Shown: positions 1 through 64,000 of the stretch, in pieces
Layout of the letters: every line of letters begins with the position of its first letter
Numbering within the stretch: position 1 is the first letter of the stretch
Source of the DNA: a virus
Lineage: Duplodnaviria; Caudoviricetes
Virus record (IMG/VR): IMGVR_UViG_3300036766_000439
Coordinates: 2,086 to 66,085 of that record
Direction: 5' to 3' (one strand)
DNA: 64,000 nt
Position numbers and translations under genes: made by a program
The notes under the pieces: model-generated
What the model was told of the DNA's origin: nothing
What the model saw: only the letters and a program-made list of their open reading frames with translations
The model's database searches: none

Positions 1-674
1 ATCATCCCGTAGCCGAGTGCGTAGGTGTAAGTATATACCGCGAGGCCGTTGACGTGATCGACCTTTTTGTCGATGCAAGTGAACCCCGATGGCAACGGCG
101 GTTCCACTCCGATATATACCAGCGTGCGCAACGTGAGATTGCCTTGGTTCTTCACCGTGTCGGTCTGCGAGATTAGGCCGCGGGAAATGTAATTGCGCTT
201 GATCCGCTGCAATGTCCCGTCATCCGTGCGGATTTCCTCTTTGAGCACGCATTGCGTCCACGGCGCCGGCGCACGGTCCACGCCGGGAACTCCATAGATG
301 GCGGTGCCGGCGGAAAATTGCAGGTAGCTTTGCGATACCTCGATCAAGTCGTCCTGATCTATCGTCACGTCTGCGTTGCCCACCGGCGTTTCCCCGGTGG
401 CGGAAATTTCCTCGTAAACCTGCGTGAGTTGAGGGGGCGATTTCTCCGGGTTTTCAATCGGCCCGTCAAGCTGGCCGCTGATGTCCTGCTTGATGAGCCG
501 GCAGGAAGTGAACTGATCGTCTGCGGTGCCCCATGTCAGCCACACCTCCGCGAGCAGTTGCGCCGGAGTCTTCACCACGAAATTCAGCACGTCAGAGACG
601 TAGGTGACACGGAGGCGCGTGTCGGGGAGACGTTCGACCTTGGGCGCGCGATTTCTGCGATCAACGTAAGCCAT
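1..674 (-). CDS. N-terminal part of a large repeat-containing virion/tail protein (runs off left edge)
   Basis: ATG at 674 (MAYVDRRNRAPKVERLPD...), open to position 1. Its end (YTYTYALGYGM) resembles the WTVTYANGVGIV repeat unit of the ORF entering at 64000. Confidence 0.6.
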   Translation of the reverse strand, partial: MAYVDRRNRAPKVERLPDTRLRVTYVSDVLNFVVKTPAQLLAEVWLTWGTADDQFTSCRLIKQDISGQLDGPIENPEKSPPQLTQVYEEISATGETPVGNADVTIDQDDLIEVSQSYLQFSAGTAIYGVPGVDRAPAPWTQCVLKEEIRTDDGTLQRIKRNYISRGLISQTDTVKNQGNLTLRTLVYIGVEPPLPSGFTCIDKKVDHVNGLAVYTYTYALGYGM

Positions 675-734
675 GTTCACCCATCACTGCACCCATTTTC
701 ACAAAAAGTCACGCCGCAACTCTGGCACTTGCGC

Positions 735-753
735 ATTCTCGTCTTACGAGAAT
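735..753. promoter_or_regulatory. Palindromic operator (TCTCG-N5-CGAGA) in divergent promoter region
   Basis: ATTCTCGT-CTT-ACGAGAAT perfect inverted repeat between divergent genes 674(-) and 812(+); core recurs at other intergenic sites. Confidence 0.6.
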
Positions 754-811
754 ACCAGAACGCCAGCAACTTAGGATTGACTCCCACTCATAAATAACTC
801 AAGCATCCGGC

Positions 812-2014
812 ATGGCAGACCCAATTGCTCGCGGGACACCCGAGCCGACAGCGACGATAGTTACACCGGTGGTAGCGGTGCCCGTGGCCGCGCCAGCCAG
901 TTCTTTGCAGCAACAGCAGAAGGAATTCGCAGACAAGGTGCAGGCAGCGAAATCGCCCGCCGAGCTTCGTGCGTTACTCGCGCAAGCGAAACCGGCGATG
1001 GAGCAAACGCTCAAGACCAAGCCGAATGATTTCGACGGAAAGCAGGCCGATCCGGGGCAACCCGCCGAGCCGAATCCCGATGAACCTCCGGCAGAGCCCG
1101 CGGCCGACGCCGCGCCGGTTCAAGGCGATGAGCCGGCCGCAGACGAGACCCCGGCGGAGGAAACTCCCGCCGATCCAGAGGCGAATGAGTTGGAAGCGGA
1201 ACCCGGCGACGATGATGGCGGCGAAGGCCCCATTGAACCGCTGACCGGCAAACGCACCCACCTCAGACTAGCCCAGAACGACAAAGTAGGACGCCTAGCG
1301 GCGGCTTTTATGCGTCGTAACAGGGATCTCTCAATGGAGGGGGCCTTAGACCGTGCCAGGGACCAGTTGGGAATCAAAGCCCCCGGAACCCCTGACGAGC
1401 CTGCCGGACCTGAATCCAATCTCCCCAAGACCGTCGATGAAGCTACGGCTGAAATCGCCAAGTTGCGGGCCGAGCGGAAGAAGGCGAACACCGATCTGCG
1501 ATTCGAGGAAGTATCGGACCTGAGTGACAAGCTGGAGGACTTAATCCAACATCGGTTTACTCTGGAACGACTTGAGGAAAAAAAGCAGGTTGAGGCGGCT
1601 TCCGCCTATGACCAGCAGTTTGCGGCGAGCGAGCAACGCGCCGTCGATCTTTTCGACTTTGCGGGGAAACCCGATAGTCCAGGGGGTCAGCGCATGCTGG
1701 AAATCGAGCAAAGCCTCAAGGACACCGAAGACCCGCGCTATTACAGCCCGAACAAGCCCCTGATTGTTGCACAACTGGCAGCCGCAGAGCTAAAAATCGC
1801 CCCGCGACGCAAAGGAGCCCCGCCCGTGCCGGCCAAGGCCGCAGCACCCGCGAATGGTGTTCCCCCAGCGAAAAAGAATGTCCTCCCCAGCGGAGGCAGT
1901 CGCACCACGCCAATTCCACAAAATCAACCCCCCGCGATCATTGCAGAAACCCAAAAAATTCAGTCTGCCGCCGAATGGCGAGCCTTCAAAAAGAAGGCCG
2001 GACTGCGTTTCTAA
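812..2014 (+). CDS. Putative capsid scaffolding protein
   Basis: 400 aa; acidic Pro/Glu-rich N-half, coiled-coil middle, basic C-tail; directly upstream of the major capsid gene. Confidence 0.65.
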   Translation: MADPIARGTPEPTATIVTPVVAVPVAAPASSLQQQQKEFADKVQAAKSPAELRALLAQAKPAMEQTLKTKPNDFDGKQADPGQPAEPNPDEPPAEPAADAAPVQGDEPAADETPAEETPADPEANELEAEPGDDDGGEGPIEPLTGKRTHLRLAQNDKVGRLAAAFMRRNRDLSMEGALDRARDQLGIKAPGTPDEPAGPESNLPKTVDEATAEIAKLRAERKKANTDLRFEEVSDLSDKLEDLIQHRFTLERLEEKKQVEAASAYDQQFAASEQRAVDLFDFAGKPDSPGGQRMLEIEQSLKDTEDPRYYSPNKPLIVAQLAAAELKIAPRRKGAPPVPAKAAAPANGVPPAKKNVLPSGGSRTTPIPQNQPPAIIAETQKIQSAAEWRAFKKKAGLRF

Positions 2015-2076
2015 GGGTTTTTTCGGTGCTCGCCGTCGCAAGCGCGTAGCTTGCTATCAGTAAACCATTTAATTCT

Positions 2077-3585
2077 ATGTCCTGGGAAATCGGCACACCG
2101 AACACCGCAACCGCTCTGGCCGCAATGTCGCCTGAGTCGGTGCGCGTCATCTGGCAGAAAGAAGTCGATATGGGCGAACAGTCCGAAGACTTCTTTGCAC
2201 AATTCGAGGGCGCGTCGAAAGACAGCCCCGTCATGGTCATCAACGACACCTCCGTCGAGAAGGGTCTCCAATTCCGCATCACCTCCCGCGCCGGCTACTA
2301 CAATCGCGGCAAGTCGGGTGAGGGCCTGTTCACGACCTCCGCGGACTTCGCGGTTGATGTCATCAACAACAACACGTTGCAGGCCGACTACCTGCGCAAC
2401 GCCACCTCCGCCACGCAGCGCACCGACGAATACATGGGCATGCAGGGTGAACTGGTGGACGGCCAAGCGGCCGAACTCGGCAAGTGGATGGGTCGCGAAA
2501 AGAGCGCCCGCGCTGGCATGACGTTCGTGCTCAAGGGCGGCGCCCAAAACCTGCTCTACTCCAACGGCAAGACTGAGGATACCCTCAAGACCGCCGATGG
2601 CCTCACCTACGACGACATCCTCTACATGGGCCAGGCGCTCAAGCCGATGGGTGGTCGTCCCTGCGAGATCGGCACGATCAACGGCAACCCCGTTTACAAG
2701 TATTGTGTCATCGGCACCACGCCCGGTCTGTTCTCGCTCAAGCAGGATTCGGACTACAAGCAAGTCCTGCGCGATGCCGCTCCCCGTGAGAAGATGGACG
2801 CAAATCCGCTCTTTACGGGTGGTTACGTCGATCTCGACGGGCACCGGATCACCGAATACAACCCCATCGACGCCGATGGTTACTCGTGGGTCGGCAGCTT
2901 CTTCAATCCCAAGGCTTACTTGGGCGAGGCGATCACGGCGGGCACCGCCGCCTTCGCCATCAAGGGCGGCGGCTCGACCGCTGCGGCTGCGCTCACCAAC
3001 ATCGACTACTTCCGGTTCTTCCCGAACTATGCGTTCGAGTTCCTGCCCAGCGACATTTATGTCCCTGGCACGACCGAGAAGTATCTCCTGATCGTCAACC
3101 CCAAGGGTTCGGTCACGGTGGACAATCCCCAGCCCGGCGGCGTCGGCATGTATGCCTACACCACCGGCAACATCGGCTACCAAATCACAATCACCAAGCG
3201 CCTTGCGTCCGTGCAGAACGGCCCGGTGGCGCTCAATCAGGTGGGTCAGGTGGTCTGGGGCGCCGGTGTCTGGGCAACCAGCAACTTCCCGGCCGGCAAC
3301 TCGATGGTTCACCCCATCGGTTCGACCATCATCGCCTGCAACGCCTACGGCACCCCGATTGGCGACACTGTTATGGTGGGCGCGATGGCGCTGCTCCGCG
3401 GCTATGGTCGTTACCGCAACTCACGCACCCAATGGGACGTGGATGGCGGTTTCGAGACCCGGAAATACATCAAGACGGTCTTCGGGCAAGCCCTGCGGAA
3501 GAACGTCAACGGTGTCTATCCTGGTTACGTCCGCATCCGTCATGCGATCAGCTACCCGGAACTCGGCCTGCCGACGATCACCTAA
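2077..3585 (+). CDS. Major capsid protein (N4-gp56/DUF4043-like)
   Basis: 502 aa, strongly biased codons, follows scaffold, followed by a terminator-like hairpin; overall resemblance to N4-gp56-type capsids. Confidence 0.7.
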   Translation: MSWEIGTPNTATALAAMSPESVRVIWQKEVDMGEQSEDFFAQFEGASKDSPVMVINDTSVEKGLQFRITSRAGYYNRGKSGEGLFTTSADFAVDVINNNTLQADYLRNATSATQRTDEYMGMQGELVDGQAAELGKWMGREKSARAGMTFVLKGGAQNLLYSNGKTEDTLKTADGLTYDDILYMGQALKPMGGRPCEIGTINGNPVYKYCVIGTTPGLFSLKQDSDYKQVLRDAAPREKMDANPLFTGGYVDLDGHRITEYNPIDADGYSWVGSFFNPKAYLGEAITAGTAAFAIKGGGSTAAAALTNIDYFRFFPNYAFEFLPSDIYVPGTTEKYLLIVNPKGSVTVDNPQPGGVGMYAYTTGNIGYQITITKRLASVQNGPVALNQVGQVVWGAGVWATSNFPAGNSMVHPIGSTIIACNAYGTPIGDTVMVGAMALLRGYGRYRNSRTQWDVDGGFETRKYIKTVFGQALRKNVNGVYPGYVRIRHAISYPELGLPTIT

Positions 3586-3606
3586 GTAGCCAGTCGGTTA
3601 GTTTCA

Positions 3607-3647
3607 AGGGTGCCGGGCGGGACCAACGCCCGGCTCCCCTTCCCTTT
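3607..3647 (+). terminator. Hairpin after capsid gene
   Basis: GCCGGGCG-GGACCAA-CGCCCGGC stem followed by a pyrimidine run. Confidence 0.45.
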
Positions 3648-3998
3648 ATGTCCACGAAACTAATCATCTACCTCACCGGCAAGCCCAGCTTGCGCGGTTT
3701 CAAGATTCGCGAATTTGTCTGGAGCGCCCCGCACGGCTGTTACATTTACGAGGGCAAGGAGATCGAGCCCGCGGCGTTCAACGAGAAATACGAGAAGGCC
3801 ACGCGCAACAACTCCGACCTGTTGGTCCGGGTGAAGGTAACGCAGAACGGGGATGCCGTGCCGACGCCGGCCCCACAACCCGTTGCACTGCGGGAATTGA
3901 CCGTCGAGGATGCGGAGGCGATTTTGCAACGCCACGCTCCCGAGCGGTTGAAGAAAAAGACCGGCCCGAAACCGCGCGAAGTGATGGAAGTATCGTAA
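3648..3998 (+). CDS. Hypothetical protein
   Basis: ATG 3648 (MSTKLIIYLTGKP...); fills the gap in the capsid operon. Confidence 0.7.
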   Translation: MSTKLIIYLTGKPSLRGFKIREFVWSAPHGCYIYEGKEIEPAAFNEKYEKATRNNSDLLVRVKVTQNGDAVPTPAPQPVALRELTVEDAEAILQRHAPERLKKKTGPKPREVMEVS

Positions 3999-4002
3999 TC
4001 CC

Positions 4003-4728
4003 ATGCCACTGACAGTCAAACAGGCGGCCAACGACCTATTAAGCAAGTTGGGAATAGAGGGTAGCGACCCCTCTCTAGCCTCGGCATTGGCGCAACAGGA
4101 CGTTGTGATTGCCCTGAACGGAGCGATGCAAATGCTCCAGACTGCCGGCCAGGACTTCTTTACGCGGGCACAGGTCACGCTAACGCTGTCCGTCGGCACC
4201 TCAATTTACTGGATTCCGGCCACGATCCAAGCCGTGCTTGGCCCGGTGCTCTGGAATGCTTCCAAACCCCTGCGGGCTCTGACGAGCTTGGGGGAGTTCG
4301 ACCAGTTCGCCCGGATATTCCAAGGCGGCTCGGCCTATGGTGCCGGCAGCGGTGAGCCGGTGGCCTATTTCGTGGAATTCCTGCGAAATGGCACGTCTGG
4401 GGACATTTGTCAGCCGGTGATGAAGGTCGCCCCGGCGCCAACCAGCCCCGCGGGCACCTTGGCGTTTGACGTGGTGAATGACGCCGTGAGCTACGCCGTG
4501 GCCGATCTGACGAGCACAAACACCCTTCCAGTGGCCCAGAGCTACACGGAAAGCGTCTTCTTGCCGATTGCGCGCATGCTGGTGACGCGCAGTTCCCAGT
4601 TCAGCCGGCCGGACCTTCTGGCGCAGCTTACGAGCGATTACCAGCTCGCCATGACGAAACTTAGCACCGTGGGCGGCTTCCCGAACGCCGAGCAACCCAC
4701 CCCAACCCCGCGAGCAACTGAGGCATGA
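4003..4728 (+). CDS. Putative head-tail adaptor/virion protein
   Basis: 241 aa; position after capsid; N-terminus resembles phage adaptor proteins. Confidence 0.5.
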   Translation: MPLTVKQAANDLLSKLGIEGSDPSLASALAQQDVVIALNGAMQMLQTAGQDFFTRAQVTLTLSVGTSIYWIPATIQAVLGPVLWNASKPLRALTSLGEFDQFARIFQGGSAYGAGSGEPVAYFVEFLRNGTSGDICQPVMKVAPAPTSPAGTLAFDVVNDAVSYAVADLTSTNTLPVAQSYTESVFLPIARMLVTRSSQFSRPDLLAQLTSDYQLAMTKLSTVGGFPNAEQPTPTPRATEA

Positions 4729-5633
4729 GCGCAACATCCGGCATTACCACCGTCGAACTGTTCCACCGCATAGGGCGCAGAGCCCGCGGCGGCGACTTTA
4801 CGAAGCTCTCGATGACGGAGCAGACCGATCTGGCGGAGGCGGCAAACGCGGCCCTCCAAAGGCTCTACAACGCGCTCCCGGTGTATTTCAAGGAGCAGAC
4901 CCAGGGATTTGTGCTCCCAGCGCCCGCTACGGTGGCGAACGTCGGCGTCACGCAATTCGGCAAGACCGTGACCGGGATCAGCTTCACCGCGGCGGAATTC
5001 GGTCAGACCATCCTGCTCGATGGTGACGCCGCGTGGAACCAAATCATCGGCACCACCGACTTGCTAACCCCTTACATGGGACCGACCGGCACCGTCGGAG
5101 GCACGATCTACGGCAGCGCGATCTACTCGGACACCTATCCGATGGACCGGGTAATCGGTAATCCCCGCTTTGCTAACATGGCGCAGGCACCGATTGCCTA
5201 CCAGCGGGATATTGTGTCGGGCAACGTCTCCGACGCCGGCGCATGGCTGTTGACGCAGACTGTCGGCATGCCCCGCATGTGTTGGACGCAGGTTTTCGGT
5301 GGATCTCAGGGCAAGTCCCCGCTCATGGTGCTGAAATTCGCCCCGGTGGCGGACCAAGCCTATGCGATCAACGTCCGCCTGTCTTTCTGGCCCAAGCGCA
5401 TCACCCTGGCGGACTATGACAGCGCGACGTTCCTGCCGATCCCGGACCAGTTCATCGAACCAAGTTTAATCCCGATGGCGTTGCAGTCCTTCATGTCGTC
5501 TCCCGCCTGGCTCACCAAGGGCGACGAGGCCGCGGTCGAGCAGCGCGGCGCCGCCGGCGAACTCTACGCCCGCAACCAGCCCGGCCAAATCGGCTCGCCA
5601 AATAACAGAATTTTCACTCCAATAGGTTTCTAA
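4725..5633 (+). CDS. Putative adaptor/tail virion protein
   Basis: 302 aa, overlaps the previous gene, similar architecture. Confidence 0.45.
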   Translation: MSATSGITTVELFHRIGRRARGGDFTKLSMTEQTDLAEAANAALQRLYNALPVYFKEQTQGFVLPAPATVANVGVTQFGKTVTGISFTAAEFGQTILLDGDAAWNQIIGTTDLLTPYMGPTGTVGGTIYGSAIYSDTYPMDRVIGNPRFANMAQAPIAYQRDIVSGNVSDAGAWLLTQTVGMPRMCWTQVFGGSQGKSPLMVLKFAPVADQAYAINVRLSFWPKRITLADYDSATFLPIPDQFIEPSLIPMALQSFMSSPAWLTKGDEAAVEQRGAAGELYARNQPGQIGSPNNRIFTPIGF

Positions 5634-5645
5634 CCCACTAATCCA

Positions 5646-5930
5646 ATGGCTGCTCCCAACAAATTCGGTTCAAATCTTAGCAAGGCCCAGGTCGTCTATC
5701 CCGTGGGTGACTACGGGGAGGCTGGCGGCATCTTCATCACCGACACGAACGGCCATGACGGTCAGTTCCGCGGGTTCGAGGGGATTACCGCGGGCACCGC
5801 AACCTTCGTGACGCCGAATCTCACCGGACCGGCGCTTACCAACGTCCCGTTTGCGCAGGGCCAAGAGTTGAAATTTGGCTTTACGCGCGTTACGCTGCTC
5901 TCCGGTTCCGGCATCGCCAAAAACGCTTAA
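5646..5930 (+). CDS. Small putative virion protein
   Basis: 94 aa beta-rich ORF in the structural operon. Confidence 0.55.
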   Translation: MAAPNKFGSNLSKAQVVYPVGDYGEAGGIFITDTNGHDGQFRGFEGITAGTATFVTPNLTGPALTNVPFAQGQELKFGFTRVTLLSGSGIAKNA

Positions 5931-5934
5931 CCCC

Positions 5935-6198
5935 ATGAACTCGAAATTCGCCAGCCTCGCCAAGCACTACCTCCTGGGACTGCTCGCCTCGTCGTGGAAC
6001 GGCGGGATCGGTGCCGTTTCGGGCATCCTGGGCATCGATGCGGTTGCCATGACCGGCGCAACCACTGAGGCGCGAATCCTCAACTGGCACGAAATGCTCG
6101 CGGCCTTTGGCGGTGCCTTCGTGCTTCATGCCTTTATGTGGCTGAAAAAGAATCCCCTGCCCGAAACCTACAACGATACCAACCCGCCAACCCCGTGA
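5935..6198 (+). CDS. Holin-like membrane protein
   Basis: 87 aa with two hydrophobic segments, ending LKKNPLP. Confidence 0.5.
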   Translation: MNSKFASLAKHYLLGLLASSWNGGIGAVSGILGIDAVAMTGATTEARILNWHEMLAAFGGAFVLHAFMWLKKNPLPETYNDTNPPTP

Positions 6199-6557
6199 AA
6201 CGCCTCCTGATTACCATAGTCTTTCTGCTTTGCTTCGCCGTTATGCCGCCGGCGGTCCTTACCTCCTGCACCACGACGCCGAATCAGCGGGTTGTCGAGG
6301 TTCAGACCCTCAAGGCGATTGGGCACACCGCCGAATCTGCCGTCCAGCTTTCGGCGCAGCTTTACAAGGACGGGCGGATCACGGCGCTGGAGGCGCGCAA
6401 CGTCATCGACTTTTACGACACGAAATTCCAGTCGGTGTTTCGCGTCGCCGTGAATGCGGCCCAGGCCAACCTCGATACCATCGCATCGCCGGAGGTGATT
6501 AGTCTCGCCGCGCAACTTTCCGCCCTTGTCCTGCAACTCCAACACCCGACGCCATGA
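6195..6557 (+). CDS. Putative lipoprotein
   Basis: GTG start, hydrophobic signal and LTSC lipobox-like motif. Confidence 0.55.
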   Translation: MKRLLITIVFLLCFAVMPPAVLTSCTTTPNQRVVEVQTLKAIGHTAESAVQLSAQLYKDGRITALEARNVIDFYDTKFQSVFRVAVNAAQANLDTIASPEVISLAAQLSALVLQLQHPTP

Positions 6558-6763
6558 ATCCCCTCCTGCTCGCCCAACTCATCAACACGCTTGGCACGGT
6601 TGGCCTTCCGATCATCACAAAGCTGATGGGTGACATCAGCGCCGGCCGCACCCAGACCACCGTGACCGCGGAGGATCTGGCGGAACTGTCCCGGTTGTCC
6701 TCGCTGACCGGTGAAAAGATATTCGAAAGCATGGGCGCCGTGCCGCCGTCAAAACCCGTCTAA
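6554..6763 (+). CDS. Hypothetical protein
   Basis: 69 aa, ATGA-coupled to the previous gene. Confidence 0.6.
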   Translation: MNPLLLAQLINTLGTVGLPIITKLMGDISAGRTQTTVTAEDLAELSRLSSLTGEKIFESMGAVPPSKPV

Positions 6764-6774
6764 CCCGCCCGCTT

Positions 6775-7107
6775 GTGACGATCACAGACTCACCCCTCTC
6801 TATGACCGCCAACGAAATCATCGAACGCAGCAGTTCCCTCCTGGAACTGGCAAACCGGCTCCTGAAAGTCATCGCCTTCCTCGTCTCGATGTTCATCGGC
6901 GTGACGATCTGGGTTTACGCCACGAACACGAACGTCGCGAATCTCAGGCATGAGTTTGACGCCTCGACCACGCAGCGCGAGGAACGCTGGGCGCAGATTA
7001 CAAAGTTCGAGGGCGAGACGAACATTACTTTAAGCCGCCTGACGACCGTGCTGGAGAACCAGCAGCGGTTACTCGAACGTCAACAGCAACAGCTTGACCG
7101 GAAATGA
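6775..7107 (+). CDS. Membrane-anchored coiled-coil protein
   Basis: One TM segment followed by a Gln-rich coiled coil; lysis-module-like position. Confidence 0.55.
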   Translation: MTITDSPLSMTANEIIERSSSLLELANRLLKVIAFLVSMFIGVTIWVYATNTNVANLRHEFDASTTQREERWAQITKFEGETNITLSRLTTVLENQQRLLERQQQQLDRK

Positions 7108-7269
7108 ACTGCGCGCAGGAGTTGTTTCTCCGCGCGCACTACCTAGCGTGCTATCAGAACGCGCTCGCCGCGGGCTTCAACGGACTCGCGCAGGCCATCT
7201 ACGAGTTCTATTGCGAAAAATGGCCCAATGAACTGCTCAACTGGCCGCTGACCCTTGGCGGGCCAGCAG

Positions 7270-7386
7270 TCAAATAAGATGGAAGGCGTCGGTCTCACCC
7301 CGGAGCCAGTAGCCAATCGCGAGGCCCAAAAGCACGCCCCCGACAAAAAGGCAAAACCCGGCAATGATGTAGTGCTCGATCTGCAT
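7270..7386 (-). CDS. Small membrane peptide
   Basis: MQIEHYIIAGFCLFVGGVLLGLAIGYWLRGETDAFHLI; single TM segment. Confidence 0.4.
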   Translation of the reverse strand: MQIEHYIIAGFCLFVGGVLLGLAIGYWLRGETDAFHLI

Positions 7387-7599
7387 AATCAGTTCCAAGG
7401 CAGTTCGAGGTGACGCTCTTGAAAAATGCGCCGATGGGCCTCGGCCACCATCTTCTTAAACTTAGAATCCGTAATGCAAGCATTGCGGATATGGCGGTTA
7501 TGGCATGGCATATGCGACCGGCCGACCACTTGATTTTGCGCGGCACAACTGCCGGCTTTGGGGGGGATTTTCATGGGCGATAATTGGCGATGATGGCGG

Positions 7600-8109
7600 T
7601 TAGACGCGCCCCGCGCGCGGCTCATGCACGATGTTGGGCAAAGTCGCGCGGATGCGTTTCGCAGCCCGCTCAAGGGTTTTCGCGAGCCTCACCTTTGCGG
7701 CGTCATCGAGTTCTTTTTCGTAGATTTCCCACATTTCATGCCGGAAGAATCTTTCCACGGATACGGTGGCCTCTATCCACGGATCATCGGCACCGACCGG
7801 GGTCACCGCGTGCTCGATTAGCGGGACACCGCGCCGAACCCGGAGAGCCCACGATGGCGATTCCGTGAATGCACCGCGGATAATTTCACGCGCATTTTCT
7901 TCGGCGACTTCCGGGCACTCGCTTTCGACTATGCCGAGAAGTTCTCTTGCTGTTTTTGATGTGTAGCCCAAACAAGTCCCCAGCGCCAACGCGCGGGGTT
8001 TCCGCGGCGATTTCGTAGTAAGTTTTCGAGTGTTTTTCTTGAGCATAAAATCAGTCCTTTCTTTCCGCGCGGGGCACTCTGGCTTTTTGATTTTGGCGTC
8101 AGCGGTCAT
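7600..8109 (-). CDS. Cassette hypothetical protein (duplicate of 53207-53581 core)
   Basis: KTARELLGIVESECPEV...RATLPN core near-identical to the 53207 ORF; start at 8109 or 8046. Confidence 0.7.
   Translation of the reverse strand: MTADAKIKKPECPARKERTDFMLKKNTRKLTTKSPRKPRALALGTCLGYTSKTARELLGIVESECPEVAEENAREIIRGAFTESPSWALRVRRGVPLIEHAVTPVGADDPWIEATVSVERFFRHEMWEIYEKELDDAAKVRLAKTLERAAKRIRATLPNIVHEPRAGRV
7632..7958 (-). repeat. Inverted duplicate of 53214-53540
   Basis: 327 bp with two mismatches seen by eye; identity ends at the GTT/AAC crossover. Confidence 0.9.
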
Positions 8110-8423
8110 GGTGAGTCTGGTTGCTTCGTCCGTCCGGCGTGCCGGACCTTCTCCATCGCCGGCGTTGCGTCGCCGTGCGTGCAGTCGGCCAGCCAGTAGT
8201 CGTGCCACTTGAGGTCACTGAGGTTGCGCCAGCACCACGCCGTCTTGTGCCAGAAGGGGTGATCCCACCGCGCCAGGAATGGGCAGTCCGGCGAGCAGTG
8301 GTAGCCGTCTTCGCCCAGCACCCGCGCCATGCTCCTGCGTTCCTTGGCGGCGCGCATGGCGGCGAATTTCTTCATCCGTTTTAGGTTCGTGCTGCGCCAA
8401 AGCGATTTGCGTCTTATGGTCAT
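8106..8423 (-). CDS. Hypothetical protein (Cys/Trp-rich)
   Basis: 105 aa ORF coupled to its neighbours. Confidence 0.5.
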   Translation of the reverse strand: MTIRRKSLWRSTNLKRMKKFAAMRAAKERRSMARVLGEDGYHCSPDCPFLARWDHPFWHKTAWCWRNLSDLKWHDYWLADCTHGDATPAMEKVRHAGRTKQPDSP

Positions 8424-8441
8424 TTTTCGGTGCGGCCTATT

Positions 8442-8678
8442 CTATTGTTCGGCATACACGATTCCGCGTGCGACGTTCCACTTGCCACAGTGCGGGCAGT
8501 TCGCGGCGATCCCCTCATCCGGTTCTCCGCGATTGAATGGCCGGTGGTCGCGCGTCGCGAACGGGCGTTTGCAGTTTCCGCATACGATGCTCGCCTTCGG
8601 TTGCCCCCAAAGGCAGATGCTCCACGCCTCGAATGAGGCCGCGTCGCAGATTTGGTCTTGTGTGAGTTGGATTGCCAT
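8442..8678 (-). CDS. Cassette Zn-ribbon protein
   Basis: CGNC...CPHC motifs; bounded by GTTCGGC at 8447 and the attC at 8687. Confidence 0.65.
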   Translation of the reverse strand: MAIQLTQDQICDAASFEAWSICLWGQPKASIVCGNCKRPFATRDHRPFNRGEPDEGIAANCPHCGKWNVARGIVYAEQ

Positions 8679-8686
8679 AAAAAGAA

Positions 8687-8748
8687 GCCTACCAATGTGC
8701 TACAGAGAACGGCCCCCGAGCGGGCCGTCTCTGACCACGGCGTTCGGC
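8687..8748 (+). repeat. attC site (short family)
   Basis: GCCTACC-AATGT-GCTACAGAG..CGGCCC-loop-GGGCCG..CTCTGACC-ACGGC-GTTCGGC; about 44-bp core identical to the reverse complement of 53533-53594. Confidence 0.8.
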
Positions 8749-9017
8749 CAGTGAGCGTTTAGGAGTTCCGCGAGGTGATCCCCGATCTGGTCTTGGATCG
8801 CAGCGGCCTTATCGGCTGGCAGGCCATGCGCGCCCGTGCCCGTTAGGTGGCCCCAGCCTCGGATGTCGAGCATACGCTCAGCGCCTTCGCCACTACCCCA
8901 GATTATACCATCCTCATGCCGAAACGGCGGAGTGAAGTATTTCGCAGCAAGGCCGAACCAGGCGCTAGAGCCAACGCTCGCAGCCTGTCCTTTTTCGGGT
9001 GATTGTTCTCCGCTCAT
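8700..9017 (-). CDS. Cassette hypothetical protein
   Basis: Starts MSGEQSPEK within the partial attC at 8952-9035 and ends inside attC 8687-8748; contains LDIRGWGHLTG. Confidence 0.65.
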   Translation of the reverse strand: MSGEQSPEKGQAASVGSSAWFGLAAKYFTPPFRHEDGIIWGSGEGAERMLDIRGWGHLTGTGAHGLPADKAAAIQDQIGDHLAELLNAHWPNAVVRDGPLGGRSL

Positions 9018-9019
9018 AG

Positions 9020-9250
9020 TTATAGGGTTTTCGGCGAGATGCGAAAAGTGACGCGCACCACTTTGCATTTTCCAATGTGCGGCTTGAGTGCCTTGGCCAT
9101 TTCTGCCGCGCGGTATCGGTGGCAGTAGAGCTGCGGAGTTGATTCGGAGCCTAGAGTTATTCGTCCGCTGTGATGCTGCACGGCCCACGCTGAACCACCC
9201 GTAGAGCCAACGCGGGCGCGGCTCCGTCCTTTTGCTTTAGAGGTCTTCAT
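9020..9250 (-). CDS. Cassette hypothetical protein
   Basis: ATG lies in the loop of attC 9189-9294. Confidence 0.55.
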   Translation of the reverse strand: MKTSKAKGRSRARVGSTGGSAWAVQHHSGRITLGSESTPQLYCHRYRAAEMAKALKPHIGKCKVVRVTFRISPKTL

Positions 9251-9294
9251 GTTTTCGATTGGCTAGAGCCGCGTGGCTCACTTTGACGTTCGCT
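9189..9294 (+). repeat. attC site
   Basis: GCTGAAC..GTAGAGCCAACGCGG...CCGCGTGGCTCAC..GTTCGCT imperfect palindrome with an extra base in the left arm. Confidence 0.75.
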
Positions 9295-9330
9295 GTAAAT
9301 TTCAGATCACAATCAAATGCCGATTTTATT

Positions 9331-11043
9331 CTATGCGTCAATACGTTTCTTCGCCTTGATTGTCTTGTCGATCACCGCGGACGCCTCGTTCACGGTCAGC
9401 GTGGCACAGGTCTGCTCATCGAGTCCTAGCTGCGCCATCAGCGATAGCTGCCGCGGCGTTGCCAAGTGGTGTTTCAAGCGCGAGATCACGCGGGCAATGA
9501 CTTTCGACGCGAGCCCCTTGCATTTGATGTTGCTCACGTCGATCCCCTGCTTTTGCAGAAAACTCAACTGCCCGTCCGTCGGCGGCAGGCTGTCCCATGA
9601 AGTCTCCGGTTCATAGCTGGCCAAGGACGCATCCCCCAAAGACACGGAGAGCGCAATGGGGTCAATCGTCCGGGCCTGCTTGCGCGCGTGCTTCTTGGCC
9701 GCGTCCTGCAACGCCTTGAGCATGTCCCGCTCCGCCACAGACTCAGCCGCCACCAAATCCACCTCCCCGGACTCCAGCATGGCTTTCCGTATCGCCGGTT
9801 TCGAGGCGACAAGATCCACCGGCTGAATCAGGTCGATGCGGTCGGTCAGCCATAGGAAATCGAGGATCACGAAATGTGGCTTGGCGGAGGCTGCGATTGC
9901 CGCCAGTCGGGCCTCGCGGTCGTCCAAGTGGTCGATCAATCCCGGCAGCGTGCGGGTTCCGCGGACACTGGCCTGCACGAAAAAACTCCAAATCTTGGTC
10001 GGCCGCAGGATGCAGACTCCTGTAATGTCGGGCACGTCAAAGCCCTCGACCACCAAAAGGGCGTTGCAAAGCACGGTGCCCGGTCCCGCGGCGCGAAAGG
10101 CGACAATCTTCTCGTCCCGGTCATCGCAGGCGCCGGACACGAAACTCCCGTTCATCCCCTCATCGCACAGGGCTAAAGACAGCAACCGGGCGGTTTCTAT
10201 GGACGGCGTAAACACCACTGTCTTTAGAGTCTTGGCGTGAAGGGCGATCTGCTTGGCGACTTCCCGCAGGATCGGTGCGATGCGGGCCGTCACCTCGCCC
10301 AAGTCGAAATCCGCCCCCTGTCCGCCGGCACGGGATAGTTTGACTCCGCGCATGTCAATCTTGAGCGGGATGTTCTTCACCAGCGGGCGCACGAGATACC
10401 CGTCGCGCACCGCTTCGAGCAGTCCGTATTCATAGGCGATCTTTTGATAAAGCTCCCCAAGGTCGCGCTTGTCGCCGCGGCTGGCCGTCGCCGTCACACC
10501 CAAGATGCGGGCCTTGTGCTGGTATTCGGCTCCGATCTCCGGCGCGGACCATCCTTCATTGAGAGAGTCCCGCCCGTAGTGGAAATAAAAGATAATCTTG
10601 AGGTAAGACTTGGCGAGGCTCCGATGGCATTCGTCCACGATGACGAGGCTGAAATGATCGTCCGCAAACCCCGTCAGCCGGTTGTCCCGCGTCAACGTCT
10701 GCACCGACGCAATGACGACGGAGGCAAACGGGCTCGCATGATCGTCCGCCTTCTCCTTGTCGGCCACGAGTCCGGTGGACTTGCGCAGCTTGTCTATCGC
10801 CTGCTCTAGCAACTCATCGGTATGCGCGAGAATCAGCACCTTGCCGCCTTTGGCGACTTCATCGCGGGCGATGTTGGCGAAAACTACGGTCTTGCCACAG
10901 CCGCCACTCATCACCACGAGTTGCCGCGTAGCCTCCGCCCAGCCAGCCTCGACCGACTCGATGCACTCAGTCTGATAAGGGCGCAGGCGAAGCAGCGGCG
11001 CGGGCGCGTCGTCAGCCCAATCAATTTCTAGGATTTGGCTCAC
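9331..11043 (-). CDS. SF2 (DEAD/DEAH, ResIII-like) helicase
   Basis: LRPYQ Q-motif, GCGKT Walker A, DECH, TAT, EGFDVP, QASVRGTR. Confidence 0.9.
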   Translation of the reverse strand: MSQILEIDWADDAPAPLLRLRPYQTECIESVEAGWAEATRQLVVMSGGCGKTVVFANIARDEVAKGGKVLILAHTDELLEQAIDKLRKSTGLVADKEKADDHASPFASVVIASVQTLTRDNRLTGFADDHFSLVIVDECHRSLAKSYLKIIFYFHYGRDSLNEGWSAPEIGAEYQHKARILGVTATASRGDKRDLGELYQKIAYEYGLLEAVRDGYLVRPLVKNIPLKIDMRGVKLSRAGGQGADFDLGEVTARIAPILREVAKQIALHAKTLKTVVFTPSIETARLLSLALCDEGMNGSFVSGACDDRDEKIVAFRAAGPGTVLCNALLVVEGFDVPDITGVCILRPTKIWSFFVQASVRGTRTLPGLIDHLDDREARLAAIAASAKPHFVILDFLWLTDRIDLIQPVDLVASKPAIRKAMLESGEVDLVAAESVAERDMLKALQDAAKKHARKQARTIDPIALSVSLGDASLASYEPETSWDSLPPTDGQLSFLQKQGIDVSNIKCKGLASKVIARVISRLKHHLATPRQLSLMAQLGLDEQTCATLTVNEASAVIDKTIKAKKRIDA

Positions 11044-11495
11044 GCCAGATATTCCTCAATCGCCCGTTTGGCTTCCTCCGTGCTCCGGCAGACAGTGACG
11101 GTGTAACGCTGACATTCAAGCGTCCATAGCATCAGTTTTTGCACGGGCGAGACGCGACCTATCGGGGTTTTAAGTTCGAGGAAAAGTCCATGCTTCCATC
11201 GGCTGGCAACGCAAAGCATTAAATCAGGAGTTCCTGCCCTTGCCCCTTCCGCCTTCATTCTCGCCCCGTTGCGCGGGCTGCGAGCTGCCTGTAGTGGAAT
11301 CGCAAATAATAGGTTCTCGGAAAGGCTGAAACCCGCGCAGGCATGGTGCCACCACCGGATTAAATCCTGCTGCATCTGAGACTCCGACGGCCCGCTCGAC
11401 GGCGTGCGGTTCTTGCGGAACTTGAAATCGACCGGCAAGCCCTGCTTGGTCAGGAGGGCGGCAAGATCAGCGTCCGTATAGCGTTTCGAGGACAT
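11040..11495 (-). CDS. VRR-NUC nuclease
   Basis: ESQMQ...KAEGARAGTPDL...LELKTPIGRVSPVQK. Confidence 0.85.
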   Translation of the reverse strand: MSSKRYTDADLAALLTKQGLPVDFKFRKNRTPSSGPSESQMQQDLIRWWHHACAGFSLSENLLFAIPLQAARSPRNGARMKAEGARAGTPDLMLCVASRWKHGLFLELKTPIGRVSPVQKLMLWTLECQRYTVTVCRSTEEAKRAIEEYLA

Positions 11496-11665
11496 CGACG
11501 TAGGTGAGATTAACCGGAATCCCGTAGTGCCGCCGCATGCTGCGGTTCGCCTTGTTCAGTTGGGCCAGTCGTCCCCGGCTCCGGGTGGTCTTGGCGTGTT
11601 CGGATCGCGGGCGCTGTTTGATCTTCATTTCTTCATTCCTCTTGGGAACGTTCGGGTTAGTGCAA

Positions 11666-12808
11666 TTACGAAAATTGTAAAATCCGTTTTTCGCCTTGGG
11701 TTACAAACGGCTTGAATCTGCCGTCAACTACACTCTGCGCGGTCACGCTTGCCTTCCCGCCTTTAGGGATGTCCATGACTGTTGCCACCTCATCCACGAG
11801 GCGCGTCATCGACGGTTTATATGCCGCTGCCATGTGCTCATCGGTGACAAGGATTTCTTTTGCGGCCTTGAAGAACTCCACCGGCTTATCAATCGTGTAG
11901 CTCCCTTTCTGAATTTTCCGCGTGATTGTGATGCCGCAACCGGCGGCAATCGAGTCCTGTTTGTCGAGGCGTTCATGGAGCATGGCGGTCGCGTCCTCAG
12001 TGGGGCGGTTGAGCGTGCGGGCAGCGATCACCCAGTCAGCCAACTGGGCGTCATTGGGCTCGCGTTTGACGCGGGCGAGGGATTCAGGAGTCAGGGTTGC
12101 TTTCATGTGTTCGAGTTCAAGTTGCAGGGCGGGGCATTGTATCGACGCTGGGCACCAGCGGCATTGCGCCATGCCGGAGTTCACTTCCATCGCGTTATCG
12201 AGGGCCGCGTTGATCCGGGCCTCCAGACCGGCCGTGGCCTTGTCGATGTCCTCAATCATGGCCTCGCTCACGCGGGGAAAGCCTTCATCCTCGTCGTTGC
12301 GCGGTTGGATGATGCGGACCTTGCCGCGGCGCAGCGTCGGATAGGCGCGTTTCAACAGGCAGGCATAAACGAGCAGTTGCCAGTTCTGCTCGGCAATATC
12401 GACGGGGATGTAGCCCGTTTTGAAGTCATCGACACGGAACTCGGTCACGTCCGGGTTGAGCGCCACCACGTCAGGATGCCCGGAGAGGTTGAACCGATCC
12501 CAAGAATACGCCAGCGCCGCCTCACATTCCAGCGACCAGTCCGCCGGCGTTTCCTCGATCACTGTCCGAAAGAGGAAATTAATCATCCAGTCATTCAGGT
12601 GATTGCCGGGCGCATAGTTGAACCCATTGGGGAAGCCATTGCCGTAGGCTCCGGCCTCCGTGACGAGCCGCCAGGCGGTCTTGAGGTGTATGTCCGTGCC
12701 CTCGTCGCCCTCTGTGCCGGCGCGCGGGGCCACGAGGCGCGTGAGCGTCAGCGACCCGTTGCAGGACAGCACCCGATCAATCTCGCTCGCGCGGAGGGTC
12801 GGTTTCAA
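11666..12808 (-). CDS. PD-(D/E)XK exonuclease (DUF2800/Cas4-like)
   Basis: LRASE..C, GHPD, DFKTG, QLLVYA, CRWCP...CP. Confidence 0.8.
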   Translation of the reverse strand: MKPTLRASEIDRVLSCNGSLTLTRLVAPRAGTEGDEGTDIHLKTAWRLVTEAGAYGNGFPNGFNYAPGNHLNDWMINFLFRTVIEETPADWSLECEAALAYSWDRFNLSGHPDVVALNPDVTEFRVDDFKTGYIPVDIAEQNWQLLVYACLLKRAYPTLRRGKVRIIQPRNDEDEGFPRVSEAMIEDIDKATAGLEARINAALDNAMEVNSGMAQCRWCPASIQCPALQLELEHMKATLTPESLARVKREPNDAQLADWVIAARTLNRPTEDATAMLHERLDKQDSIAAGCGITITRKIQKGSYTIDKPVEFFKAAKEILVTDEHMAAAYKPSMTRLVDEVATVMDIPKGGKASVTAQSVVDGRFKPFVTQGEKRILQFS

Positions 12809-13626
12809 AACACGCTCCTTCCTGTGCTGACTGATTGTTTGTCGATCTCGAAGCGCACCCCGGCGCAGACCGGGAGCGGTTCGCCTTCCTTGTAGCCGTC
12901 ACAAAAGACGGCGCGGATCGCCTTGTCATTGGGCGTGCGGACGACGAATGACTCTGGAAGCAACGCGACATTTTCAACCCGGTGAATCAACCGCACCTTG
13001 AACGCAACGCCAGTCGGCTTTGCCATCACCGGAGCCGGGGCGAACTTGACCGCCTCGATTGCCTTCTCCGTTTCGGTTTTGGGCGGCGGCGGGGTGGGCG
13101 GCAGGTCGTCCAAGTCGAGTTCCATCACCGGCGTCTTGTTCTTGGCCGCGGCTTCAGCGGCAGCTTTCGCCGCTTCCTCCGCAATGCGCTGCACCTCCGC
13201 CTGCCGGCGTTGCTCGGCCTGAATCTCTGCCTGCCGGATCTTCTCCAACCGCTCCAACTCCTTGCGCCGGGCATCCTCCGCCGCCTGGGCCTTGCGCTGC
13301 TGATCGTCGTCATAGGCCGTCAGCGCGAACTTGAGCACGGTCTTGGCCTTTTCGATGCGCGCCATCGGCTCGCGCGCCGTCTCGTCAATCTTGGCATTGA
13401 TGTCGATGAATGGGCGTTTCAGCGCAAGGCGCGTGGCGTCGAGTTTCTTGCCCGCGCCCGTCAGGCGTTGCTGCAAGTCGGCCGCTTGCTGGGCCGATTG
13501 CGCGTCGGTGATCTTGAGCGCCGACACCTGTTCCTCGACCTTCGCCAGCGTGGCGAGGAATGCATTGTCCGCCAGAATCAGCGGGAATGCCGGTGCGGTC
13601 GCGGCAACTTCGATGTGCTCGCTCAA
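12805..13626 (-). CDS. Coiled-coil hypothetical protein in recombination operon
   Basis: TTG start overlapping the previous stop; long Ala/Glu/Lys coiled coil. Confidence 0.6.
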   Translation of the reverse strand: MSEHIEVAATAPAFPLILADNAFLATLAKVEEQVSALKITDAQSAQQAADLQQRLTGAGKKLDATRLALKRPFIDINAKIDETAREPMARIEKAKTVLKFALTAYDDDQQRKAQAAEDARRKELERLEKIRQAEIQAEQRRQAEVQRIAEEAAKAAAEAAAKNKTPVMELDLDDLPPTPPPPKTETEKAIEAVKFAPAPVMAKPTGVAFKVRLIHRVENVALLPESFVVRTPNDKAIRAVFCDGYKEGEPLPVCAGVRFEIDKQSVSTGRSVF

Positions 13627-14681
13627 TCCACCTCCGGCGCCGTATCGGGCGTCGCCTCTTTCACGGCCTGCACGATGATAATCATGCTCTTGGCCTTGGT
13701 GAGTTTGCCGAGCAGTTCCACCTCCAGAAGTTTGCCCTTCGCCCAAATCGGATTCGGGATCAGGTTGTCCTCATCGCGGGTGGCACCGCCGATGTGAATG
13801 ACGGTGCCGGTGAACTCGCCTTCGAGTTCCACGCTGACCGAGGGCGTCAGCACGCCACCGCTTTTGACCTCCATCGTGGTCACAGCGATCATCGTGCAAA
13901 GTGCGGTCAGTTTCTCGCCGTCGTTGAGCGCCGTGCGGGCGGCGGGTTTCGTGTCGGGCTTGGCCGGCGGTTCCGCGGCGGGCGGAAGAATCTCCGCCTC
14001 CAGCACCGTTGTCGTCGCCTTGGTGTTCTCCGTCACTGTGGCGGCACCCTTGGCCTCGCGTTTCGGCGGGGCGGTGCGTTTCGGCGGGTCAATCACCTTC
14101 TCGGCACCCGACGGAGCCGGCGTGACGTTGATTTCCTCCATGATAAACCGGTCATCGGCATCGTAGGGAATGCCGTGGATCACCTGGCGGGCGCAGTGCT
14201 TGAGGGCGCGCAGCGAAAGCATGTGGCGCGGCCGGGATGCCCAGTTGGGATTTTGTCCGACTTTCCACTCAGACAAAAGCGCAGTATATACTAGAGGGCG
14301 CTCCACCCCCTTGCGCCAGATGCGCGCAATCGCATGGGTTGGCGGAACGGAAACGTCTTCGGGATAGCAGACCGATTCCCAGCTATCGACGGCGGGATGC
14401 TCGGAGAGCTTCTTATAAACTCCCGCCGGTCCCATGATGGGGATGATGCTGCCCCCCTGCCCAGGAAACGCATACAGCATGTCCGGCAGGAACGGGTTGA
14501 CCCCCATGTCGGCGGCAATCGAGACGAAGGCCGCAAGCTGGCTGTCGGTGATGTTGGCCGCATTGCCTTTGAAGCATTGGGCCTTGATTGCCTCTATCAT
14601 GGCTCCAGGCTCCATGCCAATCAATGCGGCAAGTTGCTGGGAGGCTTTCGGGCGGACGGCGAGTTGGGTGTTTTCAGACAT
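13623..14681 (-). CDS. RecT/Redβ-family single-strand annealing protein with C-terminal extension
   Basis: QLAAFVSIA..GVNPF...YAFP, W...PRHML...ALKHCAR motifs. Confidence 0.8.
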   Translation of the reverse strand: MSENTQLAVRPKASQQLAALIGMEPGAMIEAIKAQCFKGNAANITDSQLAAFVSIAADMGVNPFLPDMLYAFPGQGGSIIPIMGPAGVYKKLSEHPAVDSWESVCYPEDVSVPPTHAIARIWRKGVERPLVYTALLSEWKVGQNPNWASRPRHMLSLRALKHCARQVIHGIPYDADDRFIMEEINVTPAPSGAEKVIDPPKRTAPPKREAKGAATVTENTKATTTVLEAEILPPAAEPPAKPDTKPAARTALNDGEKLTALCTMIAVTTMEVKSGGVLTPSVSVELEGEFTGTVIHIGGATRDEDNLIPNPIWAKGKLLEVELLGKLTKAKSMIIIVQAVKEATPDTAPEVD

Positions 14682-14824
14682 GGGATTCCTGTTTGACGGG
14701 TTGAGTTTGGTTGATGGCCTCAGTGACGATTTTCCACTGCGGCAGGGCGCGCTTTTTGGCCCGCCGTTTGATCTCTTTGACTACGAGGAGGGGGAGTTCA
14801 ATGAACATCCCCTTGCGGACTATT

Positions 14825-14875
14825 GATGGCATAGTGCCATCGGTCTATGCGCAATATATGTCTCGTCAAGCAAGA
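14825..14875 (-). promoter_or_regulatory. Promoter/operator of recombination operon
   Basis: Minus-strand TTGACG overlapped by TCTCGTCAAGCAAGA (14861-14875); hairpin GATGGCA-TAG-TGCCATC at 14825-14841. Confidence 0.55.
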
Positions 14876-14884
14876 ATATGCTTT

Positions 14885-17215
14885 TTAGGCGGATTTTTGC
14901 GTCAACTGCGAGGCGAAGGGTGTGCTGCCACCGGGACCGGCCTTGCCGAGCTTGCTGCCGGCAGTGGCGGGCTTGGGTGCCTTTGCGGCCTGCGCCGGCG
15001 TTTCCTGCACGCCAAGTTTTGAGATAACCTGGGCGCGTTCCTCCGGGGTGAGCAGTTCCAGCTTGGCCGTGACCCCCACGCTTGTCTTCGTCGGTTCCTC
15101 GGCGGGCTGCGGCTGTTCGGGCTGAATGGCGGTGTCCGCATCGCACTTGGGATCTAGCACGCGAAGCTGTTGCCGATAGAACGGCGCCGTCTTTTCCTGC
15201 ACCGTCGGCGGAAGCAGGTAGAATTTTTCCACCAGTGCCGCGGCCTGCGCCGACATTTGCAGGGCGGTGTTGTCCTTAAGCGTGGTCAGTTCGATTACGC
15301 ATTTGAATTTAAGGCCGCGCACGTCATCTGGGGTCAGTTTTGAAATACCCAAATCATCACCTTCCAAATATGAAAAAACCTCCTCCGGGTTGAGGTTCGC
15401 CAAGGTGACATCAATCTCGCGGTTGACGACGCGCTCCAGCGGGCCTTTCAAGTCCTGAATGATGGGGCGGAACAGTTCGTCACCCGACTGCGCCACTTGA
15501 ATGACTCCCGTTGCCAGCTTGGCCGACTGCATGCCGGCGGCTTGGTCGTCGTTGGCATTGCTGACGCCGCTCTCGTTCATCGCCAGTTGCATGAAAAACT
15601 GGATCATCAGATGAATCTGCTCGAACTTCGTGTCGGTCAGATAGACGGTTTCCAGCACGTCCTCGCGCTTCATGCCCGGTTTCTTGGTGTAAGTGCCGCC
15701 CCAGTTCATCTTGAGGTTCGGGTCGCGGTCGCCTTCGAGGGTGTTGGTCGGCGTCCAGAGATCGACGCGGCCGGCGCGGCTCTGGCTGTAATTCCAGCGG
15801 TTGACAAGCAGGTCTGTGATCGTGCCGTAGCTCTCAAACAGTTCCATGATGCCGAGCCCATACCACCGGCCCTCGACCGGATTGATGCGGACCACCTCCA
15901 GCGGGCGCAGGCCGTCCGTGGTGATGTTGGCAACGTGATCGTAGAAAATCGGCATCTGCGACTTCCGATCCGCAATCAGGCAGATATTCTCCGCCACGCC
16001 ATCCCCGTTGGCGTCATACCACATCCAGAACTCCGCGAACTCCGCCACCGGCCCCCCCTCGTTCGGCTCCTGAATCTGGAAATTGTCGTTCGGGCGGTTT
16101 TGCTGGCCCTCCGCAGCCTTCGGTGCCGGGCTGTTGGACGCCATCTGTTTGATGAGGGCGACCATCTTCTGCGCGGCACCAAGGCGTTCATCGGTGTCAT
16201 CCCCGACCAAGCCCCGCTTGACCACGAGATCCACGAACTCCATGACCGGCTTGTCATAGAGGTGAATGCAGCAATCGGCGGACTGGAGATCGGTTGCGCT
16301 GCTCGGGCACAGGAAGTCTTTGAAAAATATCACCTCCGACCGCGCACCCTCGAACAGCACTTGGCGGCGGTTCAGCGGGACGTTCTGATAGATCGGGGCC
16401 AATGGCTCCGGCGTCACCCCATCCCGCGCCAGAACGCGCGTGCCGGCACCATCCTCGGCGTCAACGAACTCGTCGTCCTCCGTGATATGGTTGCCGTCTT
16501 GGGCGCGCACCGGCTCGCCCTGCACGTCGGTCAGCACGCGGGCCTCGACGTTGAAAAGCTGGTCCCGGACGACATAGGAGGTCTTGACCACCGCTTCCCC
16601 CAGGATGAGGGCGCGCGAGATCGCCCGCTCCTTGTCCACTTGGGAATCCGACTCGCGCAGCTTGTATTGGCAGAACCGCTGGATGCGCAAGGCCCGTCCG
16701 GCGTCATCCACGGGGTCAAACTCCGGCACCGGGGCAGGATTGACCGAGAACCACGGCACAGCCCCAAAAAAGGCGTTCTTGGCCCGCGCAATCATCTGCC
16801 GGCAGATACGGCGCACCAGCGGCACGGAAATGTTTGAGGACAGGAAAATGTTGTCCGGTCCCATCGTGTAGGGGCGCCATGTCACGTCGTTCAGGAACGT
16901 CGCATCGTAGCGGGCGCGCTTGCCCATGAACGTGTCACCGGCGGTCAGCAACCCCTGCGCGGCCAAAGCCACGTTCTGCCGGCTGCCGGAGTTCAGCCAC
17001 CATGTCGGCGTCATGGTTTGGTCCCGGCCCGACTCGTTGTTCATGTGCCGGTAGCGCGCAAACGCATGGTCGATCATCTTCTTTTCCTGCTCGGCAGTCA
17101 GCTTGAGCGCGGTCTGGAATGGCACCTTCGGCTGGTTGTAGTCGGGGGCGGGGGCACCGGGCGGATTCACTACCTGCTGGGCTTTGTCGATGAAGGATGA
17201 AACTTGGTCGCTCAT
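14885..17215 (-). CDS. Portal protein (podovirus-like)
   Basis: 776 aa; GEAVVKT, PVEGRWYGLG, SGVSNA..ATG motifs typical of P22-like portals. Confidence 0.75.
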   Translation of the reverse strand: MSDQVSSFIDKAQQVVNPPGAPAPDYNQPKVPFQTALKLTAEQEKKMIDHAFARYRHMNNESGRDQTMTPTWWLNSGSRQNVALAAQGLLTAGDTFMGKRARYDATFLNDVTWRPYTMGPDNIFLSSNISVPLVRRICRQMIARAKNAFFGAVPWFSVNPAPVPEFDPVDDAGRALRIQRFCQYKLRESDSQVDKERAISRALILGEAVVKTSYVVRDQLFNVEARVLTDVQGEPVRAQDGNHITEDDEFVDAEDGAGTRVLARDGVTPEPLAPIYQNVPLNRRQVLFEGARSEVIFFKDFLCPSSATDLQSADCCIHLYDKPVMEFVDLVVKRGLVGDDTDERLGAAQKMVALIKQMASNSPAPKAAEGQQNRPNDNFQIQEPNEGGPVAEFAEFWMWYDANGDGVAENICLIADRKSQMPIFYDHVANITTDGLRPLEVVRINPVEGRWYGLGIMELFESYGTITDLLVNRWNYSQSRAGRVDLWTPTNTLEGDRDPNLKMNWGGTYTKKPGMKREDVLETVYLTDTKFEQIHLMIQFFMQLAMNESGVSNANDDQAAGMQSAKLATGVIQVAQSGDELFRPIIQDLKGPLERVVNREIDVTLANLNPEEVFSYLEGDDLGISKLTPDDVRGLKFKCVIELTTLKDNTALQMSAQAAALVEKFYLLPPTVQEKTAPFYRQQLRVLDPKCDADTAIQPEQPQPAEEPTKTSVGVTAKLELLTPEERAQVISKLGVQETPAQAAKAPKPATAGSKLGKAGPGGSTPFASQLTQKSA

Positions 17216-17231
17216 GGCTGGAGTGGGTTGG

Positions 17232-20200
17232 TTACTTTAGAGTTTCCATCAGAGCGTCATGCGCCTTGTGCTCTTTGGGTTTGAGATTAAACAGTTTGGC
17301 GAACTTGTTGGCATCGTCCTCCCGGTCCTGCTCCGCCTTGCGCAGAATCGCCCGGTCCGCCGGTTTGAGGGACTTCGCAAACGCCTGATCCATTTCGGCG
17401 TTCTTCGTCCACGAACGGAACAGGCTGTCGTTGAGCCCGGATTGAAGTTTTTGGAGCGCAACGTCCCGGTCGAACTGCGAGGCATAACCGCTGTGAACCT
17501 GCACCGTCGCAAGCATCTTCTCCGCCTCCGCCTTGGCGCGCTTCATGTCGCCATCCTGCAAGGCATAGTGGAGTTGCTGGTATTTGCCGACGGGATAGGT
17601 GCCGGTGTCATCCTTTTCACCGGCGGACTTCTTGTAGTCGTTCGCGAGTTTGTATGCCTGCGTCGCCGCCGTGTGCCGGGAAACTTGGAACCCTTGCGAA
17701 CTAGCAAACTCCTCGAAGCGGCTGACCGTGCGGGCACCTCCCGTCGTGGTCATGTCGATTAACTCCCTGATACCGGGGAGCCACCGAGCAGAGATTGGGA
17801 TGCCCTTGAGTAGAAAATCCGCAAGGGTGTCCATCGCACCGACATTCTCTCCGCGCCAGTTCTTCCCAGTCCCTAATTGAATCAAACTGCCAAAGGCCGG
17901 GCTCAAGCGTCCCATGAAATACTGCCTCGGGTTGTGAATCATGCGCCAGACGTCCTCTGCCGGGTTGCGCATCGTCCAGAGTCGGTTTTTGTGTTCAAAT
18001 CCAAACGGTTCGTCAAAATGGTATTGGTCATCGAACAGCTTGTTCATTATCTGCGCAATCGCCGCGACGGCGAGCGCCGTGAAGGCCAGAGCATACATGG
18101 GTTGCCTCCCGGTCTTGGAGCCGAGAAATCCTTTTGCCCCAATCGCGTAACTGCGGATATTCGACTCCCAGAAATCCGGGGCCAGTGTGAACCAGCCAAG
18201 GACATGCTGGAAAGTGGGATTGCGGTTGAGGTCCGCCAAATTCTGATGCCCGAAACGCTCGTTAATCTGATACGCGCTCAGGTAGCCGATGTCATCGCGG
18301 GTGACTTTGCCGCTCTTGATGTCGGAATCGAAAATCTTCATGTTGCGCTCAAACACGGCATCCATCGTGTGGAACTTGAGGTTCGGAATCAGCCGATGAA
18401 ACGTATATTCCGAAAATGCCCGGCTTACGATGCCCACCGCCGGAATCTTGTCCACGAGGCTCTTGCTGCCCAAGCCTTCCGAGAAATGATTCTCCGCGTC
18501 ATGGTCCCCGCCCAGCATCAATCCCCAGCGGACAAACTCCTGCGTGCGCGGGTCTTTCCAGTCGATGGGCTGCTTGAGGATAACGGGGTTAATCACCACC
18601 CGGTAGCCGGCCGCCAGTTTGATTTCATGGATGGCGTGGAATGAAGCTATGCCGCCCAGCATCGTGCCTTTCATGGTGCTGAGGGACTGATCGAACGCCT
18701 TGACCCCTACCTTGGCGAGATTGGCCGCAGGCGAGCCGGGCGAGTCAATCCATGCGCGGATTTTTGAGCGTTCGATGGCGTTCATCAGTTGCGCATAGTG
18801 ATCGGGATGGATGCCGATTTCACCCTGCATGATGATTGGCTTTCCGTCTGGACCTGTTCCCGTGTAATCCCAGCCACGAAACGCAGCGTTCGGGATGGGT
18901 TTATAGACGACACCGCCCTCCTGTGCCGCAGGCGGGTCGCTGATGTAGTTCGCCTTGTTTGTCTCGCCCTCCTTAAACTGCCCCAGAATCAGTTTGCCGA
19001 TGGGCAGTCCTTCGGGGGGCTTCTGGGTGAGCAACGCTTTAGCCAGCTTGCGCGTCTCGATGGCCTTCGTCAGTTGCGTGCCGTAGATCGCCATGATCTG
19101 GGCCAAGTCTTTCGTCTTCATCTTGAATCCCGCCTGTTCCAGATCGAAGAAATTCGGGAAAGTGCGCTCCTTTGAGTGCTTGAACTTCGCGATAATCTTG
19201 CCGCCAAAGGCCGCGCCGCCACCGGCCACGAACGGCAGTTTTACCATATGGGGAACGTAGTCCTCCACAAAGCCGCCGGATTTGACGACTCCATCCTCCA
19301 CTACGTTTTCATGCAGCACGCCATACTTCACGCCGAGCGCGTGCATGTCATCGAACCATCTCTGCGCCTTGGCGACTGTGGAAAGTTGTTCGGGAGTAAG
19401 TTTTAGCGCCGCCTCATAAATGGCTTTGTCGCGGCCCTTGGATTTGGAGGCCCAGTCGGTCAGCTTGGTTGCATTGCCACCGGCGTCCATGTAGACGGAT
19501 GCGGCCTCGCGCACGCGCTCACTGGGGATTTCCTTGGCGACCTTGAGTGCCGCCGTTTCGGTGTGGCCGATTCCGATTTGATTGTTCCCCACCCAAGTAT
19601 TGAGCACCTTGTTAAACCCCTCGTATTTCTTGACGGCATATATGTCCTTGCCAAACGCCTTCACAGTTCTGCCCGTCTCTTGCAGATGCTCCTTCATGTC
19701 CGCGAGCGAGGATTTGACCTTATCGAGATAATCCTTGGCGGACTCCGCCGGCGTGCCGAGCGGCGCGTCAGGCTCGCCCTGCGGACCAAGCCGTTCCTCA
19801 ATCTTTTTTAACAGAGCCTCGATGTGCGCCGTCGGCTGGCCCGCCGCCTGGATCTTGGCGAGTTGCGCGCGGGCGGTGTCGGCCAGCTTGGCGAGGCGCT
19901 GTTGCTCGGGGCTCGGCGCCGTTTCCGATGGCGAAGCGTCTTCTTCTGGGGCGGGGTGGTCGCGTGCGCGCTCCGCCAGTTTTGATTCAATAAAATCAAG
20001 CCCCTTCGCTACGGAACTCGGATTCCAGTCTTTGGGAACTTCGTAAGATATATTAGCTCGTCCCATCGGGCCGTTTCCGGCTTCATGGTCACGCACGCTG
20101 AGTTTCCATGTCGCCCCGTCGGCCAAGGTGATGTCATTGTAGTAACTGCCCCATTTCGTGCGAAACCACCCGCTCTGAGTGACACCCTCTGGCACATCGA

Positions 20201-23200
20201 AATGATCAAAGATGTCTTGCACTGCATGCGATGCATCTAGGTCTATGCCAAAACTTCCCTTATTTTCTTTGGTTTCGTCAGCAATCTCCTTTTTGGCGAC
20301 ATCGATGGCTGCTTCCTTTGTGGCATATTGTCCGACTCCGCTCCCATCGGATTCAACCGCCCATTTATTGCCGGATTTCATCACCGACCAAGTGCGCTCT
20401 GCGTTTGGGGACCAAACACGATACAATTCTCCTTCTCCGAATCGGGTTCCATCAAGGTCATCACCGGTGACAGCTTCAACCGTGATCTTGGCGGCGCGTG
20501 ATTCTTTTTCTTCCTGAATGTTGCGTTCGACTAGCTTGACCGCTTCCGCCCTTTTAGTCGAAGCACTTCTAGGGCTCGGCTCGGCGGGCGTGCCGGTGAT
20601 AAGTTTGTCGGACGGCTTCCCGCCAGCCTTCAAGCGCACTAGTTCATCAGCCGCTTCTTTCGTCAAGACCACGCCCCTTCCTGTGCGGACATACTCCTTG
20701 TCGAGTCCGAGTTTTTGCAGCGTCGCGTTGTCCATCATGTCGATGAAACCGCGCTTCATCGCTTCGTCGGTTGCCCTTTTGTATCCCGAAATAGCACTCG
20801 CCTGATTCGGCCTCCTGTCTGATGGCGTTGGGTCCGTCGGCTTGCCAACGCGCGCCTGCGATTCGACGCTCTTGCGCAGGCGTTCAAGCGCCTCGGTATT
20901 GTTGAATACCTGAAACGTGGAGTTTCCGCTTTTGATTGTCACCTTGCCAAACTTTTCGGCGGCGAGTTTGCGCTGAATGTCGGCAATGAACTTCTGTTGT
21001 TCATCTGGTTTCCTCGGGTAGTCCTTGGACTTCACCGCTTCGTTGATGGCCTGCTCTCTAAAGTCTTCGAGTTTCGCCGCCTTTGGCATCGCTTTGTCAA
21101 TGGCTGAAAGCAGTTCGGCTTTCGTGTCCTTGAAGTCTTTGGTAGGAGCAAGCTGTTCACGTGCCGCAGTCTTCGCCGCGCGCTGCGCCTGAATTGCCTT
21201 CAACTTCTCATAAGTGTTTAGCGGTTTTGGCGGAGTGCGCTTCTCGATGCCACGCAAGGCGCGCATATCCGCACGGGTCGCGTCGGTTAAAGTCGTCGCC
21301 TCGCCAGCCGCAGTCGAGGGCTTGGCGGGTTTCGCCTCCGGTGCCGCCACAGCCGCCGCCGGCTTCGCTTCTGGCGGGGTATTCTCCCTTTTGGGTGTCT
21401 CGGTAGCCACCGGCTCCGCAGCCTTGTCCAACCCCTTGTAAATCTCCGCGAAGCTCCCGCCTTCCTCCATGTCCGTGAACCCGCTCAACACCCGGAACAG
21501 CGACTCCGAGTAGGGCTTGGCATTCGGGGCTTTCTCCGTGATGAACTCCGCCAGGGCTTGCCGGTTGCGGATATGCGGGAGGTCTTGCACCAGCAACCCG
21601 ACGAAGCGGTTCAGTTTCTCCCGCATCGCCACGTCGATCTTCTTGTCGAACTTCTCAACCTTCTCGCCCTCGGAAGGTGCCCCAAACAGGTCTTTCGCCA
21701 AGTCCTCCATTTCCTTCGACATTTTGTTCTTTTCGAGGTCCGGGTAGGTCTTGAAATGCCCCATCTGCCGGGCCTGCGCCTGCGTCATGGTCCCGGTTTT
21801 CAGCGCGTTCTCGACTAGCGCCTGATGCTTGTCCTGATCGAGCGCATCGAGCACCCGGTTGCTGCCGGTCTTTTTGATCGCCTCGCGCGACATATAATCA
21901 TGCTGCGACATTTGATGGCCCGGCACCTCGTCCGCCGGCAGGTAGGCGGCGAGCTTGGTTTTCACTGCATCGAAGTCATAGGGGAACGTGCCGCGGTCCT
22001 CTTTGGCTTTGGTGAACACCTGTCCGTTCGTGGTGCGCTCCATCGCGTTCCCGCCCGCGTGGCTGATGGCATACTCCGGCGTCTCCGCCGTGAACTGCCC
22101 TTCGCCCTGATGCTTCCCCGCCACGTCATGGATCGTCGGAATCCCCAGCCGCGTGTCACCCACGAGGATTTTCTCGCCCTTGTTCACCCGGTCTAGGAGT
22201 TCCTGCACGTCCTTCGGCTTCCAGCCCTCAGGCAGCGTGCCAGGGCTCGGATTCGGCTCGGGCGGCGGTGCGTCGGCTTTGTTGCCGGGCCATTCCTTGT
22301 CGTAGCCGAGCATTTCAATGATCTTCTTGTCGAGGGCTTCGGTGGTGTGCGCGATGTCGCCCCGCCACTTCTTGACCACCGACCGGATCATTTCATGCAG
22401 CTTCCTGAATGCGTCGATTAGGCGCTGGCTCATGCCCTTGGTGTCGCCGCGATAGACGCGCGCACCCTGCATCGCAAACCACTCCGAACGGGCGCGCTTG
22501 TCGTTCTTCAACTTCGCCCCGGTCTTCGTGCTCTTGGCATCGTATGCCTTGGCCGCACCCTCGCGCTGTCCGTCCTGCAACTTCTCCCATTCGCCCTGCA
22601 CGAAGTTTTCCCCCACGATTATCTCCGCGAAGTGGAACCCCTCATGCACGATGGCACTGGCAAGGTTTTCCGGGTTCAGCTTGTCCCGGTTGAGATAGAG
22701 GGTGTTGCTGTGCTGATCGTAAGCCGCCGCGCTGTCCGGCGTGTTGGCCGCAAGGGCTTTGTCCGCCTTCCACTCGGCGTCGCCCATCGCATGAACCTCC
22801 ATGTTCTCGAACGCCTCCGGGGCCGCGGCGTGCAGGCGTTGCGCGAAGTCGTTGATAATCTCCCCTGTCTTCGCTTTCTCGGTTGGGGTGCCTTTGGCGT
22901 TATCGTGCGCCACGCGCGTCAACCGCTCCGGCGTGTTGCCGCCCCGGTGGATGGCCGGCAGCCGCGGCAGCGTCAGCGAGTCGGGCCGCTTCACGCCGGC
23001 CTGATCGTAAACACTCCCCAAATGCTCATAATGCTCGCGAATGAAATGATCCAGCGCCATGCGCTCCGCCACCTTGCGGTCTTTATAGCCCTCATCACCG
23101 TATTGAGCCGCCTTTTTAAGTATGGCCTTGCCGTCGTCCACGGTCAGCATGGGCTGCCCGGTGTCCTTCCCGTTTTCATCAACGTGCCGGAGGGATTTAT

Positions 23201-23231
23201 ATCGCTCAATGCAATCGCTAAGGGTGGGCAT
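17232..23231 (-). CDS. Giant modular internal virion/DNA-ejection protein
   Basis: 1999 aa; N-terminal HEGFH zincin-like motif, repeated G(T/A)P(A/S)E linkers, hydrophobic C-terminal region. Confidence 0.6.
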   Translation of the reverse strand: MPTLSDCIERYKSLRHVDENGKDTGQPMLTVDDGKAILKKAAQYGDEGYKDRKVAERMALDHFIREHYEHLGSVYDQAGVKRPDSLTLPRLPAIHRGGNTPERLTRVAHDNAKGTPTEKAKTGEIINDFAQRLHAAAPEAFENMEVHAMGDAEWKADKALAANTPDSAAAYDQHSNTLYLNRDKLNPENLASAIVHEGFHFAEIIVGENFVQGEWEKLQDGQREGAAKAYDAKSTKTGAKLKNDKRARSEWFAMQGARVYRGDTKGMSQRLIDAFRKLHEMIRSVVKKWRGDIAHTTEALDKKIIEMLGYDKEWPGNKADAPPPEPNPSPGTLPEGWKPKDVQELLDRVNKGEKILVGDTRLGIPTIHDVAGKHQGEGQFTAETPEYAISHAGGNAMERTTNGQVFTKAKEDRGTFPYDFDAVKTKLAAYLPADEVPGHQMSQHDYMSREAIKKTGSNRVLDALDQDKHQALVENALKTGTMTQAQARQMGHFKTYPDLEKNKMSKEMEDLAKDLFGAPSEGEKVEKFDKKIDVAMREKLNRFVGLLVQDLPHIRNRQALAEFITEKAPNAKPYSESLFRVLSGFTDMEEGGSFAEIYKGLDKAAEPVATETPKRENTPPEAKPAAAVAAPEAKPAKPSTAAGEATTLTDATRADMRALRGIEKRTPPKPLNTYEKLKAIQAQRAAKTAAREQLAPTKDFKDTKAELLSAIDKAMPKAAKLEDFREQAINEAVKSKDYPRKPDEQQKFIADIQRKLAAEKFGKVTIKSGNSTFQVFNNTEALERLRKSVESQARVGKPTDPTPSDRRPNQASAISGYKRATDEAMKRGFIDMMDNATLQKLGLDKEYVRTGRGVVLTKEAADELVRLKAGGKPSDKLITGTPAEPSPRSASTKRAEAVKLVERNIQEEKESRAAKITVEAVTGDDLDGTRFGEGELYRVWSPNAERTWSVMKSGNKWAVESDGSGVGQYATKEAAIDVAKKEIADETKENKGSFGIDLDASHAVQDIFDHFDVPEGVTQSGWFRTKWGSYYNDITLADGATWKLSVRDHEAGNGPMGRANISYEVPKDWNPSSVAKGLDFIESKLAERARDHPAPEEDASPSETAPSPEQQRLAKLADTARAQLAKIQAAGQPTAHIEALLKKIEERLGPQGEPDAPLGTPAESAKDYLDKVKSSLADMKEHLQETGRTVKAFGKDIYAVKKYEGFNKVLNTWVGNNQIGIGHTETAALKVAKEIPSERVREAASVYMDAGGNATKLTDWASKSKGRDKAIYEAALKLTPEQLSTVAKAQRWFDDMHALGVKYGVLHENVVEDGVVKSGGFVEDYVPHMVKLPFVAGGGAAFGGKIIAKFKHSKERTFPNFFDLEQAGFKMKTKDLAQIMAIYGTQLTKAIETRKLAKALLTQKPPEGLPIGKLILGQFKEGETNKANYISDPPAAQEGGVVYKPIPNAAFRGWDYTGTGPDGKPIIMQGEIGIHPDHYAQLMNAIERSKIRAWIDSPGSPAANLAKVGVKAFDQSLSTMKGTMLGGIASFHAIHEIKLAAGYRVVINPVILKQPIDWKDPRTQEFVRWGLMLGGDHDAENHFSEGLGSKSLVDKIPAVGIVSRAFSEYTFHRLIPNLKFHTMDAVFERNMKIFDSDIKSGKVTRDDIGYLSAYQINERFGHQNLADLNRNPTFQHVLGWFTLAPDFWESNIRSYAIGAKGFLGSKTGRQPMYALAFTALAVAAIAQIMNKLFDDQYHFDEPFGFEHKNRLWTMRNPAEDVWRMIHNPRQYFMGRLSPAFGSLIQLGTGKNWRGENVGAMDTLADFLLKGIPISARWLPGIRELIDMTTTGGARTVSRFEEFASSQGFQVSRHTAATQAYKLANDYKKSAGEKDDTGTYPVGKYQQLHYALQDGDMKRAKAEAEKMLATVQVHSGYASQFDRDVALQKLQSGLNDSLFRSWTKNAEMDQAFAKSLKPADRAILRKAEQDREDDANKFAKLFNLKPKEHKAHDALMETLK

Positions 23232-23240
23232 GATGGGTGG

Positions 23241-23492
23241 TTAGCTTAGACTCCGCCACATGGCGAGAATGGTTTGAAGGTCTTCGGAGTCGCGTTCCTC
23301 CATTTGGCGTTCCTCCGCCTGCTGGTATTTCCAGAGCCGGTTTTCATAGTGGCGTTCCTCTCCGGTGCCACTGCTGTTCCCCCGATCCCGGCGCCCCGGC
23401 GTGGGTGGGACAGGCGGCACCGGCGGCACCACATGGATAATCGTCAGGGGAGTCGCAAAGGGAAGCTGCGCGAAGTAGTAGCATCCGAACAT
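23241..23492 (-). CDS. Hypothetical protein
   Basis: 83 aa, MFG..YFAQ.PF start typical of small virion proteins. Confidence 0.5.
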   Translation of the reverse strand: MFGCYYFAQLPFATPLTIIHVVPPVPPVPPTPGRRDRGNSSGTGEERHYENRLWKYQQAEERQMEERDSEDLQTILAMWRSLS

Positions 23493-23495
23493 GGG

Positions 23496-23912
23496 TTATG
23501 GGTGAAAATAGAAGATGGCTGCCACGCGCCATTTGACCGCATCGGGAGAAATCCAGCCCTCATTCCAAGTGTTGTTGATGCCGCCAAACAAGATTCCATC
23601 GGGACGGACTTCGATGACTTGATGGACGACTAAACCGGCGCTCGTCTGATAAACAGCCGCATCGCCGGGGTGAAGGTCCGAGGCGCTAACCGGCTCTATC
23701 CCCAGCCAGCAAGTGCGACCCAGCCAAGGCCGCATCGAGCCGGTATCGTTGACCTCTTGGATGTTTCTTCCTAGTTTTCTTGCCGCCCAGTGCGCCGCCT
23801 CTAGCATGGCCTCCGCCTTGGTTGCCGATGAGGTTGGCGTAGGCGGCATGGCATGGCGCGTGGCGCACGCGCTCAGGGCAACTAGCAATAAAAGTGCGCA
23901 GGCTGTTCTCAT
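23496..23912 (-). CDS. Lipoprotein with S24/S26 peptidase-like domain
   Basis: Lipobox LSAC; TGSMRP (Ser) and VVHQV (His), GINN motif. Confidence 0.6.
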   Translation of the reverse strand: MRTACALLLLVALSACATRHAMPPTPTSSATKAEAMLEAAHWAARKLGRNIQEVNDTGSMRPWLGRTCWLGIEPVSASDLHPGDAAVYQTSAGLVVHQVIEVRPDGILFGGINNTWNEGWISPDAVKWRVAAIFYFHP

Positions 23913-23913
23913 T

Positions 23914-25566
23914 TCAGTGCGTCAGCCCGGCGGCGATCTGCGCGCCGGTGGCATCGACGGTCGCGGCATTCTTGGCCCGTGCGCCGATGGAGCCGCTGGT
24001 GGTCAGCCCAGAGGTGGGGGTTTCCCATGCCTTGTTGGCAGCGGCTTGCGTGATGTCAGCGCGGCCACTCGAATCGGCTGCAAGGGTAACGCCGCCGGTG
24101 GCCCCGGTCGCCACATCGGGCAACCTCGCACCGATGGCGACGGTCTTGCCGGTCGGCACGGTGGCTTGCACGGCGTCGGCGATGTTCTGCGCGGAGAGCG
24201 TCGCGGTGCCGGTGGTGGCGTCCACGTTGACACCGTAGGCGACGCTCGCGGCGGCGGGAATGTAGGCGGTGCCGGTGAGCGAGCCGCTGGCGTAGACGGT
24301 GTTTTTGCGCACGTCGGCAATCGCGGCTTGGCCGAGGGAGTTGTCGGCGGTGAAGAAATCGCTGTAGGTAGTGGTGCCGTTGAGGGCCTGTCGGATTTTA
24401 GCGTTGGTTGGAGTTGGGCTGATGCGATATTTGAGACTATATACCGCGACCGTGCCGTTTGATGCCCCAATTAAGCTGCCAGAAATTACAACCGTCGCGG
24501 TGCTAGAAGAACATGCCACCGCCGGGGCATTTCCCCCGGCGGTCAGCGTCCCGACGATTGTCACCGACCCGTTTGTGATGTTGACAACCCCGCCGGTGGA
24601 TGTGCCCGAGCCGCCAGTGATGTTGCCGGTAATGGAAACAACCGCTGAAGCTCCGGTGGTCTGGAAACATCCGCCGCCGTTGCCGGTTGTGCCGGTCATA
24701 TTCCCAATGATGACGACGGTGCAGTTTCCACTCAAATTGACCATCCACTGGCCATTCAGCGAGCAGCTAATGTTGCCGGTGATATTAATAAAACCTGCCG
24801 TCGTGCAGGTCAACGCCACGGCGGCAGAGGTGGTGGTGGTTCCAGAAATATCGCCGACAATAGTGATGGTGCCCGTTGAGGTGTTAGTGATAGCCGGGCC
24901 TCCGTTGTTGCAGATGACGTTTCCGTTTATGGTTACAAGTCCGGTTCCGGTGTTGTTGACGCAATAAATGCTGGCGGTGCTAGATGGGGTTAAGTTACCC
25001 GTGATGGTCACAGTTCCGCTGGATGAATTTGTAACTCCGTGCGCCCCAGCCGCTGAACCCGAAACTACTGCACCTCCAATAATGAGTGTCCCTGTTCCGG
25101 TCATCGTGACACAGGAAGCGCCTCCCGCCTGCGGAGTTATTGCTCCGGTTATCGTGGCCGAGTTGGCCCCGTTGCCCGCGTAGGTCACGCAAGTGACAGC
25201 GGTGTTCGAGCCGAACACGGCGGCGGTCAGGGTCACGCCATCGGCGAGGGTGAAGGTGCCGCCCGTCGTTGCACCGCTGCCGTTGACATCGTTGCGGACG
25301 GAAGTGGCGGCCGAGTTCACATTGCCGGCGACGGCAAAGCCGTTGGCGTAGGCCACATCGCCATTGACGGGATACGAGGCCCCGCCCGCCCCACCGGCCG
25401 TCGTGGACCAGATCGCGGTGTCGTTGTAATTCCCTGCGGCGATGGCGAAGCGGTTGGCGGCGCGCAGCGCCGCGGGAGAAAGGAGCAGACCCAGGAGCAG
25501 GGAGAAAGAGAGAAGCCAGGAAGGAAGGAAGCGGAGGAACATGGGGAAATGATTTTTGGTTTTCAT
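23914..25566 (-). CDS. Tail fibre/spike-like beta-solenoid protein
   Basis: Gly/Thr-rich repeats (GTVTITGN) about every 25 aa; N-terminal hydrophobic stretch. Confidence 0.6.
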   Translation of the reverse strand: MKTKNHFPMFLRFLPSWLLSFSLLLGLLLSPAALRAANRFAIAAGNYNDTAIWSTTAGGAGGASYPVNGDVAYANGFAVAGNVNSAATSVRNDVNGSGATTGGTFTLADGVTLTAAVFGSNTAVTCVTYAGNGANSATITGAITPQAGGASCVTMTGTGTLIIGGAVVSGSAAGAHGVTNSSSGTVTITGNLTPSSTASIYCVNNTGTGLVTINGNVICNNGGPAITNTSTGTITIVGDISGTTTTSAAVALTCTTAGFINITGNISCSLNGQWMVNLSGNCTVVIIGNMTGTTGNGGGCFQTTGASAVVSITGNITGGSGTSTGGVVNITNGSVTIVGTLTAGGNAPAVACSSSTATVVISGSLIGASNGTVAVYSLKYRISPTPTNAKIRQALNGTTTYSDFFTADNSLGQAAIADVRKNTVYASGSLTGTAYIPAAASVAYGVNVDATTGTATLSAQNIADAVQATVPTGKTVAIGARLPDVATGATGGVTLAADSSGRADITQAAANKAWETPTSGLTTSGSIGARAKNAATVDATGAQIAAGLTH

Positions 25567-25567
25567 G

Positions 25568-25945
25568 TTAGGAGTAGGTCGCGGTCAGGTAATCGGTCCA
25601 CTTTACGTTATAGGCGTGCGCGGTGGTCACGCTGCCGTCGCTGGCGACGATGTTGCGCGTGATCGTCCAGACGGAGGCGGAGGTTGAACTGCCGGTCGGC
25701 GCGTTGCCGATGTAGTCGGTCGTGGCGCTCGCGTCCCATGCGTGCTGCACCGTCAGGGTTACGATGGCCGCGCTCGTCGGGTTCAACGAAACATCAAACG
25801 AATAGAACTGCCCGGCGACGGGCACAAACGTCTTCTGCACGTTTCCTGTGTTGGCCGCATTGCGCTGCGTGGTGTAGATTTCGTTGGCGGTCGGACTGGC
25901 GTGCAGTCCCGCGAATAACAATAGGGATAGGAGCAGTTTTTTCAT
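25568..25945 (-). CDS. Hypothetical protein with signal-peptide-like N-terminus
   Basis: MKKLLLSLLLFAG; YIGNAP.GS..S..VW motif. Confidence 0.6.
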   Translation of the reverse strand: MKKLLLSLLLFAGLHASPTANEIYTTQRNAANTGNVQKTFVPVAGQFYSFDVSLNPTSAAIVTLTVQHAWDASATTDYIGNAPTGSSTSASVWTITRNIVASDGSVTTAHAYNVKWTDYLTATYS

Positions 25946-26415
25946 TTGGCAAAGAGGGTTATCCAGCGCCATTCACTGATGCTGGCGATGTAGAACGCAA
26001 GTTCATCGCCGTTCACGGCGTAGTCTCCGGCCGCGCCGGGGTCGCCTGATGCGCTCGGCATCGTCACAAGGTTGCGGCACAGGCTCGCAGTTCCGGCGGC
26101 GGCTTCCACGTCCGTCAGCGTCTTCGCCGTGATCGTCGCCGCAATTTGGTCGCCAACCAGAATCGCCCGCGCCGACGATCCCTCTTGCGCCCGCGTAATC
26201 GTCAGCACGTCTCCAACAACCGCCGTGACGCGCACAATTTCCGCATTGGTCGAAAGCGGATTCGTGTCTGCCGGCCAAACGGTGCAGTTGAACGGCGCCG
26301 CGGGGAACAGCGCACCTTTGCCGGTCGCAACGGTCAGCGACGTGCCGCTCGTTGCCGGGCTCGGTGCCGTGGCAACCGCTGTAATTACAAAATTGGCGTG
26401 CGCGTCGAAGGACAT
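25942..26415 (-). CDS. Tail-fibre N-terminal anchor-like protein
   Basis: EIVRVTA..GD.LTITRAQEGS motif common at phage fibre N-termini. Confidence 0.65.
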   Translation of the reverse strand: MSFDAHANFVITAVATAPSPATSGTSLTVATGKGALFPAAPFNCTVWPADTNPLSTNAEIVRVTAVVGDVLTITRAQEGSSARAILVGDQIAATITAKTLTDVEAAAGTASLCRNLVTMPSASGDPGAAGDYAVNGDELAFYIASISEWRWITLFAK

Positions 26416-26723
26416 CAGGAAGCGGCCTCAATCGTCATGGATTTGATGCGACCCTGCCCATCCCGCTCGGAAACCTCCACTTTCCACTTCTGCGGGGTGG
26501 CAACGGTGAACTGCGGGCTGACCGAGACTTTGGGTGCCGGGATGTTGACGGACGGCGTGGGCCGCTCATTGGCGGCAACGATGGCCTTGGACAGTTCCCG
26601 GATGCTGCCGACGATCTGGGACAGGCTGGTGGGCTTCGGCGCGGCCTGGGGCTTGGCCGGCGGCGCGTTGAACTTGGCCCCGCTTTTCTGAAGTTCTAGG
26701 AGTTGTTCGTCGGTGAGATTCAT
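26415..26723 (-). CDS. Hypothetical protein
   Basis: 102 aa ending VSERDGQGRIKS. Confidence 0.6.
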   Translation of the reverse strand: MNLTDEQLLELQKSGAKFNAPPAKPQAAPKPTSLSQIVGSIRELSKAIVAANERPTPSVNIPAPKVSVSPQFTVATPQKWKVEVSERDGQGRIKSMTIEAAS

Positions 26724-26726
26724 GGG

Positions 26727-29700
26727 TTAGACAAAGACGAGTTGGCCGTCGATGCACTTGAGCACCTTGTTCAGTGTCTCGATATGCTGTTTGATGTGTT
26801 TCTCCGCAAGCCTTGCCGGAAGATCGACCGTGCCCTCCTGGCCGGTGGATTCACGGCGGACCTTCATCTTGACGGGCTGGTCGCCAAGGGCGGACTCGGG
26901 CGCGGCGACTTCGGTGCCGGTGGTCGGAGTTTCGGTTTTGACCGCCGGGGCTTCGGCGGCGGGTTTGGCTGGCAGCGTGGCCTTGTATTGCTGCATCGCT
27001 TCCTGCGTGCCCTTGACGGTCGGTGGCAGCTTTACGCCGGTGAGTGCCGTAAAGACTGCGCGGGAATGCTTGTTGTCCGGGTGGAGTATGTCTCCGTAGG
27101 CGCCCGTCTGGATTGCGTTCTGGATATGCCCGGCAGTCTTGCCGACGGCACCTTTGGGAATGCCAACGGCTTCCAACTTGCTCGTAATCGTGGCAATGTC
27201 TGCGCCTACCGCTTCTCGAACAGGTGCCGCACCCGCTTGGCCGGCTTCAACTGCTTTTCCTCCTGCCGCTCGAATGCCGGGCTCTCCATCGCTTCGTGCT
27301 GCGGGCTTTCCTCCGCCCCCGGCGGTTGCTTGAACAGACGTTTGACCTTGGGTTTCATTGGGTGGGTTCTCCGTTGTGGGTTGCTGTGCGCTTAAAGCCT
27401 GCTTGATCTGCTCGTCGCCTAGCCCGATGTTTTTCAACATCTCCGTCGCCTTTTCCGCAGTCACTTTTCCGGCGGTCACGTTTGCGACAATCTTGGCCGT
27501 GATGTTCTTTTGCCGTGCCAAGTGCTCGTCAACCTGGCGCTTCTGCTTGGCATTGATCGCGGTCTCCTTCGGCATCTCAACCCCCGTGCCGGTGGAAACC
27601 GTTTCATCGCGCGGGCCGATGTCCACCTTTGATTCTGGCGCCGGAGAGACGCCTGCCGATGTCTCACCGGGTCCGCTGTCGGTGGCACCCGTCGTCGCGC
27701 TCTCCGGCGTAGAGGGTTCTTCGCTGCGCTCTCCAATGAGCTTCTGCGGCCCTGCGGTGGCCTCGGTCTCTCTCGCAACCGCCGCTTTCGCCACAGGCTT
27801 TGCCCCGGCCTTCGCCTCCGCCTTGCGGAATTGCAGTCCCTCGGGTTTATCGGGGCGGATTTTCTCCGGGATTAAAGGCGTCAGCGCCCGCGGTTCCCAC
27901 TTTGCGGACTCTGCGATTACACGGCCTCGGGCGATGTCTCCTATTTTGACGCCAGCGTTTTTCGCAGCACTCTCGACCTTCGCCACCATTTCCCGCGCGG
28001 CATCATAGGATTTCTTCTGTTCTGGCGTGTATTTTGCCTGCGCCGCCGTCTCGGTGTTCGCGCCGGAAACAAGTTTGCGCGCATTGCGGTAGTCCTGCTC
28101 CTCAATGCCGGCTTTCTTCCAAAAAATTTGCGGGAAATTGGACTTCTCCATCGCCGCATGCATCGCTCCCAGTATCCCCATCGTCGCGATATTCTCCGTC
28201 GCACCCTCCATGATGCCGCGTTTCTCGTCATAGGCCACATTGCCAAATCCACCCCGTGCGGTAAGATTGGCTGCCACGGTTTGCCCAAATCCAACCAAAC
28301 CGCCGCCAACTCCCCGCTCGGCCACACTGCGCAGCAATCCTTGCGCTTCATTGCCGGCAATCCACTTCATGGCCGAGGCTTCACCCTGCTTGCCAAACAC
28401 GGAAAGGAGTTTGTCCACCACGATCCGGCCGGCGGGAGTCTTTGCCATCAACCGGGCGAATTGGCTGAACGGCACCAACATGCCTGCGCCAACGATGGTG
28501 CCCAGTGCTTCGGCTTGGTCGCGACCTTTTTCAAACTGTTCTGGCGTGATCTGCTTCGCGTCGAGCTTGGTTTGCAATCCTTGGGTAGCCTCATCCCGGA
28601 AAGCCTGTCCAAAGCCAAATGAGCCCGCGGCACCCGCGGCTGCCGCTTCCACTCCCGCCCCCAGTCCGGCCAGCCTGGCCGGGGCACCAGCGACCATGTA
28701 GGGCATCACCCCACCAACCATCCCGCTAACCTGTGCCGTCCAGTGCTGCTGCGCCTTGGCTTCGGCTGGATTGCTGGGGGCATGGGCGGCGGCAATGGCT
28801 TCTTTTTCCCACTTTGCATATTCGTCAATCTTCTTGGCGGCTGGATTATCCATGCCGCCCAGCACCAAAGCCGCCCCACCCGGCTGCGCCAACGCCGCTG
28901 TCCGGGCCAATGTCCGCGTTGTCGCTTGGATAATATCCGTCGTCGTCGTGCCTGAATTCGCCGCAAAATTGCTGATATTTGCCTTGGCTATTTCCCAGTT
29001 CGTCGGTGCCCGCGTCGCATCAATCGCTTGCTTCTGCTGATCGGGTGCCAGTCGCGCCAACCGCTGTTTCGCGAGGTCTTCGACGTAGGCTTTCTCCTTC
29101 GTCAGCGAATCGCGGAGAACAGGACTGATGTTGGTTTTGCTATCCGGTAAAAGCATTCCCGGTGCGCCTTCCGGTGCCGCCAGCATGTCATCGATCTCTT
29201 TCGCCCGGCGGTCGAGGGCTATGACGTGCGCGGGTGTGATCTTCCCCTCGCCTTCACCAAACCGCTTTGAGTTGTAATCCGTGACGAGTTTGCCGCCCTC
29301 CTTGCCTAGTGCCGTATGCTGCGCGAGCAGATCGTTGTGCTGCTTCACCAGCGCATTGTATTGGTCTGGCGGCAGGGTGCCTTTCCCGGCGTCGAGCTGG
29401 GCCTTGAGGGGATCGAGTTGCTTCTCGATGGCGGTCTGCCCGGTCTTGATTTCATCCAGCCGGGTTGCCCTCGCCGCCTGGCCTTTCTTGTCCACGTCGC
29501 CCAAACCGGTGCCGTAACGCCGGGCAAATTCTTCCATCCCCACACCACCGACCGCCTTCTCCCCACGCTGAATCGCAACCCCCGGTTCGGACTGCATCAG
29601 CGGGTTGGTGATTTTCTGGCCGGCTTGCGTCGCGGGCGTGCCATTCGGCGCCGCCGCCGGCATTGTCCCGCCAGCCGCCGCCAGTTCCGCCTGCGCCTGC

Positions 29701-31040
29701 ATCAGATGGTCGTTGTTTTCCGCCGCTTGGACGGAGATAGCCTGATGCGTGGGATCGGTGTCCAGCACCCCGCCGGCATGCTTTACCAACATCGCCCGCT
29801 CCGCCAGCTTGGCCGCGTAGGCCTCCTGCCGTGCCTGCGCGGCTTGCACCTTGAACTGCGCGGCAGTAATCTTGGCCTTGACTGCCAGTGGGCCTGTGCC
29901 GGGCTGAATTTGTTTTTCTATATCGCGCTGCCTTGTGTCTAGCTGACTGAGCGCCGCCTTTGCCGCATCCTTATCCACGCCTTCCGCGGCACTGTCGGCC
30001 GCGGCTTTCAGTTTTTCGCGTTGCGCGTTTAGTTCGCCCAGATCGGCATTGGCCTGCGTCAGTGCCGCGAACGCCTCGTTTACTGGTTTCCGAGCCTCAT
30101 ATAAAAACGCATTATGTTTTGCCTCGATTTGCGCGGTGTTGGCCTTATGCGCCGCCGCTTGCCTGCGGGGATTCGAGCTGTTGAGGTTGTCCTCAATCGT
30201 GCCGGCCGACGTATCGACAAAGCTCCCGTCCCTTTGCTGCGTCTGATGGTAACTGCCATCGGGCATCTGGTATTTCAGGGATTGATCCTTTGGGTCCACT
30301 ACGACTTTCAGCGGATTGAATTGCCGCTGCCCCAGTTCGTCCTGAATGACATGGGCCGGCTCCCCGGTCTTGGGGTGGAGTTGTATTCCCAGACTCCGCC
30401 GCTTATAAAGTTGCTGACCTTTTTCATTGACCACCGGCAGGTCATTTCCGTAGGGGTCTTTGCGGAACCGCTTTCCGTGGGGAACAGCATCGCTCTCGAA
30501 TTCAGCATTGCGGGCCTTGCGCTGGTCGATCTCCGCCTGCCGCTGCTGGCGTTGCTGCTGAACTTCATCGTAGCGCGCCTGCCTGTCCTGTTCCGCCCGC
30601 GTGCCACGAGAATCAAGCACGGAGCCGGACAATAGCGCGCCCAAACTGCGGTCTGGTGCTATCACCGGGTGTGTTGCTTCCAACTGCTGCCGGGTGGTCA
30701 GCCGTTGAACTTCCCTCGTGTTGGGTCTCATCCCCATCTGCACTTTCAATGCCGCCACGCGCGTCTCTTGGTCTGGATCAATCAATCCTTCGCGACCGCT
30801 CGCATCGTCCACCCCTCCGCCGGATTCAAGCCGCTGGCGCTCCGCTATCCTTCCAAGTTCCTGTTGATTCGGCGCGATACCCAGTCGAATCTTGGTCGCA
30901 ACTATGCGCGTCTGCAAATCTGGCTCATCCATTTCTCCGCCCGTTTCATTCGCATCGGCCCCGGTTCTTGGCGGGGTGCGCGTCAGTCGCGTGGTGACGG
31001 GCTGTTCGTCAACTTCGGTGTCATCAGGCGCGCTTGGCAT
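26727..31040 (-). CDS. Large internal virion/ejection protein
   Basis: 1437 aa helical Ala/Gln-rich protein with Gly-rich hydrophobic segments; in the structural operon. Confidence 0.55.
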   Translation of the reverse strand: MPSAPDDTEVDEQPVTTRLTRTPPRTGADANETGGEMDEPDLQTRIVATKIRLGIAPNQQELGRIAERQRLESGGGVDDASGREGLIDPDQETRVAALKVQMGMRPNTREVQRLTTRQQLEATHPVIAPDRSLGALLSGSVLDSRGTRAEQDRQARYDEVQQQRQQRQAEIDQRKARNAEFESDAVPHGKRFRKDPYGNDLPVVNEKGQQLYKRRSLGIQLHPKTGEPAHVIQDELGQRQFNPLKVVVDPKDQSLKYQMPDGSYHQTQQRDGSFVDTSAGTIEDNLNSSNPRRQAAAHKANTAQIEAKHNAFLYEARKPVNEAFAALTQANADLGELNAQREKLKAAADSAAEGVDKDAAKAALSQLDTRQRDIEKQIQPGTGPLAVKAKITAAQFKVQAAQARQEAYAAKLAERAMLVKHAGGVLDTDPTHQAISVQAAENNDHLMQAQAELAAAGGTMPAAAPNGTPATQAGQKITNPLMQSEPGVAIQRGEKAVGGVGMEEFARRYGTGLGDVDKKGQAARATRLDEIKTGQTAIEKQLDPLKAQLDAGKGTLPPDQYNALVKQHNDLLAQHTALGKEGGKLVTDYNSKRFGEGEGKITPAHVIALDRRAKEIDDMLAAPEGAPGMLLPDSKTNISPVLRDSLTKEKAYVEDLAKQRLARLAPDQQKQAIDATRAPTNWEIAKANISNFAANSGTTTTDIIQATTRTLARTAALAQPGGAALVLGGMDNPAAKKIDEYAKWEKEAIAAAHAPSNPAEAKAQQHWTAQVSGMVGGVMPYMVAGAPARLAGLGAGVEAAAAGAAGSFGFGQAFRDEATQGLQTKLDAKQITPEQFEKGRDQAEALGTIVGAGMLVPFSQFARLMAKTPAGRIVVDKLLSVFGKQGEASAMKWIAGNEAQGLLRSVAERGVGGGLVGFGQTVAANLTARGGFGNVAYDEKRGIMEGATENIATMGILGAMHAAMEKSNFPQIFWKKAGIEEQDYRNARKLVSGANTETAAQAKYTPEQKKSYDAAREMVAKVESAAKNAGVKIGDIARGRVIAESAKWEPRALTPLIPEKIRPDKPEGLQFRKAEAKAGAKPVAKAAVARETEATAGPQKLIGERSEEPSTPESATTGATDSGPGETSAGVSPAPESKVDIGPRDETVSTGTGVEMPKETAINAKQKRQVDEHLARQKNITAKIVANVTAGKVTAEKATEMLKNIGLGDEQIKQALSAQQPTTENPPNETQGQTSVQATAGGGGKPAARSDGEPGIRAAGGKAVEAGQAGAAPVREAVGADIATITSKLEAVGIPKGAVGKTAGHIQNAIQTGAYGDILHPDNKHSRAVFTALTGVKLPPTVKGTQEAMQQYKATLPAKPAAEAPAVKTETPTTGTEVAAPESALGDQPVKMKVRRESTGQEGTVDLPARLAEKHIKQHIETLNKVLKCIDGQLVFV

Positions 31041-31099
31041 TGGGATGGAATGCGCTTACGCGAAATTCAGCCACCCGTCAAATTGCTAATTTAGCCAAA

Positions 31100-31387
31100 C
31101 TATTTACGCCGATTAAGGGTTTTCGCCGTGACGCGCCACACGCGGCATCCTCTTAGGTGGGGATATTTCCGCACGCTAAAAGCGCGGTCGCGATGCCGCT
31201 GACTGTAACTGTGGGCTGCGCTTGTCACCATAGCGGGAGACGCCATAGAATCAGACACAAAGAAACTTTCCCCCACTTGCATTTCTCCGAACGGATAATG
31301 GTTGTTACTGCTAGTTCGTTTTGGCGGCAGAGGAATATATTTGTCCACTACGAATCTTATGGGGTTCACGAAGCTTCTGGGTTTCAT
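31100..31387 (-). CDS. Small basic putative DNA-binding protein
   Basis: YPFGEMQVGESF...RVWRV; operator-like TCTCA-N5-CGAGG immediately upstream (31389-31403). Confidence 0.55.
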   Translation of the reverse strand: MKPRSFVNPIRFVVDKYIPLPPKRTSSNNHYPFGEMQVGESFFVSDSMASPAMVTSAAHSYSQRHRDRAFSVRKYPHLRGCRVWRVTAKTLNRRK

Positions 31388-31405
31388 ATCTCATACTACG
31401 AGGCA

Positions 31406-31597
31406 CTAATCGGAATCCTTGTCAACTGATTTTCGGTTAATCAACCACTGAATAGGTATAAGGAGTGCAATTCCGATTAGACACTTCAAGGAAAGGTCTG
31501 CAATTCCCATAATCAGTCCGTGCTTTTGCATCTCAAAGCCTCCGATAATCAAAAACATCGCTATCAGAGCCAGTGTTATAGGGGTTTTGAATTTCAT
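31406..31597 (-). CDS. Small low-GC membrane protein
   Basis: 63 aa, two TM segments, AT-rich. Confidence 0.5.
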   Translation of the reverse strand: MKFKTPITLALIAMFLIIGGFEMQKHGLIMGIADLSLKCLIGIALLIPIQWLINRKSVDKDSD

Positions 31598-31600
31598 GTT

Positions 31601-33427
31601 CTAAGAGTAAGCCCCCGCCACGGCGGTTCCCCGCGGTGTGCCGTCGTCGCTCGGCGGCCCAAACACGTTCCGCTCCGGCACATAGACGCTCGCGTGGTCG
31701 ATCAACTCGAACGCCAGAGCGATTGCAAACGTATCGTCGTCATGGAAGCCCGGTCCCGCTTCGCTGCGCCCGTCCTTGTCGATGAAGTTCTCGCACTGTT
31801 CCAAGGCCCGTTCATCCCAGATGTCGATGCCATGCCCCGGCGTGTCGTATTCGCGAATCGCCGCCGCAAGGGTGGTGATGAGGATTTCGCGGGTCTTGAT
31901 GTTCGTCTGATAGCCATAGGCGTTGCTCGTCTTGTGCTCCCGCTGGTTGAACACCTCGCGCATGTAGAGGTTGGCCCCTTTCAGCTTGAGCAGTTCCGTG
32001 AGTCCCCGGTCCATGTTCATTTCTATGGCGATCATGCACCCGCTGGCGCTGCCGTAGTATCGGGCCATGCGCCAGGCGTTCTCCGCCAGCACGTCTATTT
32101 CCCACCGGCAGGCAATGATGCGTGCCGCCGTCGCCGGCCTGATCCAGACTCCGGCATTGTTCCAAAACCCGGCCCGGAGCACGAACGCCCCGTGATAGTC
32201 GGGATCTTCCCCGGTGGTCTGGCTCGCGCCGGTCATCGGGTCGATGGCTAGGATATACTTGGCCCCCGGAACCGGCTTCTCGTAAAGAATGACCTTGGCC
32301 TCGTTTTTGTCGGTGTTGCGAAACGCTACGCGCCGGTCCTTTTCCTCGATAATCCCCGGCATGGCGGGATGTCCCTCCATCCGTTTCTTCATGGTCTTGA
32401 TGCCAGAGGCGTTGAACCGCATGGCCCCGGACTTGAGAAACGCATCCTGCCACGAGTGCGGATAATCCCGGTCGAAGATTTCAATCCGACGGTCGCAGAT
32501 TTCCCGGATGGCGTAGCGGCGCCAGGCAAGGGCCTCCCACGCATCGAACTCCGGCACGGAACTCCCCAGATGCAGGACGCCTTGGTCGTCACGGACGGCG
32601 TAGTCATCGATCAACCGTTGCTCGCCCAGGTATTCCGGATCGGCGTCAATGGTGTTCTCGATGTGGCGTTTCTGTTCTGGCGTCAGGCGGAAAGCCGATT
32701 CGACAAACTCGAACCACGGCGCAAAGACCCGGCAATAGGAACCAAACTCAATCTCCTTCTTGCCGGAAAGAAAATCCTCCGCATCGACCGCGCGCAGCCA
32801 CCGGCCATAGTAGTCGCCGCCCGCCTTTTCGGCCGAGCTTTCGAGAAAGATGCTCGTGCCCGGCAGGAGCGGGATCGCCTTGAGGATGTTGTTCATCACC
32901 TCCGCGGCGTTGGCGACGCCATACTCTGCCCATCGGGCCGCTTCCGTAGCATGCAATAGCTGGTAGGTATCACCGATGCCGGCCTGCACGTCTTTCGCGG
33001 TTTCCTTCTTGGCCCGGCTGCCGTTGCTGAACGTGGCACCCTTGGCGTTCACCTCACCGGAGTTTCCCCACTCGAATTCATCGTTCTCCTTGTAGGTCTT
33101 CATCATGTTCCACAGGCCGACGGTTTGGTCGGACTGACCGCCGATGAAGACCGCAGACGTGGACTGCCGCCGCATTTCCGTATAGCCCAGGGCCGTGAAG
33201 AACGTGGTCGAGCCGCGGTTGCGGGGCTTTAGGCCAATGATGCGCCGCGGCATTTTCAGGTCATCGAACTTGTTCACGACCTGTTGAATCTTGCGCTGGA
33301 GGTAATTCAGCTTCGGTTTGAGCAGACCGTCTTTGCGGTCCATGCCCCAGATGCGCCCGTAGGTTGCGAACCATGCGCCGCAGTTTGCCCGGATCGCGTT
33401 GTTTAGAATTTTCTCTTTTTCAGTCAT
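31601..33427 (-). CDS. terL: Terminase large subunit
   Basis: LKPRNRGSTT Walker A variant, LHATEAA Walker B, ESSA, AIDP..G, IEMN, HDD nuclease motifs. Confidence 0.85.
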   Translation of the reverse strand: MTEKEKILNNAIRANCGAWFATYGRIWGMDRKDGLLKPKLNYLQRKIQQVVNKFDDLKMPRRIIGLKPRNRGSTTFFTALGYTEMRRQSTSAVFIGGQSDQTVGLWNMMKTYKENDEFEWGNSGEVNAKGATFSNGSRAKKETAKDVQAGIGDTYQLLHATEAARWAEYGVANAAEVMNNILKAIPLLPGTSIFLESSAEKAGGDYYGRWLRAVDAEDFLSGKKEIEFGSYCRVFAPWFEFVESAFRLTPEQKRHIENTIDADPEYLGEQRLIDDYAVRDDQGVLHLGSSVPEFDAWEALAWRRYAIREICDRRIEIFDRDYPHSWQDAFLKSGAMRFNASGIKTMKKRMEGHPAMPGIIEEKDRRVAFRNTDKNEAKVILYEKPVPGAKYILAIDPMTGASQTTGEDPDYHGAFVLRAGFWNNAGVWIRPATAARIIACRWEIDVLAENAWRMARYYGSASGCMIAIEMNMDRGLTELLKLKGANLYMREVFNQREHKTSNAYGYQTNIKTREILITTLAAAIREYDTPGHGIDIWDERALEQCENFIDKDGRSEAGPGFHDDDTFAIALAFELIDHASVYVPERNVFGPPSDDGTPRGTAVAGAYS

Positions 33428-33821
33428 GGGGATTCCGCTTCATCACATCACGGCCCGCAAAGGCAAAGCCGTGCGGCCGATAGAACTCCGTGGCGTCCCG
33501 GCTGGCAAGGATGCAGATGGTCGGCATGACCCACGGATGCGCCAGCGCGGCTTTCAACAGGGCGGTCCCCACGCCATGCCGTTGCCATTTAGCCGCCACG
33601 ATCATGTCGGTGATGGAACTGAATGTCGCCTTGTCGGTGACGACGCGGCAGAATCCAACCGGCTCGTTCTCCAGCCATGCCATGAAACAAAGGCTGTTGT
33701 CGATGGCGCGCAGGATTTGCACCGGGGACTGCGAGTGGCCCCAGTAAGAGGCGCGGACTTCGCGGATCACCCACGCCGCGTCAAGCTTGGTCGCGTCCGA
33801 CGATATGAGCAGGTCTTTCAT
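33420..33821 (-). CDS. GNAT acetyltransferase
   Basis: VGFCRVVTD, WQRHGVG, FYRPHGF. Confidence 0.85.
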   Translation of the reverse strand: MKDLLISSDATKLDAAWVIREVRASYWGHSQSPVQILRAIDNSLCFMAWLENEPVGFCRVVTDKATFSSITDMIVAAKWQRHGVGTALLKAALAHPWVMPTICILASRDATEFYRPHGFAFAGRDVMKRNPHD

Positions 33822-34527
33822 GCTCGATCAACTTGGCGACGATCTCGGCGCGCTTGAATTGGAGGTGCAGGGTCGGATTGGTTGCTCGGTCCCCGCCTTC
33901 TATCCCCTCGGACATGGGATGTCTTAGCCCTTTCCAACCGACGTGATCCACATAGCTCGTGCGCGAGATTGCGCAGCGGTTGCCCAGAATGCTCGGAATC
34001 TGCCAGTCGAATGCGGTCAGCGTGTGCAGATGCGGCATAATCTTCGCCACCATCGCGCGGGTCAAAAGGTAGCTCACGCCTGGAGCATAACGGCGCCAGA
34101 TAATGTCCTTGGTTGGATCGTCCTCGATTGTGTTCCCTGGCAGGCGGGAATGCGCCTCCGTGTTATAGAGGCACACCAGCGCGCCATATTCGTCCTGCAA
34201 TCGCCGCGCCTCGTGCATAAAACCCGGATCGTGGATGCAATCATGGTCCGTGAAATAGAGCCGGTCATAGTCCGAGGCCCAAAAGTCGCGCAAGTGCTCC
34301 CGGCGCTGCCACTCAATTCCTTTTGCGGGATCGTTGCCAATCGCTTTATCTGCCAACTGTCGCAGCCAATGCGTGCCGTATTCCGTCGAGCCATCGTTGT
34401 AGCAGACGAGCAAGTCATCGGTGTAAATCGCCCATTTGAGCGTCGGCAGGCAGAGTTCCGCCGTGCGCTTCCGCTCGTGGCAGGCGACACAAATCATCGT
34501 GCGGTCCTTCATATCCATGTCCTCCAT
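33781..34527 (-). CDS. Glycosyltransferase (GT-A/GT2-like)
   Basis: NDGST, DHD (DxD), S.VDHVG. Confidence 0.7.
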   Translation of the reverse strand: MEDMDMKDRTMICVACHERKRTAELCLPTLKWAIYTDDLLVCYNDGSTEYGTHWLRQLADKAIGNDPAKGIEWQRREHLRDFWASDYDRLYFTDHDCIHDPGFMHEARRLQDEYGALVCLYNTEAHSRLPGNTIEDDPTKDIIWRRYAPGVSYLLTRAMVAKIMPHLHTLTAFDWQIPSILGNRCAISRTSYVDHVGWKGLRHPMSEGIEGGDRATNPTLHLQFKRAEIVAKLIEHERPAHIVGRDQA

Positions 34528-35216
34528 TTTAACATTGCTCCAAGGTTACGGGAAATGAGTAGGCGCTGTCCGACCTCATACGCCTTTGGACTGTTTTGCC
34601 GGCGATAACCCTCATCCTGCGGGCCTCCGGTATGGTAAGGATGCTCGTGTTTGAATACGATTTCCCGCGCCTTGATTAACTTGCAGCGCCCGGAATCGGC
34701 ATCGGCGTAGGCGCGCAGGCTAAAATCATCGTCTGAAAAAACAGAGATATACCCCGGAAACATAAAATGCCCCTCCTGCTCATATCGCTTCCGATTACAG
34801 ATGGCGGTGCAAAGCAAATCATCCTTGCGATACCCATCGCTGACTGCGATTACAAAGGGAGTCTTATCGCGGTCCAGTGCCCACCATTCCCTTTTGATTG
34901 CTTCTTCTAAAAGCGAATCCCATCCCTCCGGAGGGAATACATCGTCTTGCGCCTGAATCAGAATTTCCGCCAGCGACGCCTTGGCCGCGTAGTCCCATGC
35001 CGGAGCCGAGCCGGTGCCGTTGAACTCGACGCTGCGAAAGTTTCCAAACCCCGTCCCAATGCCGAGCCCAAGCTTGGTTTCATCGTCGGCATCGTGGCAC
35101 AGGATATACTGCACGGCATGCGGCGCAATGGCCCGCTGGCTCCACAGCTTCATCGTGGCGTTCGCCTTTTCGGGGCGACCGCGCGTAGCGTGTAAAACCG
35201 AAAACAGGAGTTTCAT
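34509..35216 (-). CDS. Glycosyltransferase (GT2-like)
   Basis: Start MKLLFSVLHATRGRP; QDD..P..GWD, FSDDD, HEH. Confidence 0.7.
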   Translation of the reverse strand: MKLLFSVLHATRGRPEKANATMKLWSQRAIAPHAVQYILCHDADDETKLGLGIGTGFGNFRSVEFNGTGSAPAWDYAAKASLAEILIQAQDDVFPPEGWDSLLEEAIKREWWALDRDKTPFVIAVSDGYRKDDLLCTAICNRKRYEQEGHFMFPGYISVFSDDDFSLRAYADADSGRCKLIKAREIVFKHEHPYHTGGPQDEGYRRQNSPKAYEVGQRLLISRNLGAMLKWRTWI

Positions 35217-35929
35217 GCGTATGCCTTCTGCACGATCTCGAATAGCGACCCGTCTTTGCACTGATGGAACAGGGCCGTCTCGCGCCGGATATGGTTCAGC
35301 CACTCGGTCTTGATGGGCAGTTGCGGACGCCAGATTTGCTGAATGGTCTTGGCGTCGGCCGCTTGCGGGAGGGTCTGAGGTGTGGCATAGGTGTCGAACG
35401 CCTGTCCGCGGTTCACGCCCCAAAAAATGTCCGGTGCGTTCAGCGTGTCCGCCAGAAGCGGAGCCTTGGCCCGCCAGTCAGGCGGATAGACCGACACGCC
35501 GGAAAGGTGGTCGAACCCATGCCCGCGCACGATGACGCCCATAAACGGCTTTCCACAGCCCGCATACTCGGCGGCGATTTCATCATGCCAGCCGGGCCGC
35601 ATCGCCACCGTGTCCGCCTCCACCCACAAAACAGGCTCGCCGGGGAATGCCCCCTCGCAGTGCGCCATCGTGCGCAGGAATAGATGCGAGGCACTTTTGG
35701 GATAGCCGTCCTCGTTTTCGTCCGGGCACTCCACCCACTGGACCGGAAAGCGGATTGGCTCGATCCGCTCCCGCCAGAGCGCAACCATGTTGGGATGCAC
35801 GCGCTTGGTCCGCATCACCACCAGCGGCCGGGGCGCGGAGGTTTCCTTGCGCGACAGCATCGCCACATGCCGCAGCCACTTTTCGGCCTGCGGTAGATCG
35901 ACGTGGGAGATTCCGAGGGCGAGGATCAC
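35213..35929 (-). CDS. Glycosyltransferase-like protein
   Basis: W.EAD (DxD-like), PFMG, H.SG..VYP, FHQCKDGS. Confidence 0.55.
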   Translation of the reverse strand: MILALGISHVDLPQAEKWLRHVAMLSRKETSAPRPLVVMRTKRVHPNMVALWRERIEPIRFPVQWVECPDENEDGYPKSASHLFLRTMAHCEGAFPGEPVLWVEADTVAMRPGWHDEIAAEYAGCGKPFMGVIVRGHGFDHLSGVSVYPPDWRAKAPLLADTLNAPDIFWGVNRGQAFDTYATPQTLPQAADAKTIQQIWRPQLPIKTEWLNHIRRETALFHQCKDGSLFEIVQKAYA

Positions 35930-36390
35930 GGCTTCAAACTTAAAATGTCGCGCGGTTTCAGGTCTAAAATGGCATGAAACGCTTCATGGATTTCTTTGCC
36001 TCTTTTTGTAACCCAGCCGTGAGTTTCAGCCATTACACCCAACTCTTTTATTTCTGCCCATAACAAATCGTTAAGTTTATCATAAGCCTTATTAAGCGCA
36101 ATTACCTTCGCTCTCTCTACCAATGCTCGCTGCGTTACTATCTCACTGGTTGACGACCGATCTATTGCTGCCCTTGCTGTTAATGAAGCAGCGCGAAAGT
36201 TTCTTTTTGAGAGCATGAATTCGCCGGACAACCGGATATTTTGTTCCTTCGCGAATTGAAGTCGGCGTTCTGTTTGCTTCACCTTGCTTTCTGCCTTAGT
36301 TATTTTTCGACATAATTCCAGCGTGTGCGCCTCTCGGCGTTTCAGACTCGCCTTGGCTGACTTTAACTGTTCTTCGATTGTTGGTTTCAT
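35926..36390 (-). CDS. Low-GC coiled-coil protein
   Basis: MKPTIEEQLK...; markedly more AT-rich than the flanks. Confidence 0.55.
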   Translation of the reverse strand: MKPTIEEQLKSAKASLKRREAHTLELCRKITKAESKVKQTERRLQFAKEQNIRLSGEFMLSKRNFRAASLTARAAIDRSSTSEIVTQRALVERAKVIALNKAYDKLNDLLWAEIKELGVMAETHGWVTKRGKEIHEAFHAILDLKPRDILSLKP

Positions 36391-36956
36391 GGTTTTGAAA
36401 TGAACCAGCTTGTGTCTTCGGTGAGCACCACATGCAACCGGCGCTCGCGGGCGAACTCGATCACGCGGGTCTTCACCCCGCACTCTTGGTAGGCATCATG
36501 CCGGTTGTAAAAATCATGCCCGCAGAGCACCCCGCCATGATGCACCTTCGGCCACCAGAGGTCTATGTCTTCGCGTATATACTTATACGCGTGGTTGCCA
36601 TCGAGGAACGCAAAATCGAGCGATTCATCGGGGATGGCCTGCGCCGCTTGCAGCGAATACATCCGGAGCAACTTCGCCCGGTCCCCGAACGGCGCCACCG
36701 CGGCTTTCGTCTTCTCGTAGGCGCTGGACATGACGACGCTGTTCGTCCCATCAAGATATTCGGATGGGTCTTGGTTGATCCACGGATCAACGAGAAACAT
36801 CATGCCCGGCCAGTTGCGGAGGATGTATTCCGAATACTCGCCAAAGAGAACGCCAATCTCCGCCCCCCTGCTCGTGAGCAGATGCGTGTTAAGGTAGCGG
36901 ATCAAATCCAACCGGGATTTAACGCTGAACAGGGAGGAGGGCGGAAAGGCTATCAT
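36387..36956 (-). CDS. Class I SAM methyltransferase (Methyltransf_24-like)
   Basis: GAEIGV..G, VDPW, DFAFLDGNH.Y, GGVLCGHDF. Confidence 0.85.
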   Translation of the reverse strand: MIAFPPSSLFSVKSRLDLIRYLNTHLLTSRGAEIGVLFGEYSEYILRNWPGMMFLVDPWINQDPSEYLDGTNSVVMSSAYEKTKAAVAPFGDRAKLLRMYSLQAAQAIPDESLDFAFLDGNHAYKYIREDIDLWWPKVHHGGVLCGHDFYNRHDAYQECGVKTRVIEFARERRLHVVLTEDTSWFISKP

Positions 36957-37032
36957 AGTCGTTTATGCCGCAACTTTCGAGCTAGACATTTTGAGGTAGC
37001 TCGTGCCGCTTGAAGTATTTGCTTCCTTGTTT

Positions 37033-37806
37033 TCATACCGGAATCAATCTCCGAAGTGTGCCATAGTCGTTCGATGGATGGAACCAAATTTCTTCCCAAA
37101 TTTGGTCGTTAAACTCAAGCCACTTAGCCTCGTCGATTAGAGAATTAAAAACGTGCGACTGCCGGGAGTGTAGCAACGCAGGAAGTTTGAAGTTGAAACA
37201 GTGATGGCGCCGAGCCGCTTCCTTGCACCATAGCCAGGACATGAACACGTCGTCCATGCGCGAGACGGGCAGGAAGGAACACCAAGGCCACCACTCGGCC
37301 GGGCGAAACCCAATATGCATCCCGCACAGCATGACCGGGCGACCATAGACGATCTTCTTCGTAAACTCCATCGGGGCTGTTACGCCCTCAACCAGTTGGC
37401 GCGCGGCGTCTCTGTCGGGCATTCCTTTCCACCAGCCCACAGAGGCGGCAACGGGGATTATCGAGGTCTTGTTGAAATACGGGTTCCCCCGTGCCGGCGG
37501 ATTCGTGAGGATTTCAAGCAGTGGAAATTCCTGCGGCTTCAACGCCTCGGTGTGAATCTCAATCAACTGTTCCAGCGTCTTGCACTCGTCCGAGGGAAAG
37601 ACATCATCGTCCAAGATCACGACGATCTCGTAACCCAAATCCATCGCACGCCGGATGCCTTTGTTTTTCGTGGCCCCGCACCCGCTCTTGTCCGCGTCCT
37701 GCTGATAAATCAACCAGTCCGGCGGAGTATAAATGACGTTCCATGCCTTCGCGAACTTCGCGCACTGGGCGGGGTTATGCCAGGGAACGACGACGGCGGC
37801 TTTCAT
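37033..37806 (-). CDS. Glycosyltransferase (GT-A fold)
   Basis: VVVP, KNKG, ILDDD, RMDD motifs. Confidence 0.65.
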   Translation of the reverse strand: MKAAVVVPWHNPAQCAKFAKAWNVIYTPPDWLIYQQDADKSGCGATKNKGIRRAMDLGYEIVVILDDDVFPSDECKTLEQLIEIHTEALKPQEFPLLEILTNPPARGNPYFNKTSIIPVAASVGWWKGMPDRDAARQLVEGVTAPMEFTKKIVYGRPVMLCGMHIGFRPAEWWPWCSFLPVSRMDDVFMSWLWCKEAARRHHCFNFKLPALLHSRQSHVFNSLIDEAKWLEFNDQIWEEIWFHPSNDYGTLRRLIPV

Positions 37807-38444
37807 TTGCCAAACCCAAGTTCGCGGATGGTCCGGCTGCGGGGATAGGGGGTCGTCGCATTCGGGAAATGCATCATCGGCGCCCCGTGCCAGTCGATGT
37901 CCCCGTTATAGTTGCGGCATGGCCGGTCCGGATGGATGATCGACCATGACTTGGGCGCGACGGAAAGCGCGTATTGGTCGCAGGAGTCTTTCAGCAAATC
38001 CTCGGGTTTGAACTCCGGGGTGTGCGGCACCATTTCCAGCGCCGCAGCGATCATCTTCCAGCCGCGCCCGTCGGCAAACACCGCGCAGGGACAGGTGCAG
38101 CCGGCGAAGAACGTGGGCGGATAGCCAATCTTCGGCGCGTGCTCGGGGCGAAAGCCATTGGAGAGAACGTCCCAATCAACGTGCATGCACGGTTCGTCAA
38201 TCGCCGTCATGGCGATCCAGCGCACCATTGCGGCCCAGGTATAGCCCTTCGGATTCGTCGGGCAGGAAAGCAGAAGCGGCGAGTATTGAAACCGGCTGAA
38301 CATGGCCGAGTCGGCGTTGATGGCATCCGTCTCCTTGAGGATGATCGGCTCCCAACCGTTCTTAGCCCAGGAGTGTTGCCAGAGTTCGAGCAAGTCCGGA
38401 TCGGTCAGGCCCGCTACGTCGTTGAAAAATGTGTAACATTTCAT
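37803..38444 (-). CDS. Glycosyltransferase-like protein
   Basis: W..SW...GW.P, RW.AM, DWDV (DxD), CDQ, HF. Confidence 0.55.
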   Translation of the reverse strand: MKCYTFFNDVAGLTDPDLLELWQHSWAKNGWEPIILKETDAINADSAMFSRFQYSPLLLSCPTNPKGYTWAAMVRWIAMTAIDEPCMHVDWDVLSNGFRPEHAPKIGYPPTFFAGCTCPCAVFADGRGWKMIAAALEMVPHTPEFKPEDLLKDSCDQYALSVAPKSWSIIHPDRPCRNYNGDIDWHGAPMMHFPNATTPYPRSRTIRELGFGK

Positions 38445-38453
38445 AGTAAAGGG

Positions 38454-39581
38454 TCAGGCTTTCGCGGGCTCGAACGGCACCACGCCGTTAAGCAGGGGCG
38501 ACACCTTGCGCATAATTTTTTCCGCCTGGCGGACGATGCGTTTGGGCTCGATGTCGGCCAGAACTTCACAGACGCCCTTGTCCTTCGACGGGCAGTTGGC
38601 CGGGAAGTGGTTCCGCATGGTGGCGGAGGCGTGATGGAAGCACGGGCACGCCTTGCTGTTCACGCTGCCGGTCAGGGCCACGGTGGTCGGGCAATGCTTT
38701 GTCCGCAGCTTCCACGGGAACGGGCCATAGAGGCCGACGGCCGGCACCCTCAGGGCACCGGCGACGTGGATCAGCGCGGAATCCGAGCCGATCACACAGT
38801 CCGCGGTGTTGATGAGGGCGCACGACTGGCGAAAGGTCAGGCCGGAGCGGGTCAGGTCATGCAGCGTTGGCGGAAGCTGAACCCGTTGGTCCCATTTGAT
38901 CTCGCCCGGCGTGCCAAGCAGGAACACCTCCCAGCCCCGCTGAATCATGTCCTCGCAGCCATTGATAATGAGTTGCTGGGGATAGACCCGGCACTTGGCG
39001 GAGGCACCAACCTGCACGCAGACGCGCGGCATGCTGTTCCGCGGGTAAGCCTCGTTGCACCAAATCGCCTCCGTCGGCTTGACGGCATAGGCCGGATGCA
39101 GGTCTGCGATGTCGGTGATGCCGACAATCTCCGCGAACAGTTCCGTCATGTGCAGTTCCTTCGCGCGGGAATTTTTTTCGATGGCGTTTTCCAGAAACAC
39201 CCACGCATCGAACGTCTCCGCCACGGCCAGCGGCACGGGGAACTGCACGATCTCATCCACGAACGGCAGATTCGCCAGGGCCACGCCGTAATGTCCCATG
39301 GTGGAAACGGCCAGATGCACCGACGGCCAGCGGCGTTTGATCTCGCGGAGCACGGGGGTCAGGAGAATGAGATCGCCGAATCCGCCGGCCCGCTGGATCA
39401 GTATGTTTCTCGGGGGTGCTCCAGTGACGAACCTCCGCACCTCGCGCAGCGGCACCATGCTCCCGCCGTCCGCCATAAGCAGCATTTGCGCGGCCACGAT
39501 GTCCGTGGACAGATATTCGCCCGGAGGATAAATGTCCTGTGGGCCAAGTTCGAGGCGGACGGGCAAGTTAAGGATATGCAT
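38454..39581 (-). CDS. GT9 (ADP-heptose heptosyltransferase-like) glycosyltransferase
   Basis: GGFGDLILLTP, DSALIHVAGAL..P.VGLYGP, Cys-rich C-terminus. Confidence 0.85.
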   Translation of the reverse strand: MHILNLPVRLELGPQDIYPPGEYLSTDIVAAQMLLMADGGSMVPLREVRRFVTGAPPRNILIQRAGGFGDLILLTPVLREIKRRWPSVHLAVSTMGHYGVALANLPFVDEIVQFPVPLAVAETFDAWVFLENAIEKNSRAKELHMTELFAEIVGITDIADLHPAYAVKPTEAIWCNEAYPRNSMPRVCVQVGASAKCRVYPQQLIINGCEDMIQRGWEVFLLGTPGEIKWDQRVQLPPTLHDLTRSGLTFRQSCALINTADCVIGSDSALIHVAGALRVPAVGLYGPFPWKLRTKHCPTTVALTGSVNSKACPCFHHASATMRNHFPANCPSKDKGVCEVLADIEPKRIVRQAEKIMRKVSPLLNGVVPFEPAKA

Positions 39582-39583
39582 GA

Positions 39584-39853
39584 TTAGTTTTGGCGGGAGA
39601 GAAAAGCCTGGATATTGGTTTCGTCGGTCGCGAGCATCCTTTCGAGTTCTTCGTAAATCAGAAAGGCTTGCCGTCTCAGTTCGCGTTCCTCGAATCCGAT
39701 GGGTTTGTATTTCAAATCCTTCTCGGCCTCGGTGCGCTTCTGCACGATCCGCCGCTGATAGTATTCCTGAAACGCCTCGCTGTTCTGGAGGGTCTTGATG
39801 TGGGCGAGATCCCGGACGGCCCGCTCCTTGGCAACCTGTTGGGCTTCGTCCAT
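39584..39853 (-). CDS. Hypothetical protein
   Basis: MDEAQQVAKE...; coupled to the repressor and GT9 genes. Confidence 0.6.
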   Translation of the reverse strand: MDEAQQVAKERAVRDLAHIKTLQNSEAFQEYYQRRIVQKRTEAEKDLKYKPIGFEERELRRQAFLIYEELERMLATDETNIQAFLSRQN

Positions 39854-40074
39854 CAGTCGAGCAGCGGAATTTTCTTGATGCCCAGGGCGCGGCAGAGCGC
39901 GGCATAAACCTCGATGCTCGGGCGGCTCACCGCGTTTTCGAGATTGAAATAATGCTTGTAGGAAAGGCCCGCCTTGGCCGCGAGGGCCTGTTTGGTGAAT
40001 CCGCCGGCGGTGCGCAGGCGGCGCAATTCGGCGCTGAACCGTCCGAGGGTCTTGGGGCAGGTGGTGTTTCTCAT
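39853..40074 (-). CDS. XRE-family HTH regulator
   Basis: LRRLR...TKQALAAKAGLS......LEN....PS. Confidence 0.85.
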   Translation of the reverse strand: MRNTTCPKTLGRFSAELRRLRTAGGFTKQALAAKAGLSYKHYFNLENAVSRPSIEVYAALCRALGIKKIPLLD

Positions 40075-40105
40075 GTCGCAAGCAACGGCATGAGTCATTT
40101 TCTTC

Positions 40106-40155
40106 TCTCGTCAAACAAGATTTTGATTGACGAAGCAAATGCTTGGTTTACCCCA
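40106..40155. promoter_or_regulatory. Divergent promoters with operator
   Basis: TCTCGTCAAACAAGA (40106-40120) overlaps a leftward TTGACG; a rightward TTGACG begins at 40127. Confidence 0.55.
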
Positions 40156-40299
40156 TGGGTCCAGCCGTTCGCTCCGGCTCCCTCGACTCTTTACCTTTTC
40201 CCCATCTTCCCTCACCGGGAGCGCCTTGTCCGACCTGTCATGGGCCATGCTCTTGCATGGACGGCGAATGACCGGGGCGGGGCAAGGCGATATTTTCCC

Positions 40300-40431
40300 A
40301 TGAATCCGATCCGCTTCTATCAAATCCTTGTGCTCATCCTGACGCTCACCGTCTGCGGCGCGGTGATCCTGCTGATTCTGCGGGCCGGTCCTCCGTCGCT
40401 GAACTTCCCCATCATATCGAAGAAGCCATGA
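40300..40431 (+). CDS. Small membrane peptide
   Basis: MNPIRFYQILVLILTLTVCGAVILLIL... Confidence 0.4.
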   Translation: MNPIRFYQILVLILTLTVCGAVILLILRAGPPSLNFPIISKKP

Positions 40432-40562
40432 ACCTCGCCCGCTCCGCTTCCGCCACGCTCACGCTGTCCTTTGAGCAGGCTTTGGCCTTTCTGCTTTTGG
40501 CGATGATCGCCGGCTTTGTGCTGGGCTTTCTGCTGGGCCACGACTTCCGCTCCGACCGATGA
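40428..40562 (+). CDS. Small membrane peptide
   Basis: ATGA-coupled on both sides; single TM segment. Confidence 0.4.
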   Translation: MNLARSASATLTLSFEQALAFLLLAMIAGFVLGFLLGHDFRSDR

Positions 40563-42316
40563 AAAAAAAGACCCCCGTATTGGATATGGATGAGGACATA
40601 CCGGCTCCCGTGGCGCCGCCCGTCGAGGAACCGCACTGGCCGGAGGACGCGCAGCCGGTGAACGGCGTCGAACTGCCTGCGCCGGCACCCGCGTGGCGGT
40701 CGAGGGGAGCAAACCCAACCCGTTGGCTTCCCCCTCCTGCTGTCGGCCGCACGCTGCCGCATTCCATTGAGGCGGAGGAACACCTTCTATCCTGCCTGTT
40801 CCTTGACGGAGCGGACATACTGGCGAAGTGCCAGGCGGCGGGGCTGACGGCGGAGAGTTTCTATGACTCCAAGCATGGGCTGATTTACGGACTGTTGTGC
40901 GGTCTCCAAAAGGCGGGGAAACCGCTGGAGGTATCGGTCGTAGCGGAGGAACTGAAATCCGCCCGCAAGCTGGACCAGGTGGGCGGATATTCGTTTTTGG
41001 TGCAGGTTTCCTCGCGCATTCCGACGACGGCGCAGGCGGGCTTTTTCATTGAGAAGGTGCGCGAGCAAAGCCTGTTGCGCGAGGTGATCCGCTCGGCCAC
41101 CACGACAGTTGAAGACTGCTACAGTTTCTCCGGCGGGATCGATGAGTTTTTGGCGGAGCAGGCGGGGAAGTTTGTTCGTGTGACAACAGGTGGAAGCCTT
41201 GAACCGGAGCAACCGGTGCCGCTGACCGCCTTTCAGGTGCCGCCGGAGGGGGACGCCTCGATTTTGCTGGGGAACCGGTTTTTGTGCCGCGGAGACGGGG
41301 CGGTTTTGGTGGGCACGTCGGGCATGGGCAAGTCTTCCATGTCGATCCAGATGGCGACAGGCTGGGCCTTGGGGCAGGCAGTCTTTGGCATCAAACCCGC
41401 CGGGCCGTTGCGGAGCCTGATTATCCAGTCGGAGGATTCGGATGGGGACGTGGCGGAAATGTGGGCCTCGATGCAGCACGCGCTGAAACTCACGGCCGCC
41501 GAGATTGCTGCGGTGACAGAGCGCGTCCTGGTGCGGACAGAGCGCGTCCTGCGCGGGGACCGTTTCATGGCATCGCTGCGCCGCTTGATAACGAAACATA
41601 AACCGGATCTCGTGTGGCTGAATCCCTTACAGGCTTTCATCGACGGGGACGTGACGGACTCGCAGGACTTGGGTAGGTTTCTGCGCGAGGGGCTGAACAG
41701 CGCCAATCCCGGTCTCTTTGGGTATGTCATCGTCCATCACACGACGAAACCCGCGACCGGCAAGGACCGCTCGGACCGGCTGTGGCATGAGGTGATGTAT
41801 GACATGGCGGGTGGCGCCGAGATCATCAACTGGGCGCGGGCGATCATGTCCTTGCGGGCGGCGACCGAGGAAGGTCAGTTCAATCTCGTCCTGGCGAAAC
41901 GCGGCCGCCGGGCCGGGGTGACAAAATCCGTGGCGCAGGGCGCGGGGTTCCGGGATGAGCCGGTCACGACGCTGCCCTTGGCGCACGCCAAGGGTTTCAT
42001 CAAGGGCAACCTCCTGGGCCTCAAAAAAGACCTCCCGTTGATTCACTGGGAGACGCGCGAACCGGACGCGGGTTCTCCGGAAAGCACCGCGAAAGGCGGA
42101 CGACCGGAGAAATACAGCTTTGACGACTACCGCAATTTGTTTCCAGCGCACAGTGAACCCGGTTTGGAAATTGCTCCGCTGCACAAGCGATTGGAGACGA
42201 ATGCCCCGATTACCAAGGCATCCCTGCATAATTGCCTGAAACGCTGGGCCGAAGATGGCTTGATCGAGGTGATTAAGCCCGCCGGACACCCCATGCGCTA
42301 CCGCCTGCTGGTTTGA
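40559..42316 (+). CDS. Replicative helicase-like protein: DnaB N-terminal domain fused to RepA/AAA_25 ATPase
   Basis: LPHSIEAE..LL, FY...H..IY, VGGYSFL (DnaB-N); GTSGMGKS, QSED, HHTTKP (AAA_25). Confidence 0.8.
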   Translation: MKKKTPVLDMDEDIPAPVAPPVEEPHWPEDAQPVNGVELPAPAPAWRSRGANPTRWLPPPAVGRTLPHSIEAEEHLLSCLFLDGADILAKCQAAGLTAESFYDSKHGLIYGLLCGLQKAGKPLEVSVVAEELKSARKLDQVGGYSFLVQVSSRIPTTAQAGFFIEKVREQSLLREVIRSATTTVEDCYSFSGGIDEFLAEQAGKFVRVTTGGSLEPEQPVPLTAFQVPPEGDASILLGNRFLCRGDGAVLVGTSGMGKSSMSIQMATGWALGQAVFGIKPAGPLRSLIIQSEDSDGDVAEMWASMQHALKLTAAEIAAVTERVLVRTERVLRGDRFMASLRRLITKHKPDLVWLNPLQAFIDGDVTDSQDLGRFLREGLNSANPGLFGYVIVHHTTKPATGKDRSDRLWHEVMYDMAGGAEIINWARAIMSLRAATEEGQFNLVLAKRGRRAGVTKSVAQGAGFRDEPVTTLPLAHAKGFIKGNLLGLKKDLPLIHWETREPDAGSPESTAKGGRPEKYSFDDYRNLFPAHSEPGLEIAPLHKRLETNAPITKASLHNCLKRWAEDGLIEVIKPAGHPMRYRLLV

Positions 42317-42317
42317 C

Positions 42318-42710
42318 CTACTCGACTTCCAGCGGGGCACTCAAGACATACAGCGTGCCGTCCCGCTGGAGTTTGCCGTCAGCGACCAATCTCTCTGCTT
42401 TCGCCCGCACGGTGTTCTTGTGCATTGGAATCTTGGCCTGCACTACTCGGGCAAGCTGGTGTTGCGGCAGCGGTCCCGCTTTCAGCGCCTCAAGGATTTC
42501 ATCTTCCCCGCCCACGTCCGGCCTGCCTCCCAATTTCCCGCTGCCCGTATTCTTTAGATAAAGCCGCCTAAACTTCCCGCACCAGTTGTCGGCCTCTACA
42601 CTCGGGAAACCTTCTCCCGTCGGAGGATTGTAATGGCATGTTCCAACCTTGTCGAAATAGCGGCACGCTCCGCACCCGTTTAACTCACCTTCTTTTTGTA
42701 GTGGATTCAT
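42318..42710 (-). CDS. Hypothetical protein (Cys cluster plus wHTH-like)
   Basis: CGACRYF...CHYNPP...WCGKF N-terminus. Confidence 0.6.
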   Translation of the reverse strand: MNPLQKEGELNGCGACRYFDKVGTCHYNPPTGEGFPSVEADNWCGKFRRLYLKNTGSGKLGGRPDVGGEDEILEALKAGPLPQHQLARVVQAKIPMHKNTVRAKAERLVADGKLQRDGTLYVLSAPLEVE

Positions 42711-43340
42711 GCCTTATTGTATTTCACATATTTACCGTAAATGCAACGCATATTTCATCCTCTGTTTTAATAAAGTTTAATTTCCTCACTTTCTCTGTGC
42801 GCGTTTTAACTCAGATTTGGCCATGGGGCCAATCTGATTAGTTAAAACGTGCGAAAGTGTGATTTTAATTTTTACCCCTTTTCCCCATCCCTGTTTAATT
42901 CTCCATCTTCCCGCCCTCTACCTCCCTTTTTGCAACGCCATACCCACCCCTTCTTTTTCGGGCATACCACCCCCAAGCTTTTTCAAAACGAAGGAAAGCC
43001 TGAGTAGGTAAGATGATTTTCACACCCGTAGCGCCGCCTAGAATGGGCATACTGGGGGTCGGGATCTCGGGAAGGGCCGCGCGGAGGGTCGCAGCGCGCC
43101 AAGCCCAGCCGGCCGGCGCTCGTCGCACCCCGAACCCCAAAAGGCCGATGTGCTCGGTGCCTGCAAGGTGCCCAGTCCGCCCGCTCCCTGGCAAACGCGG
43201 GCAAACAGCCAAATGGTGAGGGTCAGGACACTGGGGGGGTGACAGAACGCGCCAAATCGCAAGGAAACGCCACTGTTGCAAGTAACGCAATATCAGAAGG
43301 TTATGAATATGCATATTGACAGTCAATCACTTACGAATTT

Positions 43341-43368
43341 GCTTAACATAATGACGATTGTGCGAAGA
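43341..43368 (-). other. dif-like XerC/XerD recombination site
   Basis: Minus strand TCTTCGCACAA-TCGTCA-TTATGTTAAGC versus E. coli dif GGTGCGCATAA-TGTATA-TTATGTTAAAT; 11-6-11 layout, intergenic. Confidence 0.7.
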
Positions 43369-43445
43369 ACTGTGCGTAACTCATTGCCTGGCGCGTGTCT
43401 TATGCGAAAAGAACGCCCGTTCGCTCCGGTCGCTATTGCGACTGG

Positions 43446-43913
43446 TCACTCGACCTCGACCACTTTTGCCGCCGGTTTAACCCGCTTGGCCGCGGCCAGG
43501 CCGGCGCCGATCCGCGGAACCTGCTTGGCTTTGAGCGCGTCGAGTTCGCGCTGCATCGCCTCAATCACGTCGGGGCTGTTGCCGGCCTCCTCGATGTTCA
43601 CGCCAGACCTTTTGATTTCGTGCATGATGCGTTTGAGGGGTTCGCCCTCGAAGTGGCTGAAAATGCCAAAGACCGCCTTCAACTGGTTCGTGGTGTCGGG
43701 CTCGAACACCCAATCGCCTTGCGTGCCGTTCGCGGCAATGGCAGACTTATCCCAGACCCGCCGGCCCGCGGTCAACCCACGCTCCAAGCTGTCCGCAATC
43801 TTCTTCACAATCTCGGGGCGGGACAGAAGCTCGCTAGCGACGAACTTGCCAATGCCTGTGCCGGCGTTCGGGGCGAGGGATTCGATTTCTTCGGAGGTGT
43901 TTCGTTTGGTCAT
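43446..43913 (-). CDS. Hypothetical protein (possible terminase small subunit)
   Basis: 155 aa helical protein; function inferred weakly. Confidence 0.45.
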   Translation of the reverse strand: MTKRNTSEEIESLAPNAGTGIGKFVASELLSRPEIVKKIADSLERGLTAGRRVWDKSAIAANGTQGDWVFEPDTTNQLKAVFGIFSHFEGEPLKRIMHEIKRSGVNIEEAGNSPDVIEAMQRELDALKAKQVPRIGAGLAAAKRVKPAAKVVEVE

Positions 43914-44158
43914 GCTTGACGCTGCGTATGGGTAGGCGCGAGAGAACTAACATATTTATATATCCGCATGTCAAGATAGGTGCAGGAAATTATGGGTAGG
44001 CGTAAGAAAATGAACATGGTGGAAGGGTAGGCCGAAAGGAGTAGGATGTAAGAAATGGGAGGGTGGGACAAAGCAATGTCCCAGGGTGAGAGCATATACC
44101 AATAAAAGTTGTAGTGATGAGGAAGGGGCAAGGGTTTACGAAATGTAAAAAAGATAAA

Positions 44159-44173
44159 TCTCGCAAAACGAGA
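44159..44173. promoter_or_regulatory. Operator TCTCG-N5-CGAGA upstream of early operon
   Basis: TCTCG-CAAAA-CGAGA, about 80 bp upstream of ATG 44252. Confidence 0.55.
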
Positions 44174-44251
44174 GAGGGAGGTGGATATATACCGACGAAA
44201 GAAACAACGACAGGAAACAAAGTCGGATCAGACTCAAAACGAAAAAACAAC

Positions 44252-44752
44252 ATGAGCACACAAAAAGCGAAGTTTGAACTATATCGCCGGCTGCAAGAGC
44301 TGGGCTTTGGCTATGAGGAGGCGACGAGCCTCCGCCGGATCGAGATGGCGCTGAAACGCTGGGCGGAGCGCGAGTGCGGCGACGGCTCCAACTGGGCTGT
44401 AGAACGGGACGAAAAAACGGGCAAGCCGTTTAACGTCTATCATGGACCCGGTGCGGCTCGCAGCTACCCCATTGTAGACAGGGAGGCCGGGGCCCTGCGG
44501 AGGCTGAAGAAAATAGTCTGGGCGCGCAATGACCGGGAGGCGGCCCATGCGACCGGCCGGGAGGTGCTGGCCTACCATCAGGGTGATCCGCGGGGGTGCA
44601 TGCTGTATCTGGTGCGGTCGGGTGATTTGCCCGAGGTGAGTGACGAAAGCATGGTCAAGTGCTCCGGGCCGGCGGTGATTAAGGACGGGGCAAGCCGGCT
44701 GCGCTGGCTGCTGTCCTGCTTTTACACGCGGGGGCTGGCAATCTGCTGCTGA
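44252..44752 (+). CDS. Hypothetical early protein
   Basis: LRRIE..L.RWAE.EC, YHQGDPRG..LY; A-rich leader. Confidence 0.7.
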   Translation: MSTQKAKFELYRRLQELGFGYEEATSLRRIEMALKRWAERECGDGSNWAVERDEKTGKPFNVYHGPGAARSYPIVDREAGALRRLKKIVWARNDREAAHATGREVLAYHQGDPRGCMLYLVRSGDLPEVSDESMVKCSGPAVIKDGASRLRWLLSCFYTRGLAICC

Positions 44753-44774
44753 GAAACCTCTAACCAACGAAAAA

Positions 44775-45062
44775 ATGAAAAACGAAATCATCCACGACGG
44801 CCTCAATCCGCACGACATAAAAACCGGCAGAAACCGGGTGGAATACGGCACGATCAAAACGTCAGACGGCATACTGATCGACCTCGTGCAGCTGGCCTAC
44901 CTCCAGCAGGGCGGCACGCCGACCCAAACCTGGTATGAGGCGGCCGGCGAGGATCGCGCGACGGGCGACGACTACAAAATTTACTGGGAAATAACGCAAA
45001 GCGATACTGAGGACGAGTCCGAGGCATGCGACTGGGACGAGTTCGAAGTTAACAAACTATGA
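44775..45062 (+). CDS. Hypothetical early protein
   Basis: Acidic, ends DESEACDWD. Confidence 0.7.
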   Translation: MKNEIIHDGLNPHDIKTGRNRVEYGTIKTSDGILIDLVQLAYLQQGGTPTQTWYEAAGEDRATGDDYKIYWEITQSDTEDESEACDWDEFEVNKL

Positions 45063-45098
45063 GCCGAACGAACCGCAAACAAAACCAAAAAGCCAACG

Positions 45099-45386
45099 AT
45101 GAAAACCGAAATAAACCTCTCCCTCACGGGACTCCCCACGACTCCGGCGGCACCGCTCAAAGGCCGTGATTTCCGCCGCTGCGACTGGCCTTTCCGAAAC
45201 GTCGGCCTCGCCGCCGCCGTGATTGCCGCCCTGCCAGCAGCTCACAAAACTACGGTCGCGGTGCGGCGCACCGGCGGATATTTCGGCTGGCACACGGCGA
45301 TCTCGCCAGAGGCGGCGCAGGCGCTCAAAGAAATCATCGCGCTGCTCAACTCGAAAAACCGGCTGCTCTTGCCGCCAAAAGACTGA
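45099..45386 (+). CDS. Hypothetical early protein
   Basis: A-rich leader, 95 aa. Confidence 0.6.
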   Translation: MKTEINLSLTGLPTTPAAPLKGRDFRRCDWPFRNVGLAAAVIAALPAAHKTTVAVRRTGGYFGWHTAISPEAAQALKEIIALLNSKNRLLLPPKD

Positions 45387-45485
45387 GCACTCCTTGAGAG
45401 TCCAAGATCTTCCGTCGTTGGACCGCGCCGAAAGGCTGGCCAGCCCGCGGGCCGCGACGAAAACAAAACCAAAAAACCAACGAAA

Positions 45486-45725
45486 ATGAACTCCTCGAAA
45501 TACGCACTACTCAGCACCCCGGAAGGCAAGCGCTACGGCACGATCATATCCACTCACCGCAGCGCCGAGTCGGCGCAGGCCGCCTACGACCGCGTTGCCG
45601 CTCGGGTCTCACGGCGCAACCCCGATGCGCTCATCGATCTCATGTATGAGGTGAGCGCCCTCCCGACCCCCGCCGGCCGCACCGGCACCAAGGGCCAGCG
45701 CATCGCCATCGACCTCACCCGATGA
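45486..45725 (+). CDS. Hypothetical early protein
   Basis: A-rich leader similar to that of 45099. Confidence 0.6.
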   Translation: MNSSKYALLSTPEGKRYGTIISTHRSAESAQAAYDRVAARVSRRNPDALIDLMYEVSALPTPAGRTGTKGQRIAIDLTR

Positions 45726-45860
45726 GCCGCGGCAACCCCGGCCACCTCATCCGCTAAAAAAAAAACTCCACCCATGAAAACCCTAGTCAAACCCATCGCG
45801 TTCGCGTGGAGGGTGGCTTATATGAAAAACCAACGCCGGAAACTATTAAAACCAAGCACC

Positions 45861-46094
45861 ATGAAAACACATATCGAAACGACGGCGGACCGCACGATGG
45901 AAGCCCGCAGCAAGTTGGATGAATGCCAACAGAGCGAAGCGAAAGCGCGAGGCGATTATGAGTCAGCGCAAGCGGCCAAGAGCCGCGCGACACTCCGTTA
46001 CTACCTTGCACAGCGGGCGACGGAGTGCGCCGCAAGTGAACTGCAAGCGGCGCAGGAAGCGCACCAAGCGGCGAGGGCGAGAAGCCCCGGCTGA
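45861..46094 (+). CDS. Coiled-coil hypothetical protein
   Basis: Ala/Glu-rich helix. Confidence 0.5.
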   Translation: MKTHIETTADRTMEARSKLDECQQSEAKARGDYESAQAAKSRATLRYYLAQRATECAASELQAAQEAHQAARARSPG

Positions 46095-46227
46095 CCCGAC
46101 GAAGAACCCCCATGCCCTACAAATCAAAGGCGAAACAGAAACGTTACCTTAATCGGTGGCGGCGGAGGCATCCGGACTACATGCGAGAGTGGAACCGGGC
46201 GAATCCGGGCTATCACAAGGCACTGCC

Positions 46228-46410
46228 ATGAACAACGACCCCAGCCCCGACCAAACGGAATACGAGCGGGTGCAGCGCGAGCGGGATCTGGACGCGCAGG
46301 AGGCGCGGGCTGTGAGACTGGAGCGGTTTGGCTGGGGGCTGGAGGGGATGCAGACCGAGACGGCGCCGCCACTTTTGCCTGAAACTGAAACCACAAAGGA
46401 AACCCCATGA
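46228..46410 (+). CDS. Hypothetical protein
   Basis: MNNDPSPDQTEY... Confidence 0.45.
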   Translation: MNNDPSPDQTEYERVQRERDLDAQEARAVRLERFGWGLEGMQTETAPPLLPETETTKETP

Positions 46411-46544
46411 AAGCCCTGCGCCTCGCGTTCTACTGCTTTAACACCGCCTGGATGTTCCTGGTGTTCCTGCTGGTGTTGATCGTGCTCTGGCCGATGCTGA
46501 ACTGGGAAGAACGAAAGGAAAAAAGTGAGACCGCTAACTATTGA
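46407..46544 (+). CDS. Small membrane peptide
   Basis: AAGGA RBS, one TM segment; ends at the first attC-like site. Confidence 0.45.
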   Translation: MKALRLAFYCFNTAWMFLVFLLVLIVLWPMLNWEERKEKSETANY

Positions 46545-46715
46545 CCAAAAGGCCGCGCGCCTGCACGCCGCGAAGCCCTGGCTGTCGCATGCCGCCGTGA
46601 TGTCTGAGCTTGCCTCTCGCCCAAGGAGAGGCAAGAAAGTGCCCGTAATGAAAACCAGCGAACGGCGCCACCCGTGGCAGGAACGCGCGGACTGTGGCTA
46701 AACGGTCGGTTAGAC
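46532..46715 (-). repeat. Long/degenerate attC-like site (distal end of array)
   Basis: CGCTAAC...GGCCGCGCG-CCTGC pairs with GCAGGAACGCGCGGAC...GTTAGAC; 184 bp with an inner hairpin. Confidence 0.5.
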
Positions 46716-46725
46716 TTCCGATTTT

Positions 46726-47016
46726 ATGACCATCACGATCCAGATAGGTAATACCGACGACAAACTCACGCAGGCCGAATGGTCTGACTTCGTGGCTCTC
46801 GTCCACGACTATATCGAGCGATACGTCGAAGATCGCGCCGCAAGTGTGCATTTCTTCGGCGTGTCGGCCGACTACGAGCGGTGGCAAAATGCGGTGTGGG
46901 TCGTCTTGCTAATGGACGAACAGGAGCCGTCACTGCGCGCTGACATCAGCACCGCACGCCGGAAGTTCCGGCAGGACTCCGCCGCCTGGACAACCGGAGA
47001 AACCTCTTTCGTCTAA
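46726..47016 (+). CDS. Cassette hypothetical protein
   Basis: IGNTDDKLTQAEWS..WQNA; flanked by GTTAGAC/GTCTAAC with its stop inside the R box. Confidence 0.75.
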   Translation: MTITIQIGNTDDKLTQAEWSDFVALVHDYIERYVEDRAASVHFFGVSADYERWQNAVWVVLLMDEQEPSLRADISTARRKFRQDSAAWTTGETSFV

Positions 47017-47100
47017 CTCCAAATATGAGCCAGATGGCCACTCCACCTGATATGAAAACTACAAAAAAACGTGCGCGGAGATCATCTTTCTTTGCCGAAC
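47011..47100. pseudogene. Collapsed cassette remnant
   Basis: attC arm (GTCTAAC-TCCAAA-TATGAGCCA) followed by a copy of 52124-52159 joined to a copy of 52465-52495. Confidence 0.7.
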
Positions 47101-47111
47101 TATTTTCAACT

Positions 47112-47501
47112 ATGCCAATCCCAAAAACACTCAGTCCCCGTCCCGCTCGTTGGCTCTTGCGTCTGTGGGCTAAGGCGTGGCTGGACGGTGAGCCAGCGCC
47201 GCTCGCCTACCAACCGCAGCACCTCTGGAGCGATGGCACATTCGAGATGTGGGCCAACCTCGGCGAACCGACGAGCTCGAAGCGAGTCACGCGCGAGCGG
47301 CTCGCGATATATCTCGCACTCCACCCCGGCGAAAAAGTGCGCGTGCTGAAAATCGTGAGCGCCACCGAGGTGGTCGATGTCACGGATTTTCTGCCGAACG
47401 GCGAGGATGACGCACGGCCGCTCGGGGCCGTTGCGTCTGGCGCGTGGTTGGGAAAGCCCTCTGAAAATCTCACGAAAACAACGAACACCAAAGATGCATG
47501 A
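47112..47501 (+). CDS. Cassette hypothetical protein
   Basis: Reads through attC 47393-47453. Confidence 0.55.
   Translation: MPIPKTLSPRPARWLLRLWAKAWLDGEPAPLAYQPQHLWSDGTFEMWANLGEPTSSKRVTRERLAIYLALHPGEKVRVLKIVSATEVVDVTDFLPNGEDDARPLGAVASGAWLGKPSENLTKTTNTKDA
47393..47453 (-). repeat. attC (short family)
   Basis: Minus strand: TCCCAAC-CACGC-GCCAGACG-CAACGGCC-loop-GGCCGTG-CGTCATC-CTCGCC-GTTCGGC. Confidence 0.85.
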
Positions 47502-48303
47502 GCTGGCACTATTCGCAGGCGCTGGCGGCGGCATACTCGGGGGCAAACTCCTCGGGTGGACTACCGTCTGCGCCGTCGAATGGAATGAATACGCCCGTCG
47601 CGTGCTCCTCGCCCGACAAGACGACGGGAGCCTGCCCGCCTTCCCTATCTGGGACGACGTGCAAACCTTCGACGGACGACCGTGGCGCGGTCTGGTGGAT
47701 GTCGTGTCTGGCGGCTTCCCGTGCCAAGACATCAGCGTGGCCGGAACCGGCAAAGGGCTCGACGGAGAAAAAAGCGGGCTGTGGTCGGAAATGGCCCGAA
47801 TCATTGGCGAGGTGGGACCGCGGCACGTGCTCGTGGAGAACTCGCCAGCTCTCACTTTTCGGGGGGGCACCCGAGTGCTTGGAGACCTTGCCTCGATGGG
47901 GTATGATGCGCGATGGGGAATTGTGGGAGCAACCCACACCGGCGCTCCACACGAAAGGGAGCGCATGTGGATCGTGGCCGACTCTATCCGCGAACGAAGC
48001 GCGGAACGGCTGGCAGGACCGAAGCGGTGCGAAGAAAGGGAAGCAAGAGTCGCTGACGACGGTGCTACAGCGCCAGATGGGGCGGAAAACCGGCGAGCCG
48101 TGGCATGGTGGGCATCTGAACCCAGCGTGGGCCGAATGGTTCATGGGCTGGCCAATCGGATGGACCGACTGCGCTGCACCGGCAATGGACAGTCTCCGCC
48201 AGTGGTGCGACTCGCTTGGCGGCTTCTTTCAACGTCCGAAAACCAAGGAGGCCGCGTAGGGCTTCCCAACGCAGAGCTATCCGATGGCACGGCGAACATC
48301 TAA
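47494..48303 (+). CDS. C5 cytosine DNA methyltransferase (main chain)
   Basis: LFAGAGG (I), GFPCQD (IV), VENS (VI), HERERMW (VIII), GNGQ (X). Confidence 0.9.
   Translation: MHELALFAGAGGGILGGKLLGWTTVCAVEWNEYARRVLLARQDDGSLPAFPIWDDVQTFDGRPWRGLVDVVSGGFPCQDISVAGTGKGLDGEKSGLWSEMARIIGEVGPRHVLVENSPALTFRGGTRVLGDLASMGYDARWGIVGATHTGAPHERERMWIVADSIRERSAERLAGPKRCEEREARVADDGATAPDGAENRRAVAWWASEPSVGRMVHGLANRMDRLRCTGNGQSPPVVRLAWRLLSTSENQGGRVGLPNAELSDGTANI
47498..48259 (+). CDS. Overlapping +1-frame polypeptide carrying C5-MTase motif IX
   Basis: 253-aa ORF nested in the MTase, ending LNPAWAEWFMGWPIGWTD. Confidence 0.6.
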   Translation: MSWHYSQALAAAYSGANSSGGLPSAPSNGMNTPVACSSPDKTTGACPPSLSGTTCKPSTDDRGAVWWMSCLAASRAKTSAWPEPAKGSTEKKAGCGRKWPESLARWDRGTCSWRTRQLSLFGGAPECLETLPRWGMMRDGELWEQPTPALHTKGSACGSWPTLSANEARNGWQDRSGAKKGKQESLTTVLQRQMGRKTGEPWHGGHLNPAWAEWFMGWPIGWTDCAAPAMDSLRQWCDSLGGFFQRPKTKEAA

Positions 48304-48392
48304 GACTATGAGCAAGCCAAAAACTAAACGCAAACCCGCAACAGTCGCAACTGCCGAGGCCAAGTGCCATTCGGATCGGCGATTGGTTGGGT
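48264..48392 (-). repeat. attC
   Basis: TCCCAAC..GCTATCCGATGGCAC...GTGCCATTCGGATCGGC..GTTGGGT. Confidence 0.8.
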
Positions 48393-48703
48393 GCGTCGTT
48401 ACGAAACAGGGCGGCCCAATCCTCAACGAAGGATATGTGTGCGCCGCCGGTGACAATATCGCCGCCATCGAAATAGACATGAAATCAAAGCGGTGTGAGG
48501 TCATGGCCGAATCATCGACGGAAGATGGGGCGCCGGTGATATGGTTAGATGGAACAAACGCGCTGCATCTGAAAAAAGGCCACGAAAAAGAAGAAACAGA
48601 AGTAGCGTTTCCAGACTACAGGGGCTGGCGAATCTTCTCAGCCAATGTCTGCCGATACACCTTCCGCCTATGCTTCGTGCGGGATGAATCGCCTTACAAA
48701 TAA
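48308..48703 (+). CDS. Cassette hypothetical protein
   Basis: ATG in the attC loop (MSKPKTKRK). Confidence 0.65.
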   Translation: MSKPKTKRKPATVATAEAKCHSDRRLVGCVVTKQGGPILNEGYVCAAGDNIAAIEIDMKSKRCEVMAESSTEDGAPVIWLDGTNALHLKKGHEKEETEVAFPDYRGWRIFSANVCRYTFRLCFVRDESPYK

Positions 48704-48787
48704 GATGAGCCACGACCCCGCCACCCTCGACGTGAGCATGTTCCCAACGGCCCCAGCGGGGTCGTTGGCTCTGGCGGCTGGTTCGCC
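48691..48787 (-). repeat. attC (variant R' GTAAGGC)
   Basis: GATGAGCCACGACCCCGC...GCGGGGTCGTTGGCTCTGGC-GGCTG-GTTCGCC. Confidence 0.75.
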
Positions 48788-49067
48788 TCCGTTTCGCGTG
48801 CAGCTATCACGCCGGCGTGGTTGGCGAAAGCCGCCAAACTGCGTTGTGGTCGCGCGCCCGTCCCGATGGGGCAACCCGTGGCGCGTCGGAGAATACGGCT
48901 CCGCTGTCGAATGCGTGGCTCGATACGAGCGTGCGATCCGTGACGGACGATTTACAAACGAGGTGGACGACCTGCGCCAACTGCGTGGGAAAAACCTCGC
49001 GTGCTGGTGTTCTCTTGGGGAGCCGTGTCATGCGGACGTGCTTCTTTCTTTGGCGAACCGGGGATGA
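48705..49067 (+). CDS. DUF4326-like protein
   Basis: RPSRWGNPW...LRGKNLACWC...PCHADVL; start inside the attC (48705 or 48738). Confidence 0.8.
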   Translation: MSHDPATLDVSMFPTAPAGSLALAAGSPPFRVQLSRRRGWRKPPNCVVVARPSRWGNPWRVGEYGSAVECVARYERAIRDGRFTNEVDDLRQLRGKNLACWCSLGEPCHADVLLSLANRG

Positions 49068-49177
49068 GCTACACGGCCCGAAAACCAAATGACTCTATGA
49101 CCACTGAAAATATCCAACCACCCAATACGCTAGCCGAAGCCCCCGATGGCCGTGTTAGCTCTGGCCCCTCGTTAGGC
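49052..49177 (-). repeat. attC
   Basis: GGCGAAC..GATGAGCTACACGGCC...GGCCGTGTTAGCTCTGGC..GTTAGGC. Confidence 0.8.
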
Positions 49178-49555
49178 TCTTTGATCGAATCGCTCGCCTT
49201 TGAGTCCAAGCAGCCGGACAGAGGCTACACGGTCCGCGCAAGCTACCTCAATGAGCCCCGCAAGCAGGACGCGCTAATCGAAATCTTCAAAGACTCTAAA
49301 CCGCTGCGGGCCTTCTTCTTTCCGGCCTACAAGGTATGGAACATCGCCGCACACTTCCGCGACATCGTGGACGGTGAAATCGCCGGTGATAGCAGCGGCT
49401 ACGAAATGGCCGCGTGGGACGGAATCACCAACAGCATAATCCTGCTCCCGCGTGAGCAAGCCCAACGCCTCGGCCAGAGCCACGGCCGCTCGGGGCCGTT
49501 GGCTCTGGCCGAATGTTCGAAATGCCGGCCTCCGACTCTGGAAAATGCCTCCTGA
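49097..49555 (+). CDS. Cassette hypothetical protein
   Basis: ATG in the attC loop; FPAYKVWNIAAHF.DIV; reads through the next attC. Confidence 0.65.
   Translation: MTTENIQPPNTLAEAPDGRVSSGPSLGSLIESLAFESKQPDRGYTVRASYLNEPRKQDALIEIFKDSKPLRAFFFPAYKVWNIAAHFRDIVDGEIAGDSSGYEMAAWDGITNSIILLPREQAQRLGQSHGRSGPLALAECSKCRPPTLENAS
49460..49521 (-). repeat. attC (short family)
   Basis: GCCCAAC..GCCAGAGCCACGGCC-GCTCGG-GGCCGTTGGCTCTGGC..GTTCGAA. Confidence 0.85.
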
Positions 49556-49562
49556 AATATAA

Positions 49563-49615
49563 TGCACAATGTGCAAGAAAAAGCTTGCAATCGTCTGCAC
49601 AACGTGCATAGTCCT
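49563..49615 (+). promoter_or_regulatory. Cassette-internal promoter with two palindromic operators
   Basis: TGCACAATGTGCA (49563) and TGCACAACGTGCA (49596) flank TTGCAA (49585). Confidence 0.6.
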
Positions 49616-49657
49616 AAGTCATGGAGGCAATCAAGCCTCCCCGAAAAAAAATCAAAA

Positions 49658-49915
49658 ATGAACGCTCTGAAATCCACCTACCGCGCCATGAATGCCGTGA
49701 TGCCCTCCGAATGCTTTCTTGCCGACAATATGCCGGTCCCGACGCCCGCCGATAACCTGAAAAAGCACCTCGCGGGTGTAGCCGCTGAGACGCTCGACGA
49801 GATCATTGAGGCCACGGGCTACGCTGCAAACGGGGTCGCGGTCGGATACGATGCCCAGCGCGATGCGGACATCAACTCCGCCGCTCGCCGCGAACTCGCC
49901 CGCCGCCTCGCATGA
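49658..49915 (+). CDS. Hypothetical protein (first gene of two-gene cassette)
   Basis: A-rich leader; ATGA overlap with the HTH gene. Confidence 0.65.
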   Translation: MNALKSTYRAMNAVMPSECFLADNMPVPTPADNLKKHLAGVAAETLDEIIEATGYAANGVAVGYDAQRDADINSAARRELARRLA

Positions 49916-50157
49916 GCTTCGCGGACCAACTCAAAAAGGCCCGCGAAAAAGCGGGCCTCTCCATCGCGGACGCCGCCAAAGGGCGCGGCGTTTCGCCGCG
50001 CACCTGGGCGTATTGGGAAGCCGGCTTGCGGCTCCCGCCAGCCGAGCGGGACGCGATCACGCGGGAGCGTCTTCTTTCGTCGCTCACCAAAGAGCGTTCG
50101 CCCGGTCCGTCGAACACCAGAGATAATCCAGCTGACCGAGCCCCGCGCGATGAATAG
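49912..50157 (+). CDS. XRE HTH protein
   Basis: FADQLKKAREKAGLS..DAA...GVS.RT...WEAG. Confidence 0.85.
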   Translation: MSFADQLKKAREKAGLSIADAAKGRGVSPRTWAYWEAGLRLPPAERDAITRERLLSSLTKERSPGPSNTRDNPADRAPRDE

Positions 50158-50205
50158 CACGCAAAACGAACAATCGGTCAGCTTGGCTTTGGCGACTCGT
50201 TAGGC
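50109..50205 (-). repeat. attC
   Basis: GTCGAAC..CCAGCTGACCGA...TCGGTCAGCTTGG..GTTAGGC. Confidence 0.75.
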
Positions 50206-50234
50206 GTCCGAAAAAATCTCAACCAACACTCAAA

Positions 50235-50810
50235 ATGAACGCATCACTCGAAGGAATAACAGCCGCGAAGCAGATCGCTTCTTCTTATCCGCAAGCAAAC
50301 ATCAACGCCGAAGCCGTCGCGCAACTTATCGACGCGAACTTTGCGCGCGTCCGCGACGCTTTCAACTTCGCGAGAACGCGCGAGGAACTAACCGCGACCT
50401 ACGGCAAGCCGACGCGCACAAGCGCAATCCTCCGAATCGAAATCCGTATCTTGCCGCTGGTGGAAGACCGGCCGGTGCGGAGCACAAAACCTGAAACCTC
50501 ACGATCAGCCGGACAGGGTCTAGCGTCTGGTTCGCCTTTTCGGACGGCACCGGACAGGCAAAAAAAACAAATGCACGGCGCGACCGGAATCTTCCTGCGC
50601 GCCATCGGGCAAGATGGCCGCTGGGGCTCATACGACATGGCCGAACTCGATGCGGACAGCCTGACGGCATGGCTCAAGCTGGACGGCGGCGACAACCCGC
50701 TTGCCGAGAACTGCGTTCGCATCCTCCTCGGACACCCGCAGATTCAGGCGAACGACGCGCTATGCCAGCCCGCACCTGCGGCGCGGCATTCCACGGGCGT
50801 TACCGATTAA
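50235..50810 (+). CDS. Read-through fusion of two cassette ORFs
   Basis: Crosses the degenerate attC 50454-50535; the second part starts MHGATGIF at 50571. Confidence 0.5.
   Translation: MNASLEGITAAKQIASSYPQANINAEAVAQLIDANFARVRDAFNFARTREELTATYGKPTRTSAILRIEIRILPLVEDRPVRSTKPETSRSAGQGLASGSPFRTAPDRQKKQMHGATGIFLRAIGQDGRWGSYDMAELDADSLTAWLKLDGGDNPLAENCVRILLGHPQIQANDALCQPAPAARHSTGVTD
50454..50535 (-). repeat. Degenerate attC, near-identical to 51600-51682
   Basis: About 80-bp direct repeat ending GGGTCTAGCGTCTGGTTC; lacks the AAC box. Confidence 0.65.
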
Positions 50811-50853
50811 ACGGACGCGGCCAATAGGGATTGGCATCAGCAACTTGTTAAGC
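50747..50853 (-). repeat. attC
   Basis: GGCGAAC..GCTATGCCA...TTGGCATCAGC-AACTT-GTTAAGC. Confidence 0.7.
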
Positions 50854-50881
50854 GGCGAACAACGAAAACCAAAAAGAAAAT

Positions 50882-51073
50882 ATGAACGGAGAAACAAAAA
50901 CACTGAATCACGAGCAGTTCCTGCAAACGTATCTGCTCAATCGCGCACTCGCACACGTCGGCGGCCTCGATGCTCCCTACGCGGTGGAAACTGGTGAGGA
51001 AGGCTGGCAGAAAATCCAGCGCATCATCGCCAAAGACCCGAAGAACCAAAACGACAAATCTGGAACCCCCTAA
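50882..51073 (+). CDS. Cassette hypothetical protein
   Basis: Stop TAA inside the CCCTAAC box. Confidence 0.6.
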   Translation: MNGETKTLNHEQFLQTYLLNRALAHVGGLDAPYAVETGEEGWQKIQRIIAKDPKNQNDKSGTP

Positions 51074-51174
51074 CGTTCAAGATGAGCTGACGCGGCGAGC
51101 CGCCCTGAAAAATCCATGAACTCGAAAGCCAACCACGAAGCCCTGTCCGCGTCAGATCGGGCGGCGGGTTCGGC
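51068..51174 (-). repeat. attC, near-identical to 53085-53191
   Basis: GATGAGCTGACGCGG...CCGCGTCAGATCGGGC..GTTCGGC. Confidence 0.85.
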
Positions 51175-51367
51175 GCATAAAACTCCCGAGGGCGTGCTGG
51201 TGTGCGCTCGCTGCAATGCCGAAATGGAGTGGGAAGACTGCTCTGCCTGCGGCGGCGACGGATTCTTCGCCGGCCACGAGGAAGACCCGAACTGGTATCA
51301 TCCGGGCGAACTGGTGGCCTGCCGCCAGTGCGGCGGAACTGGCGGCGCCGGACATGGGAATTTATGA
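51116..51367 (+). CDS. Cassette Zn-finger (CxxCxGxG) protein
   Basis: CSACGGDG, CRQCGGTG; ATG in the attC loop; possibly truncated. Confidence 0.65.
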   Translation: MNSKANHEALSASDRAAGSAHKTPEGVLVCARCNAEMEWEDCSACGGDGFFAGHEEDPNWYHPGELVACRQCGGTGGAGHGNL

Positions 51368-51567
51368 AGCCTGAACTCGAAGCGAATAATACAAATGCGC
51401 CAAGCGGCGTTCTGCTCCGCCCGGTTGTTGGGTCGGCGAAACTGGAGCGTATAGACGATGCAATTCAGCGGCTGAGAAAAGGCATCGCGGAATGCAATGA
51501 GCGGATCTATGAAAAAGCCTTGGCCGACTTTGGAAATGAAACCAAGGACGGGAACGCCGGCCAATAA
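51364..51567 (+). CDS. Cassette hypothetical protein
   Basis: Starts in a half attC that ends GTTGGGT at 51433. Confidence 0.5.
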   Translation: MKPELEANNTNAPSGVLLRPVVGSAKLERIDDAIQRLRKGIAECNERIYEKALADFGNETKDGNAGQ

Positions 51568-51572
51568 ATTTC

Positions 51573-51836
51573 ATGCGCACAAACCAAAAACCCCCCGCCC
51601 CGCTGGTGGAAGACTGGCCGGTGCGGAGCGCAAAACCTGAAACCTCACGATCAGCCGGACAGGGTCTAGCGTCTGGTTCTGGTCTGTCTTTCTCGAAAAA
51701 TAATCCCGACAAGCGCACCGGCTACTGGTGCGGAGATTGTGGCCACGCGATGCGCTACAACGTGCCGCGGCTTGGGCCTGCTGGCGGTTTCGTCCACGCC
51801 GCCACTTCCAGCCTTCGGTGTGGAGCGCCAGCATAA
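51573..51836 (+). CDS. Cassette hypothetical protein
   Basis: N-terminus encoded by degenerate attC 51600-51682; CGDC..RYNVPRLG. Confidence 0.55.
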   Translation: MRTNQKPPAPLVEDWPVRSAKPETSRSAGQGLASGSGLSFSKNNPDKRTGYWCGDCGHAMRYNVPRLGPAGGFVHAATSSLRCGAPA

Positions 51837-51851
51837 TAACCGAAAAACAAA

Positions 51852-52133
51852 ATGAGCAAAGACCCACTCCATATCTACCTTGCGAAAGAGCGCGCCAATG
51901 GCGCATATAGCTTCTTGCTGCGCGTCCAACCGCCGCGCTACATCGGCGACACCGAAGTGCGCTTCGCGATCCACCCCGAGCTGCAATCGGGCGAGACGAA
52001 TGACTACTCGGTTAGCGAAGACCCGGAGCGGCGCGATGCAGACTTCCTCTACAACCTCGCGGCGGCCCCCGATCCGGATATCGAGAAATTTCTCGCGACG
52101 CTGCGCGATCTCCGGCTTCCACACTCCACCTGA
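51852..52133 (+). CDS. Hypothetical protein
   Basis: A-rich leader, 93 aa. Confidence 0.6.
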   Translation: MSKDPLHIYLAKERANGAYSFLLRVQPPRYIGDTEVRFAIHPELQSGETNDYSVSEDPERRDADFLYNLAAAPDPDIEKFLATLRDLRLPHST

Positions 52134-52134
52134 T

Positions 52135-52461
52135 ATGAAAACTACAAAAAACGTGCGCGTGGCCATCTTGGCTCTAGCGCTTTGCGAGGCCTGCTGGGCG
52201 TCCGAGAAAATCGTGACCGCCGGCGGAACCGATTTCTCGCACGTGCAGAAGATGCTGGACGACGGATGGACCGTGAAGGCATCCCATGCGGTCGTAGCCG
52301 AGACCACGGCCTACGGAAACCACCGGATCGAAAATCTGCTTCACGTCTTCACGCTCGCGTCGCCGCCGGCCGAAACCTTGGCCGCACTGGAACGAAAGCG
52401 CGCCGCCGAAGCGAAGGCCGTTTTTGAACGAAAGCGCGCCGAGTCGCGAGACCGGCGGTGA
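52135..52461 (+). CDS. Putative secreted protein
   Basis: MKTTKNVRVAILALALCEACWA signal-like N-terminus; LDDGWTVK. Confidence 0.6.
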   Translation: MKTTKNVRVAILALALCEACWASEKIVTAGGTDFSHVQKMLDDGWTVKASHAVVAETTAYGNHRIENLLHVFTLASPPAETLAALERKRAAEAKAVFERKRAESRDRR

Positions 52462-52488
52462 ATGCGTGCGCGGAGATCATCTTTCTTT

Positions 52489-52612
52489 GCCGAACGTCGC
52501 GTATCAGCCAGTCGGCGGGGAAGCCTCAACCAAATCGAAATCCAATGAACGAAAATCCTGAATCTTCAAATCGCGTGCCCGTAGCCGGCCTGGCTGGGGC
52601 GATTTGTTCGGC
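52489..52612 (-). repeat. attC
   Basis: GCCGAAC..TATCAGCCAGTCGGC...GCCGGCCTGGCTGGGGC..GTTCGGC. Confidence 0.75.
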
Positions 52613-52805
52613 TCTTATCTGTGCCGCACTGACAATCGGCGTGGCGCTTTGCGCTTTCGGAGTGATTCCGTGGCCAAGCGAAGCGTCCTTCAAATGGTGG
52701 TGCGCCGCCCATGTGATTTCTTTCACGGCTGGACTGCACGCTACACGGTCCTTGCCAAACGACCAAGCTCAAGCACGCCGGACTGGGGGCGTGGATTGCA
52801 AGTGA
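52545..52805 (+). CDS. Cassette membrane protein
   Basis: ATG in the attC loop; two hydrophobic segments. Confidence 0.6.
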   Translation: MNENPESSNRVPVAGLAGAICSALICAALTIGVALCAFGVIPWPSEASFKWWCAAHVISFTAGLHATRSLPNDQAQARRTGGVDCK

Positions 52806-52842
52806 GACGCTATCCGGCGTTGCTTGCAGCGCATGGTTAGGC
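52754..52842 (-). repeat. attC
   Basis: Minus strand: GCCTAAC-CATGC-GCTGCAAGCAACGCCGGA...TCCGGCGTGCTTGAGC-TTGGTC-GTTTGGC. Confidence 0.9.
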
Positions 52843-52856
52843 CACAACGAAAATCT

Positions 52857-53090
52857 ATGACTGACAAATTCACAGGCAAACCAATTGATAAACTATCTGA
52901 CCGCTTGCCGCATCCGAACGGCGGACGCTGCGAAACCTGCGGCACTGAAACAATAGACCACTGCCCGGTGTGCCGTGCGCCTCAATGCTGCCCAAGCTGC
53001 TGCGCCGATGCGATGACGGAAGGCACGCGCCAAGACAGCGAACAGGCTGCAAGGTCTGGCCTCGCACACACGCACGCCTATGTGGCCTAA
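52857..53090 (+). CDS. Cassette Cys-rich protein
   Basis: CETC..CPVC..CCPSCC; stop in GCCTAAC. Confidence 0.65.
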   Translation: MTDKFTGKPIDKLSDRLPHPNGGRCETCGTETIDHCPVCRAPQCCPSCCADAMTEGTRQDSEQAARSGLAHTHAYVA

Positions 53091-53191
53091 CGAAAAAGAT
53101 GAGCTGACGCGGCGAGCCGCCCTGAAAAATCCATGAACTCGAAAGCAAACCACGAAGCCCTGTCCGCGTCAGCTCGGGCGGCAGGTTCGGC
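53085..53191 (-). repeat. attC, near-identical to 51068-51174
   Basis: Three substitutions after the first spacer; encodes a 25-aa leader peptide (53133-53210). Confidence 0.85.
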
Positions 53192-53206
53192 AGGCTTGGA
53201 AAAAAC

Positions 53207-53581
53207 ATGAATACAAAAACAGCAAGAGAACTTCTCGGCATAGTCGAAAGCGAGTGCCCGGAAGTCGCCGAAGGAAATGCGCGTGAAATTATCCGCGGTG
53301 CATTCACGGAATCGCCATCGTGGGCTCTCCGGGTTCGGCGCGGCGTCCCGCTAATCGAGCACGCGGTGACCCCGGTCGGTGCCGATGATCCGTGGATAGA
53401 GGCCACCGTATCCGTGGAAAGATTCTTCCGGCATGAAATGTGGGAAATCTACGAAAAAGAACTCGATGACGCCGCAAAGGTGAGGCTCGCGAAAACCCTT
53501 GAGCGGGCTGCGAAACGCATCCGCGCGACTTTGCCCAACACCGTGGTCAGAGACGGCCCGCTCGGGGGCCGTTCTCTGTAG
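53207..53581 (+). CDS. Cassette hypothetical protein (duplicate of 7600 ORF core)
   Basis: See repeat 7632-7958. Confidence 0.7.
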   Translation: MNTKTARELLGIVESECPEVAEGNAREIIRGAFTESPSWALRVRRGVPLIEHAVTPVGADDPWIEATVSVERFFRHEMWEIYEKELDDAAKVRLAKTLERAAKRIRATLPNTVVRDGPLGGRSL

Positions 53582-53594
53582 CACTTGGTTGGGC
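53533..53594 (-). repeat. attC (short family)
   Basis: GCCCAAC..GGTCAGAGACGGCCC-loop-GGGCCGTTCTCTGTAGC..GTTGGGC. Confidence 0.85.
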
Positions 53595-53620
53595 CTCCGA
53601 TTTTCAACTCAAAAACCACA

Positions 53621-53884
53621 ATGAAATACCGAAAGAAACCTGCAGTAATCGAAGCCATGCTCTTCACGGCTGAAACGCTGGATGAATGCGTGGCCTTCTG
53701 CGGCGGTAACTACGAATACCGCAACGCATCGTGCCCCGCTCCGCACGGCGAAGTCATCGAAATCAAAACGCTCGAAGGCGTGATGATGGCAACGCCGGGC
53801 GACTGGATCATCAAGGGCGTGAAGGGCGAGTTCTACCCGTGCAAACCAGACATCTTCGCCGCCACCTACGAGGCCGTTCTTTGA
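53621..53884 (+). CDS. Conserved phage protein (PGDYG-like)
   Basis: MKYRKKP.VIEA...TLEG.M.A..GDWIIKGVKGEFYPCKPDIF..TYE. Confidence 0.85.
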   Translation: MKYRKKPAVIEAMLFTAETLDECVAFCGGNYEYRNASCPAPHGEVIEIKTLEGVMMATPGDWIIKGVKGEFYPCKPDIFAATYEAVL

Positions 53885-53888
53885 ATTG

Positions 53889-54003
53889 TCCCAACGCCAA
53901 GGTCAGCGAATCCGCCACATGAACGTCTCTGCCACATACGCTCTTAACCTGACGCCATCGACCGAGGACGGACGGGCGGATTCGCTGTGCCGCCTGGTTC
54001 AGC
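53889..54003 (-). repeat. attC
   Basis: TCCCAAC..GTCAGCGAATCCGCC...GGCGGATTCGCTGTGC..GTTCAGC. Confidence 0.8.
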
Positions 54004-54013
54004 TTTTCTCAAA

Positions 54014-54256
54014 ATGCACGCATACCTAAACAACCAGCGCAATCGCGAGCTGGAAAAGCTCACGCCCGCGATGTGGCGGATGCTTTTCGACATCCGCGAC
54101 CACGACGACCCAGGATATTCGCTGCGCGGAATGTCCGCGCACGGTGGCGCGAGTGGCACAAGCGCCGCGCTCCGCAAACGCGGACTGATGATCGGCGACA
54201 AACTCACCGCTCTCGGCTCCGCCGTGACCTACGTCGAATGGCGCGGCGCTTTCTAA
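54014..54256 (+). CDS. Cassette hypothetical protein (wHTH-like)
   Basis: ALRKRGL....LTALG. Confidence 0.6.
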   Translation: MHAYLNNQRNRELEKLTPAMWRMLFDIRDHDDPGYSLRGMSAHGGASGTSAALRKRGLMIGDKLTALGSAVTYVEWRGAF

Positions 54257-54361
54257 ACTGAACGACCAAGCTGAGCGACCGGAATGAGCGCGCTAGAGAC
54301 ATCCAATTGCAACGACGACGTGGCCGCGCTCAGTCCGGTTCGCTCCAGCGCGTGGTTAGCA
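54257..54361 (-). repeat. attC
   Basis: Minus strand: TGCTAAC-CACGC-GCTGGAGC-GAACCGGA...TCCGGTC-GCTCAGC-TTGGTC-GTTCAGT; textbook layout. Confidence 0.9.
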
Positions 54362-54392
54362 CGTCCGGCCTTTTGCGTCCGAAAAGAAATGC

Positions 54393-54420
54393 TTGCAATA
54401 ACCCAACGCTCGGTTATTGT
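54393..54420 (+). promoter_or_regulatory. Cassette-internal promoter overlapped by inverted repeat
   Basis: TTGCAA-16-TATTGT with CAATAACC-N8-GGTTATTG. Confidence 0.6.
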
Positions 54421-54428
54421 GGCGGCGC

Positions 54429-54740
54429 ATGAAAACAACCAAACTCGAAATGGGCCTGATGAAACTTCAGGCGGAAACGCCTGCCGAATCTCAGGCAATC
54501 TGCGGCATCATCGAAATGAACTCAAAGCTGATGCCTGCCGCAGTGGTCAACAACCACGGCTGTCGGCAGGTCGGGAAAAAATACCTGAACTGGTGTCTCA
54601 TCCCCGATGGTCACTTGGATGGAACGTGCCGCAAGAAACACCTGGAAGGCGACGGGTGCGACTGCCTGAAAGACGGCATCAAAGCGGGACTCAAGAAATG
54701 GGGCAAGCTGCCGTGGAACTACGTCTTCAAACGCGCATGA
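54429..54740 (+). CDS. Hypothetical protein (first gene of two-gene cassette)
   Basis: Cys/His-containing, 103 aa. Confidence 0.65.
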   Translation: MKTTKLEMGLMKLQAETPAESQAICGIIEMNSKLMPAAVVNNHGCRQVGKKYLNWCLIPDGHLDGTCRKKHLEGDGCDCLKDGIKAGLKKWGKLPWNYVFKRA

Positions 54741-54883
54741 AAAAGAAGAACTCAGCGGCGGTCGCACTCGGCAAAATGCGGAGTGCGGCGAAAGCTAAAG
54801 CAGCGAGAGAGAACGGGCAGCTTGGAGGCCGTCCGAAAACCAAGCGCGTGACCCGGCGTGCTAACGCAAAGCTCACGCCATGA
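54737..54883 (+). CDS. Small basic putative DNA-binding peptide
   Basis: AAVALGK..SAAKAKAARENGQLGGRPK motif. Confidence 0.65.
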   Translation: MKKKNSAAVALGKMRSAAKAKAARENGQLGGRPKTKRVTRRANAKLTP

Positions 54884-54959
54884 CTACCGCGCCCACACGC
54901 TCCGACCTCGCTAATGACTCCCACGCGGTAGTCATTGAGCGTGGAGCGTCTTGTTCGAC
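54859..54959 (-). repeat. attC
   Basis: TGCTAAC..GCTCACGC-CATGACTACCGCG...CGCGGTAGTCATTG-AGCGTGGAGC..GTTCGAC. Confidence 0.85.
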
Positions 54960-55212
54960 GTTGGCGCGGCACGAATGGCAAACCTGCGAAATCGAGGACT
55001 GCGACGAATGCCAATGGCTCGTCGATTGGGGGATGGTGATGGCGTGCGACCACTGCGGTAGCCCCGGAATGGTGGACTGCGACGGCTGGGTAATGCACGA
55101 ACCGTGGCTGTCTGATGGCGCGTGCGTCTGTATCGGTTGCAGCGCCCAAATCGAGGCGGCATTCAATTCGTCGAACGCTAAAGTTCAGACACGAGCGGAG
55201 GACAAACTATGA
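54880..55212 (+). CDS. Cassette Cys-rich protein
   Basis: ATG in the attC stem; several CxxC motifs. Confidence 0.65.
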   Translation: MTTAPTRSDLANDSHAVVIERGASCSTLARHEWQTCEIEDCDECQWLVDWGMVMACDHCGSPGMVDCDGWVMHEPWLSDGACVCIGCSAQIEAAFNSSNAKVQTRAEDKL

Positions 55213-55261
55213 AAAACAAAAAGAGCGCAGCCCGCTCGTTGTCTGTGGCGGCGGGTTCGGC
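55170..55261 (-). repeat. attC carrying SD and ATG
   Basis: GTCGAAC..CAGACACGAGCGG-AGGACAAACTATG...CCGCTCGTTGTCTG..GTTCGGC. Confidence 0.85.
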
Positions 55262-55457
55262 ATGGCTCCACTGGGGCTACTCAAAGGAGCTTGGGAAATA
55301 CTATGCAATAATCCAAGAAAGGGATCGCGCACACGCGCTAATAATCTCAGACGATAGTATCAATTGGCGACGCGCGAGCCCACGCGAAACGTGGCAGCCG
55401 TGTAGGATTGACGCCGGCAAAATACTTCCTATTCTTCCGCTTTCGCGGGCGATGTGA
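55209..55457 (+). CDS. Cassette hypothetical protein
   Basis: GGAGG-N6-ATG located inside the attC. Confidence 0.65.
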   Translation: MKNKKSAARSLSVAAGSAWLHWGYSKELGKYYAIIQERDRAHALIISDDSINWRRASPRETWQPCRIDAGKILPILPLSRAM

Positions 55458-55459
55458 AA

Positions 55460-55572
55460 GCCGAACGAAAAGCTCTCGCGCCCTGCCGCCGAATAAAAAT
55501 GGACTCACTCTTGCAAATGGACTTTGAACAACCCGCGAGCGCGGCAGGGTTGCGAGCAGCGCCGGGTTCGGC
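55460..55572 (-). repeat. attC
   Basis: GCCGAAC..GCTCTCGCGCCCTGCCGC...GCGGCAGGGTTGCGAGCAGC..GTTCGGC. Confidence 0.85.
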
Positions 55573-56056
55573 GTCAGTGCTGGACGTGTGCTGCGGGAGT
55601 CGGATGTTCTGGTTCGACCGCAAGAATCCGGCCGCAATCTTCTTGGACAAGCGCCGCGAGAGACACCTGGCCGCTGACTGCTCGGTGAAGAACGGCGAGC
55701 GGGAAATCGTGATAGACCCCGACATCGTTGCGGACTTCACAGACCTGCCGTTCGACGACAACACCTTCGCGCACGTCATCTTCGACCCGCCGCACATCCA
55801 GCGGAATGGTGATACGAGCTGGCTGCTCAAAAAGTATGGAGTCCTGCGCGGTGACTGGCGCGCGATGCTGCGCCTCGGCTTCGCTGAATGCTTCCGCGTC
55901 CTGAAACCCGAAGGCACGCTCATTTTCAAGTGGAACGAAATCGAAGTGCCGCTGCGCGAAATCCTCGCGCTGACTCCGGTGCAGCCGCTCTACGGACACC
56001 GCACCGGGAGGCAGGCGAAAACGCACTGGTGCGCGTTCCTGAAGCCGAACAAATAA
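55499..56056 (+). CDS. Amino (N6A/N4C) DNA methyltransferase-like
   Basis: VLDVCCGSRMFWFD, FDPPH, ECFRVLKP.GTLIFKW. Confidence 0.8.
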   Translation: MDSLLQMDFEQPASAAGLRAAPGSASVLDVCCGSRMFWFDRKNPAAIFLDKRRERHLAADCSVKNGEREIVIDPDIVADFTDLPFDDNTFAHVIFDPPHIQRNGDTSWLLKKYGVLRGDWRAMLRLGFAECFRVLKPEGTLIFKWNEIEVPLREILALTPVQPLYGHRTGRQAKTHWCAFLKPNK

Positions 56057-56140
56057 GATGACACAGATGCCCGCTCTCCCTGATGCTACTACCGCTGGAA
56101 ACGTCCCAGCGGGCATCTTGTGTCTGGCGCCTGGTTCTCC
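56044..56140 (-). repeat. attC
   Basis: GCCGAAC..GATGACACAGATGCCCGCT...AGCGGGCATCTTGTGTCTGGC..GTTCTCC. Confidence 0.85.
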
Positions 56141-56606
56141 ATCCGGGACGCACCAGAATCAACTGCCGCCGGCCGCCAACAAATTCCACGTCGGCAACGG
56201 ATCCGACGGCAAGCACTACTGGCTCACGCCGCCGGTGCTGATGGCCGAACTGCAATCCGAATTTGCGTTCGACTTCGACCCATGCCCCTGCCCGAAGCCG
56301 GAAGGCTTCGACGGACTGACGTGCGAATGGGGGCAATCGAACTACGTGAATCCCCCGTTTGGATCCATCATGCACGAGGGGAAAAAGAAAGGTCCGACTG
56401 CGTGGGCAAGGAAGGCGATCTTGGAGCACCGGAAGGGCAAAAAAGTGGTGCTCGTATATCCCATCGACAAATGGGTGCTGATGCTGCTCGCGGCTGGAGC
56501 GAAGGTGCGGAACCTCGGCGATGTCCGTTGGTGCGCGACCGAAGACGGCTCACAGGGCAAAGGCACCGGTCGGCACATCGCCGCCTTTATCTTGGAGAAC
56601 GAATAG
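56058..56606 (+). CDS. Phage Dam-like N6-adenine methyltransferase
   Basis: WLTP...FDFDPC, DGL..EW, YVNPPF. Confidence 0.8.
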   Translation: MTQMPALPDATTAGNVPAGILCLAPGSPSGTHQNQLPPAANKFHVGNGSDGKHYWLTPPVLMAELQSEFAFDFDPCPCPKPEGFDGLTCEWGQSNYVNPPFGSIMHEGKKKGPTAWARKAILEHRKGKKVVLVYPIDKWVLMLLAAGAKVRNLGDVRWCATEDGSQGKGTGRHIAAFILENE

Positions 56607-56684
56607 CTCTGATATGCCGCCTCAAGAGTCATCCCAAATTACGAGAGACGCGATGGCGGCATTATCAGCAGCGCATGGTTCGAG
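56594..56684 (-). repeat. attC
   Basis: GGAGAAC..GCTCTGATATGCCGCC...GGCGGCATTATCAGCAGC..GTTCGAG. Confidence 0.85.
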
Positions 56685-57048
56685 GACTTTCATGTATCGC
56701 ATCGCAGCAAAACACTCCACCGTCCTCGGCTACGGAGCAACCTCGCAGATGGGTAAAAAACTGTGGGCCTCGCTGGTGTGGGCTGGCGCGCGAAAGGATG
56801 GCGGCGCGCACATGATGAATCCAACCGGCGGCGAATACCTGCACGTCCGCGTGAAGCCAGTTGCGGACGGGTGCTGGTATCGCGTCCGATGCTCGCACTA
56901 CATCGGCAGCCAATGGCGCGGCGGCGTGGTGCAAAAGATCGCGCTGAAACAAAAAGGAGGCAGGTGGCACTGGCGCGTCACTGTGTCCTCGAACATTGGA
57001 CATGAGCCGCGTGCGGGCGAATCACCCTCGATGCCGAGCGCAGAATAA
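56614..57048 (+). CDS. Cassette hypothetical protein
   Basis: ATG in the attC stem; GGEYLHV...YRVRC. Confidence 0.6.
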   Translation: MPPQESSQITRDAMAALSAAHGSRTFMYRIAAKHSTVLGYGATSQMGKKLWASLVWAGARKDGGAHMMNPTGGEYLHVRVKPVADGCWYRVRCSHYIGSQWRGGVVQKIALKQKGGRWHWRVTVSSNIGHEPRAGESPSMPSAE

Positions 57049-57099
57049 ATAACCGAATCACCCCCAGCCCCGCACGTTGGCTCTGGGGACTGGTTAGGC
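56988..57099 (-). repeat. attC (first cassette next to attI)
   Basis: CTCGAAC..CATGAGCCGCGTGCGGG...CCCGCACGTTGGCTCTGG..GTTAGGC. Confidence 0.85.
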
Positions 57100-57108
57100 T
57101 CCGATTTT

Positions 57109-57321
57109 ATGACCCACGAACCAATCAAAATCCACGAATACGAAATCACGGAAGAGCAGATCGCGAACCTAGCGACGGAGTTCTTCGGCACCGTCGTCTA
57201 TCCGGCGGGCAACCACCAAACGGCTCATCTCTCTTTTACGGGCCAGCCGGACACATCCCGCGAAGAACTGCGGGCTCAATTCATGCGCGCTCTCGCGTGC
57301 TACAAACGGGCTTCTGCCTAA
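57109..57321 (+). CDS. Cassette hypothetical protein (attI-proximal)
   Basis: Stop TAA inside GCCTAAC of the attI junction. Confidence 0.7.
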   Translation: MTHEPIKIHEYEITEEQIANLATEFFGTVVYPAGNHQTAHLSFTGQPDTSREELRAQFMRALACYKRASA

Positions 57322-57350
57322 CAGGTGATTAACTAGAACAAAATCTATCT
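57316..57350 (-). other. attI-like primary integration site
   Basis: Minus strand ...GTTCTAGTTAATCACCT-GTTAGGC; non-palindromic, AT-rich, immediately 5' of intI; R box complementary to the first cassette's R''. Confidence 0.65.
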
Positions 57351-57355
57351 ATCAA

Positions 57356-58312
57356 ATGTCCGAAAAAGACGCCATTCAACGCTTTGTCGCTTTCATGCGG
57401 CTAAAACACTGGGCACTCACCACGGAGCGCAGTTACGTCGCGTGGGCGCACAAATACACGGCGTTCGTCAAGCGCGGGACTTGCGGCAGATCGTCCTCGG
57501 AAGAAAAGGTGCGGGCCTACCTCGAATCTATCGCACCGCATTGCGCGGCCAAGACGCAGAATCAATGCCTAAACGCTCTGGTCGTTTTCTACCGCGAGGG
57601 CATCGGCACTCCGCTAGGCAAGCTCGGTGCGTGGTCCTACGCCAAACGCCCGCAGCGCATCCCGGAATATGTCGATGTGGCGGACGCCAAGCGCATCCTC
57701 GCGCTGATTCCCGGCACACATGGACTGATGGCTTCACTGCTTTTTGGCAGCGGACTGCGACTCATGGAGTGCGTCAGGCTGCGCGTGAAAGACTGCGACG
57801 TGAAAAACCGCGCGCTGTTCATCCGGGGCGGCAAGGGGAACAAAGACCGCGTGGTGAATCTGCCGGTGTCGCTCGTCGCACCGCTCACCGCCCATCTTGA
57901 ACGAGTCAAGGCCCTATGGACCGGCGATCAAGCCAATGGGCACCCGCCGATTCAACTACCGACAGAAGGGCTTGACCGCAAGTTTCCCAACGGCGGAAAA
58001 CAGTGGCCGTGGTTCTGGGTCTTTCCTGGCAAGGGGCTTTCGCGCGACCCACGCAGCGGCATCTATCGCCGTCACCATACCCACGAGAATGGGCTGCAAA
58101 AGGCCGTCACCAAGGCTGCACAGGTGGCAGGTATCGGCAAGCGGGTTTCCTGTCACACGCTTCGCCACGGCTATATCACGGCGCTGGTTCAGGCGGGCGA
58201 AGATATTTCCAAAGTGCAGGCGTTGGCCGGTCACAAGCATATCGCCACCACCCAAATCTACATTCACATCGCCCCGAAGGCCGTCGCCTCGGTCAAAAGC
58301 CCGCTGGATTAA
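57356..58312 (+). CDS. intI: Integron integrase (IntI family tyrosine recombinase)
   Basis: TERSY..W N-domain; GSGLRLMEC.RLRVKD, GGKGNKDR, HTLRH, GH, TTQIY; integron-specific insert WPWFWVFP...SRDPRSG..RRHH. Confidence 0.93.
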   Translation: MSEKDAIQRFVAFMRLKHWALTTERSYVAWAHKYTAFVKRGTCGRSSSEEKVRAYLESIAPHCAAKTQNQCLNALVVFYREGIGTPLGKLGAWSYAKRPQRIPEYVDVADAKRILALIPGTHGLMASLLFGSGLRLMECVRLRVKDCDVKNRALFIRGGKGNKDRVVNLPVSLVAPLTAHLERVKALWTGDQANGHPPIQLPTEGLDRKFPNGGKQWPWFWVFPGKGLSRDPRSGIYRRHHTHENGLQKAVTKAAQVAGIGKRVSCHTLRHGYITALVQAGEDISKVQALAGHKHIATTQIYIHIAPKAVASVKSPLD

Positions 58313-58920
58313 ACGGGAGCGCCGCGGCCAAACAGCTTCCGTGTGAAATTGCCGTAGCGGTCGGGCTTCTTCGAGGGGAACTTGCCGGCGAACAGTCCTG
58401 CCTTGGGCGCACCGGGAACCGCATCGTCGCCCGATGGCACGCCGGCCCCGCGCTGGGTGACGCCAAGGGATTCGCCGGGATCGAGGTCTTCGGTCTCGCC
58501 ATCCAGCGGCATTTCGTCGGCAGAGTTGGTGAGTGGGTTCGCTGCTTCCGTTTGCTGGGGCGGGCGTGGCGTGGGTGCAGTAGGAGCCGGATAAGCATCT
58601 GGCAGCGAATCCTCGGAACCAGGGATGTTCTGCACCGGAGCCGGAGTTGGCGACGTGCGCGACATCGGGGTTTTAGGAAGAGCCTTAGCCGCGTTGTAGC
58701 TGCCGGGCTTGGCCCACATGCTTCCGGTATAGGCGTTCACGTCGATGCCGCCGGGATTGGCCTTGCGCAATGCCGTGGCGGTGTCCCCGTATTTCGGCTG
58801 CGGCGCAGACGGATTAGAAGACATGGCGGTCGGAATACCGGTAAAATTGCGGCCCCTGATGGGCGTCATCGGGGTTCTGCGTGTTCTGGGCAGAGGGGGC
58901 GCTTGAGAGATTGGGGGCAT
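58309..58920 (-). CDS. Pro-rich hypothetical protein
   Basis: 203 aa; last gene of the leftward operon, convergent with intI. Confidence 0.55.
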   Translation of the reverse strand: MPPISQAPPLPRTRRTPMTPIRGRNFTGIPTAMSSNPSAPQPKYGDTATALRKANPGGIDVNAYTGSMWAKPGSYNAAKALPKTPMSRTSPTPAPVQNIPGSEDSLPDAYPAPTAPTPRPPQQTEAANPLTNSADEMPLDGETEDLDPGESLGVTQRGAGVPSGDDAVPGAPKAGLFAGKFPSKKPDRYGNFTRKLFGRGAPV

Positions 58921-58931
58921 GATGGGAATGG

Positions 58932-59981
58932 TTAGAGTTTAATTGTGAAAACTTCAAGCCAAGGAATTTGCCGCGTGCGGAGGTGGCCGCGATACTCGCC
59001 CTCCTGCTCATGGTAGGCGACATGATGGACGTATTTCTTCTCATCGCCGCCCTTCTTCTTTTCCCAAATGACATGATCGCAGGGGCAGTGCGTGATGACG
59101 TTGATCCTGAGACCGGCCGGATGCCAGCGATGCCAGCAGACGAAAAGGTCTTCGGTGCCGCCGCCGTCATAGCCGTCGAAGGTTGCCAGGGCCAGTGCCT
59201 CGCGGTTCAGCAGGGTGCAGCCGAAACCGCACCAGTCCGAGGGCAGCACCGCCCCGCGGCCGATGCCCGGCGCATAATGGTCGAGCCAGCCGCGCCGCCG
59301 CCAGCCGTGTTTGGCGATCACTTCCCAAATGTTGCCGTCGGGCGGGCACTCCTTGATCTTCTTGTTCGTTTCCTCCCACTTTTTGCGCTGCTCGTCGGTG
59401 GGTTGCGCCTTGTCCTCATTGAGCTTTTTCAACTCCGCCTCGTTGGCGTCGAACTCCGCCTTGAGTTCGGGGGGGAGCTTGCGCTCGCCCGGCAGGAAAT
59501 CCTCGGCAATCGGGTGCTGCCGCGTGCCGCAGCCGCCGAGGAAAGCGCCGTTGGGATAAGGGCAGGTGGAGACGGAATAATACCCGCCGTCAAATTCCAG
59601 CATCGTCAGGCTACAGCGGAGCGCATTGGCGGGCGGGAGCACGTCGCTGTCGAGCGACCAGCAGAAATCGGCGTTGAATTTGCGGGCCTGGGCAAAGGCT
59701 TCGCTGCGCATGGCGGCAATCAGGAGCTGCGCCTGCGGCTTGTAGTTTTCGCCGCCCTCGGTGAGCGTGGCGTCGCCAGCCAGGCGCACCACCCAGCCCT
59801 CCGGCAGGATGGCCTCGTAATACTTCGCCACGGCCTTTAACTCGCGCGACGTGTCGCCCACGAGGATGAGGGCGCCGGGCTCGGCGCGCGCCGCGGCGAT
59901 ATTGGCCAGCACCCGCCGGGCCTGCGCGCTCATCGCGTAGGTGTAGCTCTTGGTGGCGCAGATCGTGATCGCGAGTTTCAT
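58932..59981 (-). CDS. Glycosyltransferase (GT-A-like)
   Basis: SLDSDV (DxD), DWCGFGCTL, TEDL, CDH. Confidence 0.65.
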   Translation of the reverse strand: MKLAITICATKSYTYAMSAQARRVLANIAAARAEPGALILVGDTSRELKAVAKYYEAILPEGWVVRLAGDATLTEGGENYKPQAQLLIAAMRSEAFAQARKFNADFCWSLDSDVLPPANALRCSLTMLEFDGGYYSVSTCPYPNGAFLGGCGTRQHPIAEDFLPGERKLPPELKAEFDANEAELKKLNEDKAQPTDEQRKKWEETNKKIKECPPDGNIWEVIAKHGWRRRGWLDHYAPGIGRGAVLPSDWCGFGCTLLNREALALATFDGYDGGGTEDLFVCWHRWHPAGLRINVITHCPCDHVIWEKKKGGDEKKYVHHVAYHEQEGEYRGHLRTRQIPWLEVFTIKL

Positions 59982-62092
59982 GCGGTGGGATATTTTGAGA
60001 ACGAGACGATTTGCTCGGAGCGCCCGGTGTTGATTGCGGCAGAGACTTCGGTGGACGTGGCCAGGGTGTAGGGCTTCGCCAGGGCTGTGGGCGGAATCGC
60101 GTGGGCCGCTGTGCTGTCGGAATGGGTGCCGGGGGCCGTGCGCGTGTAGGTGCTGCTCACGCTGCCGCCCGCCGATACGTCGGTGACGGCAAAAAGGCCC
60201 GGCCAGTCGATGATGCTGTCAGCCCAGGATGCTTGTTCCGGGATGCCGCCATTTCTGGCCGAGGCGTTGCTTGTGGCGTCTGCGTAAAAATTGGTCTGGG
60301 TGGAAACCAGGGCAAAGGTATGGGTATTTGCTCCGGTGCCGGTGGTGGAGGTGCGCGTCGTGGTGTCGGTGTAGGTGCTCGTGCTGGAAAGATAAGTGTA
60401 GGTCGTCGTATAGCTGGACCGCACCGCACTGGTGACGAGCAGGACGCTCGATCCCGTATCCCATTTGCCCGTGTAGGCCGTGGTGCTTCCCCCGCCATAG
60501 CTGGCCCAGGTGGTGTTTCGGACAAACAACTCCGGCGACTGGATAAAATTCGGAAAAACATTCACCAGTCCGCCGAGATACGGATAATAGAGCGATGGCG
60601 AGCAACTGAGCTGAAGGCCGATGGCGTCAGCCGAACCGATGGCGGCCGGGTTTTTCCATCCATAAAACGGAATGTGGCGCACGGCGCTGCGCGAGCCGCC
60701 AAACAGCGTCCAAGAGCAGGACGGCCAGGTGGCTTCGTTGCGGGTCGCCCCGGCGTCGTTCTCGGAATATGAAATCGTGGTTTGGCTTCCGGCGGCGCTG
60801 GCTGTCGTTGTGCCAGAGCCCGACCCGGAGCTTGTCGTCACAAACTCAAGGCCGGAAACCACCGTGTAGGTGTAAAGGTTGGTAAAAGTGAAATGAACCG
60901 TGGCCGCCGCTGTCGCGCTGGCCGCCGTGTTGATCTTCATTTCTGCGGTAACCGCATTCATGTGTCCGGCGAAAGCCGAAACTGAGGTTGTCAGGCCGCT
61001 AAATACATTGGAGGTGGTCCGCGAAGTCCACCGGGACGTTGCAAAACTGCTCGTGGTGTTGGCCGCCATCAGTTGCGTGCCGGTGCCGTGGGGAAACACC
61101 GCATAATTGGCTGTGGCCACCGTCACGGTCAAATTCGTGGTCGTCAGGTTGGTGTAGGTGGTCCCCGTCGTGGTAATGGTGCTGTAGGTGATGGTCTGGA
61201 CGGTGCGCGAATACACATCCAGGATGGTATCGGCACCAAAGAGATCGAGGGTGTCCGTGGTGCGGGTGAAGGACTGGCCGATGTTGGCCGCGAAGTCCGC
61301 CGTCGAATCGGTCGCGGTGATTTTGTAGAGGATTTCCGAGTTCCCTGCATCGACAATGTTCACCAGCGTAACATAACCCGTCGAGGAGGCCGAGGCGTGC
61401 GTCACAAAAGAGGTCGAGGTCGCAGTCACCGTGCGGGTCCAGACATCGCTTGTTTCCTGCGTGGTCGTGTAGGTCGCCGTGCCAATGGTGACGGCAGTAT
61501 CCCAAATCGTCGTTAAAAGGCCGAAATCAAGCGTGGTCGTAATTCCCCAAATGTCGTAGGTGCCGCTGCTCGTGCCCGCGGCCAGATATGTCACCGCATA
61601 GGTTTCCGTCGTGGATACATAGGTTGGATGACCAAAGGTGCCGACCGTGCCGCTGCCGGAGGAGGTGGTTTGACCGGAGCCAGAGTTTGCTGTGTTGGTG
61701 GATGAAGACGAAGATGTTGCCGTGAAACTAGAGCCCGTGCCATTGCGAATTACCGTGGATGCCTGATAGGAAGTGCTGAAAACAGTTTCACTAAATGTCG
61801 TGGTGCTTGTGCTGGTGCTGGTCGGCGTTTCAGTCGTTGCCGTTGTGGTATAAGTGTATGTTCCGGTGGCTGAGAGCGTGTCACTCAGGCTGTAATTGGT
61901 TTCAATTTCAAACGAGTATGACAGACCGCCAGTGGCATTCGTGCTGTAATCTGTAAGTCCGTTGATCGTTGATTTTGTGGTGATCGAGCGCGTGGAGTTC
62001 GCGTAATACGTCCCGAACGAACTGTATCGCGTCTCCGAGCTTTCCGACGACGAGACAAACGTGGGGACGTAGGTTGTTTGATAAACAAACAT
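59978..62092 (-). CDS. Extremely Thr/Ser-rich protein
   Basis: 704 aa dominated by T/S with almost no Lys; between tail-like genes and a GT. Confidence 0.65.
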   Translation of the reverse strand: MFVYQTTYVPTFVSSSESSETRYSSFGTYYANSTRSITTKSTINGLTDYSTNATGGLSYSFEIETNYSLSDTLSATGTYTYTTTATTETPTSTSTSTTTFSETVFSTSYQASTVIRNGTGSSFTATSSSSSTNTANSGSGQTTSSGSGTVGTFGHPTYVSTTETYAVTYLAAGTSSGTYDIWGITTTLDFGLLTTIWDTAVTIGTATYTTTQETSDVWTRTVTATSTSFVTHASASSTGYVTLVNIVDAGNSEILYKITATDSTADFAANIGQSFTRTTDTLDLFGADTILDVYSRTVQTITYSTITTTGTTYTNLTTTNLTVTVATANYAVFPHGTGTQLMAANTTSSFATSRWTSRTTSNVFSGLTTSVSAFAGHMNAVTAEMKINTAASATAAATVHFTFTNLYTYTVVSGLEFVTTSSGSGSGTTTASAAGSQTTISYSENDAGATRNEATWPSCSWTLFGGSRSAVRHIPFYGWKNPAAIGSADAIGLQLSCSPSLYYPYLGGLVNVFPNFIQSPELFVRNTTWASYGGGSTTAYTGKWDTGSSVLLVTSAVRSSYTTTYTYLSSTSTYTDTTTRTSTTGTGANTHTFALVSTQTNFYADATSNASARNGGIPEQASWADSIIDWPGLFAVTDVSAGGSVSSTYTRTAPGTHSDSTAAHAIPPTALAKPYTLATSTEVSAAINTGRSEQIVSFSKYPTA

Positions 62093-62622
62093 CAGAAGCC
62101 CCAGGTGTAATAAATGTCGTAGGCGGGGAGGCCCGCGACAGGCGAAACCTTTTCCAGGCGGAAGGCTTCGGCGGAGGGTGCGTAGAGGTTGGAATCTCCG
62201 AGGGACTTGAAGGCAACGGCATCCACAATCACGCCCACGAGAATCTTGAAACTCACCGGAGGACTGCCTGCCGTCGGAGCAATGCCCGGAGGCGGAACGC
62301 TGTCTATCGCCAAGGTGGCAGACGTAATCTGTCCGTCAGAAGCCGTGCAGTCGATTACGAGATAATAGGTGCCGGTAGGAGAAACGGTCACGCCAGTCAG
62401 GTAGTTTGAAACGAGCAACTGGTTCACCGTGCCCGGCCAGATTGTAACGGTGCGCGTCGAGCCTGTGCTGGTGATGAAAATGTCGAACGGATGATGCCCG
62501 GTTGTGCCACCACCGCCAGAGGGCGACGGGCCGAGTTCCGCACTGGGCAGCCAAGGGCGGCTCAAATCCAATGACGGGCTTGGCGATGCCAAGCGCAGTA
62601 AACCAAGCCGGTTAAGATTCAT
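62092..62622 (-). CDS. Putative tail protein
   Basis: GGGG..HPF...V.IWPGTVN motif. Confidence 0.55.
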   Translation of the reverse strand: MNLNRLGLLRLASPSPSLDLSRPWLPSAELGPSPSGGGGTTGHHPFDIFITSTGSTRTVTIWPGTVNQLLVSNYLTGVTVSPTGTYYLVIDCTASDGQITSATLAIDSVPPPGIAPTAGSPPVSFKILVGVIVDAVAFKSLGDSNLYAPSAEAFRLEKVSPVAGLPAYDIYYTWGF

Positions 62623-64000
62623 CAGAAGGTAAATTTTACGCTCGTGTTCTTGTAGAGAACGGTGCCGTCCGTCGCAGTTAGGTAGGGCTCGGCCTCGGCG
62701 TGCAGAATGGTCAGCCCGGTGGGTTTGGCGGTTGGGATTGACCCGGACACCGTGGCGATGGCGGTTGCCACGGAATAGCCGCGATAAGTGCCGTTGGTGA
62801 CGGTGACGGTGCTATCCCCCACATAGCCATCGAGGGCTTTTATGCTACTGACCACTGACCCGCTCGGCAAATTCGGCATGTCTTCATTGGTGGTGAATAT
62901 CTCGCTCAACTGCGCCCAAGAGGTGATAGTATAGGCCACGTCGGCATTTGGCGTGGTGCTCCATGACTCGTAGATTGTGGCTTGCAGATGGCGCGTGACC
63001 GACGGATCAAAGGTTGGCGGATTCGCAGCCATCGCCAAGCCTGGCACCGTAAATTGAGTCGTGCGGAGAAAATTCCGGCTCGCGGGCGGCTTGTGGTAGA
63101 CCGCCCGGTTTTGGTAATAGCCATCCCGCGGAGTATGCACGAGACTGACAAGATAGGCCGTGCCAGGGCATGGGTAGGCAGGCGTCGAGGCGGCTGCTGT
63201 GATTGTCTCAACCGTATAGATCAGGCTGCCATCGGCGCGGCCTTCAAGCCCATTGGCAAGCGTGCCGTTGCCCTCTGACCACTCGCTTCTATAAATATAA
63301 TATCCGTTGGCCGTGTCTATCGTGCGAGAAAACAGTGTCACTGTTCCACTGATAGTCGCGCTTGGCGTCGTTGGCGTATAGCTGCCCGAGGCGTTCAACT
63401 CCGTGCGGCGGTAGATGATTAACTTACCGCCTTCTCTTGTCTCAACGGTGCTGACCACGATACCGACGCCCTTGGCGTAGGCGACGGTCCATAGCAAATA
63501 TCCGTCCTCCCTGGTGTTGGTGGAGGAAATCAGCACGGTCCCCGCCGGCGGGGACGTGGGATTGCTGGCACCAATCGCGGTGAGTGCCCGATAGGTGGTG
63601 ATGGTTACGCCCGTCGTGCCGGTATCTGGCGACTGCTCGTAGCGAATCTCGGTTGAGATTGTTCCTTTGCCTTCGGCCCACTCGCTCCGATAAATGAAAT
63701 AGCCCTCCTGAATATCCTTGGTCTGACTGATGAGCGTGACAGTGCCCGTGATCGTGGGGGTCGGAGTTGTCGGGGTGTAACTGCCGGACGGATTGAGTTC
63801 CGTGCGGCGGTAGATGACCAAGAATCCGCCCTCCTTGGTCTCAACGGTGCTGACGACAATGCCGACGCCATTCGCGTAGGTGACAGTCCAGAGCAGATAC
63901 CCGTCCTCCCTGGTGTTGGTGGAGGAAATCAGCACGGTCCCCGCCGGCGGGGACGTGGGATCGCTGGCATCAAAGGCGGTAAGCGCCCGGTAGGTGGTGA
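62622..64000 (-). CDS. C-terminal part of tandem-repeat virion/tail protein (enters from right edge)
   Basis: Open past 64000; 133-aa (399-bp) tandem repeat. Confidence 0.7.
   Translation of the reverse strand, partial: TTYRALTAFDASDPTSPPAGTVLISSTNTREDGYLLWTVTYANGVGIVVSTVETKEGGFLVIYRRTELNPSGSYTPTTPTPTITGTVTLISQTKDIQEGYFIYRSEWAEGKGTISTEIRYEQSPDTGTTGVTITTYRALTAIGASNPTSPPAGTVLISSTNTREDGYLLWTVAYAKGVGIVVSTVETREGGKLIIYRRTELNASGSYTPTTPSATISGTVTLFSRTIDTANGYYIYRSEWSEGNGTLANGLEGRADGSLIYTVETITAAASTPAYPCPGTAYLVSLVHTPRDGYYQNRAVYHKPPASRNFLRTTQFTVPGLAMAANPPTFDPSVTRHLQATIYESWSTTPNADVAYTITSWAQLSEIFTTNEDMPNLPSGSVVSSIKALDGYVGDSTVTVTNGTYRGYSVATAIATVSGSIPTAKPTGLTILHAEAEPYLTATDGTVLYKNTSVKFTF
63280..64000. repeat. 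399-bp tandem repeat
   Basis: 63502-63561 is identical to 63901-63960; the protein repeat LISSTNTREDGYLLWTV... occurs twice. Confidence 0.85.

Follow-up and report, generated by a model that had tools for sequence, protein, structure and literature searches.

A putative coding block of 327 bp occurs twice, in inverted orientation, in a tailed phage that carries its own integron, and translation of the two copies shows that the last 10–13 residues predicted for its product, here called X, depend on the position of the copy. The repeat is moderately likely, with somewhat better than even confidence, to be a genuine two-copy integron cassette body in this phage-borne integron, produced by one event of the integron integrase (IntI) and by a second event that was not made by IntI.

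The window, i.e., the whole stretch of 64,000 nucleotides that was analysed, covers positions 2086–66085 of a 66,085-bp virus record that is 100% complete according to CheckV. It is a tailed-phage genome carrying its own integron, with genes for a major head protein (2077–3585), an SU10-type portal (14885–17215), a helicase (9331–11043), a DnaB-like helicase (40559–42316) and a RecT-family annealing protein (13623–14681, minus strand), the last of which is adjoined by an ORF (12805–13746) that matches a phage exonuclease family. The integron integrase gene, intI (57356–58312, plus strand; P0004), is intact and encodes 318 aa, which reach 312.4 bits against TIGR02249 (cut-off 265), residues 7–318 aligning with model positions 2–313 of 315, and in which both PF00589 and PF13495 were found. 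Its identity to class 3 and class 1 IntI is 41–43% (tblastn), and inspection by eye located LDRKFPNGGKQWPWFWVFPG...RDPRSGIYRRHH as well as HTLRH/Y motifs, which are putatively the extra segment specific to IntI and the catalytic R-K-H-R-H-Y residues. This gene is the sole tyrosine recombinase match across the record. Its relatives in viral contigs are distant, at 27–40% identity over parts of the protein, and the nearest genomic IntI genes, at 42–48% identity, come mostly from Verrucomicrobiota MAGs, with one binned as archaeal; no clear attC array was seen near the closest of these genomic genes in the flanks examined. No Rfam match was found within the 64-kb window.

The cassette body occupies 7632–7958 (minus strand) in copy A and 53214–53540 (plus strand) in copy B. 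An inverted-repeat search returned slightly longer arms (7627–7958 and 53214–53545; 332 nt, 99% complementary, spaced 45,255 nt), and a base-by-base comparison found three differences over these 332 nt, two of them within 7632–7958, i.e., A/G at 7898, which is non-synonymous (E/G), and T/C at 7828, which is synonymous. Given that the third difference falls at 7631/53541, the true identity runs between 7632–7958 and 53214–53540 with two mismatches, and the five extra bases of the repeat arms, four of which match, are probably there by chance. The inverted 327 bp with two mismatches that the first-pass annotation had reported were borne out both by this comparison and by BLASTN, which located the sequence in exactly two places and no third copy in the whole 66,085-bp record. 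Near-identity over 327 bp within 64 kb cannot be chance. The sequences flanking the shared block on either side are unrelated between the two copies, and sequence comparison agrees with the earlier claim that the upstream attC differs.

The two copies are both flanked by RYYYAAC and GTTRRRY boxes. Copy B is bounded by the sites GCCTAAC...GTTCGGC (53085–53191) and GCCCAAC...GTTGGGC (53533–53594), and copy A by a 3' arm with GTTTGGG at its end (7967) and by the 5' box GCCCAAC (7639). On the stop side, the identity ends at GCCCAAC plus one base in both copies, no more than 2 nt from the AA|C crossover of the downstream attC. On the start side, it ends within codon 3, whose third base is the first shared one; between the G|TT in the upstream 3' box and this edge lie 15 nt in copy A and 29 nt in copy B. 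The shared block thus has an IntI crossover at its stop side but not at its start side. The first-pass annotation had placed the limits of identity at the AAC/GTT crossover, had concluded that both protein termini are position-dependent and had proposed a recent movement, and each of these proposals survives in part: the limit holds at the downstream AAC box, not at the N-terminal break; the C-terminus does depend on position, and the N-terminal switch lies inside codon 3, off any attC crossover; and two differences in 327 bp are compatible with a recent event, although IntI recombination alone does not explain the pair.

Because the identity ends within 2 nt of AA|C, the last 10–13 codons and the stop are encoded by the neighbouring attC. 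The translations end in ...RATLPN IVHEPRAGRV and a stop in copy A, where the tail is encoded by the downstream site a6, and in ...RATLPN TVVRDGPLGGRSL and a stop in copy B, where it is encoded by attC12, just as had been claimed; in full, the copy A ORF ends ...RATLPNIVHEPRAGRV and the copy B ORF ...RATLPNTVVRDGPLGGRSL, each before its stop. The attribution of these endings to the neighbouring attC, also made in the first-pass annotation, gained support from the recurrence of each tail on an unrelated ORF beside a related attC. For example, the tail NAVVRDGPLGGRSL with its stop recurs on the unrelated ORF 8700–9188 (minus strand), beside the attC core of site a3, which is 100% identical to that of attC12 over 44 nt, and this ORF, running into a3, ends ...HWPNAVVRDGPLGGRSL and a stop. 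Similarly, the ORF running into attC18 ends ...SSNIGHEPRAGESPSMPSAE and a stop, with NIGHEPRAG... in its tail. By these two internal controls, it is the attC, and not the ORF, that the predicted tails accompany.

A comparable relationship between ORFs and sites is seen along the larger of the two arrays (array B). According to an ORF heuristic, the best ORF crosses the junction in frame, where AAC is read as Asn, at 7 of its 18 junctions, and 3/18 further ORFs stop no more than 1 nt from the crossover (TAA in the box), as does the ORF before the lone box that precedes intI; four others stop 8–33 nt short of the crossover. Several ORFs apparently start inside attC loops, such as those with GGAGGA-N7-ATG at 55209 (attC15) and an ATG at 9250.

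At the N-terminus, the two ORFs of X are built differently. The copy B ORF (53207–53581, plus strand; 124 aa, P0002) starts at an ATG of its own (53207), which the 3' box of attC11 precedes by 15 nt, and stops inside the next attC. The copy A ORF (7600–8109, minus strand), a source gene call of 169 aa (P0005), has no ATG of its own, and its frame is open back through the upstream attC-like site, which encodes 30–51 N-terminal residues. The called start, an ATG at 8109, shares bases with the TGA that ends the ORF before it, and an alternative ATG lies at 8046, with AAGGA 9 nt upstream. The block is open across its full length in the sense frame of both copies, and every antisense frame is interrupted. 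The GC3 of X is 0.62, compared with 0.71–0.81 in five core genes, which suits a foreign cassette, without proving that X is coding.

No Pfam, PHROG or NCBIfam match was found for X. Among 5.8 billion clustered proteins or 1.8 billion representatives, its only relatives were its own second copy and an 18-residue match; the latter, a HMMER match to the repeat motif of an 856-aa repeat protein, was judged to be spurious. A word-index search with X recovered just the two proteins of the record itself, the ESM Atlas offered no usable match, and no relative was found in viral contigs. A single-sequence AlphaFold2 model has a mean pLDDT of 50, and at this low confidence it is helical, with the attC-encoded tail unstructured. 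On this sequence evidence X is an orphan protein, and its gene a candidate gene.

The sites that flank the two copies belong to two arrays, in both of which ORFs and sites point the same way. Array B (47393–57099, plus strand) comprises 18 attC-type sites of the form RYYYAAC...GTTRRRY, all in one orientation, and its ORFs lie on the plus strand and point toward intI. Array A (7543–9296, minus strand) lies about 48 kb from intI and has ORFs on the minus strand and about five attC-type sites, several of them decayed, at 9296–9183, 8973–8952 (3' arm only), 8750–8690 (z −3.42), 8126–7967 and 7639–7543. With at least two attC sites and no integron integrase nearby, it has the composition of a CALIN. 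A scan with a 3'-arm consensus gave 20 matches, of which 17 lie on the plus strand between 47.4 and 57.1 kb, two on the minus strand in array A (8973–8952 and 7988–7967) and one elsewhere (26948), with no match in the opposite orientation within either array; the total of 18 for array B adds to the 17 scan matches one site that was found separately. When 17 sites were folded as DNA and compared with shuffles, six had z of −2.8 or lower, six lay between −1.2 and −1.7 and five had z of −0.8 or higher, and the five that fold no better than shuffles are likely to do so for reason of their long loops.

The attC-type sites of array B end 257 nt from the ATG of intI. Between the array and the gene there is a lone GCCTAAC box (57316–57322, plus strand), which lacks a hairpin partner, precedes the ATG by 34 nt and overlaps the TAA of the last small ORF (57109–57321). 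This box is a putative attI/cassette junction, and it parallels the GCTAAC junction found at attI1 in a class 1 integron that was used as a control.

The sites on either side of X are of unequal quality. Upstream of copy B, attC11 (53085–53191, plus strand; GCCTAAC...GTTCGGC) has a perfect, bulge-free stem of 12 bp (z −0.78) and is 94% identical to attC7 (51068–51174) between and including the two boxes, the leaders beyond being unrelated. Downstream of it, attC12 (53533–53594, plus strand; GCCCAAC...GTTGGGC) folds well as DNA, with bulges (z −4.93), and its segment 53541–53584 corresponds over 44 nt, at 100% identity, to the core (8697–8740) of site a3 in array A (8690–8750, minus strand). 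Upstream of copy A, site a5 (7967–8126, minus strand) has a 3' arm resembling that of attC18 and a poor 5' part, and folds no better than shuffles (z 0.11 for 7960–8100); downstream of it, site a6 (7543–7639, minus strand) has a 5' box, GCCCAAC, and a 5' arm that resemble attC18, with a decayed 3' half (z 0.81). The site attC18 (56988–57099, plus strand) is the nearest to intI and is a relative of both sites flanking copy A. The 3' half of the upstream site and the 5' half of the downstream site pair with one another at −41.4 kcal/mol, compared with −24.2 and −22.0 for pairing with their own partners, and this value was reached by 0/300 shuffles. Against the 3' halves of the 18 array B sites, the downstream 5' half achieved −39.6 at best, which is weaker. 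This pairing fits the insertion of a unit with an attC18-type site beside another such site, with later decay.

The strand on which the ORFs are written was assessed by running the same scripts on a class 1 integron (AB571791.1; intI1, dfrA12, orfF, aadA2) with three sites. On the ORF-sense (top) strand of this control, bulges lie on the 5' arm in 3/3 sites and never on the 3' arm, and the base after AAC is G in 0/3; on the bottom strand, G follows the AAC of the 5' box in 3/3. On the ORF-sense strand of the phage, by contrast, a lone T bulge is found on the 3' arm in 11/18 array B sites, pure bulges are more numerous on the 3' arm than on the 5' arm in 11/18, fewer in 2/18 and equally numerous in 5/18, and AAC is followed by G in 10/18; pure 5'-arm bulges are also seen in 7/18. 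The spacing stem-T-6 bp-9 nt-GTT is common to the ORF-sense strand of the phage and the bottom strand of aadA2. The bottom-type attC strand is the strand that encodes intI, both in the phage and in class 1, and the usual cassette layout, with the ORF on the attC top strand and its own attC after it, is apparently not the one seen here, given that most array B sites have bottom-strand geometry on the ORF-sense strand. These features are also those described in the extracts of Bouvier et al. 2009 (PMC2727003), where extrahelical bases lie near R'', the AAC of R' on the bottom strand usually has a G after it, and R' is where cleavage takes place. It is quite likely, in a polarity call that is based on minimum-energy folds and on three class 1 control sites, that the phage sites keep their usual polarity with respect to intI, but that the ORFs are written on the bottom-type strand. 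ORFs on this recombinogenic strand, in an array read toward intI, would explain why the tails span the junction.

Under the favoured explanation, the mobile unit, in the direction of the ORF, would consist of an attC minus its first six bases, the ORF and RYYYAA, with the crossover (AA|C) at the 3' end of the ORF. As the ORF of X has no stop before the crossover, translation enters the adjoining attC, and the last 10–13 residues come to depend on position. One of the copies would have arrived through an IntI-type attC x attC event, which would have left the sharp AA|C boundary. The start-side edge lies off any crossover, so a second event, not made by IntI, is needed; it may have been a deletion, or an illegitimate or short-homology recombination, in either direction, and would have left copy A lacking its own ATG and joined in frame to a leader that the attC encodes. 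By eye, neither microhomology nor a secondary IntI site could be recognised with any conviction at the start-side edge. Occasional use of the other strand at this edge is another plausible route in the case of attC11, which lacks bulges, in view of the depolarisation that the extracts of PMC2727003 describe. Both sites flanking copy A fold no better than shuffles (z 0.11 and 0.81), so a recent IntI insertion at that locus is a poor fit.

The same type of boundary as that of the X block delimits two other duplicated modules, i.e., the 44-nt core common to attC12 and a3 and the pair attC7/attC11, in both of which the attC core is unlinked from the ORF that follows. Exchanges in or close to the 3' box seem to have happened more than once in this genome.

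It is on these boundaries that the favoured explanation parts from one in which homologous or short-homology recombination, through the RecT and exonuclease of the phage or the RecA of the host, was enough to copy the patch, with no role for IntI, and the edge at the AAC box is a coincidence, marking where the similarity of the attC sites happens to end. The phage does encode RecT and an exonuclease, the start-side edge is off the crossover, the sites flanking copy A are decayed, and a divergence of 2/327 beside unrelated flanks is the pattern that gene conversion would maintain. On the other hand, the downstream attC sites are of different types and share a 7-nt box only, which is too short for homologous exchange, box-delimited edges are found in the two other duplicated modules, and an intact IntI is encoded about 3.8 kb away from copy B, all of which makes copying of this kind improbable. 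Slightly less probable again is a textbook orientation, in which the ORF-sense strand is the attC top strand, every ORF precedes an attC of its own, attI is at the 47 kb end and one downstream attC was later replaced. In canonical cassettes the ORFs likewise end in or just past the RYYYAAC box, so that the array ORFs ending there look canonical, and the 5'-arm bulges in 7/18 sites point the same way. The side of the bulges, the spacing and the AAC-G are nevertheless all opposite when compared with the class 1 control, identity should continue through the cassette's own attC and yet ends at the box, and beside intI the array terminates in an isolated box that forms no hairpin. The inverted-integrase group, as far as extracts of PMC3607928 and PMC4889954 describe it, does offer a known case of an integrase that points the same way as the ORFs, although intI is transcribed toward attI in that group and away from the array in the phage.

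The reality of the two loci, in turn, bears on the notion that one copy is an assembly artefact, or that two co-occurring phage variants each have X at one locus. The record is of metagenomic origin, and a repeat of 327 bp, with 196 bp from the outer SNP to the edge, would lie beyond the span of short reads. In one public run (a sediment metagenome, as Logan contigs), which contains 94% of the sampled words and may be the source sample of the record, the contigs break at 7632+29 and 7958−29, i.e., 29 nt inside each end of the repeat, and the repeat piece of 327 nt has a depth of 44.1, compared with 18.7 and 22.1 for the flanking pieces, contig depth not being equivalent to copy number. A true two-copy repeat is expected to look like this in a graph with k=31, with branches at both repeat ends and a repeat depth close to the sum of the flank depths. 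All of the contigs stop at the repeat ends and none links the flanks across it, and the Logan unitig retains the alleles of copy B only. The record, for its part, has two allelic differences between the copies, and no contig joins 7631 to 7959 as an empty site would, although contigs can lose rare variants; taken with the graph, this leaves an artefact or a mixture of variants as the least probable of the alternatives. Scarcely more probable is a programmed inversion switch, in which the pair flips the 45-kb segment and swaps the contexts of the termini of X and the composition of the array beside intI. At 99.4% identity and in inverted orientation, the repeats have sufficient length to recombine, and, to judge from the ORF map, local gene co-directionality through the repeat would be kept in either isomer. 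Against this, there is no invertase-type site or enzyme associated with the pair, and the repeat is a coding body and not a short crossover site. The X pair could possibly be a substrate for homologous inversion by the RecT and exonuclease of the phage.

A wider reading extends the favoured explanation to the genome at large, with ORFs on the recombinogenic strand, IntI shuffles that rewrite both N- and C-termini, and X as the arm of an inversion that flips two thirds of the genome. In this reading, starts would often lie in attC loops and stops in the next attC, exchange would occur at both boxes, and ORF bodies and attC cores would reassort independently, X being an example caught in the act. 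As a whole it is unlikely, although less so than any of the alternatives weighed above.

Integrons are generally viewed as bacterial devices in which each promoterless ORF has its own attC behind it and is transcribed in the direction leading away from the integrase. Duplicated cassettes are found in the large, sedentary integrons of chromosomes, e.g., the superintegron of Vibrio cholerae, which is similar to the phage in that one ORF is repeated among many small unknown ORFs separated by attC sites. In the phage, by contrast, the copies lie in two opposed arrays, do not share their attC and have a crossover at one edge only. A further parallel is the class 1 cassette aacA4/aac(6')-Ib, in which the N-terminus depends on the upstream sequence. 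There, as in X, the neighbouring integron sequence supplies part of the protein, and the product is position-dependent, but in X it is mainly the C-terminus that is supplied, because the ORF is on the bottom-type strand and abuts the crossover.

The presence of integron parts in phages is already known, to the extent covered by the extracts of Qi et al. 2023 (PMC9892861), where three complete integrons and 17 CALINs are reported from 10,705 phage genomes. All of the complete integrons described there are in temperate phages or prophages and are linked to host integrons or class 1 elements, while the virulent phages have CALINs only, and methyltransferase cassettes occur in phage CALINs. The present record resembles those phages in its integron integrase, attC sites and cassette arrays, and differs from the cases described in these extracts in having an intact IntI, about 18 attC sites and a second array within a phage gene order. 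In the engineered attC mutants of PMC2727003, as extracted, the side of the extrahelical bases decides which strand recombines and whether the crossover is in R' or R''; the phage differs in offering natural sites, of apparently canonical polarity to intI, with ORFs on the other strand. The inverted integron-integrase group, e.g., in Treponema (extracts of PMC3607928 and PMC4889954), with intI transcribed toward attI and the array downstream, is like the phage in that intI and the cassette ORFs share their direction of transcription, and unlike it in that the phage array is upstream of intI and is read toward it. In Virus Rctr41k (KX853513.1), unlike the phage, the attC-like sites are downstream of the IntI-like gene and have AAC-G on the ORF-antisense strand. 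A non-exhaustive full-text literature search found no report either of an array with ORFs on the bottom-type strand that is read toward intI, or of a duplicated body that demonstrates the swapping of attC-encoded tails.

The phage record thus provides a natural experiment within one genome, in which one ORF body is found in two attC contexts, with an intact integrase present, and the X pair allows the exchange points, and their effects on the protein, to be read directly. The sites that flank X are also concrete ones for asking which attC strand and which box the phage IntI uses. If the strand assignment is true, the movement of cassettes would alter protein termini, besides gene order, and would provide a site-specific route to the mosaicism of small accessory phage genes.

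Judged from its sequence, the tailed-phage genome contains a probably complete integron (47393-58312) with a putative attI. Its integrase, IntI, is intact and scores 312 bits against TIGR02249, and the array comprises about 18 attC-type sites, each of them read in the direction of intI. A lone GCCTAAC box (57316-57322), taken as the attI/cassette junction, lies only 34 nt before the ATG of intI, and transcripts of the array could therefore continue into this gene, which may be reached directly in this way. The cassettes of this array, here array B (attC-type sites at 47393-57099, + strand), include one that encodes a C5 cytosine methyltransferase (47377-48303; PF00145, 3.9e-27), and a second ORF (55454-56056) has a weak methyltransferase likeness. 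Methyltransferases are likewise found in published phage CALINs, i.e., attC clusters that have no integrase (PMC9892861).

Array B and the smaller array A (7543-9296, - strand) have one 44-nt attC core in common, which is 100% identical between 8697-8740 and 53541-53584, is edged by non-identical boxes and is flanked on both sides by unrelated ORFs. Inside array B, two further attC duplications are found, one with 94% identity over 106 nt (51069-51174 and 53086-53191) and the other with 98% over 80 nt (50454-50533 and 51600-51679). Neither the leaders nor the bodies downstream of the duplicated sites are related to each other.

For several ORFs, the start codon apparently lies within an attC loop, with candidate ATGs at 55209 (preceded by GGAGGA; site 55170-55261), at 9250 (site 9183-9296), and at 8046 and 8109 (site 7967-8126). 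With these starts, the 3' arm of the attC encodes a basic N-terminal leader.

Elsewhere in the window, ARAGORN reported a 92-nt tRNA-like gene (30-121; anticodon undetermined), for which Rfam returned no match at gathering thresholds. Two very long ORFs are present on the - strand, of 1999 aa (17232-23231) and 1437 aa (26727-31040), the latter without a match in the Pfam search. Positions 1-67 of the record (roughly its first 60-67 bases) are repeated, with one mismatch, at 66019-66085 (63934-64000 of the window), which could represent a circular closure or terminal redundancy overlooked by the "linear" label. The last ORF also contains a 399-nt tandem repeat (63334-63601 vs 63733-64000, 81%), and the end repeat could also be a further unit of it.

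An IntI-like gene with 39.7% identity is found in an environmental Caudoviricetes record, Virus Rctr41k (KX853513.1, region 4680-8545), with attC-like hairpins downstream of it (6641-6767 and 8415-8545). The closest relatives of the IntI, at 42-48% identity (genomic contigs L005, L006 and L008), are mostly from Verrucomicrobiota MAGs, and one of these relatives (L007) is from a MAG binned as Thermoplasmatota. The predominance of Verrucomicrobiota MAGs as the source of the nearest relatives hints at the host lineage.

Follow-up and report, generated by a model that had tools for sequence, protein, structure and literature searches.

The window analysed here is a stretch of 64,000 nucleotides from a tailed phage (Caudoviricetes; IMG/VR record IMGVR_UViG_3300036766_000439, positions 2,086 to 66,085). 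It carries a complete integron consisting of the integrase gene intI, the site attI and a main array of about 25 attC sites and about 24 cassettes (46659-57322), in which the minus strand is the attC top strand and all ORFs are on the plus strand. All cassette genes are located on the strand opposite to that used in described integrons. The array reported in the initial annotation was confirmed as such, but its start lies near 46.66-46.69 kb and not at 46532. In addition, a satellite array without an integrase is located at 7597-9294 (attC top strand plus, ORFs minus), with attC sites at 9189-9294, about 8952-9026, 8684-8751 and about 7967-8010 and a half-site at 7597-7637.

The intI gene (57356-58312, plus strand) encodes an integron integrase of 318 aa with the domains PF13495 and PF00589. 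It is the final plus-strand gene, and convergent minus-strand genes lie beyond it. In a profile search the ORF reached 312.4 bits with the integron integrase model TIGR02249 (cut-off 265), versus about 107 bits each with the XerC and XerD models. Between its catalytic halves the enzyme has the region specific to IntI. VchIntIA (2A3V) is the best solved relative (E 1.9e-58) and could be aligned end to end and without gaps (IntI 12-317 on 11-317), whereas Xer structures align at 4-183 or 253-309 only. IntI also clusters with integron integrases in a 60-row quick tree. Profiles, structural relatives and tree place the enzyme, as initially proposed, among the integron integrases and not with Xer.

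Directly adjoining the 5′ end of intI, the attI site (57316-57355, plus strand) comprises the crossover box GCCTAAC (57316-57322) followed by 33 nt to the intI ATG, in agreement with the attI-like site proposed 34 bp upstream of the integrase. At 57093 the last attC, that of the first cassette counted from attI, carries the b-box GTTAGGC, whose reverse complement is this box (4/4), and the crossover falls in the same triplet. A GCCTAAC box at an equal distance 5′ of intI was found in five relatives (L085, L005, L006, L007 and L013). The near-identical integrons L005 and L007 have the same sequence on the right side of AAC and diverge to the left of it, exactly at attI.

The attC sites span 46.7-57.1 kb. 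About 20 palindromes had been noted as attC before; about 25 sites were now counted, of which 16 show the textbook geometry of R box, 5-nt spacer, 3-bp L box, extra base, 6-bp stem, extra T and stem. In these 16 sites 12-13 of 13 positions pair in the canonical register, and 14 of the 25 also have an AAC 7-10 nt upstream. Outside the arrays, canonical pairing occurs at 22 of 1467 GTT sites, and together with AAC at one of 1467. The boxes RYYYAAC and GTTRRRY (R′′/R′), the L box, an unpaired spacer and extrahelical bases on one arm were all found. When the window was scored with a weight matrix for the conserved 3′ arm, 24 matches of at least 14 bits were obtained on the plus strand at 47.4-57.1 kb and three on the minus strand at 7973-8958, compared to only six matches of 9-12 bits in the rest of the window. 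Using a scanner with a score threshold of at least 20, nine sites were detected at 46-57.4 kb, none in 9.5-44 kb and none in 30 shuffles.

All sites of the main array have their top strand on the minus strand. Starting from attI, full pairing (13/13) was observed at 56988-57099 (R′ CTCGAAC and R′′ GTTAGGC, read on the plus strand), 56594-56684 and 52754-52842 (both with the pattern MMM3MMMMMM3), 56044-56140, 55460-55572, 55170-55261 (weak L box), 49052-49177 and 48691-48787. The last of these has the crossover triplet TAC instead of AAC and is probably immobile. Twelve of 13 pairs are formed at 54257-54361 (scanner score 33), 53533-53594, 52489-52612, 50109-50205, 49460-49521 (scanner score 30), 48264-48392 and 47393-47453, the attC of the C5-methylase cassette. 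The site at 54859-54959 carries three extra bases on the plus-strand 3′ arm, and that at 53889-54003 has a long loop. Two variants, 53085-53191 (perfect 12-bp stem, 51-nt loop) and 51069-51174, are near-copies of each other. Nine of the 25 sites show wear, most of them in the left half of the array. Pairing is weaker at 50747-50853 (9/13 pairs), and worn or atypical sites, some of them without an a-box, lie within 50454-52190 (3′ arms at 50530, 51427, 51676 and 52184; 8-10/13 pairs). At the left end of the array (46686-47170) there are a partial site, whose b-box GTTAGAC is at 46709, a decayed site and the crossover box GTCTAAC (47011-47017).

The polarity of the sites was calibrated with 30 control attCs from ordinary integrons and the same scanner. 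In the controls, the extra bases lie on the 5′ arm of the cassette-sense strand in 26 of 30 cases, with four ties and no reverse case. In the array they are found on the plus-strand 3′ arm in eight of nine scanner sites, the ninth showing this arm by hand alignment only, as the scanner itself scored the opposite arm. The array pattern MMM3MMMMMM3 mirrors MMM5MMMMMM5 of the controls, and by attC geometry the plus strand is the recombined "bottom" strand. Parts of a published description of the bottom strand give R′ as 5′-RYYYAAC, extra bases near L′′ at positions 16 and 23/24, 6 bp apart, and a spacer of 5-6 nt (PMC5027507). An independent covariance model, trained on 18 ordinary (proteobacterial) attCs, also prefers the minus strand at its best match, 53533-53594 (19.1 bits, E 0.015, versus 9.8 bits on the plus strand); the model is weak on this array, with one match at E<0.1 and four at E<10 among about 25 sites. 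The previously assigned minus-strand polarity of the top strands is thereby retained.

Cassette mobility was assessed by the complementarity of cassette ends and by array variation between relatives. The outer box of a site complements the crossover box of the next site, where its own cassette ends, with a mean of 3.13/4 (4/4 in 11 of 23 pairs), compared to a mean of 1.95/4 for the boxes of the same site (4/4 in 3 of 22); in a permutation test, none of 20,000 permutations was as good. For natural variation, a single low-depth Logan contig from another sample and study (X2; 244 nt, depth 2.6) joins 46887-47014 to 55464-55579 with the AAC in common, the joint between 47014 and 55464 lying exactly within the triplet. 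Its left partner is the box at 47011-47017 and its right partner the site at 55460-55572. Positions 27-550 and 711-847 of L005 are about 80% identical at the nucleotide level to 47429-47952 and 48134-48270, and this similarity stops at the cassette boundary and at the attI of L005. The C5-methylase cassette is adjacent to attI in L005 and at another array position in the window. Furthermore, L006:401-590 is 75% identical to positions 8317-8128 of the satellite array, and a 99% identical cassette body is present in both arrays of the window. Two internal duplications were found (7627-7958/53214-53545 and 47039-47100/52122-52495). Both end at a crossover box on the right side only, with non-canonical left ends and differing neighbouring attCs, an arrangement not accounted for by simple excision and insertion of cassettes. 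The natural array variant in X2 and the cassette shared with L005 back the earlier reading as a gene-shuffling device.

The integron could also be a frozen relic, in which IntI no longer moves the cassettes and these are now fixed phage genes. The nine poorly paired sites, the TAC triplet and the decayed b-boxes at 47164 and 52184 would fit this, as would the many ORF ends that depend on neighbouring attC sequence, which would penalise movement. However, IntI is full length and gap-free on VchIntIA, the ten attI-nearest cassettes all keep an end-complementarity of 3/4 or 4/4, and the clean AAC-to-AAC joint, the divergence of L005 and L007 exactly at attI and the cassette body common to both arrays likewise speak against it. 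The relic is considered unlikely, and a working or recently working tailed-phage integron, with its genes on the bottom strand and read towards intI, is very probable.

The coding strand was determined from family matches, codon-position composition and ORF length. Six plus-strand ORFs of the array have family matches, whereas none of the ten longest minus-strand ORFs is above the cut-off. They encode a C-5 cytosine DNA methylase (47494-48303; PF00145, 2.7e-27), a DUF4326 protein (48705-49067; PF14216, 2e-24), an HTH regulator (49912-50157; PF13560, 1.4e-8), a protein of the phage family phrog_419 (53621-53884; 8.1e-34), a SAM-methyltransferase-like protein (55499-56056; PF08241, 9.5e-5, 23.4 bits, cut-off 21.2) and a DNA methyltransferase (56058-56606; phrog_111, 8.2e-13; Dam weak). 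GC1/2/3 is.61/.49/.66 in 26 plus-strand ORFs,.62/.57/.62 in 16 minus-strand ORFs and.62/.44/.75 in reference genes, and the AT skew is positive over 44-58 kb. By the longest-ORF rule the plus strand was called in seven of eight window intervals, versus the minus strand in all nine control arrays upstream of intI with a call. The ATG of many ORFs falls within the attC of the same cassette, in its 5′ arm or loop, and the ORF of one cassette usually reads across the crossover to end, no more than a few codons later, in the spacer of the following attC. The AAC (once TAC) is in frame in 13 of 14 boundary-crossing ORFs, and four more ORFs stop at a TAA inside the box. In the 5′ arm of attC 56044-56140, for example, AAC AAA TAA G ATG contains the stop of the upstream ORF and the start of the next. 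Every supported ORF is thus on the plus strand, antisense to attC and co-oriented with intI, as first described. None of the three checks that could have overturned the initial reading (attC strand, integrase family and coding strand) did so. The cargo of three or four DNA methyltransferases, the DUF4326 protein, the HTH regulator and small phage-type ORFs suggests an accessory gene store, possibly with a predicted role in anti-restriction.

These data bear on a second explanation, an ordinary bacterial chromosomal integron, acquired by the phage or mis-binned, with true genes on the minus strand and the plus-strand ORFs as artefacts of high GC content. GC-rich DNA does yield long spurious ORFs on both strands, known complete phage integrons are mostly host-derived pieces according to the parts of PMC9892861 covered, and the closest IntI retrieved (81%) is encoded on a contig binned as an Opitutus MAG. 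This explanation is contradicted on the coding strand, as family matches occur on the plus strand only and codon-position GC and base composition fit the sense strand of the phage's own genes. Moreover, the satellite array sits inside the phage recombination-gene operon and has the same gene/attC relation as the main array. The 66-kb record (CheckV completeness 100) also contains a portal gene (PF23899 SU10_portal, 48.7 bits, cut-off 30, 5.3e-13) and genes for a helicase, an exonuclease, a RecT-like protein and a primase/helicase; capsid matches are weak only, and no terminase was identified on the record. Three other IMG/VR contigs with the same attC motif encode IntI homologues. A bacterial origin with minus-strand genes is accordingly rated as very improbable. 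In other viral contigs with the motif, 10 ORF calls fell on the motif strand and 21 on the opposite one, by a crude longest-ORF count; a second heuristic gave no clean separation of the controls.

That the hairpins serve as regulatory structures in RNA or DNA (terminators or translational operators) beside a coincidental integrase and have nothing to do with recombination, as the start and stop codons held by many of them might indicate, can hardly be upheld as the sole explanation, since it is contradicted by the exact attC geometry with the extra T at position 23 and the 6-bp stem, by outer boxes complementing the cassette far end and by natural variants joined at AAC, and terminator-like sites are at background level (26 versus 23.6 +/- 3.7). 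As the hairpins would fold in mRNA too, they may plausibly act in translation as well as in recombination.

For the phage integron with bottom-strand genes, IntI would recombine folded attC hairpins and the attI that precedes its start codon by 33 nt. As in ordinary integrons, the crossover lies in the AAC triplet of the intI sense strand. Each cassette gene is located on the recombined strand, so that a cassette reads "attC, then gene" and not "gene, then attC". With the cassettes reversed in this way, the whole array becomes co-linear with the plus-strand gene block of the phage (44.1-58.3 kb). The attC sites seem to act additionally as junction modules between ORFs. Read-through from upstream towards intI is most likely, rather than a Pc promoter beside attI, and gene order would suggest transcription from the far end (near 44.2 kb) together with putative internal promoters. 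A promoter scan revealed no enrichment (7 versus 5.5 +/- 2.5 in shuffles), and the transcription route is a prediction. IntI may still be active, and the function of the cargo is likewise predicted.

Compared with canonical integrons (class 1 mobile and sedentary chromosomal, Proteobacteria), the window has in common a TIGR02249 IntI, an attI adjoining the 5′ end of intI, R/L-box attC hairpins with 5/5-6-nt spacers and extra bases at positions 16 and 23, 6 bp apart, a crossover in the AAC on the intI-sense strand and complementary cassette ends. In canonical cassettes, however, the attC top strand also carries the ORF, and expression is driven by Pc beside attI, whereas the supported ORFs of the window are on the bottom strand, point towards attI and intI, and often start in their own attC and end in the next. 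The gene-on-top-strand orientation of cassettes is termed essential in the parts of PMC5027507 considered. Phage integrons and CALINs (Qi et al., 2023; PMC9892861), in the parts covered, resemble the window in having integron parts in phages and DNA methyltransferases in the cargo; complete ones are host-derived (Vibrio, class 1 in P1, a Shewanella prophage) and CALINs are small. Reversed gene/attC polarity is not mentioned in the main-text parts covered of this source. In the literature, no paper describing a polarity with genes on the bottom strand was found.

The inverted integron-integrase group (Treponema and others) shares with the window the co-direction of intI and cassette genes, as does Virus Rctr41k (KX853513), a viral record whose IntI reaches 383 bits and whose six attCs obey the end rule. 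In Rctr41k, the array lies 3′ of intI and its genes occupy the top strand of attC. In the window, intI (plus) and the attC top strands (minus) run in opposite directions and the array precedes intI, as it does in the controls, so that the platform is ordinary, only the genes are reversed, and the integron falls outside the inverted group. Single reversed cassettes with their own promoter, e.g., toxin-antitoxin cassettes in Vibrio superintegrons, also carry a gene antisense to attC and are exceptions within arrays of ordinary polarity. In the phage, by contrast, the whole array, the second array and the related integrons are all reversed.

Together, the array of about 25 attC sites at 46659-57322 and the integrase gene that follows it form a genuine phage-borne integron, which is orthodox in its recombination platform but has its cassette genes reversed. 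The ORF at 57356-58312 (+) contains a SAM-like N-terminal domain and a catalytic domain and was assigned to the NCBIfam model TIGR02249 "integron integrase" with 312.4 bits (cut-off 265), compared with around 107 bits for the XerC/XerD models. Among solved structures, VchIntIA (2A3V, E 1.9e-58) is its best relative, and the two align over residues 12-317 against 11-317 without large gaps; alignments of Xer structures to the window IntI are limited to its two ends. The IntI-type integrase proposed in the initial annotation was thereby confirmed, as was the attI-like site placed just upstream of it. The attI box GCCTAAC is located at 57316-57322, 33 nt upstream of the intI ATG, and the same kind of box lies at the same distance before intI in five contigs with related integrons (L085, L005, L006, L007 and L013), including L085, which is binned as Opitutus and encodes an IntI 81% identical to that of the window. 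L005 and L007 are identical from the AAC onwards and unrelated before it, which locates the attI crossover.

On the + strand, a recurrent 3′ arm was found that ends roughly in CG-T-TGGCTC-T-GGC-GnCTG-GTTmGGC. The window was scanned with a weight matrix built from 18 such arms, resulting in 24 matches of at least 14 bits at 47.4-57.1 kb, every one on the + strand, three minus-strand matches at 7973-8958, and only six further matches, of 9-12 bits, in the rest of the window. Moving inward from its outer GTT end, the arm consists of the 7-nt box, a 5-nt spacer, a 3-nt L″ (RGC), a pyrimidine left unpaired at position 16, a run of six paired bases, a T at position 23 that is again unpaired, and further stem. 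For 16 of the 25 sites, one uninterrupted upstream 13-mer pairs with the 6 + 7 bases around T23 at 12-13 of its 13 positions, and in 14 of the 25 this 13-mer sits 7-10 nt past an xxxxAAC box. For the 1467 GTT triplets outside the arrays, which served as background, 22 reach 12/13 and one of them also has the AAC. The roughly 20 attC-like palindromes described from the sequence alone are thus borne out by 24 matrix matches and by 16 sites in the canonical pairing register. In the part of the published description considered here, the attC bottom strand has an R′ box 5′-RYYYAAC, extrahelical bases near L″ at positions 16 and 23/24 with a 6-bp stem between them, and a spacer of 5-6 nt (PMC5027507), which is the geometry of the window sites on the + strand.

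An Rfam search matched no family, with no attC model among the matches listed. An energy-based hairpin search was dropped due to many false positives in the GC-rich DNA, and a scanner was used instead that takes AAC...GTT anchors with a free spacer of 3-8 nt, aligns the anchored arms and records which arm carries the unpaired extra bases. As controls, 25 loci of class 1 and betaproteobacterial chromosomal integrons were read on the cassette-sense strand, giving 30 distinct sites. The extra bases are on the 5′ arm in 26 of these and on the 3′ arm in none, with four ties; the typical pattern is MMM5MMMMMM5 with spacers of 5 and 6. On the + strand of the window, nine sites scoring at least 20 were detected at 46-57.4 kb, compared with none in 30 shuffles and none at 9.5-44 kb. 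In eight of the nine, it is the 3′ arm that carries the extra bases, usually as MMM3MMMMMM3 with spacers of 5-6 and 5, and in the ninth (56048-56136) the unpaired T23 is placed on the 3′ arm too by hand alignment. The + strand, the sense of intI and of the ORFs, is therefore the bottom strand.

A covariance model (R1) was built from 18 control attCs in top-strand orientation; it is weak, with a sensitivity too low for counting sites. Its best match is the minus strand of 53533-53594 with 19.1 bits (E 0.015), compared with 9.8 bits for the + strand of the same site, followed by 52758-52838 (minus, 13.7 bits) and 54268-54349 (minus, 9.5 bits), and a satellite-array site at 8687-8748 was matched on the + strand with 10.0 bits. 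The polarity originally claimed for the attC sites, canonical on the minus strand, holds in the comparison with the 30 control sites, and the weak covariance model agrees on the strand. Ordinary integrons share the window's relation of intI, attI and attC, the intI-sense strand being the bottom strand in control arrays upstream of intI. In contrast, their ORFs are on the other strand in all nine such arrays where the longest-ORF rule decided.

The coding strand of the array was assessed by family matches and composition. Among the + ORFs, matches were obtained to a C5 DNA methylase (2.7e-27), DUF4326 (2e-24), HTH_31 (1.4e-8), phrog_419 (8.1e-34), the DNA methyltransferase phrog_111 (8.2e-13) and Methyltransf_11 (just above its cut-off). 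None of the ten longest minus-strand ORFs of the array reaches a Pfam cut-off. The codon-position GC of the 26 + ORFs is.61/.49/.66, with GC3 exceeding GC2 in 24 of them, and resembles that of the confident genes of the phage (.62/.44/.75); for 16 minus ORFs it is.62/.57/.62. About 20 of the 26 + ORFs are without a family match, so that + coding of every ORF rests on composition and position, not on homology. The claim that the ORFs are on the + strand was accordingly upheld, for six by family match and for about 20 by composition and position. Two cassettes contain promoter-like stretches of the type TTGCAA ... TAnnnT (49556-49660 and 54380-54430). The first of these also has two palindromes of the TGCACA-N-TGTGCA type, just upstream of an ORF pair with an HTH regulator (49912-50157), and this cassette may be self-regulated. 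A promoter and terminator scan gave counts at background level.

The reading frames meet the recombination sites in a regular manner. For 13 of the 14 boundary-crossing + ORFs at 46.7-57.3 kb, the crossover triplet is in frame as a codon (AAC, once TAC), and these ORFs stop 1-33 codons further on, inside the next attC. Four more + ORFs end at the TAA within a box of the NNNTAAC type. Several attC 5′ arms read AAC-AAA-TAA-G-ATG, i.e., the stop of the upstream ORF followed by a start, and for ORFs such as 48705-49067 and 56058-56606 the predicted start falls within the attC 5′ arm, with the frame continuing across the hairpin. Judged from the sequence, the cassette junctions look frame-locked.

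In an integron, the outer four R″ bases should complement the far end of their own cassette, and not necessarily the other box of their own hairpin, because both cassette ends meet in the circular form. Across 23 consecutive site pairs, the match to the next site has a mean of 3.13/4 and is perfect in 11 pairs, including the last seven junctions and the attI junction, compared with a mean of 1.95/4 and perfect matches in 3/22 for the own site. In a permutation test, neither the observed total nor the observed count of perfect pairs was attained in 20,000 permutations. Furthermore, sequences matching intI and several cassettes at 99-100% identity were found in a sediment metagenome run (X2) from another sample and study. 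In a single low-depth contig of this run (244 nt, depth 2.6), 46887-47014 is joined directly to 55464-55579. Since the AAC letters fit both sides, the crossover triplets of GTCTAAC (47011-47017) and GCCGAAC (55460-55466) contain the joint, which leaves out 8,449 nt, or around 20 cassettes. In L005, whose IntI is about 50% identical, the attI-adjacent cassette is about 80% identical to the C5-methylase cassette of the window, and the likeness ends at 48270, a cassette boundary. L006 contains a homologue of one satellite-array cassette. A further population variant has its breakpoint outside any AAC box, at a position preceding the array: contigs of runs X1 and X2 alike follow the window as far as 46585, beyond which they share one sequence unrelated to it.

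The phage character of the parent IMG/VR record (66,085 nt, CheckV completeness 100, terminal repeats absent), of which the window covers bases 2086-66085, is supported by an SU10-type portal gene at 14885-17215 (PF23899, 48.7 bits, cut-off 30), weak capsid matches (2077-3585), a helicase (phrog_16, 1.5e-65), an exonuclease (5.8e-25), a RecT/Bet-like annealing protein (1.2e-19) and a DnaB/primase-like protein (8.3e-16). No terminase was identified on the record, and no match was obtained when GenBank phages were searched with the portal protein. The host probably belongs to the Opitutaceae. Every plausible gene at about 44.1-58.3 kb lies on the + strand, in a region of positive AT skew (0.14-0.33); the skew is negative in the blocks carrying minus-strand genes. 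Among the latter are two giant ORFs of 1999 and 1437 aa (17232-23231 and 26727-31040), both without a PHROG match, and glycosyltransferase-like genes at 34509-39905, with a family 9 heptosyltransferase domain (1.4e-12) and matches to PHROG glycosyltransferases. At 30-121, ARAGORN predicts a tRNA-like gene for which it gives the anticodon as undetermined, with two bases (tt).

The satellite array at 7.6-9.3 kb comprises four attC sites and a half-site in a minus-strand operon downstream of the helicase, and its ORFs are on the bottom-reading strand, as in the main array. It lies in the same minus-strand gene block as the exonuclease and RecT/Bet-like genes (11666-14681), downstream of them. Two internal duplications were detected. 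In the first, two copies of a 332-nt ORF body (7627-7958 and 53214-53545) share 99% identity, with the crossover box GCCCAAC as right end and left ends 14 and 27 nt past two differing upstream attCs. The second relates 47039-47100 to 52122-52151 plus 52465-52495, and what distinguishes the pair is a stretch of 313 nt bordered by an 8-nt direct repeat; its right end is GCCGAAC, its left end falls at no recognisable site, and here too the attCs to the left differ. The exonuclease and RecT/Bet-like genes provide the phage with its own single-strand annealing recombination system, which is a possible source of these irregular duplications or of folded single strands. Excision and insertion of whole cassettes leave the left ends unexplained. 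A secondary AAC site (CAAAAAC) or a decayed internal attC was rejected as the origin of the left ends, the internal motif at 53333 misfitting the geometry.

The reversed arrangement extends to relatives. L006 (TIGR02249, 333 bits) has + ORFs upstream of intI, one with a PAPS-reductase domain (7.8e-8), and bottom-type attCs on the + strand, with the end rule kept at two of three junctions, and L013 has a + strand DUF3307 ORF (3e-9). In contrast, the equally distant L008 (49%) is an ordinary integron with eight sites and ORFs on the other strand in six of seven intervals. In an IntI tree (quick search of 60 hand-picked rows from 142 distinct IntI, SH-aLRT support only, midpoint root, no Xer outgroup), the window clade and the L005/L006/L007 clade are on one side of a 96% SH-aLRT branch and all six integrons tested as ordinary are on the other. 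The close IntI relatives P0002-P0009 are 72-81% identical. L085 extends only 76 nt upstream of intI, and none of its eight neighbour genes has a Pfam match. No close relative was found in the viral contigs scanned with the window IntI. The conserved arm is matched exactly in fourteen further IMG/VR contigs, where the arrays reach up to 10 sites, and three of these contigs encode IntI homologues. For ORF orientation in viral contigs with the motif, a crude longest-ORF count, which is biased against ORFs starting within attC, gave 10 on the strand of the motif and 21 on the opposite one; a second heuristic failed to separate the controls.

As far as covered by the part of Qi et al. (2023, PMC9892861) considered, phages carrying integrons and attC clusters are already known. 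Virus Rctr41k (KX853513) encodes an IntI (383 bits) with six attCs downstream and genes on the top strand, the "inverted integrase" solution, whereas the window genes are on the bottom strand. At 4680-10100 of KX853513, the gene annotated as "xerD integrase-like" is in fact an integron integrase, and the attCs obey the cassette-end rule. In the part of PMC4889954 considered, the inverted-integrase group is defined by an intI oriented as attC, which the window intI is not. A full-text literature search outside subscription journals and supplements revealed no paper on arrays with genes on the attC bottom strand.

With intI, attI, attC sites, + ORFs and phage genes in place, the initial claim of a complete integron in a phage with all cassettes inverted is substantiated. 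That the array is transcribed from its distal end, is active at present and serves counter-defence is inferred. Each attC hairpin, at the 5′ end of its own gene, would act as a plug-in junction supplying the stop of the upstream gene in the AAC frame, the start codon of its own gene and sometimes an N-terminal peptide, and through such a stop/start junction cassettes would enter the phage operon frame-compatibly. Expression would proceed by read-through towards intI without the Pc promoter of ordinary integrons, and the array would stock anti-restriction genes, and others for counter-defence, in exchangeable form. The reading as a whole, a phage-resident integron lineage with turned cassettes, plug-in attC junctions, read-through expression and an exchangeable counter-defence store, is put forward tentatively and judged to fall somewhat short of probable.

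By a founding rule of integron biology, the integrase picks the attC bottom strand so that promoterless genes sit correctly oriented behind Pc. Here the recombination machinery looks entirely orthodox, and yet all genes occupy the opposite strand; the control of orientation through strand choice would therefore serve a different expression logic, namely co-linearity with the phage operon, in which the integrase gene comes last and the newest cassette lies at the greatest distance from the promoter. The array is also a natural test of the capacity of attC sites for coding and translational signals, and its reversal bears on the origin of cassettes. In practice, any survey that takes ordinary polarity for granted will mis-annotate such cassettes. 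The finding points to exchangeable gene banks maintained by phages themselves, the present one being rich in DNA methyltransferases. The phage array proposed here would be the counter-defence counterpart of bacterial integrons stocked with anti-phage defence systems.

Follow-up and report, generated by a model that had tools for sequence, protein, structure and literature searches.

The window analyzed here, a 64,000-nt stretch (positions 2,086 to 66,085) of the virus record IMGVR_UViG_3300036766_000439 with a G+C content of 59%, is part of a phage genome of ~66 kb that carries an integron. An integron integrase gene (intI) is located at positions 57356 to 58312 on the + strand, and about 23 attC sites are found in the window. 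The encoded integrase matches TIGR02249 at 312.4 bits (cut-off, 265), as well as the Pfam families PF00589 and PF13495, and its reading frame is intact. The first cassette probably adjoins attI at GCCTAAC (57316 to 57322, +; AA/C, with the slash marking the border), judging from the sequence and from the analogous GCCGAA/C next to intI in a related locus (L010). The TAA of the ORF 57109-57321 falls within this motif, and the ATG of intI follows 33 nt further on. Phage genomes with intI, attC sites, and cassettes have been described (Qi et al. 2023, PMC9892861), and two of those phages are among the matches of the integrase. The integrase of the present family (25 viral contigs) is only 36 to 41% identical to theirs. 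The passages of that report that were searched mention neither the polarity of ORFs relative to the attC strand nor start codons inside attC. A covariance model scan beyond the window revealed 108 additional attC sites on 25 viral contigs.

On the + strand, every site of the array ends in GTTNNNN, and its bulged bases project from the 3′ arm, facing the AAC triplet. In a class 1 integron used as a control (L048; intI1 to the right, +), the same layout is that of the bottom strand (stem-T-6-G-3-5-GTTAGAC), while aadA2 and dfrA12 are encoded on the opposite strand. The architecture of the window sites is identical to that of the attC(aadA2) bottom strand in this control, and the layout rule for the attC bottom strand is given in Nivina 2016. 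Because the array sites share this layout, the premise of the preliminary description that the ORFs are inverted, with each gene's own attC at its 5′ end, holds. The strand coding for all cassette ORFs of the window is the attC bottom strand, and a cassette therefore consists of an attC followed by an ORF. Beyond the window, the coding strand is also the site strand in 53 of 56 sites.

If the coding strand were instead the top strand, in the ordinary ORF-then-attC polarity, the in-site ATGs would belong to the site of the previous cassette. Ordinary cassettes typically have stops within RYYYAAC (..TAAC), and 14 of 48 upstream stops do fall within R′; ORF ends within the following site look canonical as well. 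However, it is on the coding strand that the bulged bases face the AAC triplet, and intI has the place and strand that it shows in the class 1 control when this is viewed from the bottom strand, as it does in all six other loci that have both elements, where intI is located downstream of the sites and on the same strand. Moreover, three homology breaks coincide with R′ and none with R″. We consider the top-strand polarity hardly credible. Homology within the window breaks at GCCGAAC and at GCCCAAC, and the locus L010 contains a 368-nt cassette duplicated at 100% identity, with AA/C at both ends and one copy adjoining intI. The breaks at the AA/C of R′ support the attC-then-ORF order as the cassette unit. 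The arrangement resembles the inverted integron-integrase group of the Treponema type, as described in PMC3607928 and PMC4889954, in that intI and the cassette genes are oriented alike. Unlike in that type, intI here lies behind the array, is transcribed away from it, and is canonical relative to attC; the reversal concerns the ORFs.

In the left part of the array (all sites here and in the next paragraph are on the + strand), a composite attC-like site at 47011 to 47170 (36 bits with model R1; alignments) has an L′-box ATG (47025) that opens the ORF 47025-47501, and it contains a remnant of the cassette 52122-52495 that ends at GCCGAAC (47094-47100). An attC at 47393 to 47453 has an L′-box ATG (47407) in frame with a C5 cytosine DNA methylase ORF (47494 to 48303, +; PF00145, E = 2.7e−27). 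ATG 47494 is the likelier start of the methylase than ATG 47407, because counting from 47494 places the start of the Pfam domain at residue 4. The loop of the following attC (48264 to 48392; 25.7 bits) contains the methylase stop (48301-48303), 4 nt ahead of loop ATG 48308; a stem ATG (48284) is present in the same site. The ORF crosses R″ as ..RRLVG, and the conserved protein core begins at 48393. The attC at 48691 to 48787 carries an L′-box ATG (48705) and a loop ATG (48738) and encodes the tag LALAAGS, followed by an ORF of the DUF4326 family. The stop of this ORF overlaps (ATGA) the L′-box ATG 49064 of the attC at 49052 to 49177, which also has a loop ATG (49097) and whose R″, GTTAGGC, is read in a different frame (SLG). 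A short attC at 49460 to 49521 (20.4 bits) is read through by the ORF begun in the preceding attC, and the attC at 50109 to 50205, also with R″ GTTAGGC, is followed by a downstream gene start (ATG 50235).

Further to the right, the loop ATG 51116 of an attC at about 51066 to 51174 (35.3 bits) continues in frame into an 83-aa ORF with the tag DRAAGS. A weak attC-like site at 52100 to 52190 (21.8 bits with model R1; sequence) contains ATG 52135, and its 3′ arm encodes the hydrophobic ILALALC of a signal-peptide-like N terminus. A hydrophobic segment (..VAGLAGAICSAL..) likewise derives in part from the 3′ arm of the attC at 52489 to 52612 (loop ATG 52545). The attC at 53085 to 53191 is a near-twin (94%) of attC 51069-51174; its loop ATG (53133) opens a 25-codon ORF whose TGA overlaps the main-gene ATG 53207 (ATGA). 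The C-terminal tail and stop of the main-gene ORF, 53207-53581, are encoded by the 5′ arm and loop (..PNTVVRDGPLGGRSL and the stop codon) of the attC at 53533 to 53594, and ATG 53621 begins the following gene. A weak, atypical attC at 54860 to 54959 (11.1 bits with R1, E = 1.3) contains ATG 54880, which shares bases with the upstream stop (ATGA). Loop ATG 55209 of the attC at 55170 to 55261 (tag LSVAAGS) overlaps the upstream stop in the same way (ATGA), and the next ATG does not occur before 55452. The attC at 55460 to 55572 (loop ATGs 55499 and 55517, tag LRAAPGS) precedes a SAM-dependent DNA methyltransferase, and the attC at 56044 to 56140 (L′-box ATG 56058, 1 nt past the upstream TAA, and ATG 56067; tag LCLAPGS) precedes a Dam-like methyltransferase. 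The attC at 56594 to 56684 (16.4 bits) has a stem ATG (56614), a loop ATG (56653), and the tag LSAAHGS. In the last attC before attI, at 56988 to 57099 (69.4 bits), the upstream ORF ends in the loop (TAA 57046-57048), and the gene start lies downstream (ATG 57109). Four window sites are weak or atypical for the attC model (54860-54959, 50747-50853, and the twins 50454-50536 and 51600-51682), and in RNA folding the sites at 51066 and 49052 perform no better than shuffles.

The preliminary description had proposed that the ATGs at 48308, 48705/48738, 49097, 51116, 52545, 54880, 55209, 55499, 56058, and 56614 begin gene frames inside attC. We found all of them within attC, in the frame of the downstream ORF and with no stop in between. 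That such an ATG often opens the longest ATG frame needs qualification, as for four of the ten a longer ATG frame runs from 48284, 48645, 49064, or 56521. The Shine-Dalgarno motif reported for 55209 is indeed present within the site (GGAGG at 55197-55201, 7 nt ahead of the ATG), and GGAGG was seen upstream of 0 of 24 long phage genes, whose leaders are A/C-rich by eye. The context of a loop ATG looks like ..aaccaaaaATGaac... The six LxxxxGS tags are exactly as previously given and correspond to the xGT-TCG reading of L″/R″.

Such frames could be an artefact of choosing the longest ORF, with the true ATG, GTG, or TTG past R″ and frames that open backwards into the hairpin in DNA of this G+C content. 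Multiple frames are open around many sites, and within the window alone the in-site ATG is not significantly linked to the gene frame (6 of 12 gene frames versus 5 of 24 other frames, P = 0.12). Chance, however, predicts equal rates across the three frames, and at the non-window sites an in-site ATG is open to R″ in 33 of 56 gene frames versus 11 of 112 other frames (P = 3e−11). None of 20,000 shuffles of the frame labels reached the observed 33 (expected, 15.1; maximum, 27). With one site per protein cluster, the counts are 33 of 55 versus 11 of 110, and for loop ATGs alone 29 of 55 versus 8 of 110. In the 56 independent cassettes of the related contigs, in-site ATGs are thus in the gene frame far more often than by chance, and this test bears out the earlier observation as a whole. 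L′-box ATGs are in frame in 14 of 24 sites (P = 0.01), and the presence of an in-frame ATG goes with a longer site (median, 113 versus 89 nt; P = 2e−4). Some in-site cases could be parts of longer ORFs, because 14 of the 33 non-window frames stay open well upstream of the site. Non-window genes lie in frame a at 24 of 42 sites when R″ is open there (P = 0.0013) and at 8 of 28 when R″ has a stop in that frame (Fisher's test of the association, P = 0.003 for all sites, 0.027 for non-window sites, and 0.054 at a stricter cut-off).

Start codons past R″ bear on the same question. Close rival starts are present in several cassettes, namely, ATG 47494, GTG 48798 (10 nt past R″), TTG 49181 (near R″ of the site at 49052 to 49177), GTG 55577 (5 nt), and ATG 56692 (7 nt, in the 56614 cassette), and a further ATG is found at most 45 nt downstream in 9 of the 33 in-site cases beyond the window. 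The claim that DUF4326 and the 55499 methyltransferase have no ATG in frame between R″ and their conserved domains is accurate, but the in-frame GTGs 48798 and 55577, directly ahead of these domains, make both weak examples, as they sit just past R″. In 29 of the 120 methyltransferase homologs listed, a long leader runs up to a GSx or xSA tag immediately ahead of the core, and in 30 a short leader starts 4 to 9 residues before motif I. Database N termini are gene-caller output that favours long ORFs and indicate open frames rather than use. The short leaders are what the longest-ORF artefact would give. In contrast, among the 27 cassettes whose sole ATG is within the site, 17 have no ATG, GTG, or TTG in the 50 nt past R″, and the coding signal of the first 15 codons past the site is already positive (summed LOD over the 27 cassettes, +92.6 versus −125.6 and −191.9 in the other frames).

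Homology also precedes any start codon past R″ in the 48308 and 56058 cassettes. Of the 18 homologs that the database gives for the 48308 cassette, 15 have the conserved core CVVTKQGG.. directly past R″, behind variable leaders ending in ..V[RG]. The remaining three matches are unrelated proteins with the same 28-aa attC leader. One attC leader is thus common to three unrelated protein families. For the Dam-like methyltransferase, the family match begins at ~56202, and the first start past R″ is GTG 56235, 33 nt later. We regard the longest-ORF artefact as improbable. The proposal that cassettes take their start codon from the recombination site has support for many of them, from frame linkage, lack of another start, homology limits, and a paralog pair in which one copy has only an attC-derived N terminus, with DUF4326 and the 55499 methyltransferase contributing little to it.

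The upstream ORF ends within the next attC in 39 of 48 cases, and in 25 of 48 the 3′ end of an ORF crosses R′. In 7 of the 10 listed cassettes, the upstream ORF ends 0 to 7 nt from an in-site ATG or overlaps one. The positions of the upstream stops fit translational coupling between cassettes. With regard to the suggested gating by the mRNA hairpin, loop ATGs are predicted to be unpaired, so that the stem would present the start rather than hide it.

Alternatively, the main role of the in-site ATGs might be to start short leader ORFs for loading or reloading ribosomes, as coupling devices like ORF-11 of attI1, with the fusions as tolerated by-products and the mature proteins starting elsewhere. 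These stop-start distances would fit such a role, as would the 25-codon ORF of attC 53085-53191 (its twin at 51066 being fused), the L′-box ATGA conserved in 27 of 29 sites, and the precedent of attI1 (PMC8876359). Yet initiation at an in-frame ATG without a stop necessarily yields a fused protein, of 30 sites that have an ATG close downstream, only 2 to 3 show an out-of-frame loop ORF whose stop clearly overlaps that start, and the excess is of in-frame, not out-of-frame, ATGs. We therefore consider mainly leader-opening ATGs unlikely.

According to the review cited above, attI1 of class 1 integrons contains ORF-11, ORF-18, and ORF-17. As described there, the attI1 recombination site has its own ribosome-binding region and ATG, a short ORF spans the crossover point, and the core site is read in the same register, in which the GT-TAG-GC of attI1 is a stop; ORF-11 aids cassettes without an initiation region of their own via coupling or fusion. 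In attI1, the signal is owned by the platform, serves only the first cassette, and has an experimentally shown function, whereas here it lies in attC, would be owned by the cassette and move with it, and is predicted from the sequence in about half of the cassettes, mostly as an in-frame fusion. A 2009 report, as cited in PMC11511950, found that an mRNA-borne attC affects translation of the following gene and may hold a short ORF. Those cases, termed anecdotal, concern the top strand and the attC of the upstream cassette; here, the attC on the mRNA would be the cassette's own and in its bottom-strand form, with an ORF that runs on into the cargo protein.

A second small attC cluster (8687 to 9293, − strand; 9189-9293, 8952-9035, and 8687-8748, with 30.4, 16.9, and 16.1 bits with R1) lies downstream of a helicase gene, and its in-site ATGs 9250 and 9014 read through R″. 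A paralog of ORF 53207-53581 without its own ATG is located at 7600 to 8109 on the − strand (blastn, 99% over 332 nt). It can be read back without a stop through the 3′ arm of a degenerate attC (..RALALGTCLG..), at which model R1 gives no match, as far as ATG 8046 or 8109. Of this same protein, one copy thus has its own ATG and the other only an attC-derived N terminus. Homology with the array copy stops at GCCCAA/C, and the left edge of the pair coincides with neither R′ nor R″.

Degenerate or composite sites (47011-47170 and the site before 7958), the remnant of a deleted cassette, and the ORFs crossing R′ at their 3′ ends would also be expected if the array were a decaying fossil, in which immobile cassettes have ORFs that drifted over site borders without a selected role in translation. 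This seems very improbable, however: the L010 duplicate is identical with exact AA/C borders, which argues for recent integrase action, and one copy is at attI; the intI frame is intact; and the pattern recurs across the 25 contigs, whose cargo comprises 66 unrelated proteins.

Given the demonstrated geometry, frame linkage, frame openness, and homology limits, we think it probable that the loop of a cassette's own attC initiates translation in about half of the cassettes. The intI-attC geometry is canonical, with the cassette ORFs turned onto the bottom strand of attC; because of this orientation, the mobile unit is C-[attC]-[ORF]-RYYYAA, and its own attC hairpin would head each mRNA. The variable loop (VTS), the sole part of the site without recombination constraints, may have become a translation-initiation region in roughly half of the cassettes: A/C-rich, mostly unpaired, sometimes with GGAGG, and then ATG, for which the conserved L′-box ATGA could substitute. 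Ribosomes would initiate within the site and pass L″, the spacer, and R″, placing tags such as ..LALAxGS.. (frame xGT-TCG) or ..VGSGDL[FL]G.. on unrelated proteins, and R″ leans to GTTCGGC over GTTAGGC where the gene frame would meet the TAG stop. Upstream ORFs that end in the next attC may open the stem and couple neighboring cassettes. If this is true, one short DNA element would combine gene shuffling, ribosome entry, and the first amino acids of the protein.

The + strand of the window carries about 23 imperfect hairpins between ~47.0 and 57.1 kb, each of which ends in GTTNNNN. Both gapped alignment of the two arms and folding under constraints place one or two extra bases in each hairpin, in every case on the 3′ arm, and the sites follow a fixed layout, R′(7)-spacer(5-6)-L′a(3)-L′b(6)-stem ... 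stem-T-6-N-3-5-R″(7), in which R′ and R″ are the outer core sites and L′ and L″ the inner boxes of attC. A fixed-layout search recovered 18 to 22 of 22 pairs in 15 of the 23 window sites. The window sites have the features of attC (R′/R″ of the form RYYYAAC/GTTRRRY, an unpaired spacer, an L box, extrahelical bases, and a variable loop), and position 4 of R″ is often a C, which lies outside the RRR consensus. An ungapped palindrome scan of the window missed the hairpin sites, because such a scan is blind to sites with bulges, and an Rfam search of the window at gathering scores returned no matches. The attC covariance model R1, seeded with 10 window sites, gave 20 matches in the window (E ≤ 0.01), 19 of them on the + strand (47011-57099), including its own 10 seeds.

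The only R1 match on the − strand at this threshold is at 9189-9293, and weaker matches on that strand are at 8952-9035 and 8687-8748. This second small attC cluster (7600-9293, −) is located 3′ of the helicase gene and has no adjoining integrase; the ORFs of this cluster share the strand of the sites, and its in-site ATGs at 9250 and 9014 run through R″. Within the main array, two near-identical pairs of sites lie ahead of different genes: 50454-50533 and 51600-51679 (97.5% identical and atypical for R1), and 51069-51174 and 53086-53191 (94%). The L′ box retains the word GATGAGCC (e.g., 48704-48708, 49063-49067, and 56057-56061), although GAT-GGC pairing is poor. ATGA, which offers an ATG in one frame and a TGA in the adjacent one, is present in 27 of 29 sites with an ATG in L′. 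We rejected the idea of a "universal" stop-ATG-stop junction in this box, because a stop directly precedes the ATGA in only about 8 or 9 sites.

The window covers bases 2086-66085 of a single contig of 66,085 bases from a virus record. The contig's first 66 bases recur with one mismatch at window positions 63935-64000, and this terminal redundancy of ~66 bases suggests a circular or circularly permuted genome. Against PHROGs, the window matched helicase strongly, and major head and portal weakly. The ORF at 57356-58312 encodes an IntI-family tyrosine recombinase (NCBIfam TIGR02249, 312.4 bits, cut-off 265) that is 40.9% identical to IntI1 across 96% of its length. Upstream of it, the sequence holds a candidate attI-side junction, GCCTAA↓C (↓, crossover), 33 nt ahead of the intI ATG. 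The distance from the AA↓C junction to the intI ATG is ~33 to 40 nt in the window (57322-57356) and in the related contig L010 (2117-2160, −), and intI and the cassettes share their orientation. Given this co-orientation and a gap with little space for a promoter of its own, intI may be expressed by transcriptional read-through out of the array. A scan of viral contigs with IntI returned only distant relatives, at three loci. The closest relatives among genome contigs (L049, L050, and L052) belong to Verrucomicrobia metagenome-assembled genomes (MAGs) and are 42 to 48% identical, which hints at Verrucomicrobia as the host group. Model R1 found no site of the window's attC family in four Verrucomicrobia MAG IntI loci.

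To assign strands, we relied on the rule that, on the attC bottom strand, the extrahelical bases sit opposite the AAC triplet (Nivina 2016), and on a class 1 control locus, L048. In the control, intI1 is on the + strand to the right of the array, aadA2 and dfrA12 are on the − strand, and the + strand of attC(aadA2) reads stem-T-CGGCTT-G-AAC-GAATT-GTTAGAC, a layout identical to that of the window sites. The extrahelical bases of the window sites also lie opposite the AAC triplet, and the placement of intI matches that of class 1. By this rule and control, the + strand of the window is read as the attC bottom strand, with canonical intI-attC geometry. Every cassette ORF in the window is nevertheless on the attC bottom strand and directed toward intI, in violation of the canonical polarity, in which a top-strand ORF is followed by its attC and expressed from Pc beside intI. 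The preliminary description had called the ORFs inverted, with each gene's own attC at its 5′ end, and this is borne out: the coding strand is the site (bottom) strand at 53 of 56 sites outside the window and at 11 of 12 window sites. An inverted-integrase type of integron has been described (PMC3607928, PMC4889954); its intI is oriented like the attC sites and transcribed in the direction of attI. The window differs from this group, since the strand of its intI is the one on which the attC sites appear as their bottom strand, and the gene is directed off the array; the strand and direction of intI thus rule out this assignment.

If crossover occurs at R′ (RYYYAA↓C), the mobile unit of the array would be an attC followed by its ORF. 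Three homology breaks agree with a unit of this composition bounded at R′. The alignment between a remnant at 47040-47100 and the cassette at 52122-52495 stops precisely at GCCGAAC. The ORF at 53207-53581 has a 99% identical copy on the other strand (7958-7627), with identity that stops at GCCCAAC, beyond which the C-terminal tails of the ORF and its copy diverge; the left edge of this homology corresponds to no crossover. In L010, a 368-nt duplicate is 100% identical and has AA↓C at either end, and one copy adjoins intI at attI. On this indirect evidence, the cassettes are best read as mobile units bounded at AA↓C (G↓TT). The paralogs 53207-53581 and 7600-8109 (−), which share 92% amino acid identity within the same genome, have different 5′ ends: in the array copy, an ATG of its own follows R″ by 16 nt, and the other copy is without one and has an N-terminal extension of 28 to 49 amino acids by way of a degenerate attC arm.

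The preliminary description had also located start codons within the attC sites, and all ten ATGs that it named fall inside sites and share an open frame with the gene. Its further statement that they begin the longest ATG-started frame fails for four of the ten. Because the window is too small for a test against chance, we searched for relatives. A search with the 3′-arm motif matched 44 viral-contig loci, and R1 (E ≤ 0.01) identified 108 sites in 25 of the 47 loci searched, with at least two sites in 21 of the 25. Together with 18 window sites, these gave 126 sites, of which 119 were left after removal of near-duplicates. The gene frame of each site was taken as the best-scoring frame of codons 15 to 75 past R″, with a codon log-odds table trained on long ORFs of the contig that lie beyond the array. 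We used the 68 sites (56 non-window and 12 window) that were followed by 230 nt or more of sequence and whose gene frame was free of stops and won by a margin of 10 bits or more; 51 were dropped.

Outside the window, an in-site ATG is open to the end of R″ in 33 of 56 gene frames versus 11 of 112 other frames (Fisher's test, P = 3e−11), so that in-frame ATGs exceed the chance level; in the window alone, the counts are 6 of 12 versus 5 of 24 (P = 0.12). The cargo proteins of the 68 sites form 66 clusters, and with one site per cluster the difference persists (33/55 versus 11/110), also when only loop ATGs are counted (29/55 versus 8/110, P = 1.5e−10). With gene-frame labels shuffled among sites, 15.1 are expected, and the highest of 20000 shuffles is 27. 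The median length of sites is 113 nt with an in-frame ATG and 89 nt without. Non-window genes use the xGT-Txx frame at 24 of the 42 sites whose R″ has no stop in it (P = 0.0013) and at 8 of the 28 where R″ reads TAG or TAA; this association of R″ with frame has a Fisher P value of 0.027 outside the window and 0.054 at a stricter margin. The pattern of in-frame ATGs inside attC sites is real and general for the window's attC family.

An in-site ATG is the only candidate at 24 non-window sites, and an ATG in the 45 nt that follow the site is the only one at 13; 9 sites offer both kinds, and 10 offer none. For the 27 in-site-only cassettes (24 non-window and 3 window), the first 15 codons past the site score +92.6 in the gene frame versus −125.6 and −191.9 in the other frames, and in 17 of these cassettes the 50 nt past the site contain no ATG, GTG, or TTG. 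The surroundings of loop ATGs are start-like (e.g., ..ccaaccaaaaATGaac.. and ..cggaggacaaataATGgat..), and the RNA around them is mostly unpaired in predicted folds. As previously described, GGAGG is found 7 nt ahead of the ATG at 55209; the motif is absent upstream of all 24 long phage genes inspected, whose leaders look A/C-rich by eye, as do the loops that precede in-site ATGs.

Database homologs show where conserved protein sequence begins. For the 48308 cassette, 15 of 18 homologs keep the core CVVTKQGGPILNEGYV.., which starts at the codon after R″ and follows variable leaders whose last residues, ..V[RG], correspond to R″ read as GTT-CGN. The window's first post-R″ start codon, GTG 48437, falls within this conserved core. 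The remaining three homologs are otherwise unrelated proteins with the same 28-amino-acid attC-encoded leader. The PHROG match of the Dam-like methyltransferase at 56058 runs from residue 49 (nt ~56202), before GTG 56235. For the DUF4326 protein and the 55499 methyltransferase, the family matches start at the end of R″ with no ATG in between, as had been observed, but in-frame GTGs do exist at 48798 and 55577. Among the best 120 homologs of the 55499 methyltransferase, the leader is at most 10 amino acids long in 30; 29 have a long leader ending in GSx or xSA directly before the core, 46 have a long untagged leader, 14 begin at an internal MFWFD without motif I, and one is different. The N termini of these homologs are gene-caller choices, which attest to open, ATG-headed frames and do not imply their use. 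Together, comparative statistics and three specific cases make the proposed role of attC as a supplier of start codons well supported at the sequence level.

The six shared LxxxxGS-type tags are present and correspond to the xGT-TCG reading of L″/R″. In two cassettes, the 3′ arm of attC codes for the hydrophobic core of a signal-peptide-like or membrane segment (52135-52200, ILALALC; 52575-52660, VAGLAGAICSALICAAL), and the LALA-type tag may be put to use in some cassettes. The cargo includes a C5 DNA methyltransferase (47494-48303), a SAM-dependent class I DNA methyltransferase (55499-56056), a Dam-like DNA methyltransferase (56058-56606), a DUF4326 protein (48738-49067), and an HTH protein (49912-50157), and looks like a set of phage accessory or anti-restriction genes. 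Of the cassette proteins, 7 of 10 had no family in PHROGs, and 8 of 10 others had none in Pfam.

The sites also overlap the ends of upstream genes. Of 48 upstream stops, 9 lie before the site, 14 inside R′, 6 at offsets 7 to 20, and 19 deeper. Two unrelated upstream ORFs have in common the tail PN[TA]VVRDGPLGGRSL followed by a stop, and the attCs at 53533-53594 and 8687-8748 (−), which are 93% identical, supply the same C terminus and stop. In 7 of the 10 cassettes with previously described in-site ATGs, the upstream stop is 0 to 7 nt from the ATG or overlaps it, which fits translational coupling. As a whole, the distances between upstream stop and in-site ATG spread between −63 and +95, and 18 of 30 fall in the range −20 to +8, an uncontrolled count. 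In attI1, ORF-11, -18, and -17 provide an initiation region and span the crossover point (PMC8876359). The layout of a candidate ORF-11-type signal, a short ORF inside a recombination site that ends at the cargo start, is clear at 53133-53209 (ATGA with 53207), and two or three more are at other loci. Of the twin attCs, the one at 51066 is fused in frame, and the one at 53085 gives a 25-codon ORF that ends in ATGA at the main start, which also fits coupling. In-site ATGs are mostly fused to the cargo rather than terminated, and a loop ORF ending at the main start was rejected as a general rule, being found in only 2 or 3 of 30.

We tentatively propose, at slightly less than an even chance, that the window represents a phage-integron lineage, probably of Verrucomicrobia-like hosts, with "head-first" cassettes, in which an attC of ~100 nt is at once recombination site, portable ribosome entry, and coding sequence. 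In such a cassette, attC would precede the gene, be transcribed as the bottom strand, and then be translated, supplying its own gene with an N-terminal peptide and the upstream gene with a C-terminal tail and stop. Cassettes would remain translatable and translationally coupled in any shuffled order, and expression would run toward intI, not away from it. Phage integrons have already been reported (Qi 2023, PMC9892861). In a search of mostly open-access main texts, we found neither start codons or N-terminal tags encoded by attC, nor any array whose ORFs all lie on the bottom strand.

In the working model of integrons, attC strand choice places promoterless ORFs behind Pc, and attC is a 3′ appendage. 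In at least 25 viral contigs, the recombination geometry is retained, the genes are reversed relative to that model, and the free loop of attC appears to have been turned into the cassette's own start signal. If true, our proposal would account for cassette expression without Pc, whatever the order of cassettes, and one sequence would be in triple use as DNA structure, mRNA signal, and peptide. The N termini of many cassettes would then be mis-set by gene callers and cassette catalogues, as in the 14 of 120 listed methyltransferase homologs that lack motif I. It would also provide a portable initiation module for hosts without Shine-Dalgarno pairing, and the effect of transcribing and translating the recombinogenic strand on cassette excision would become directly testable.
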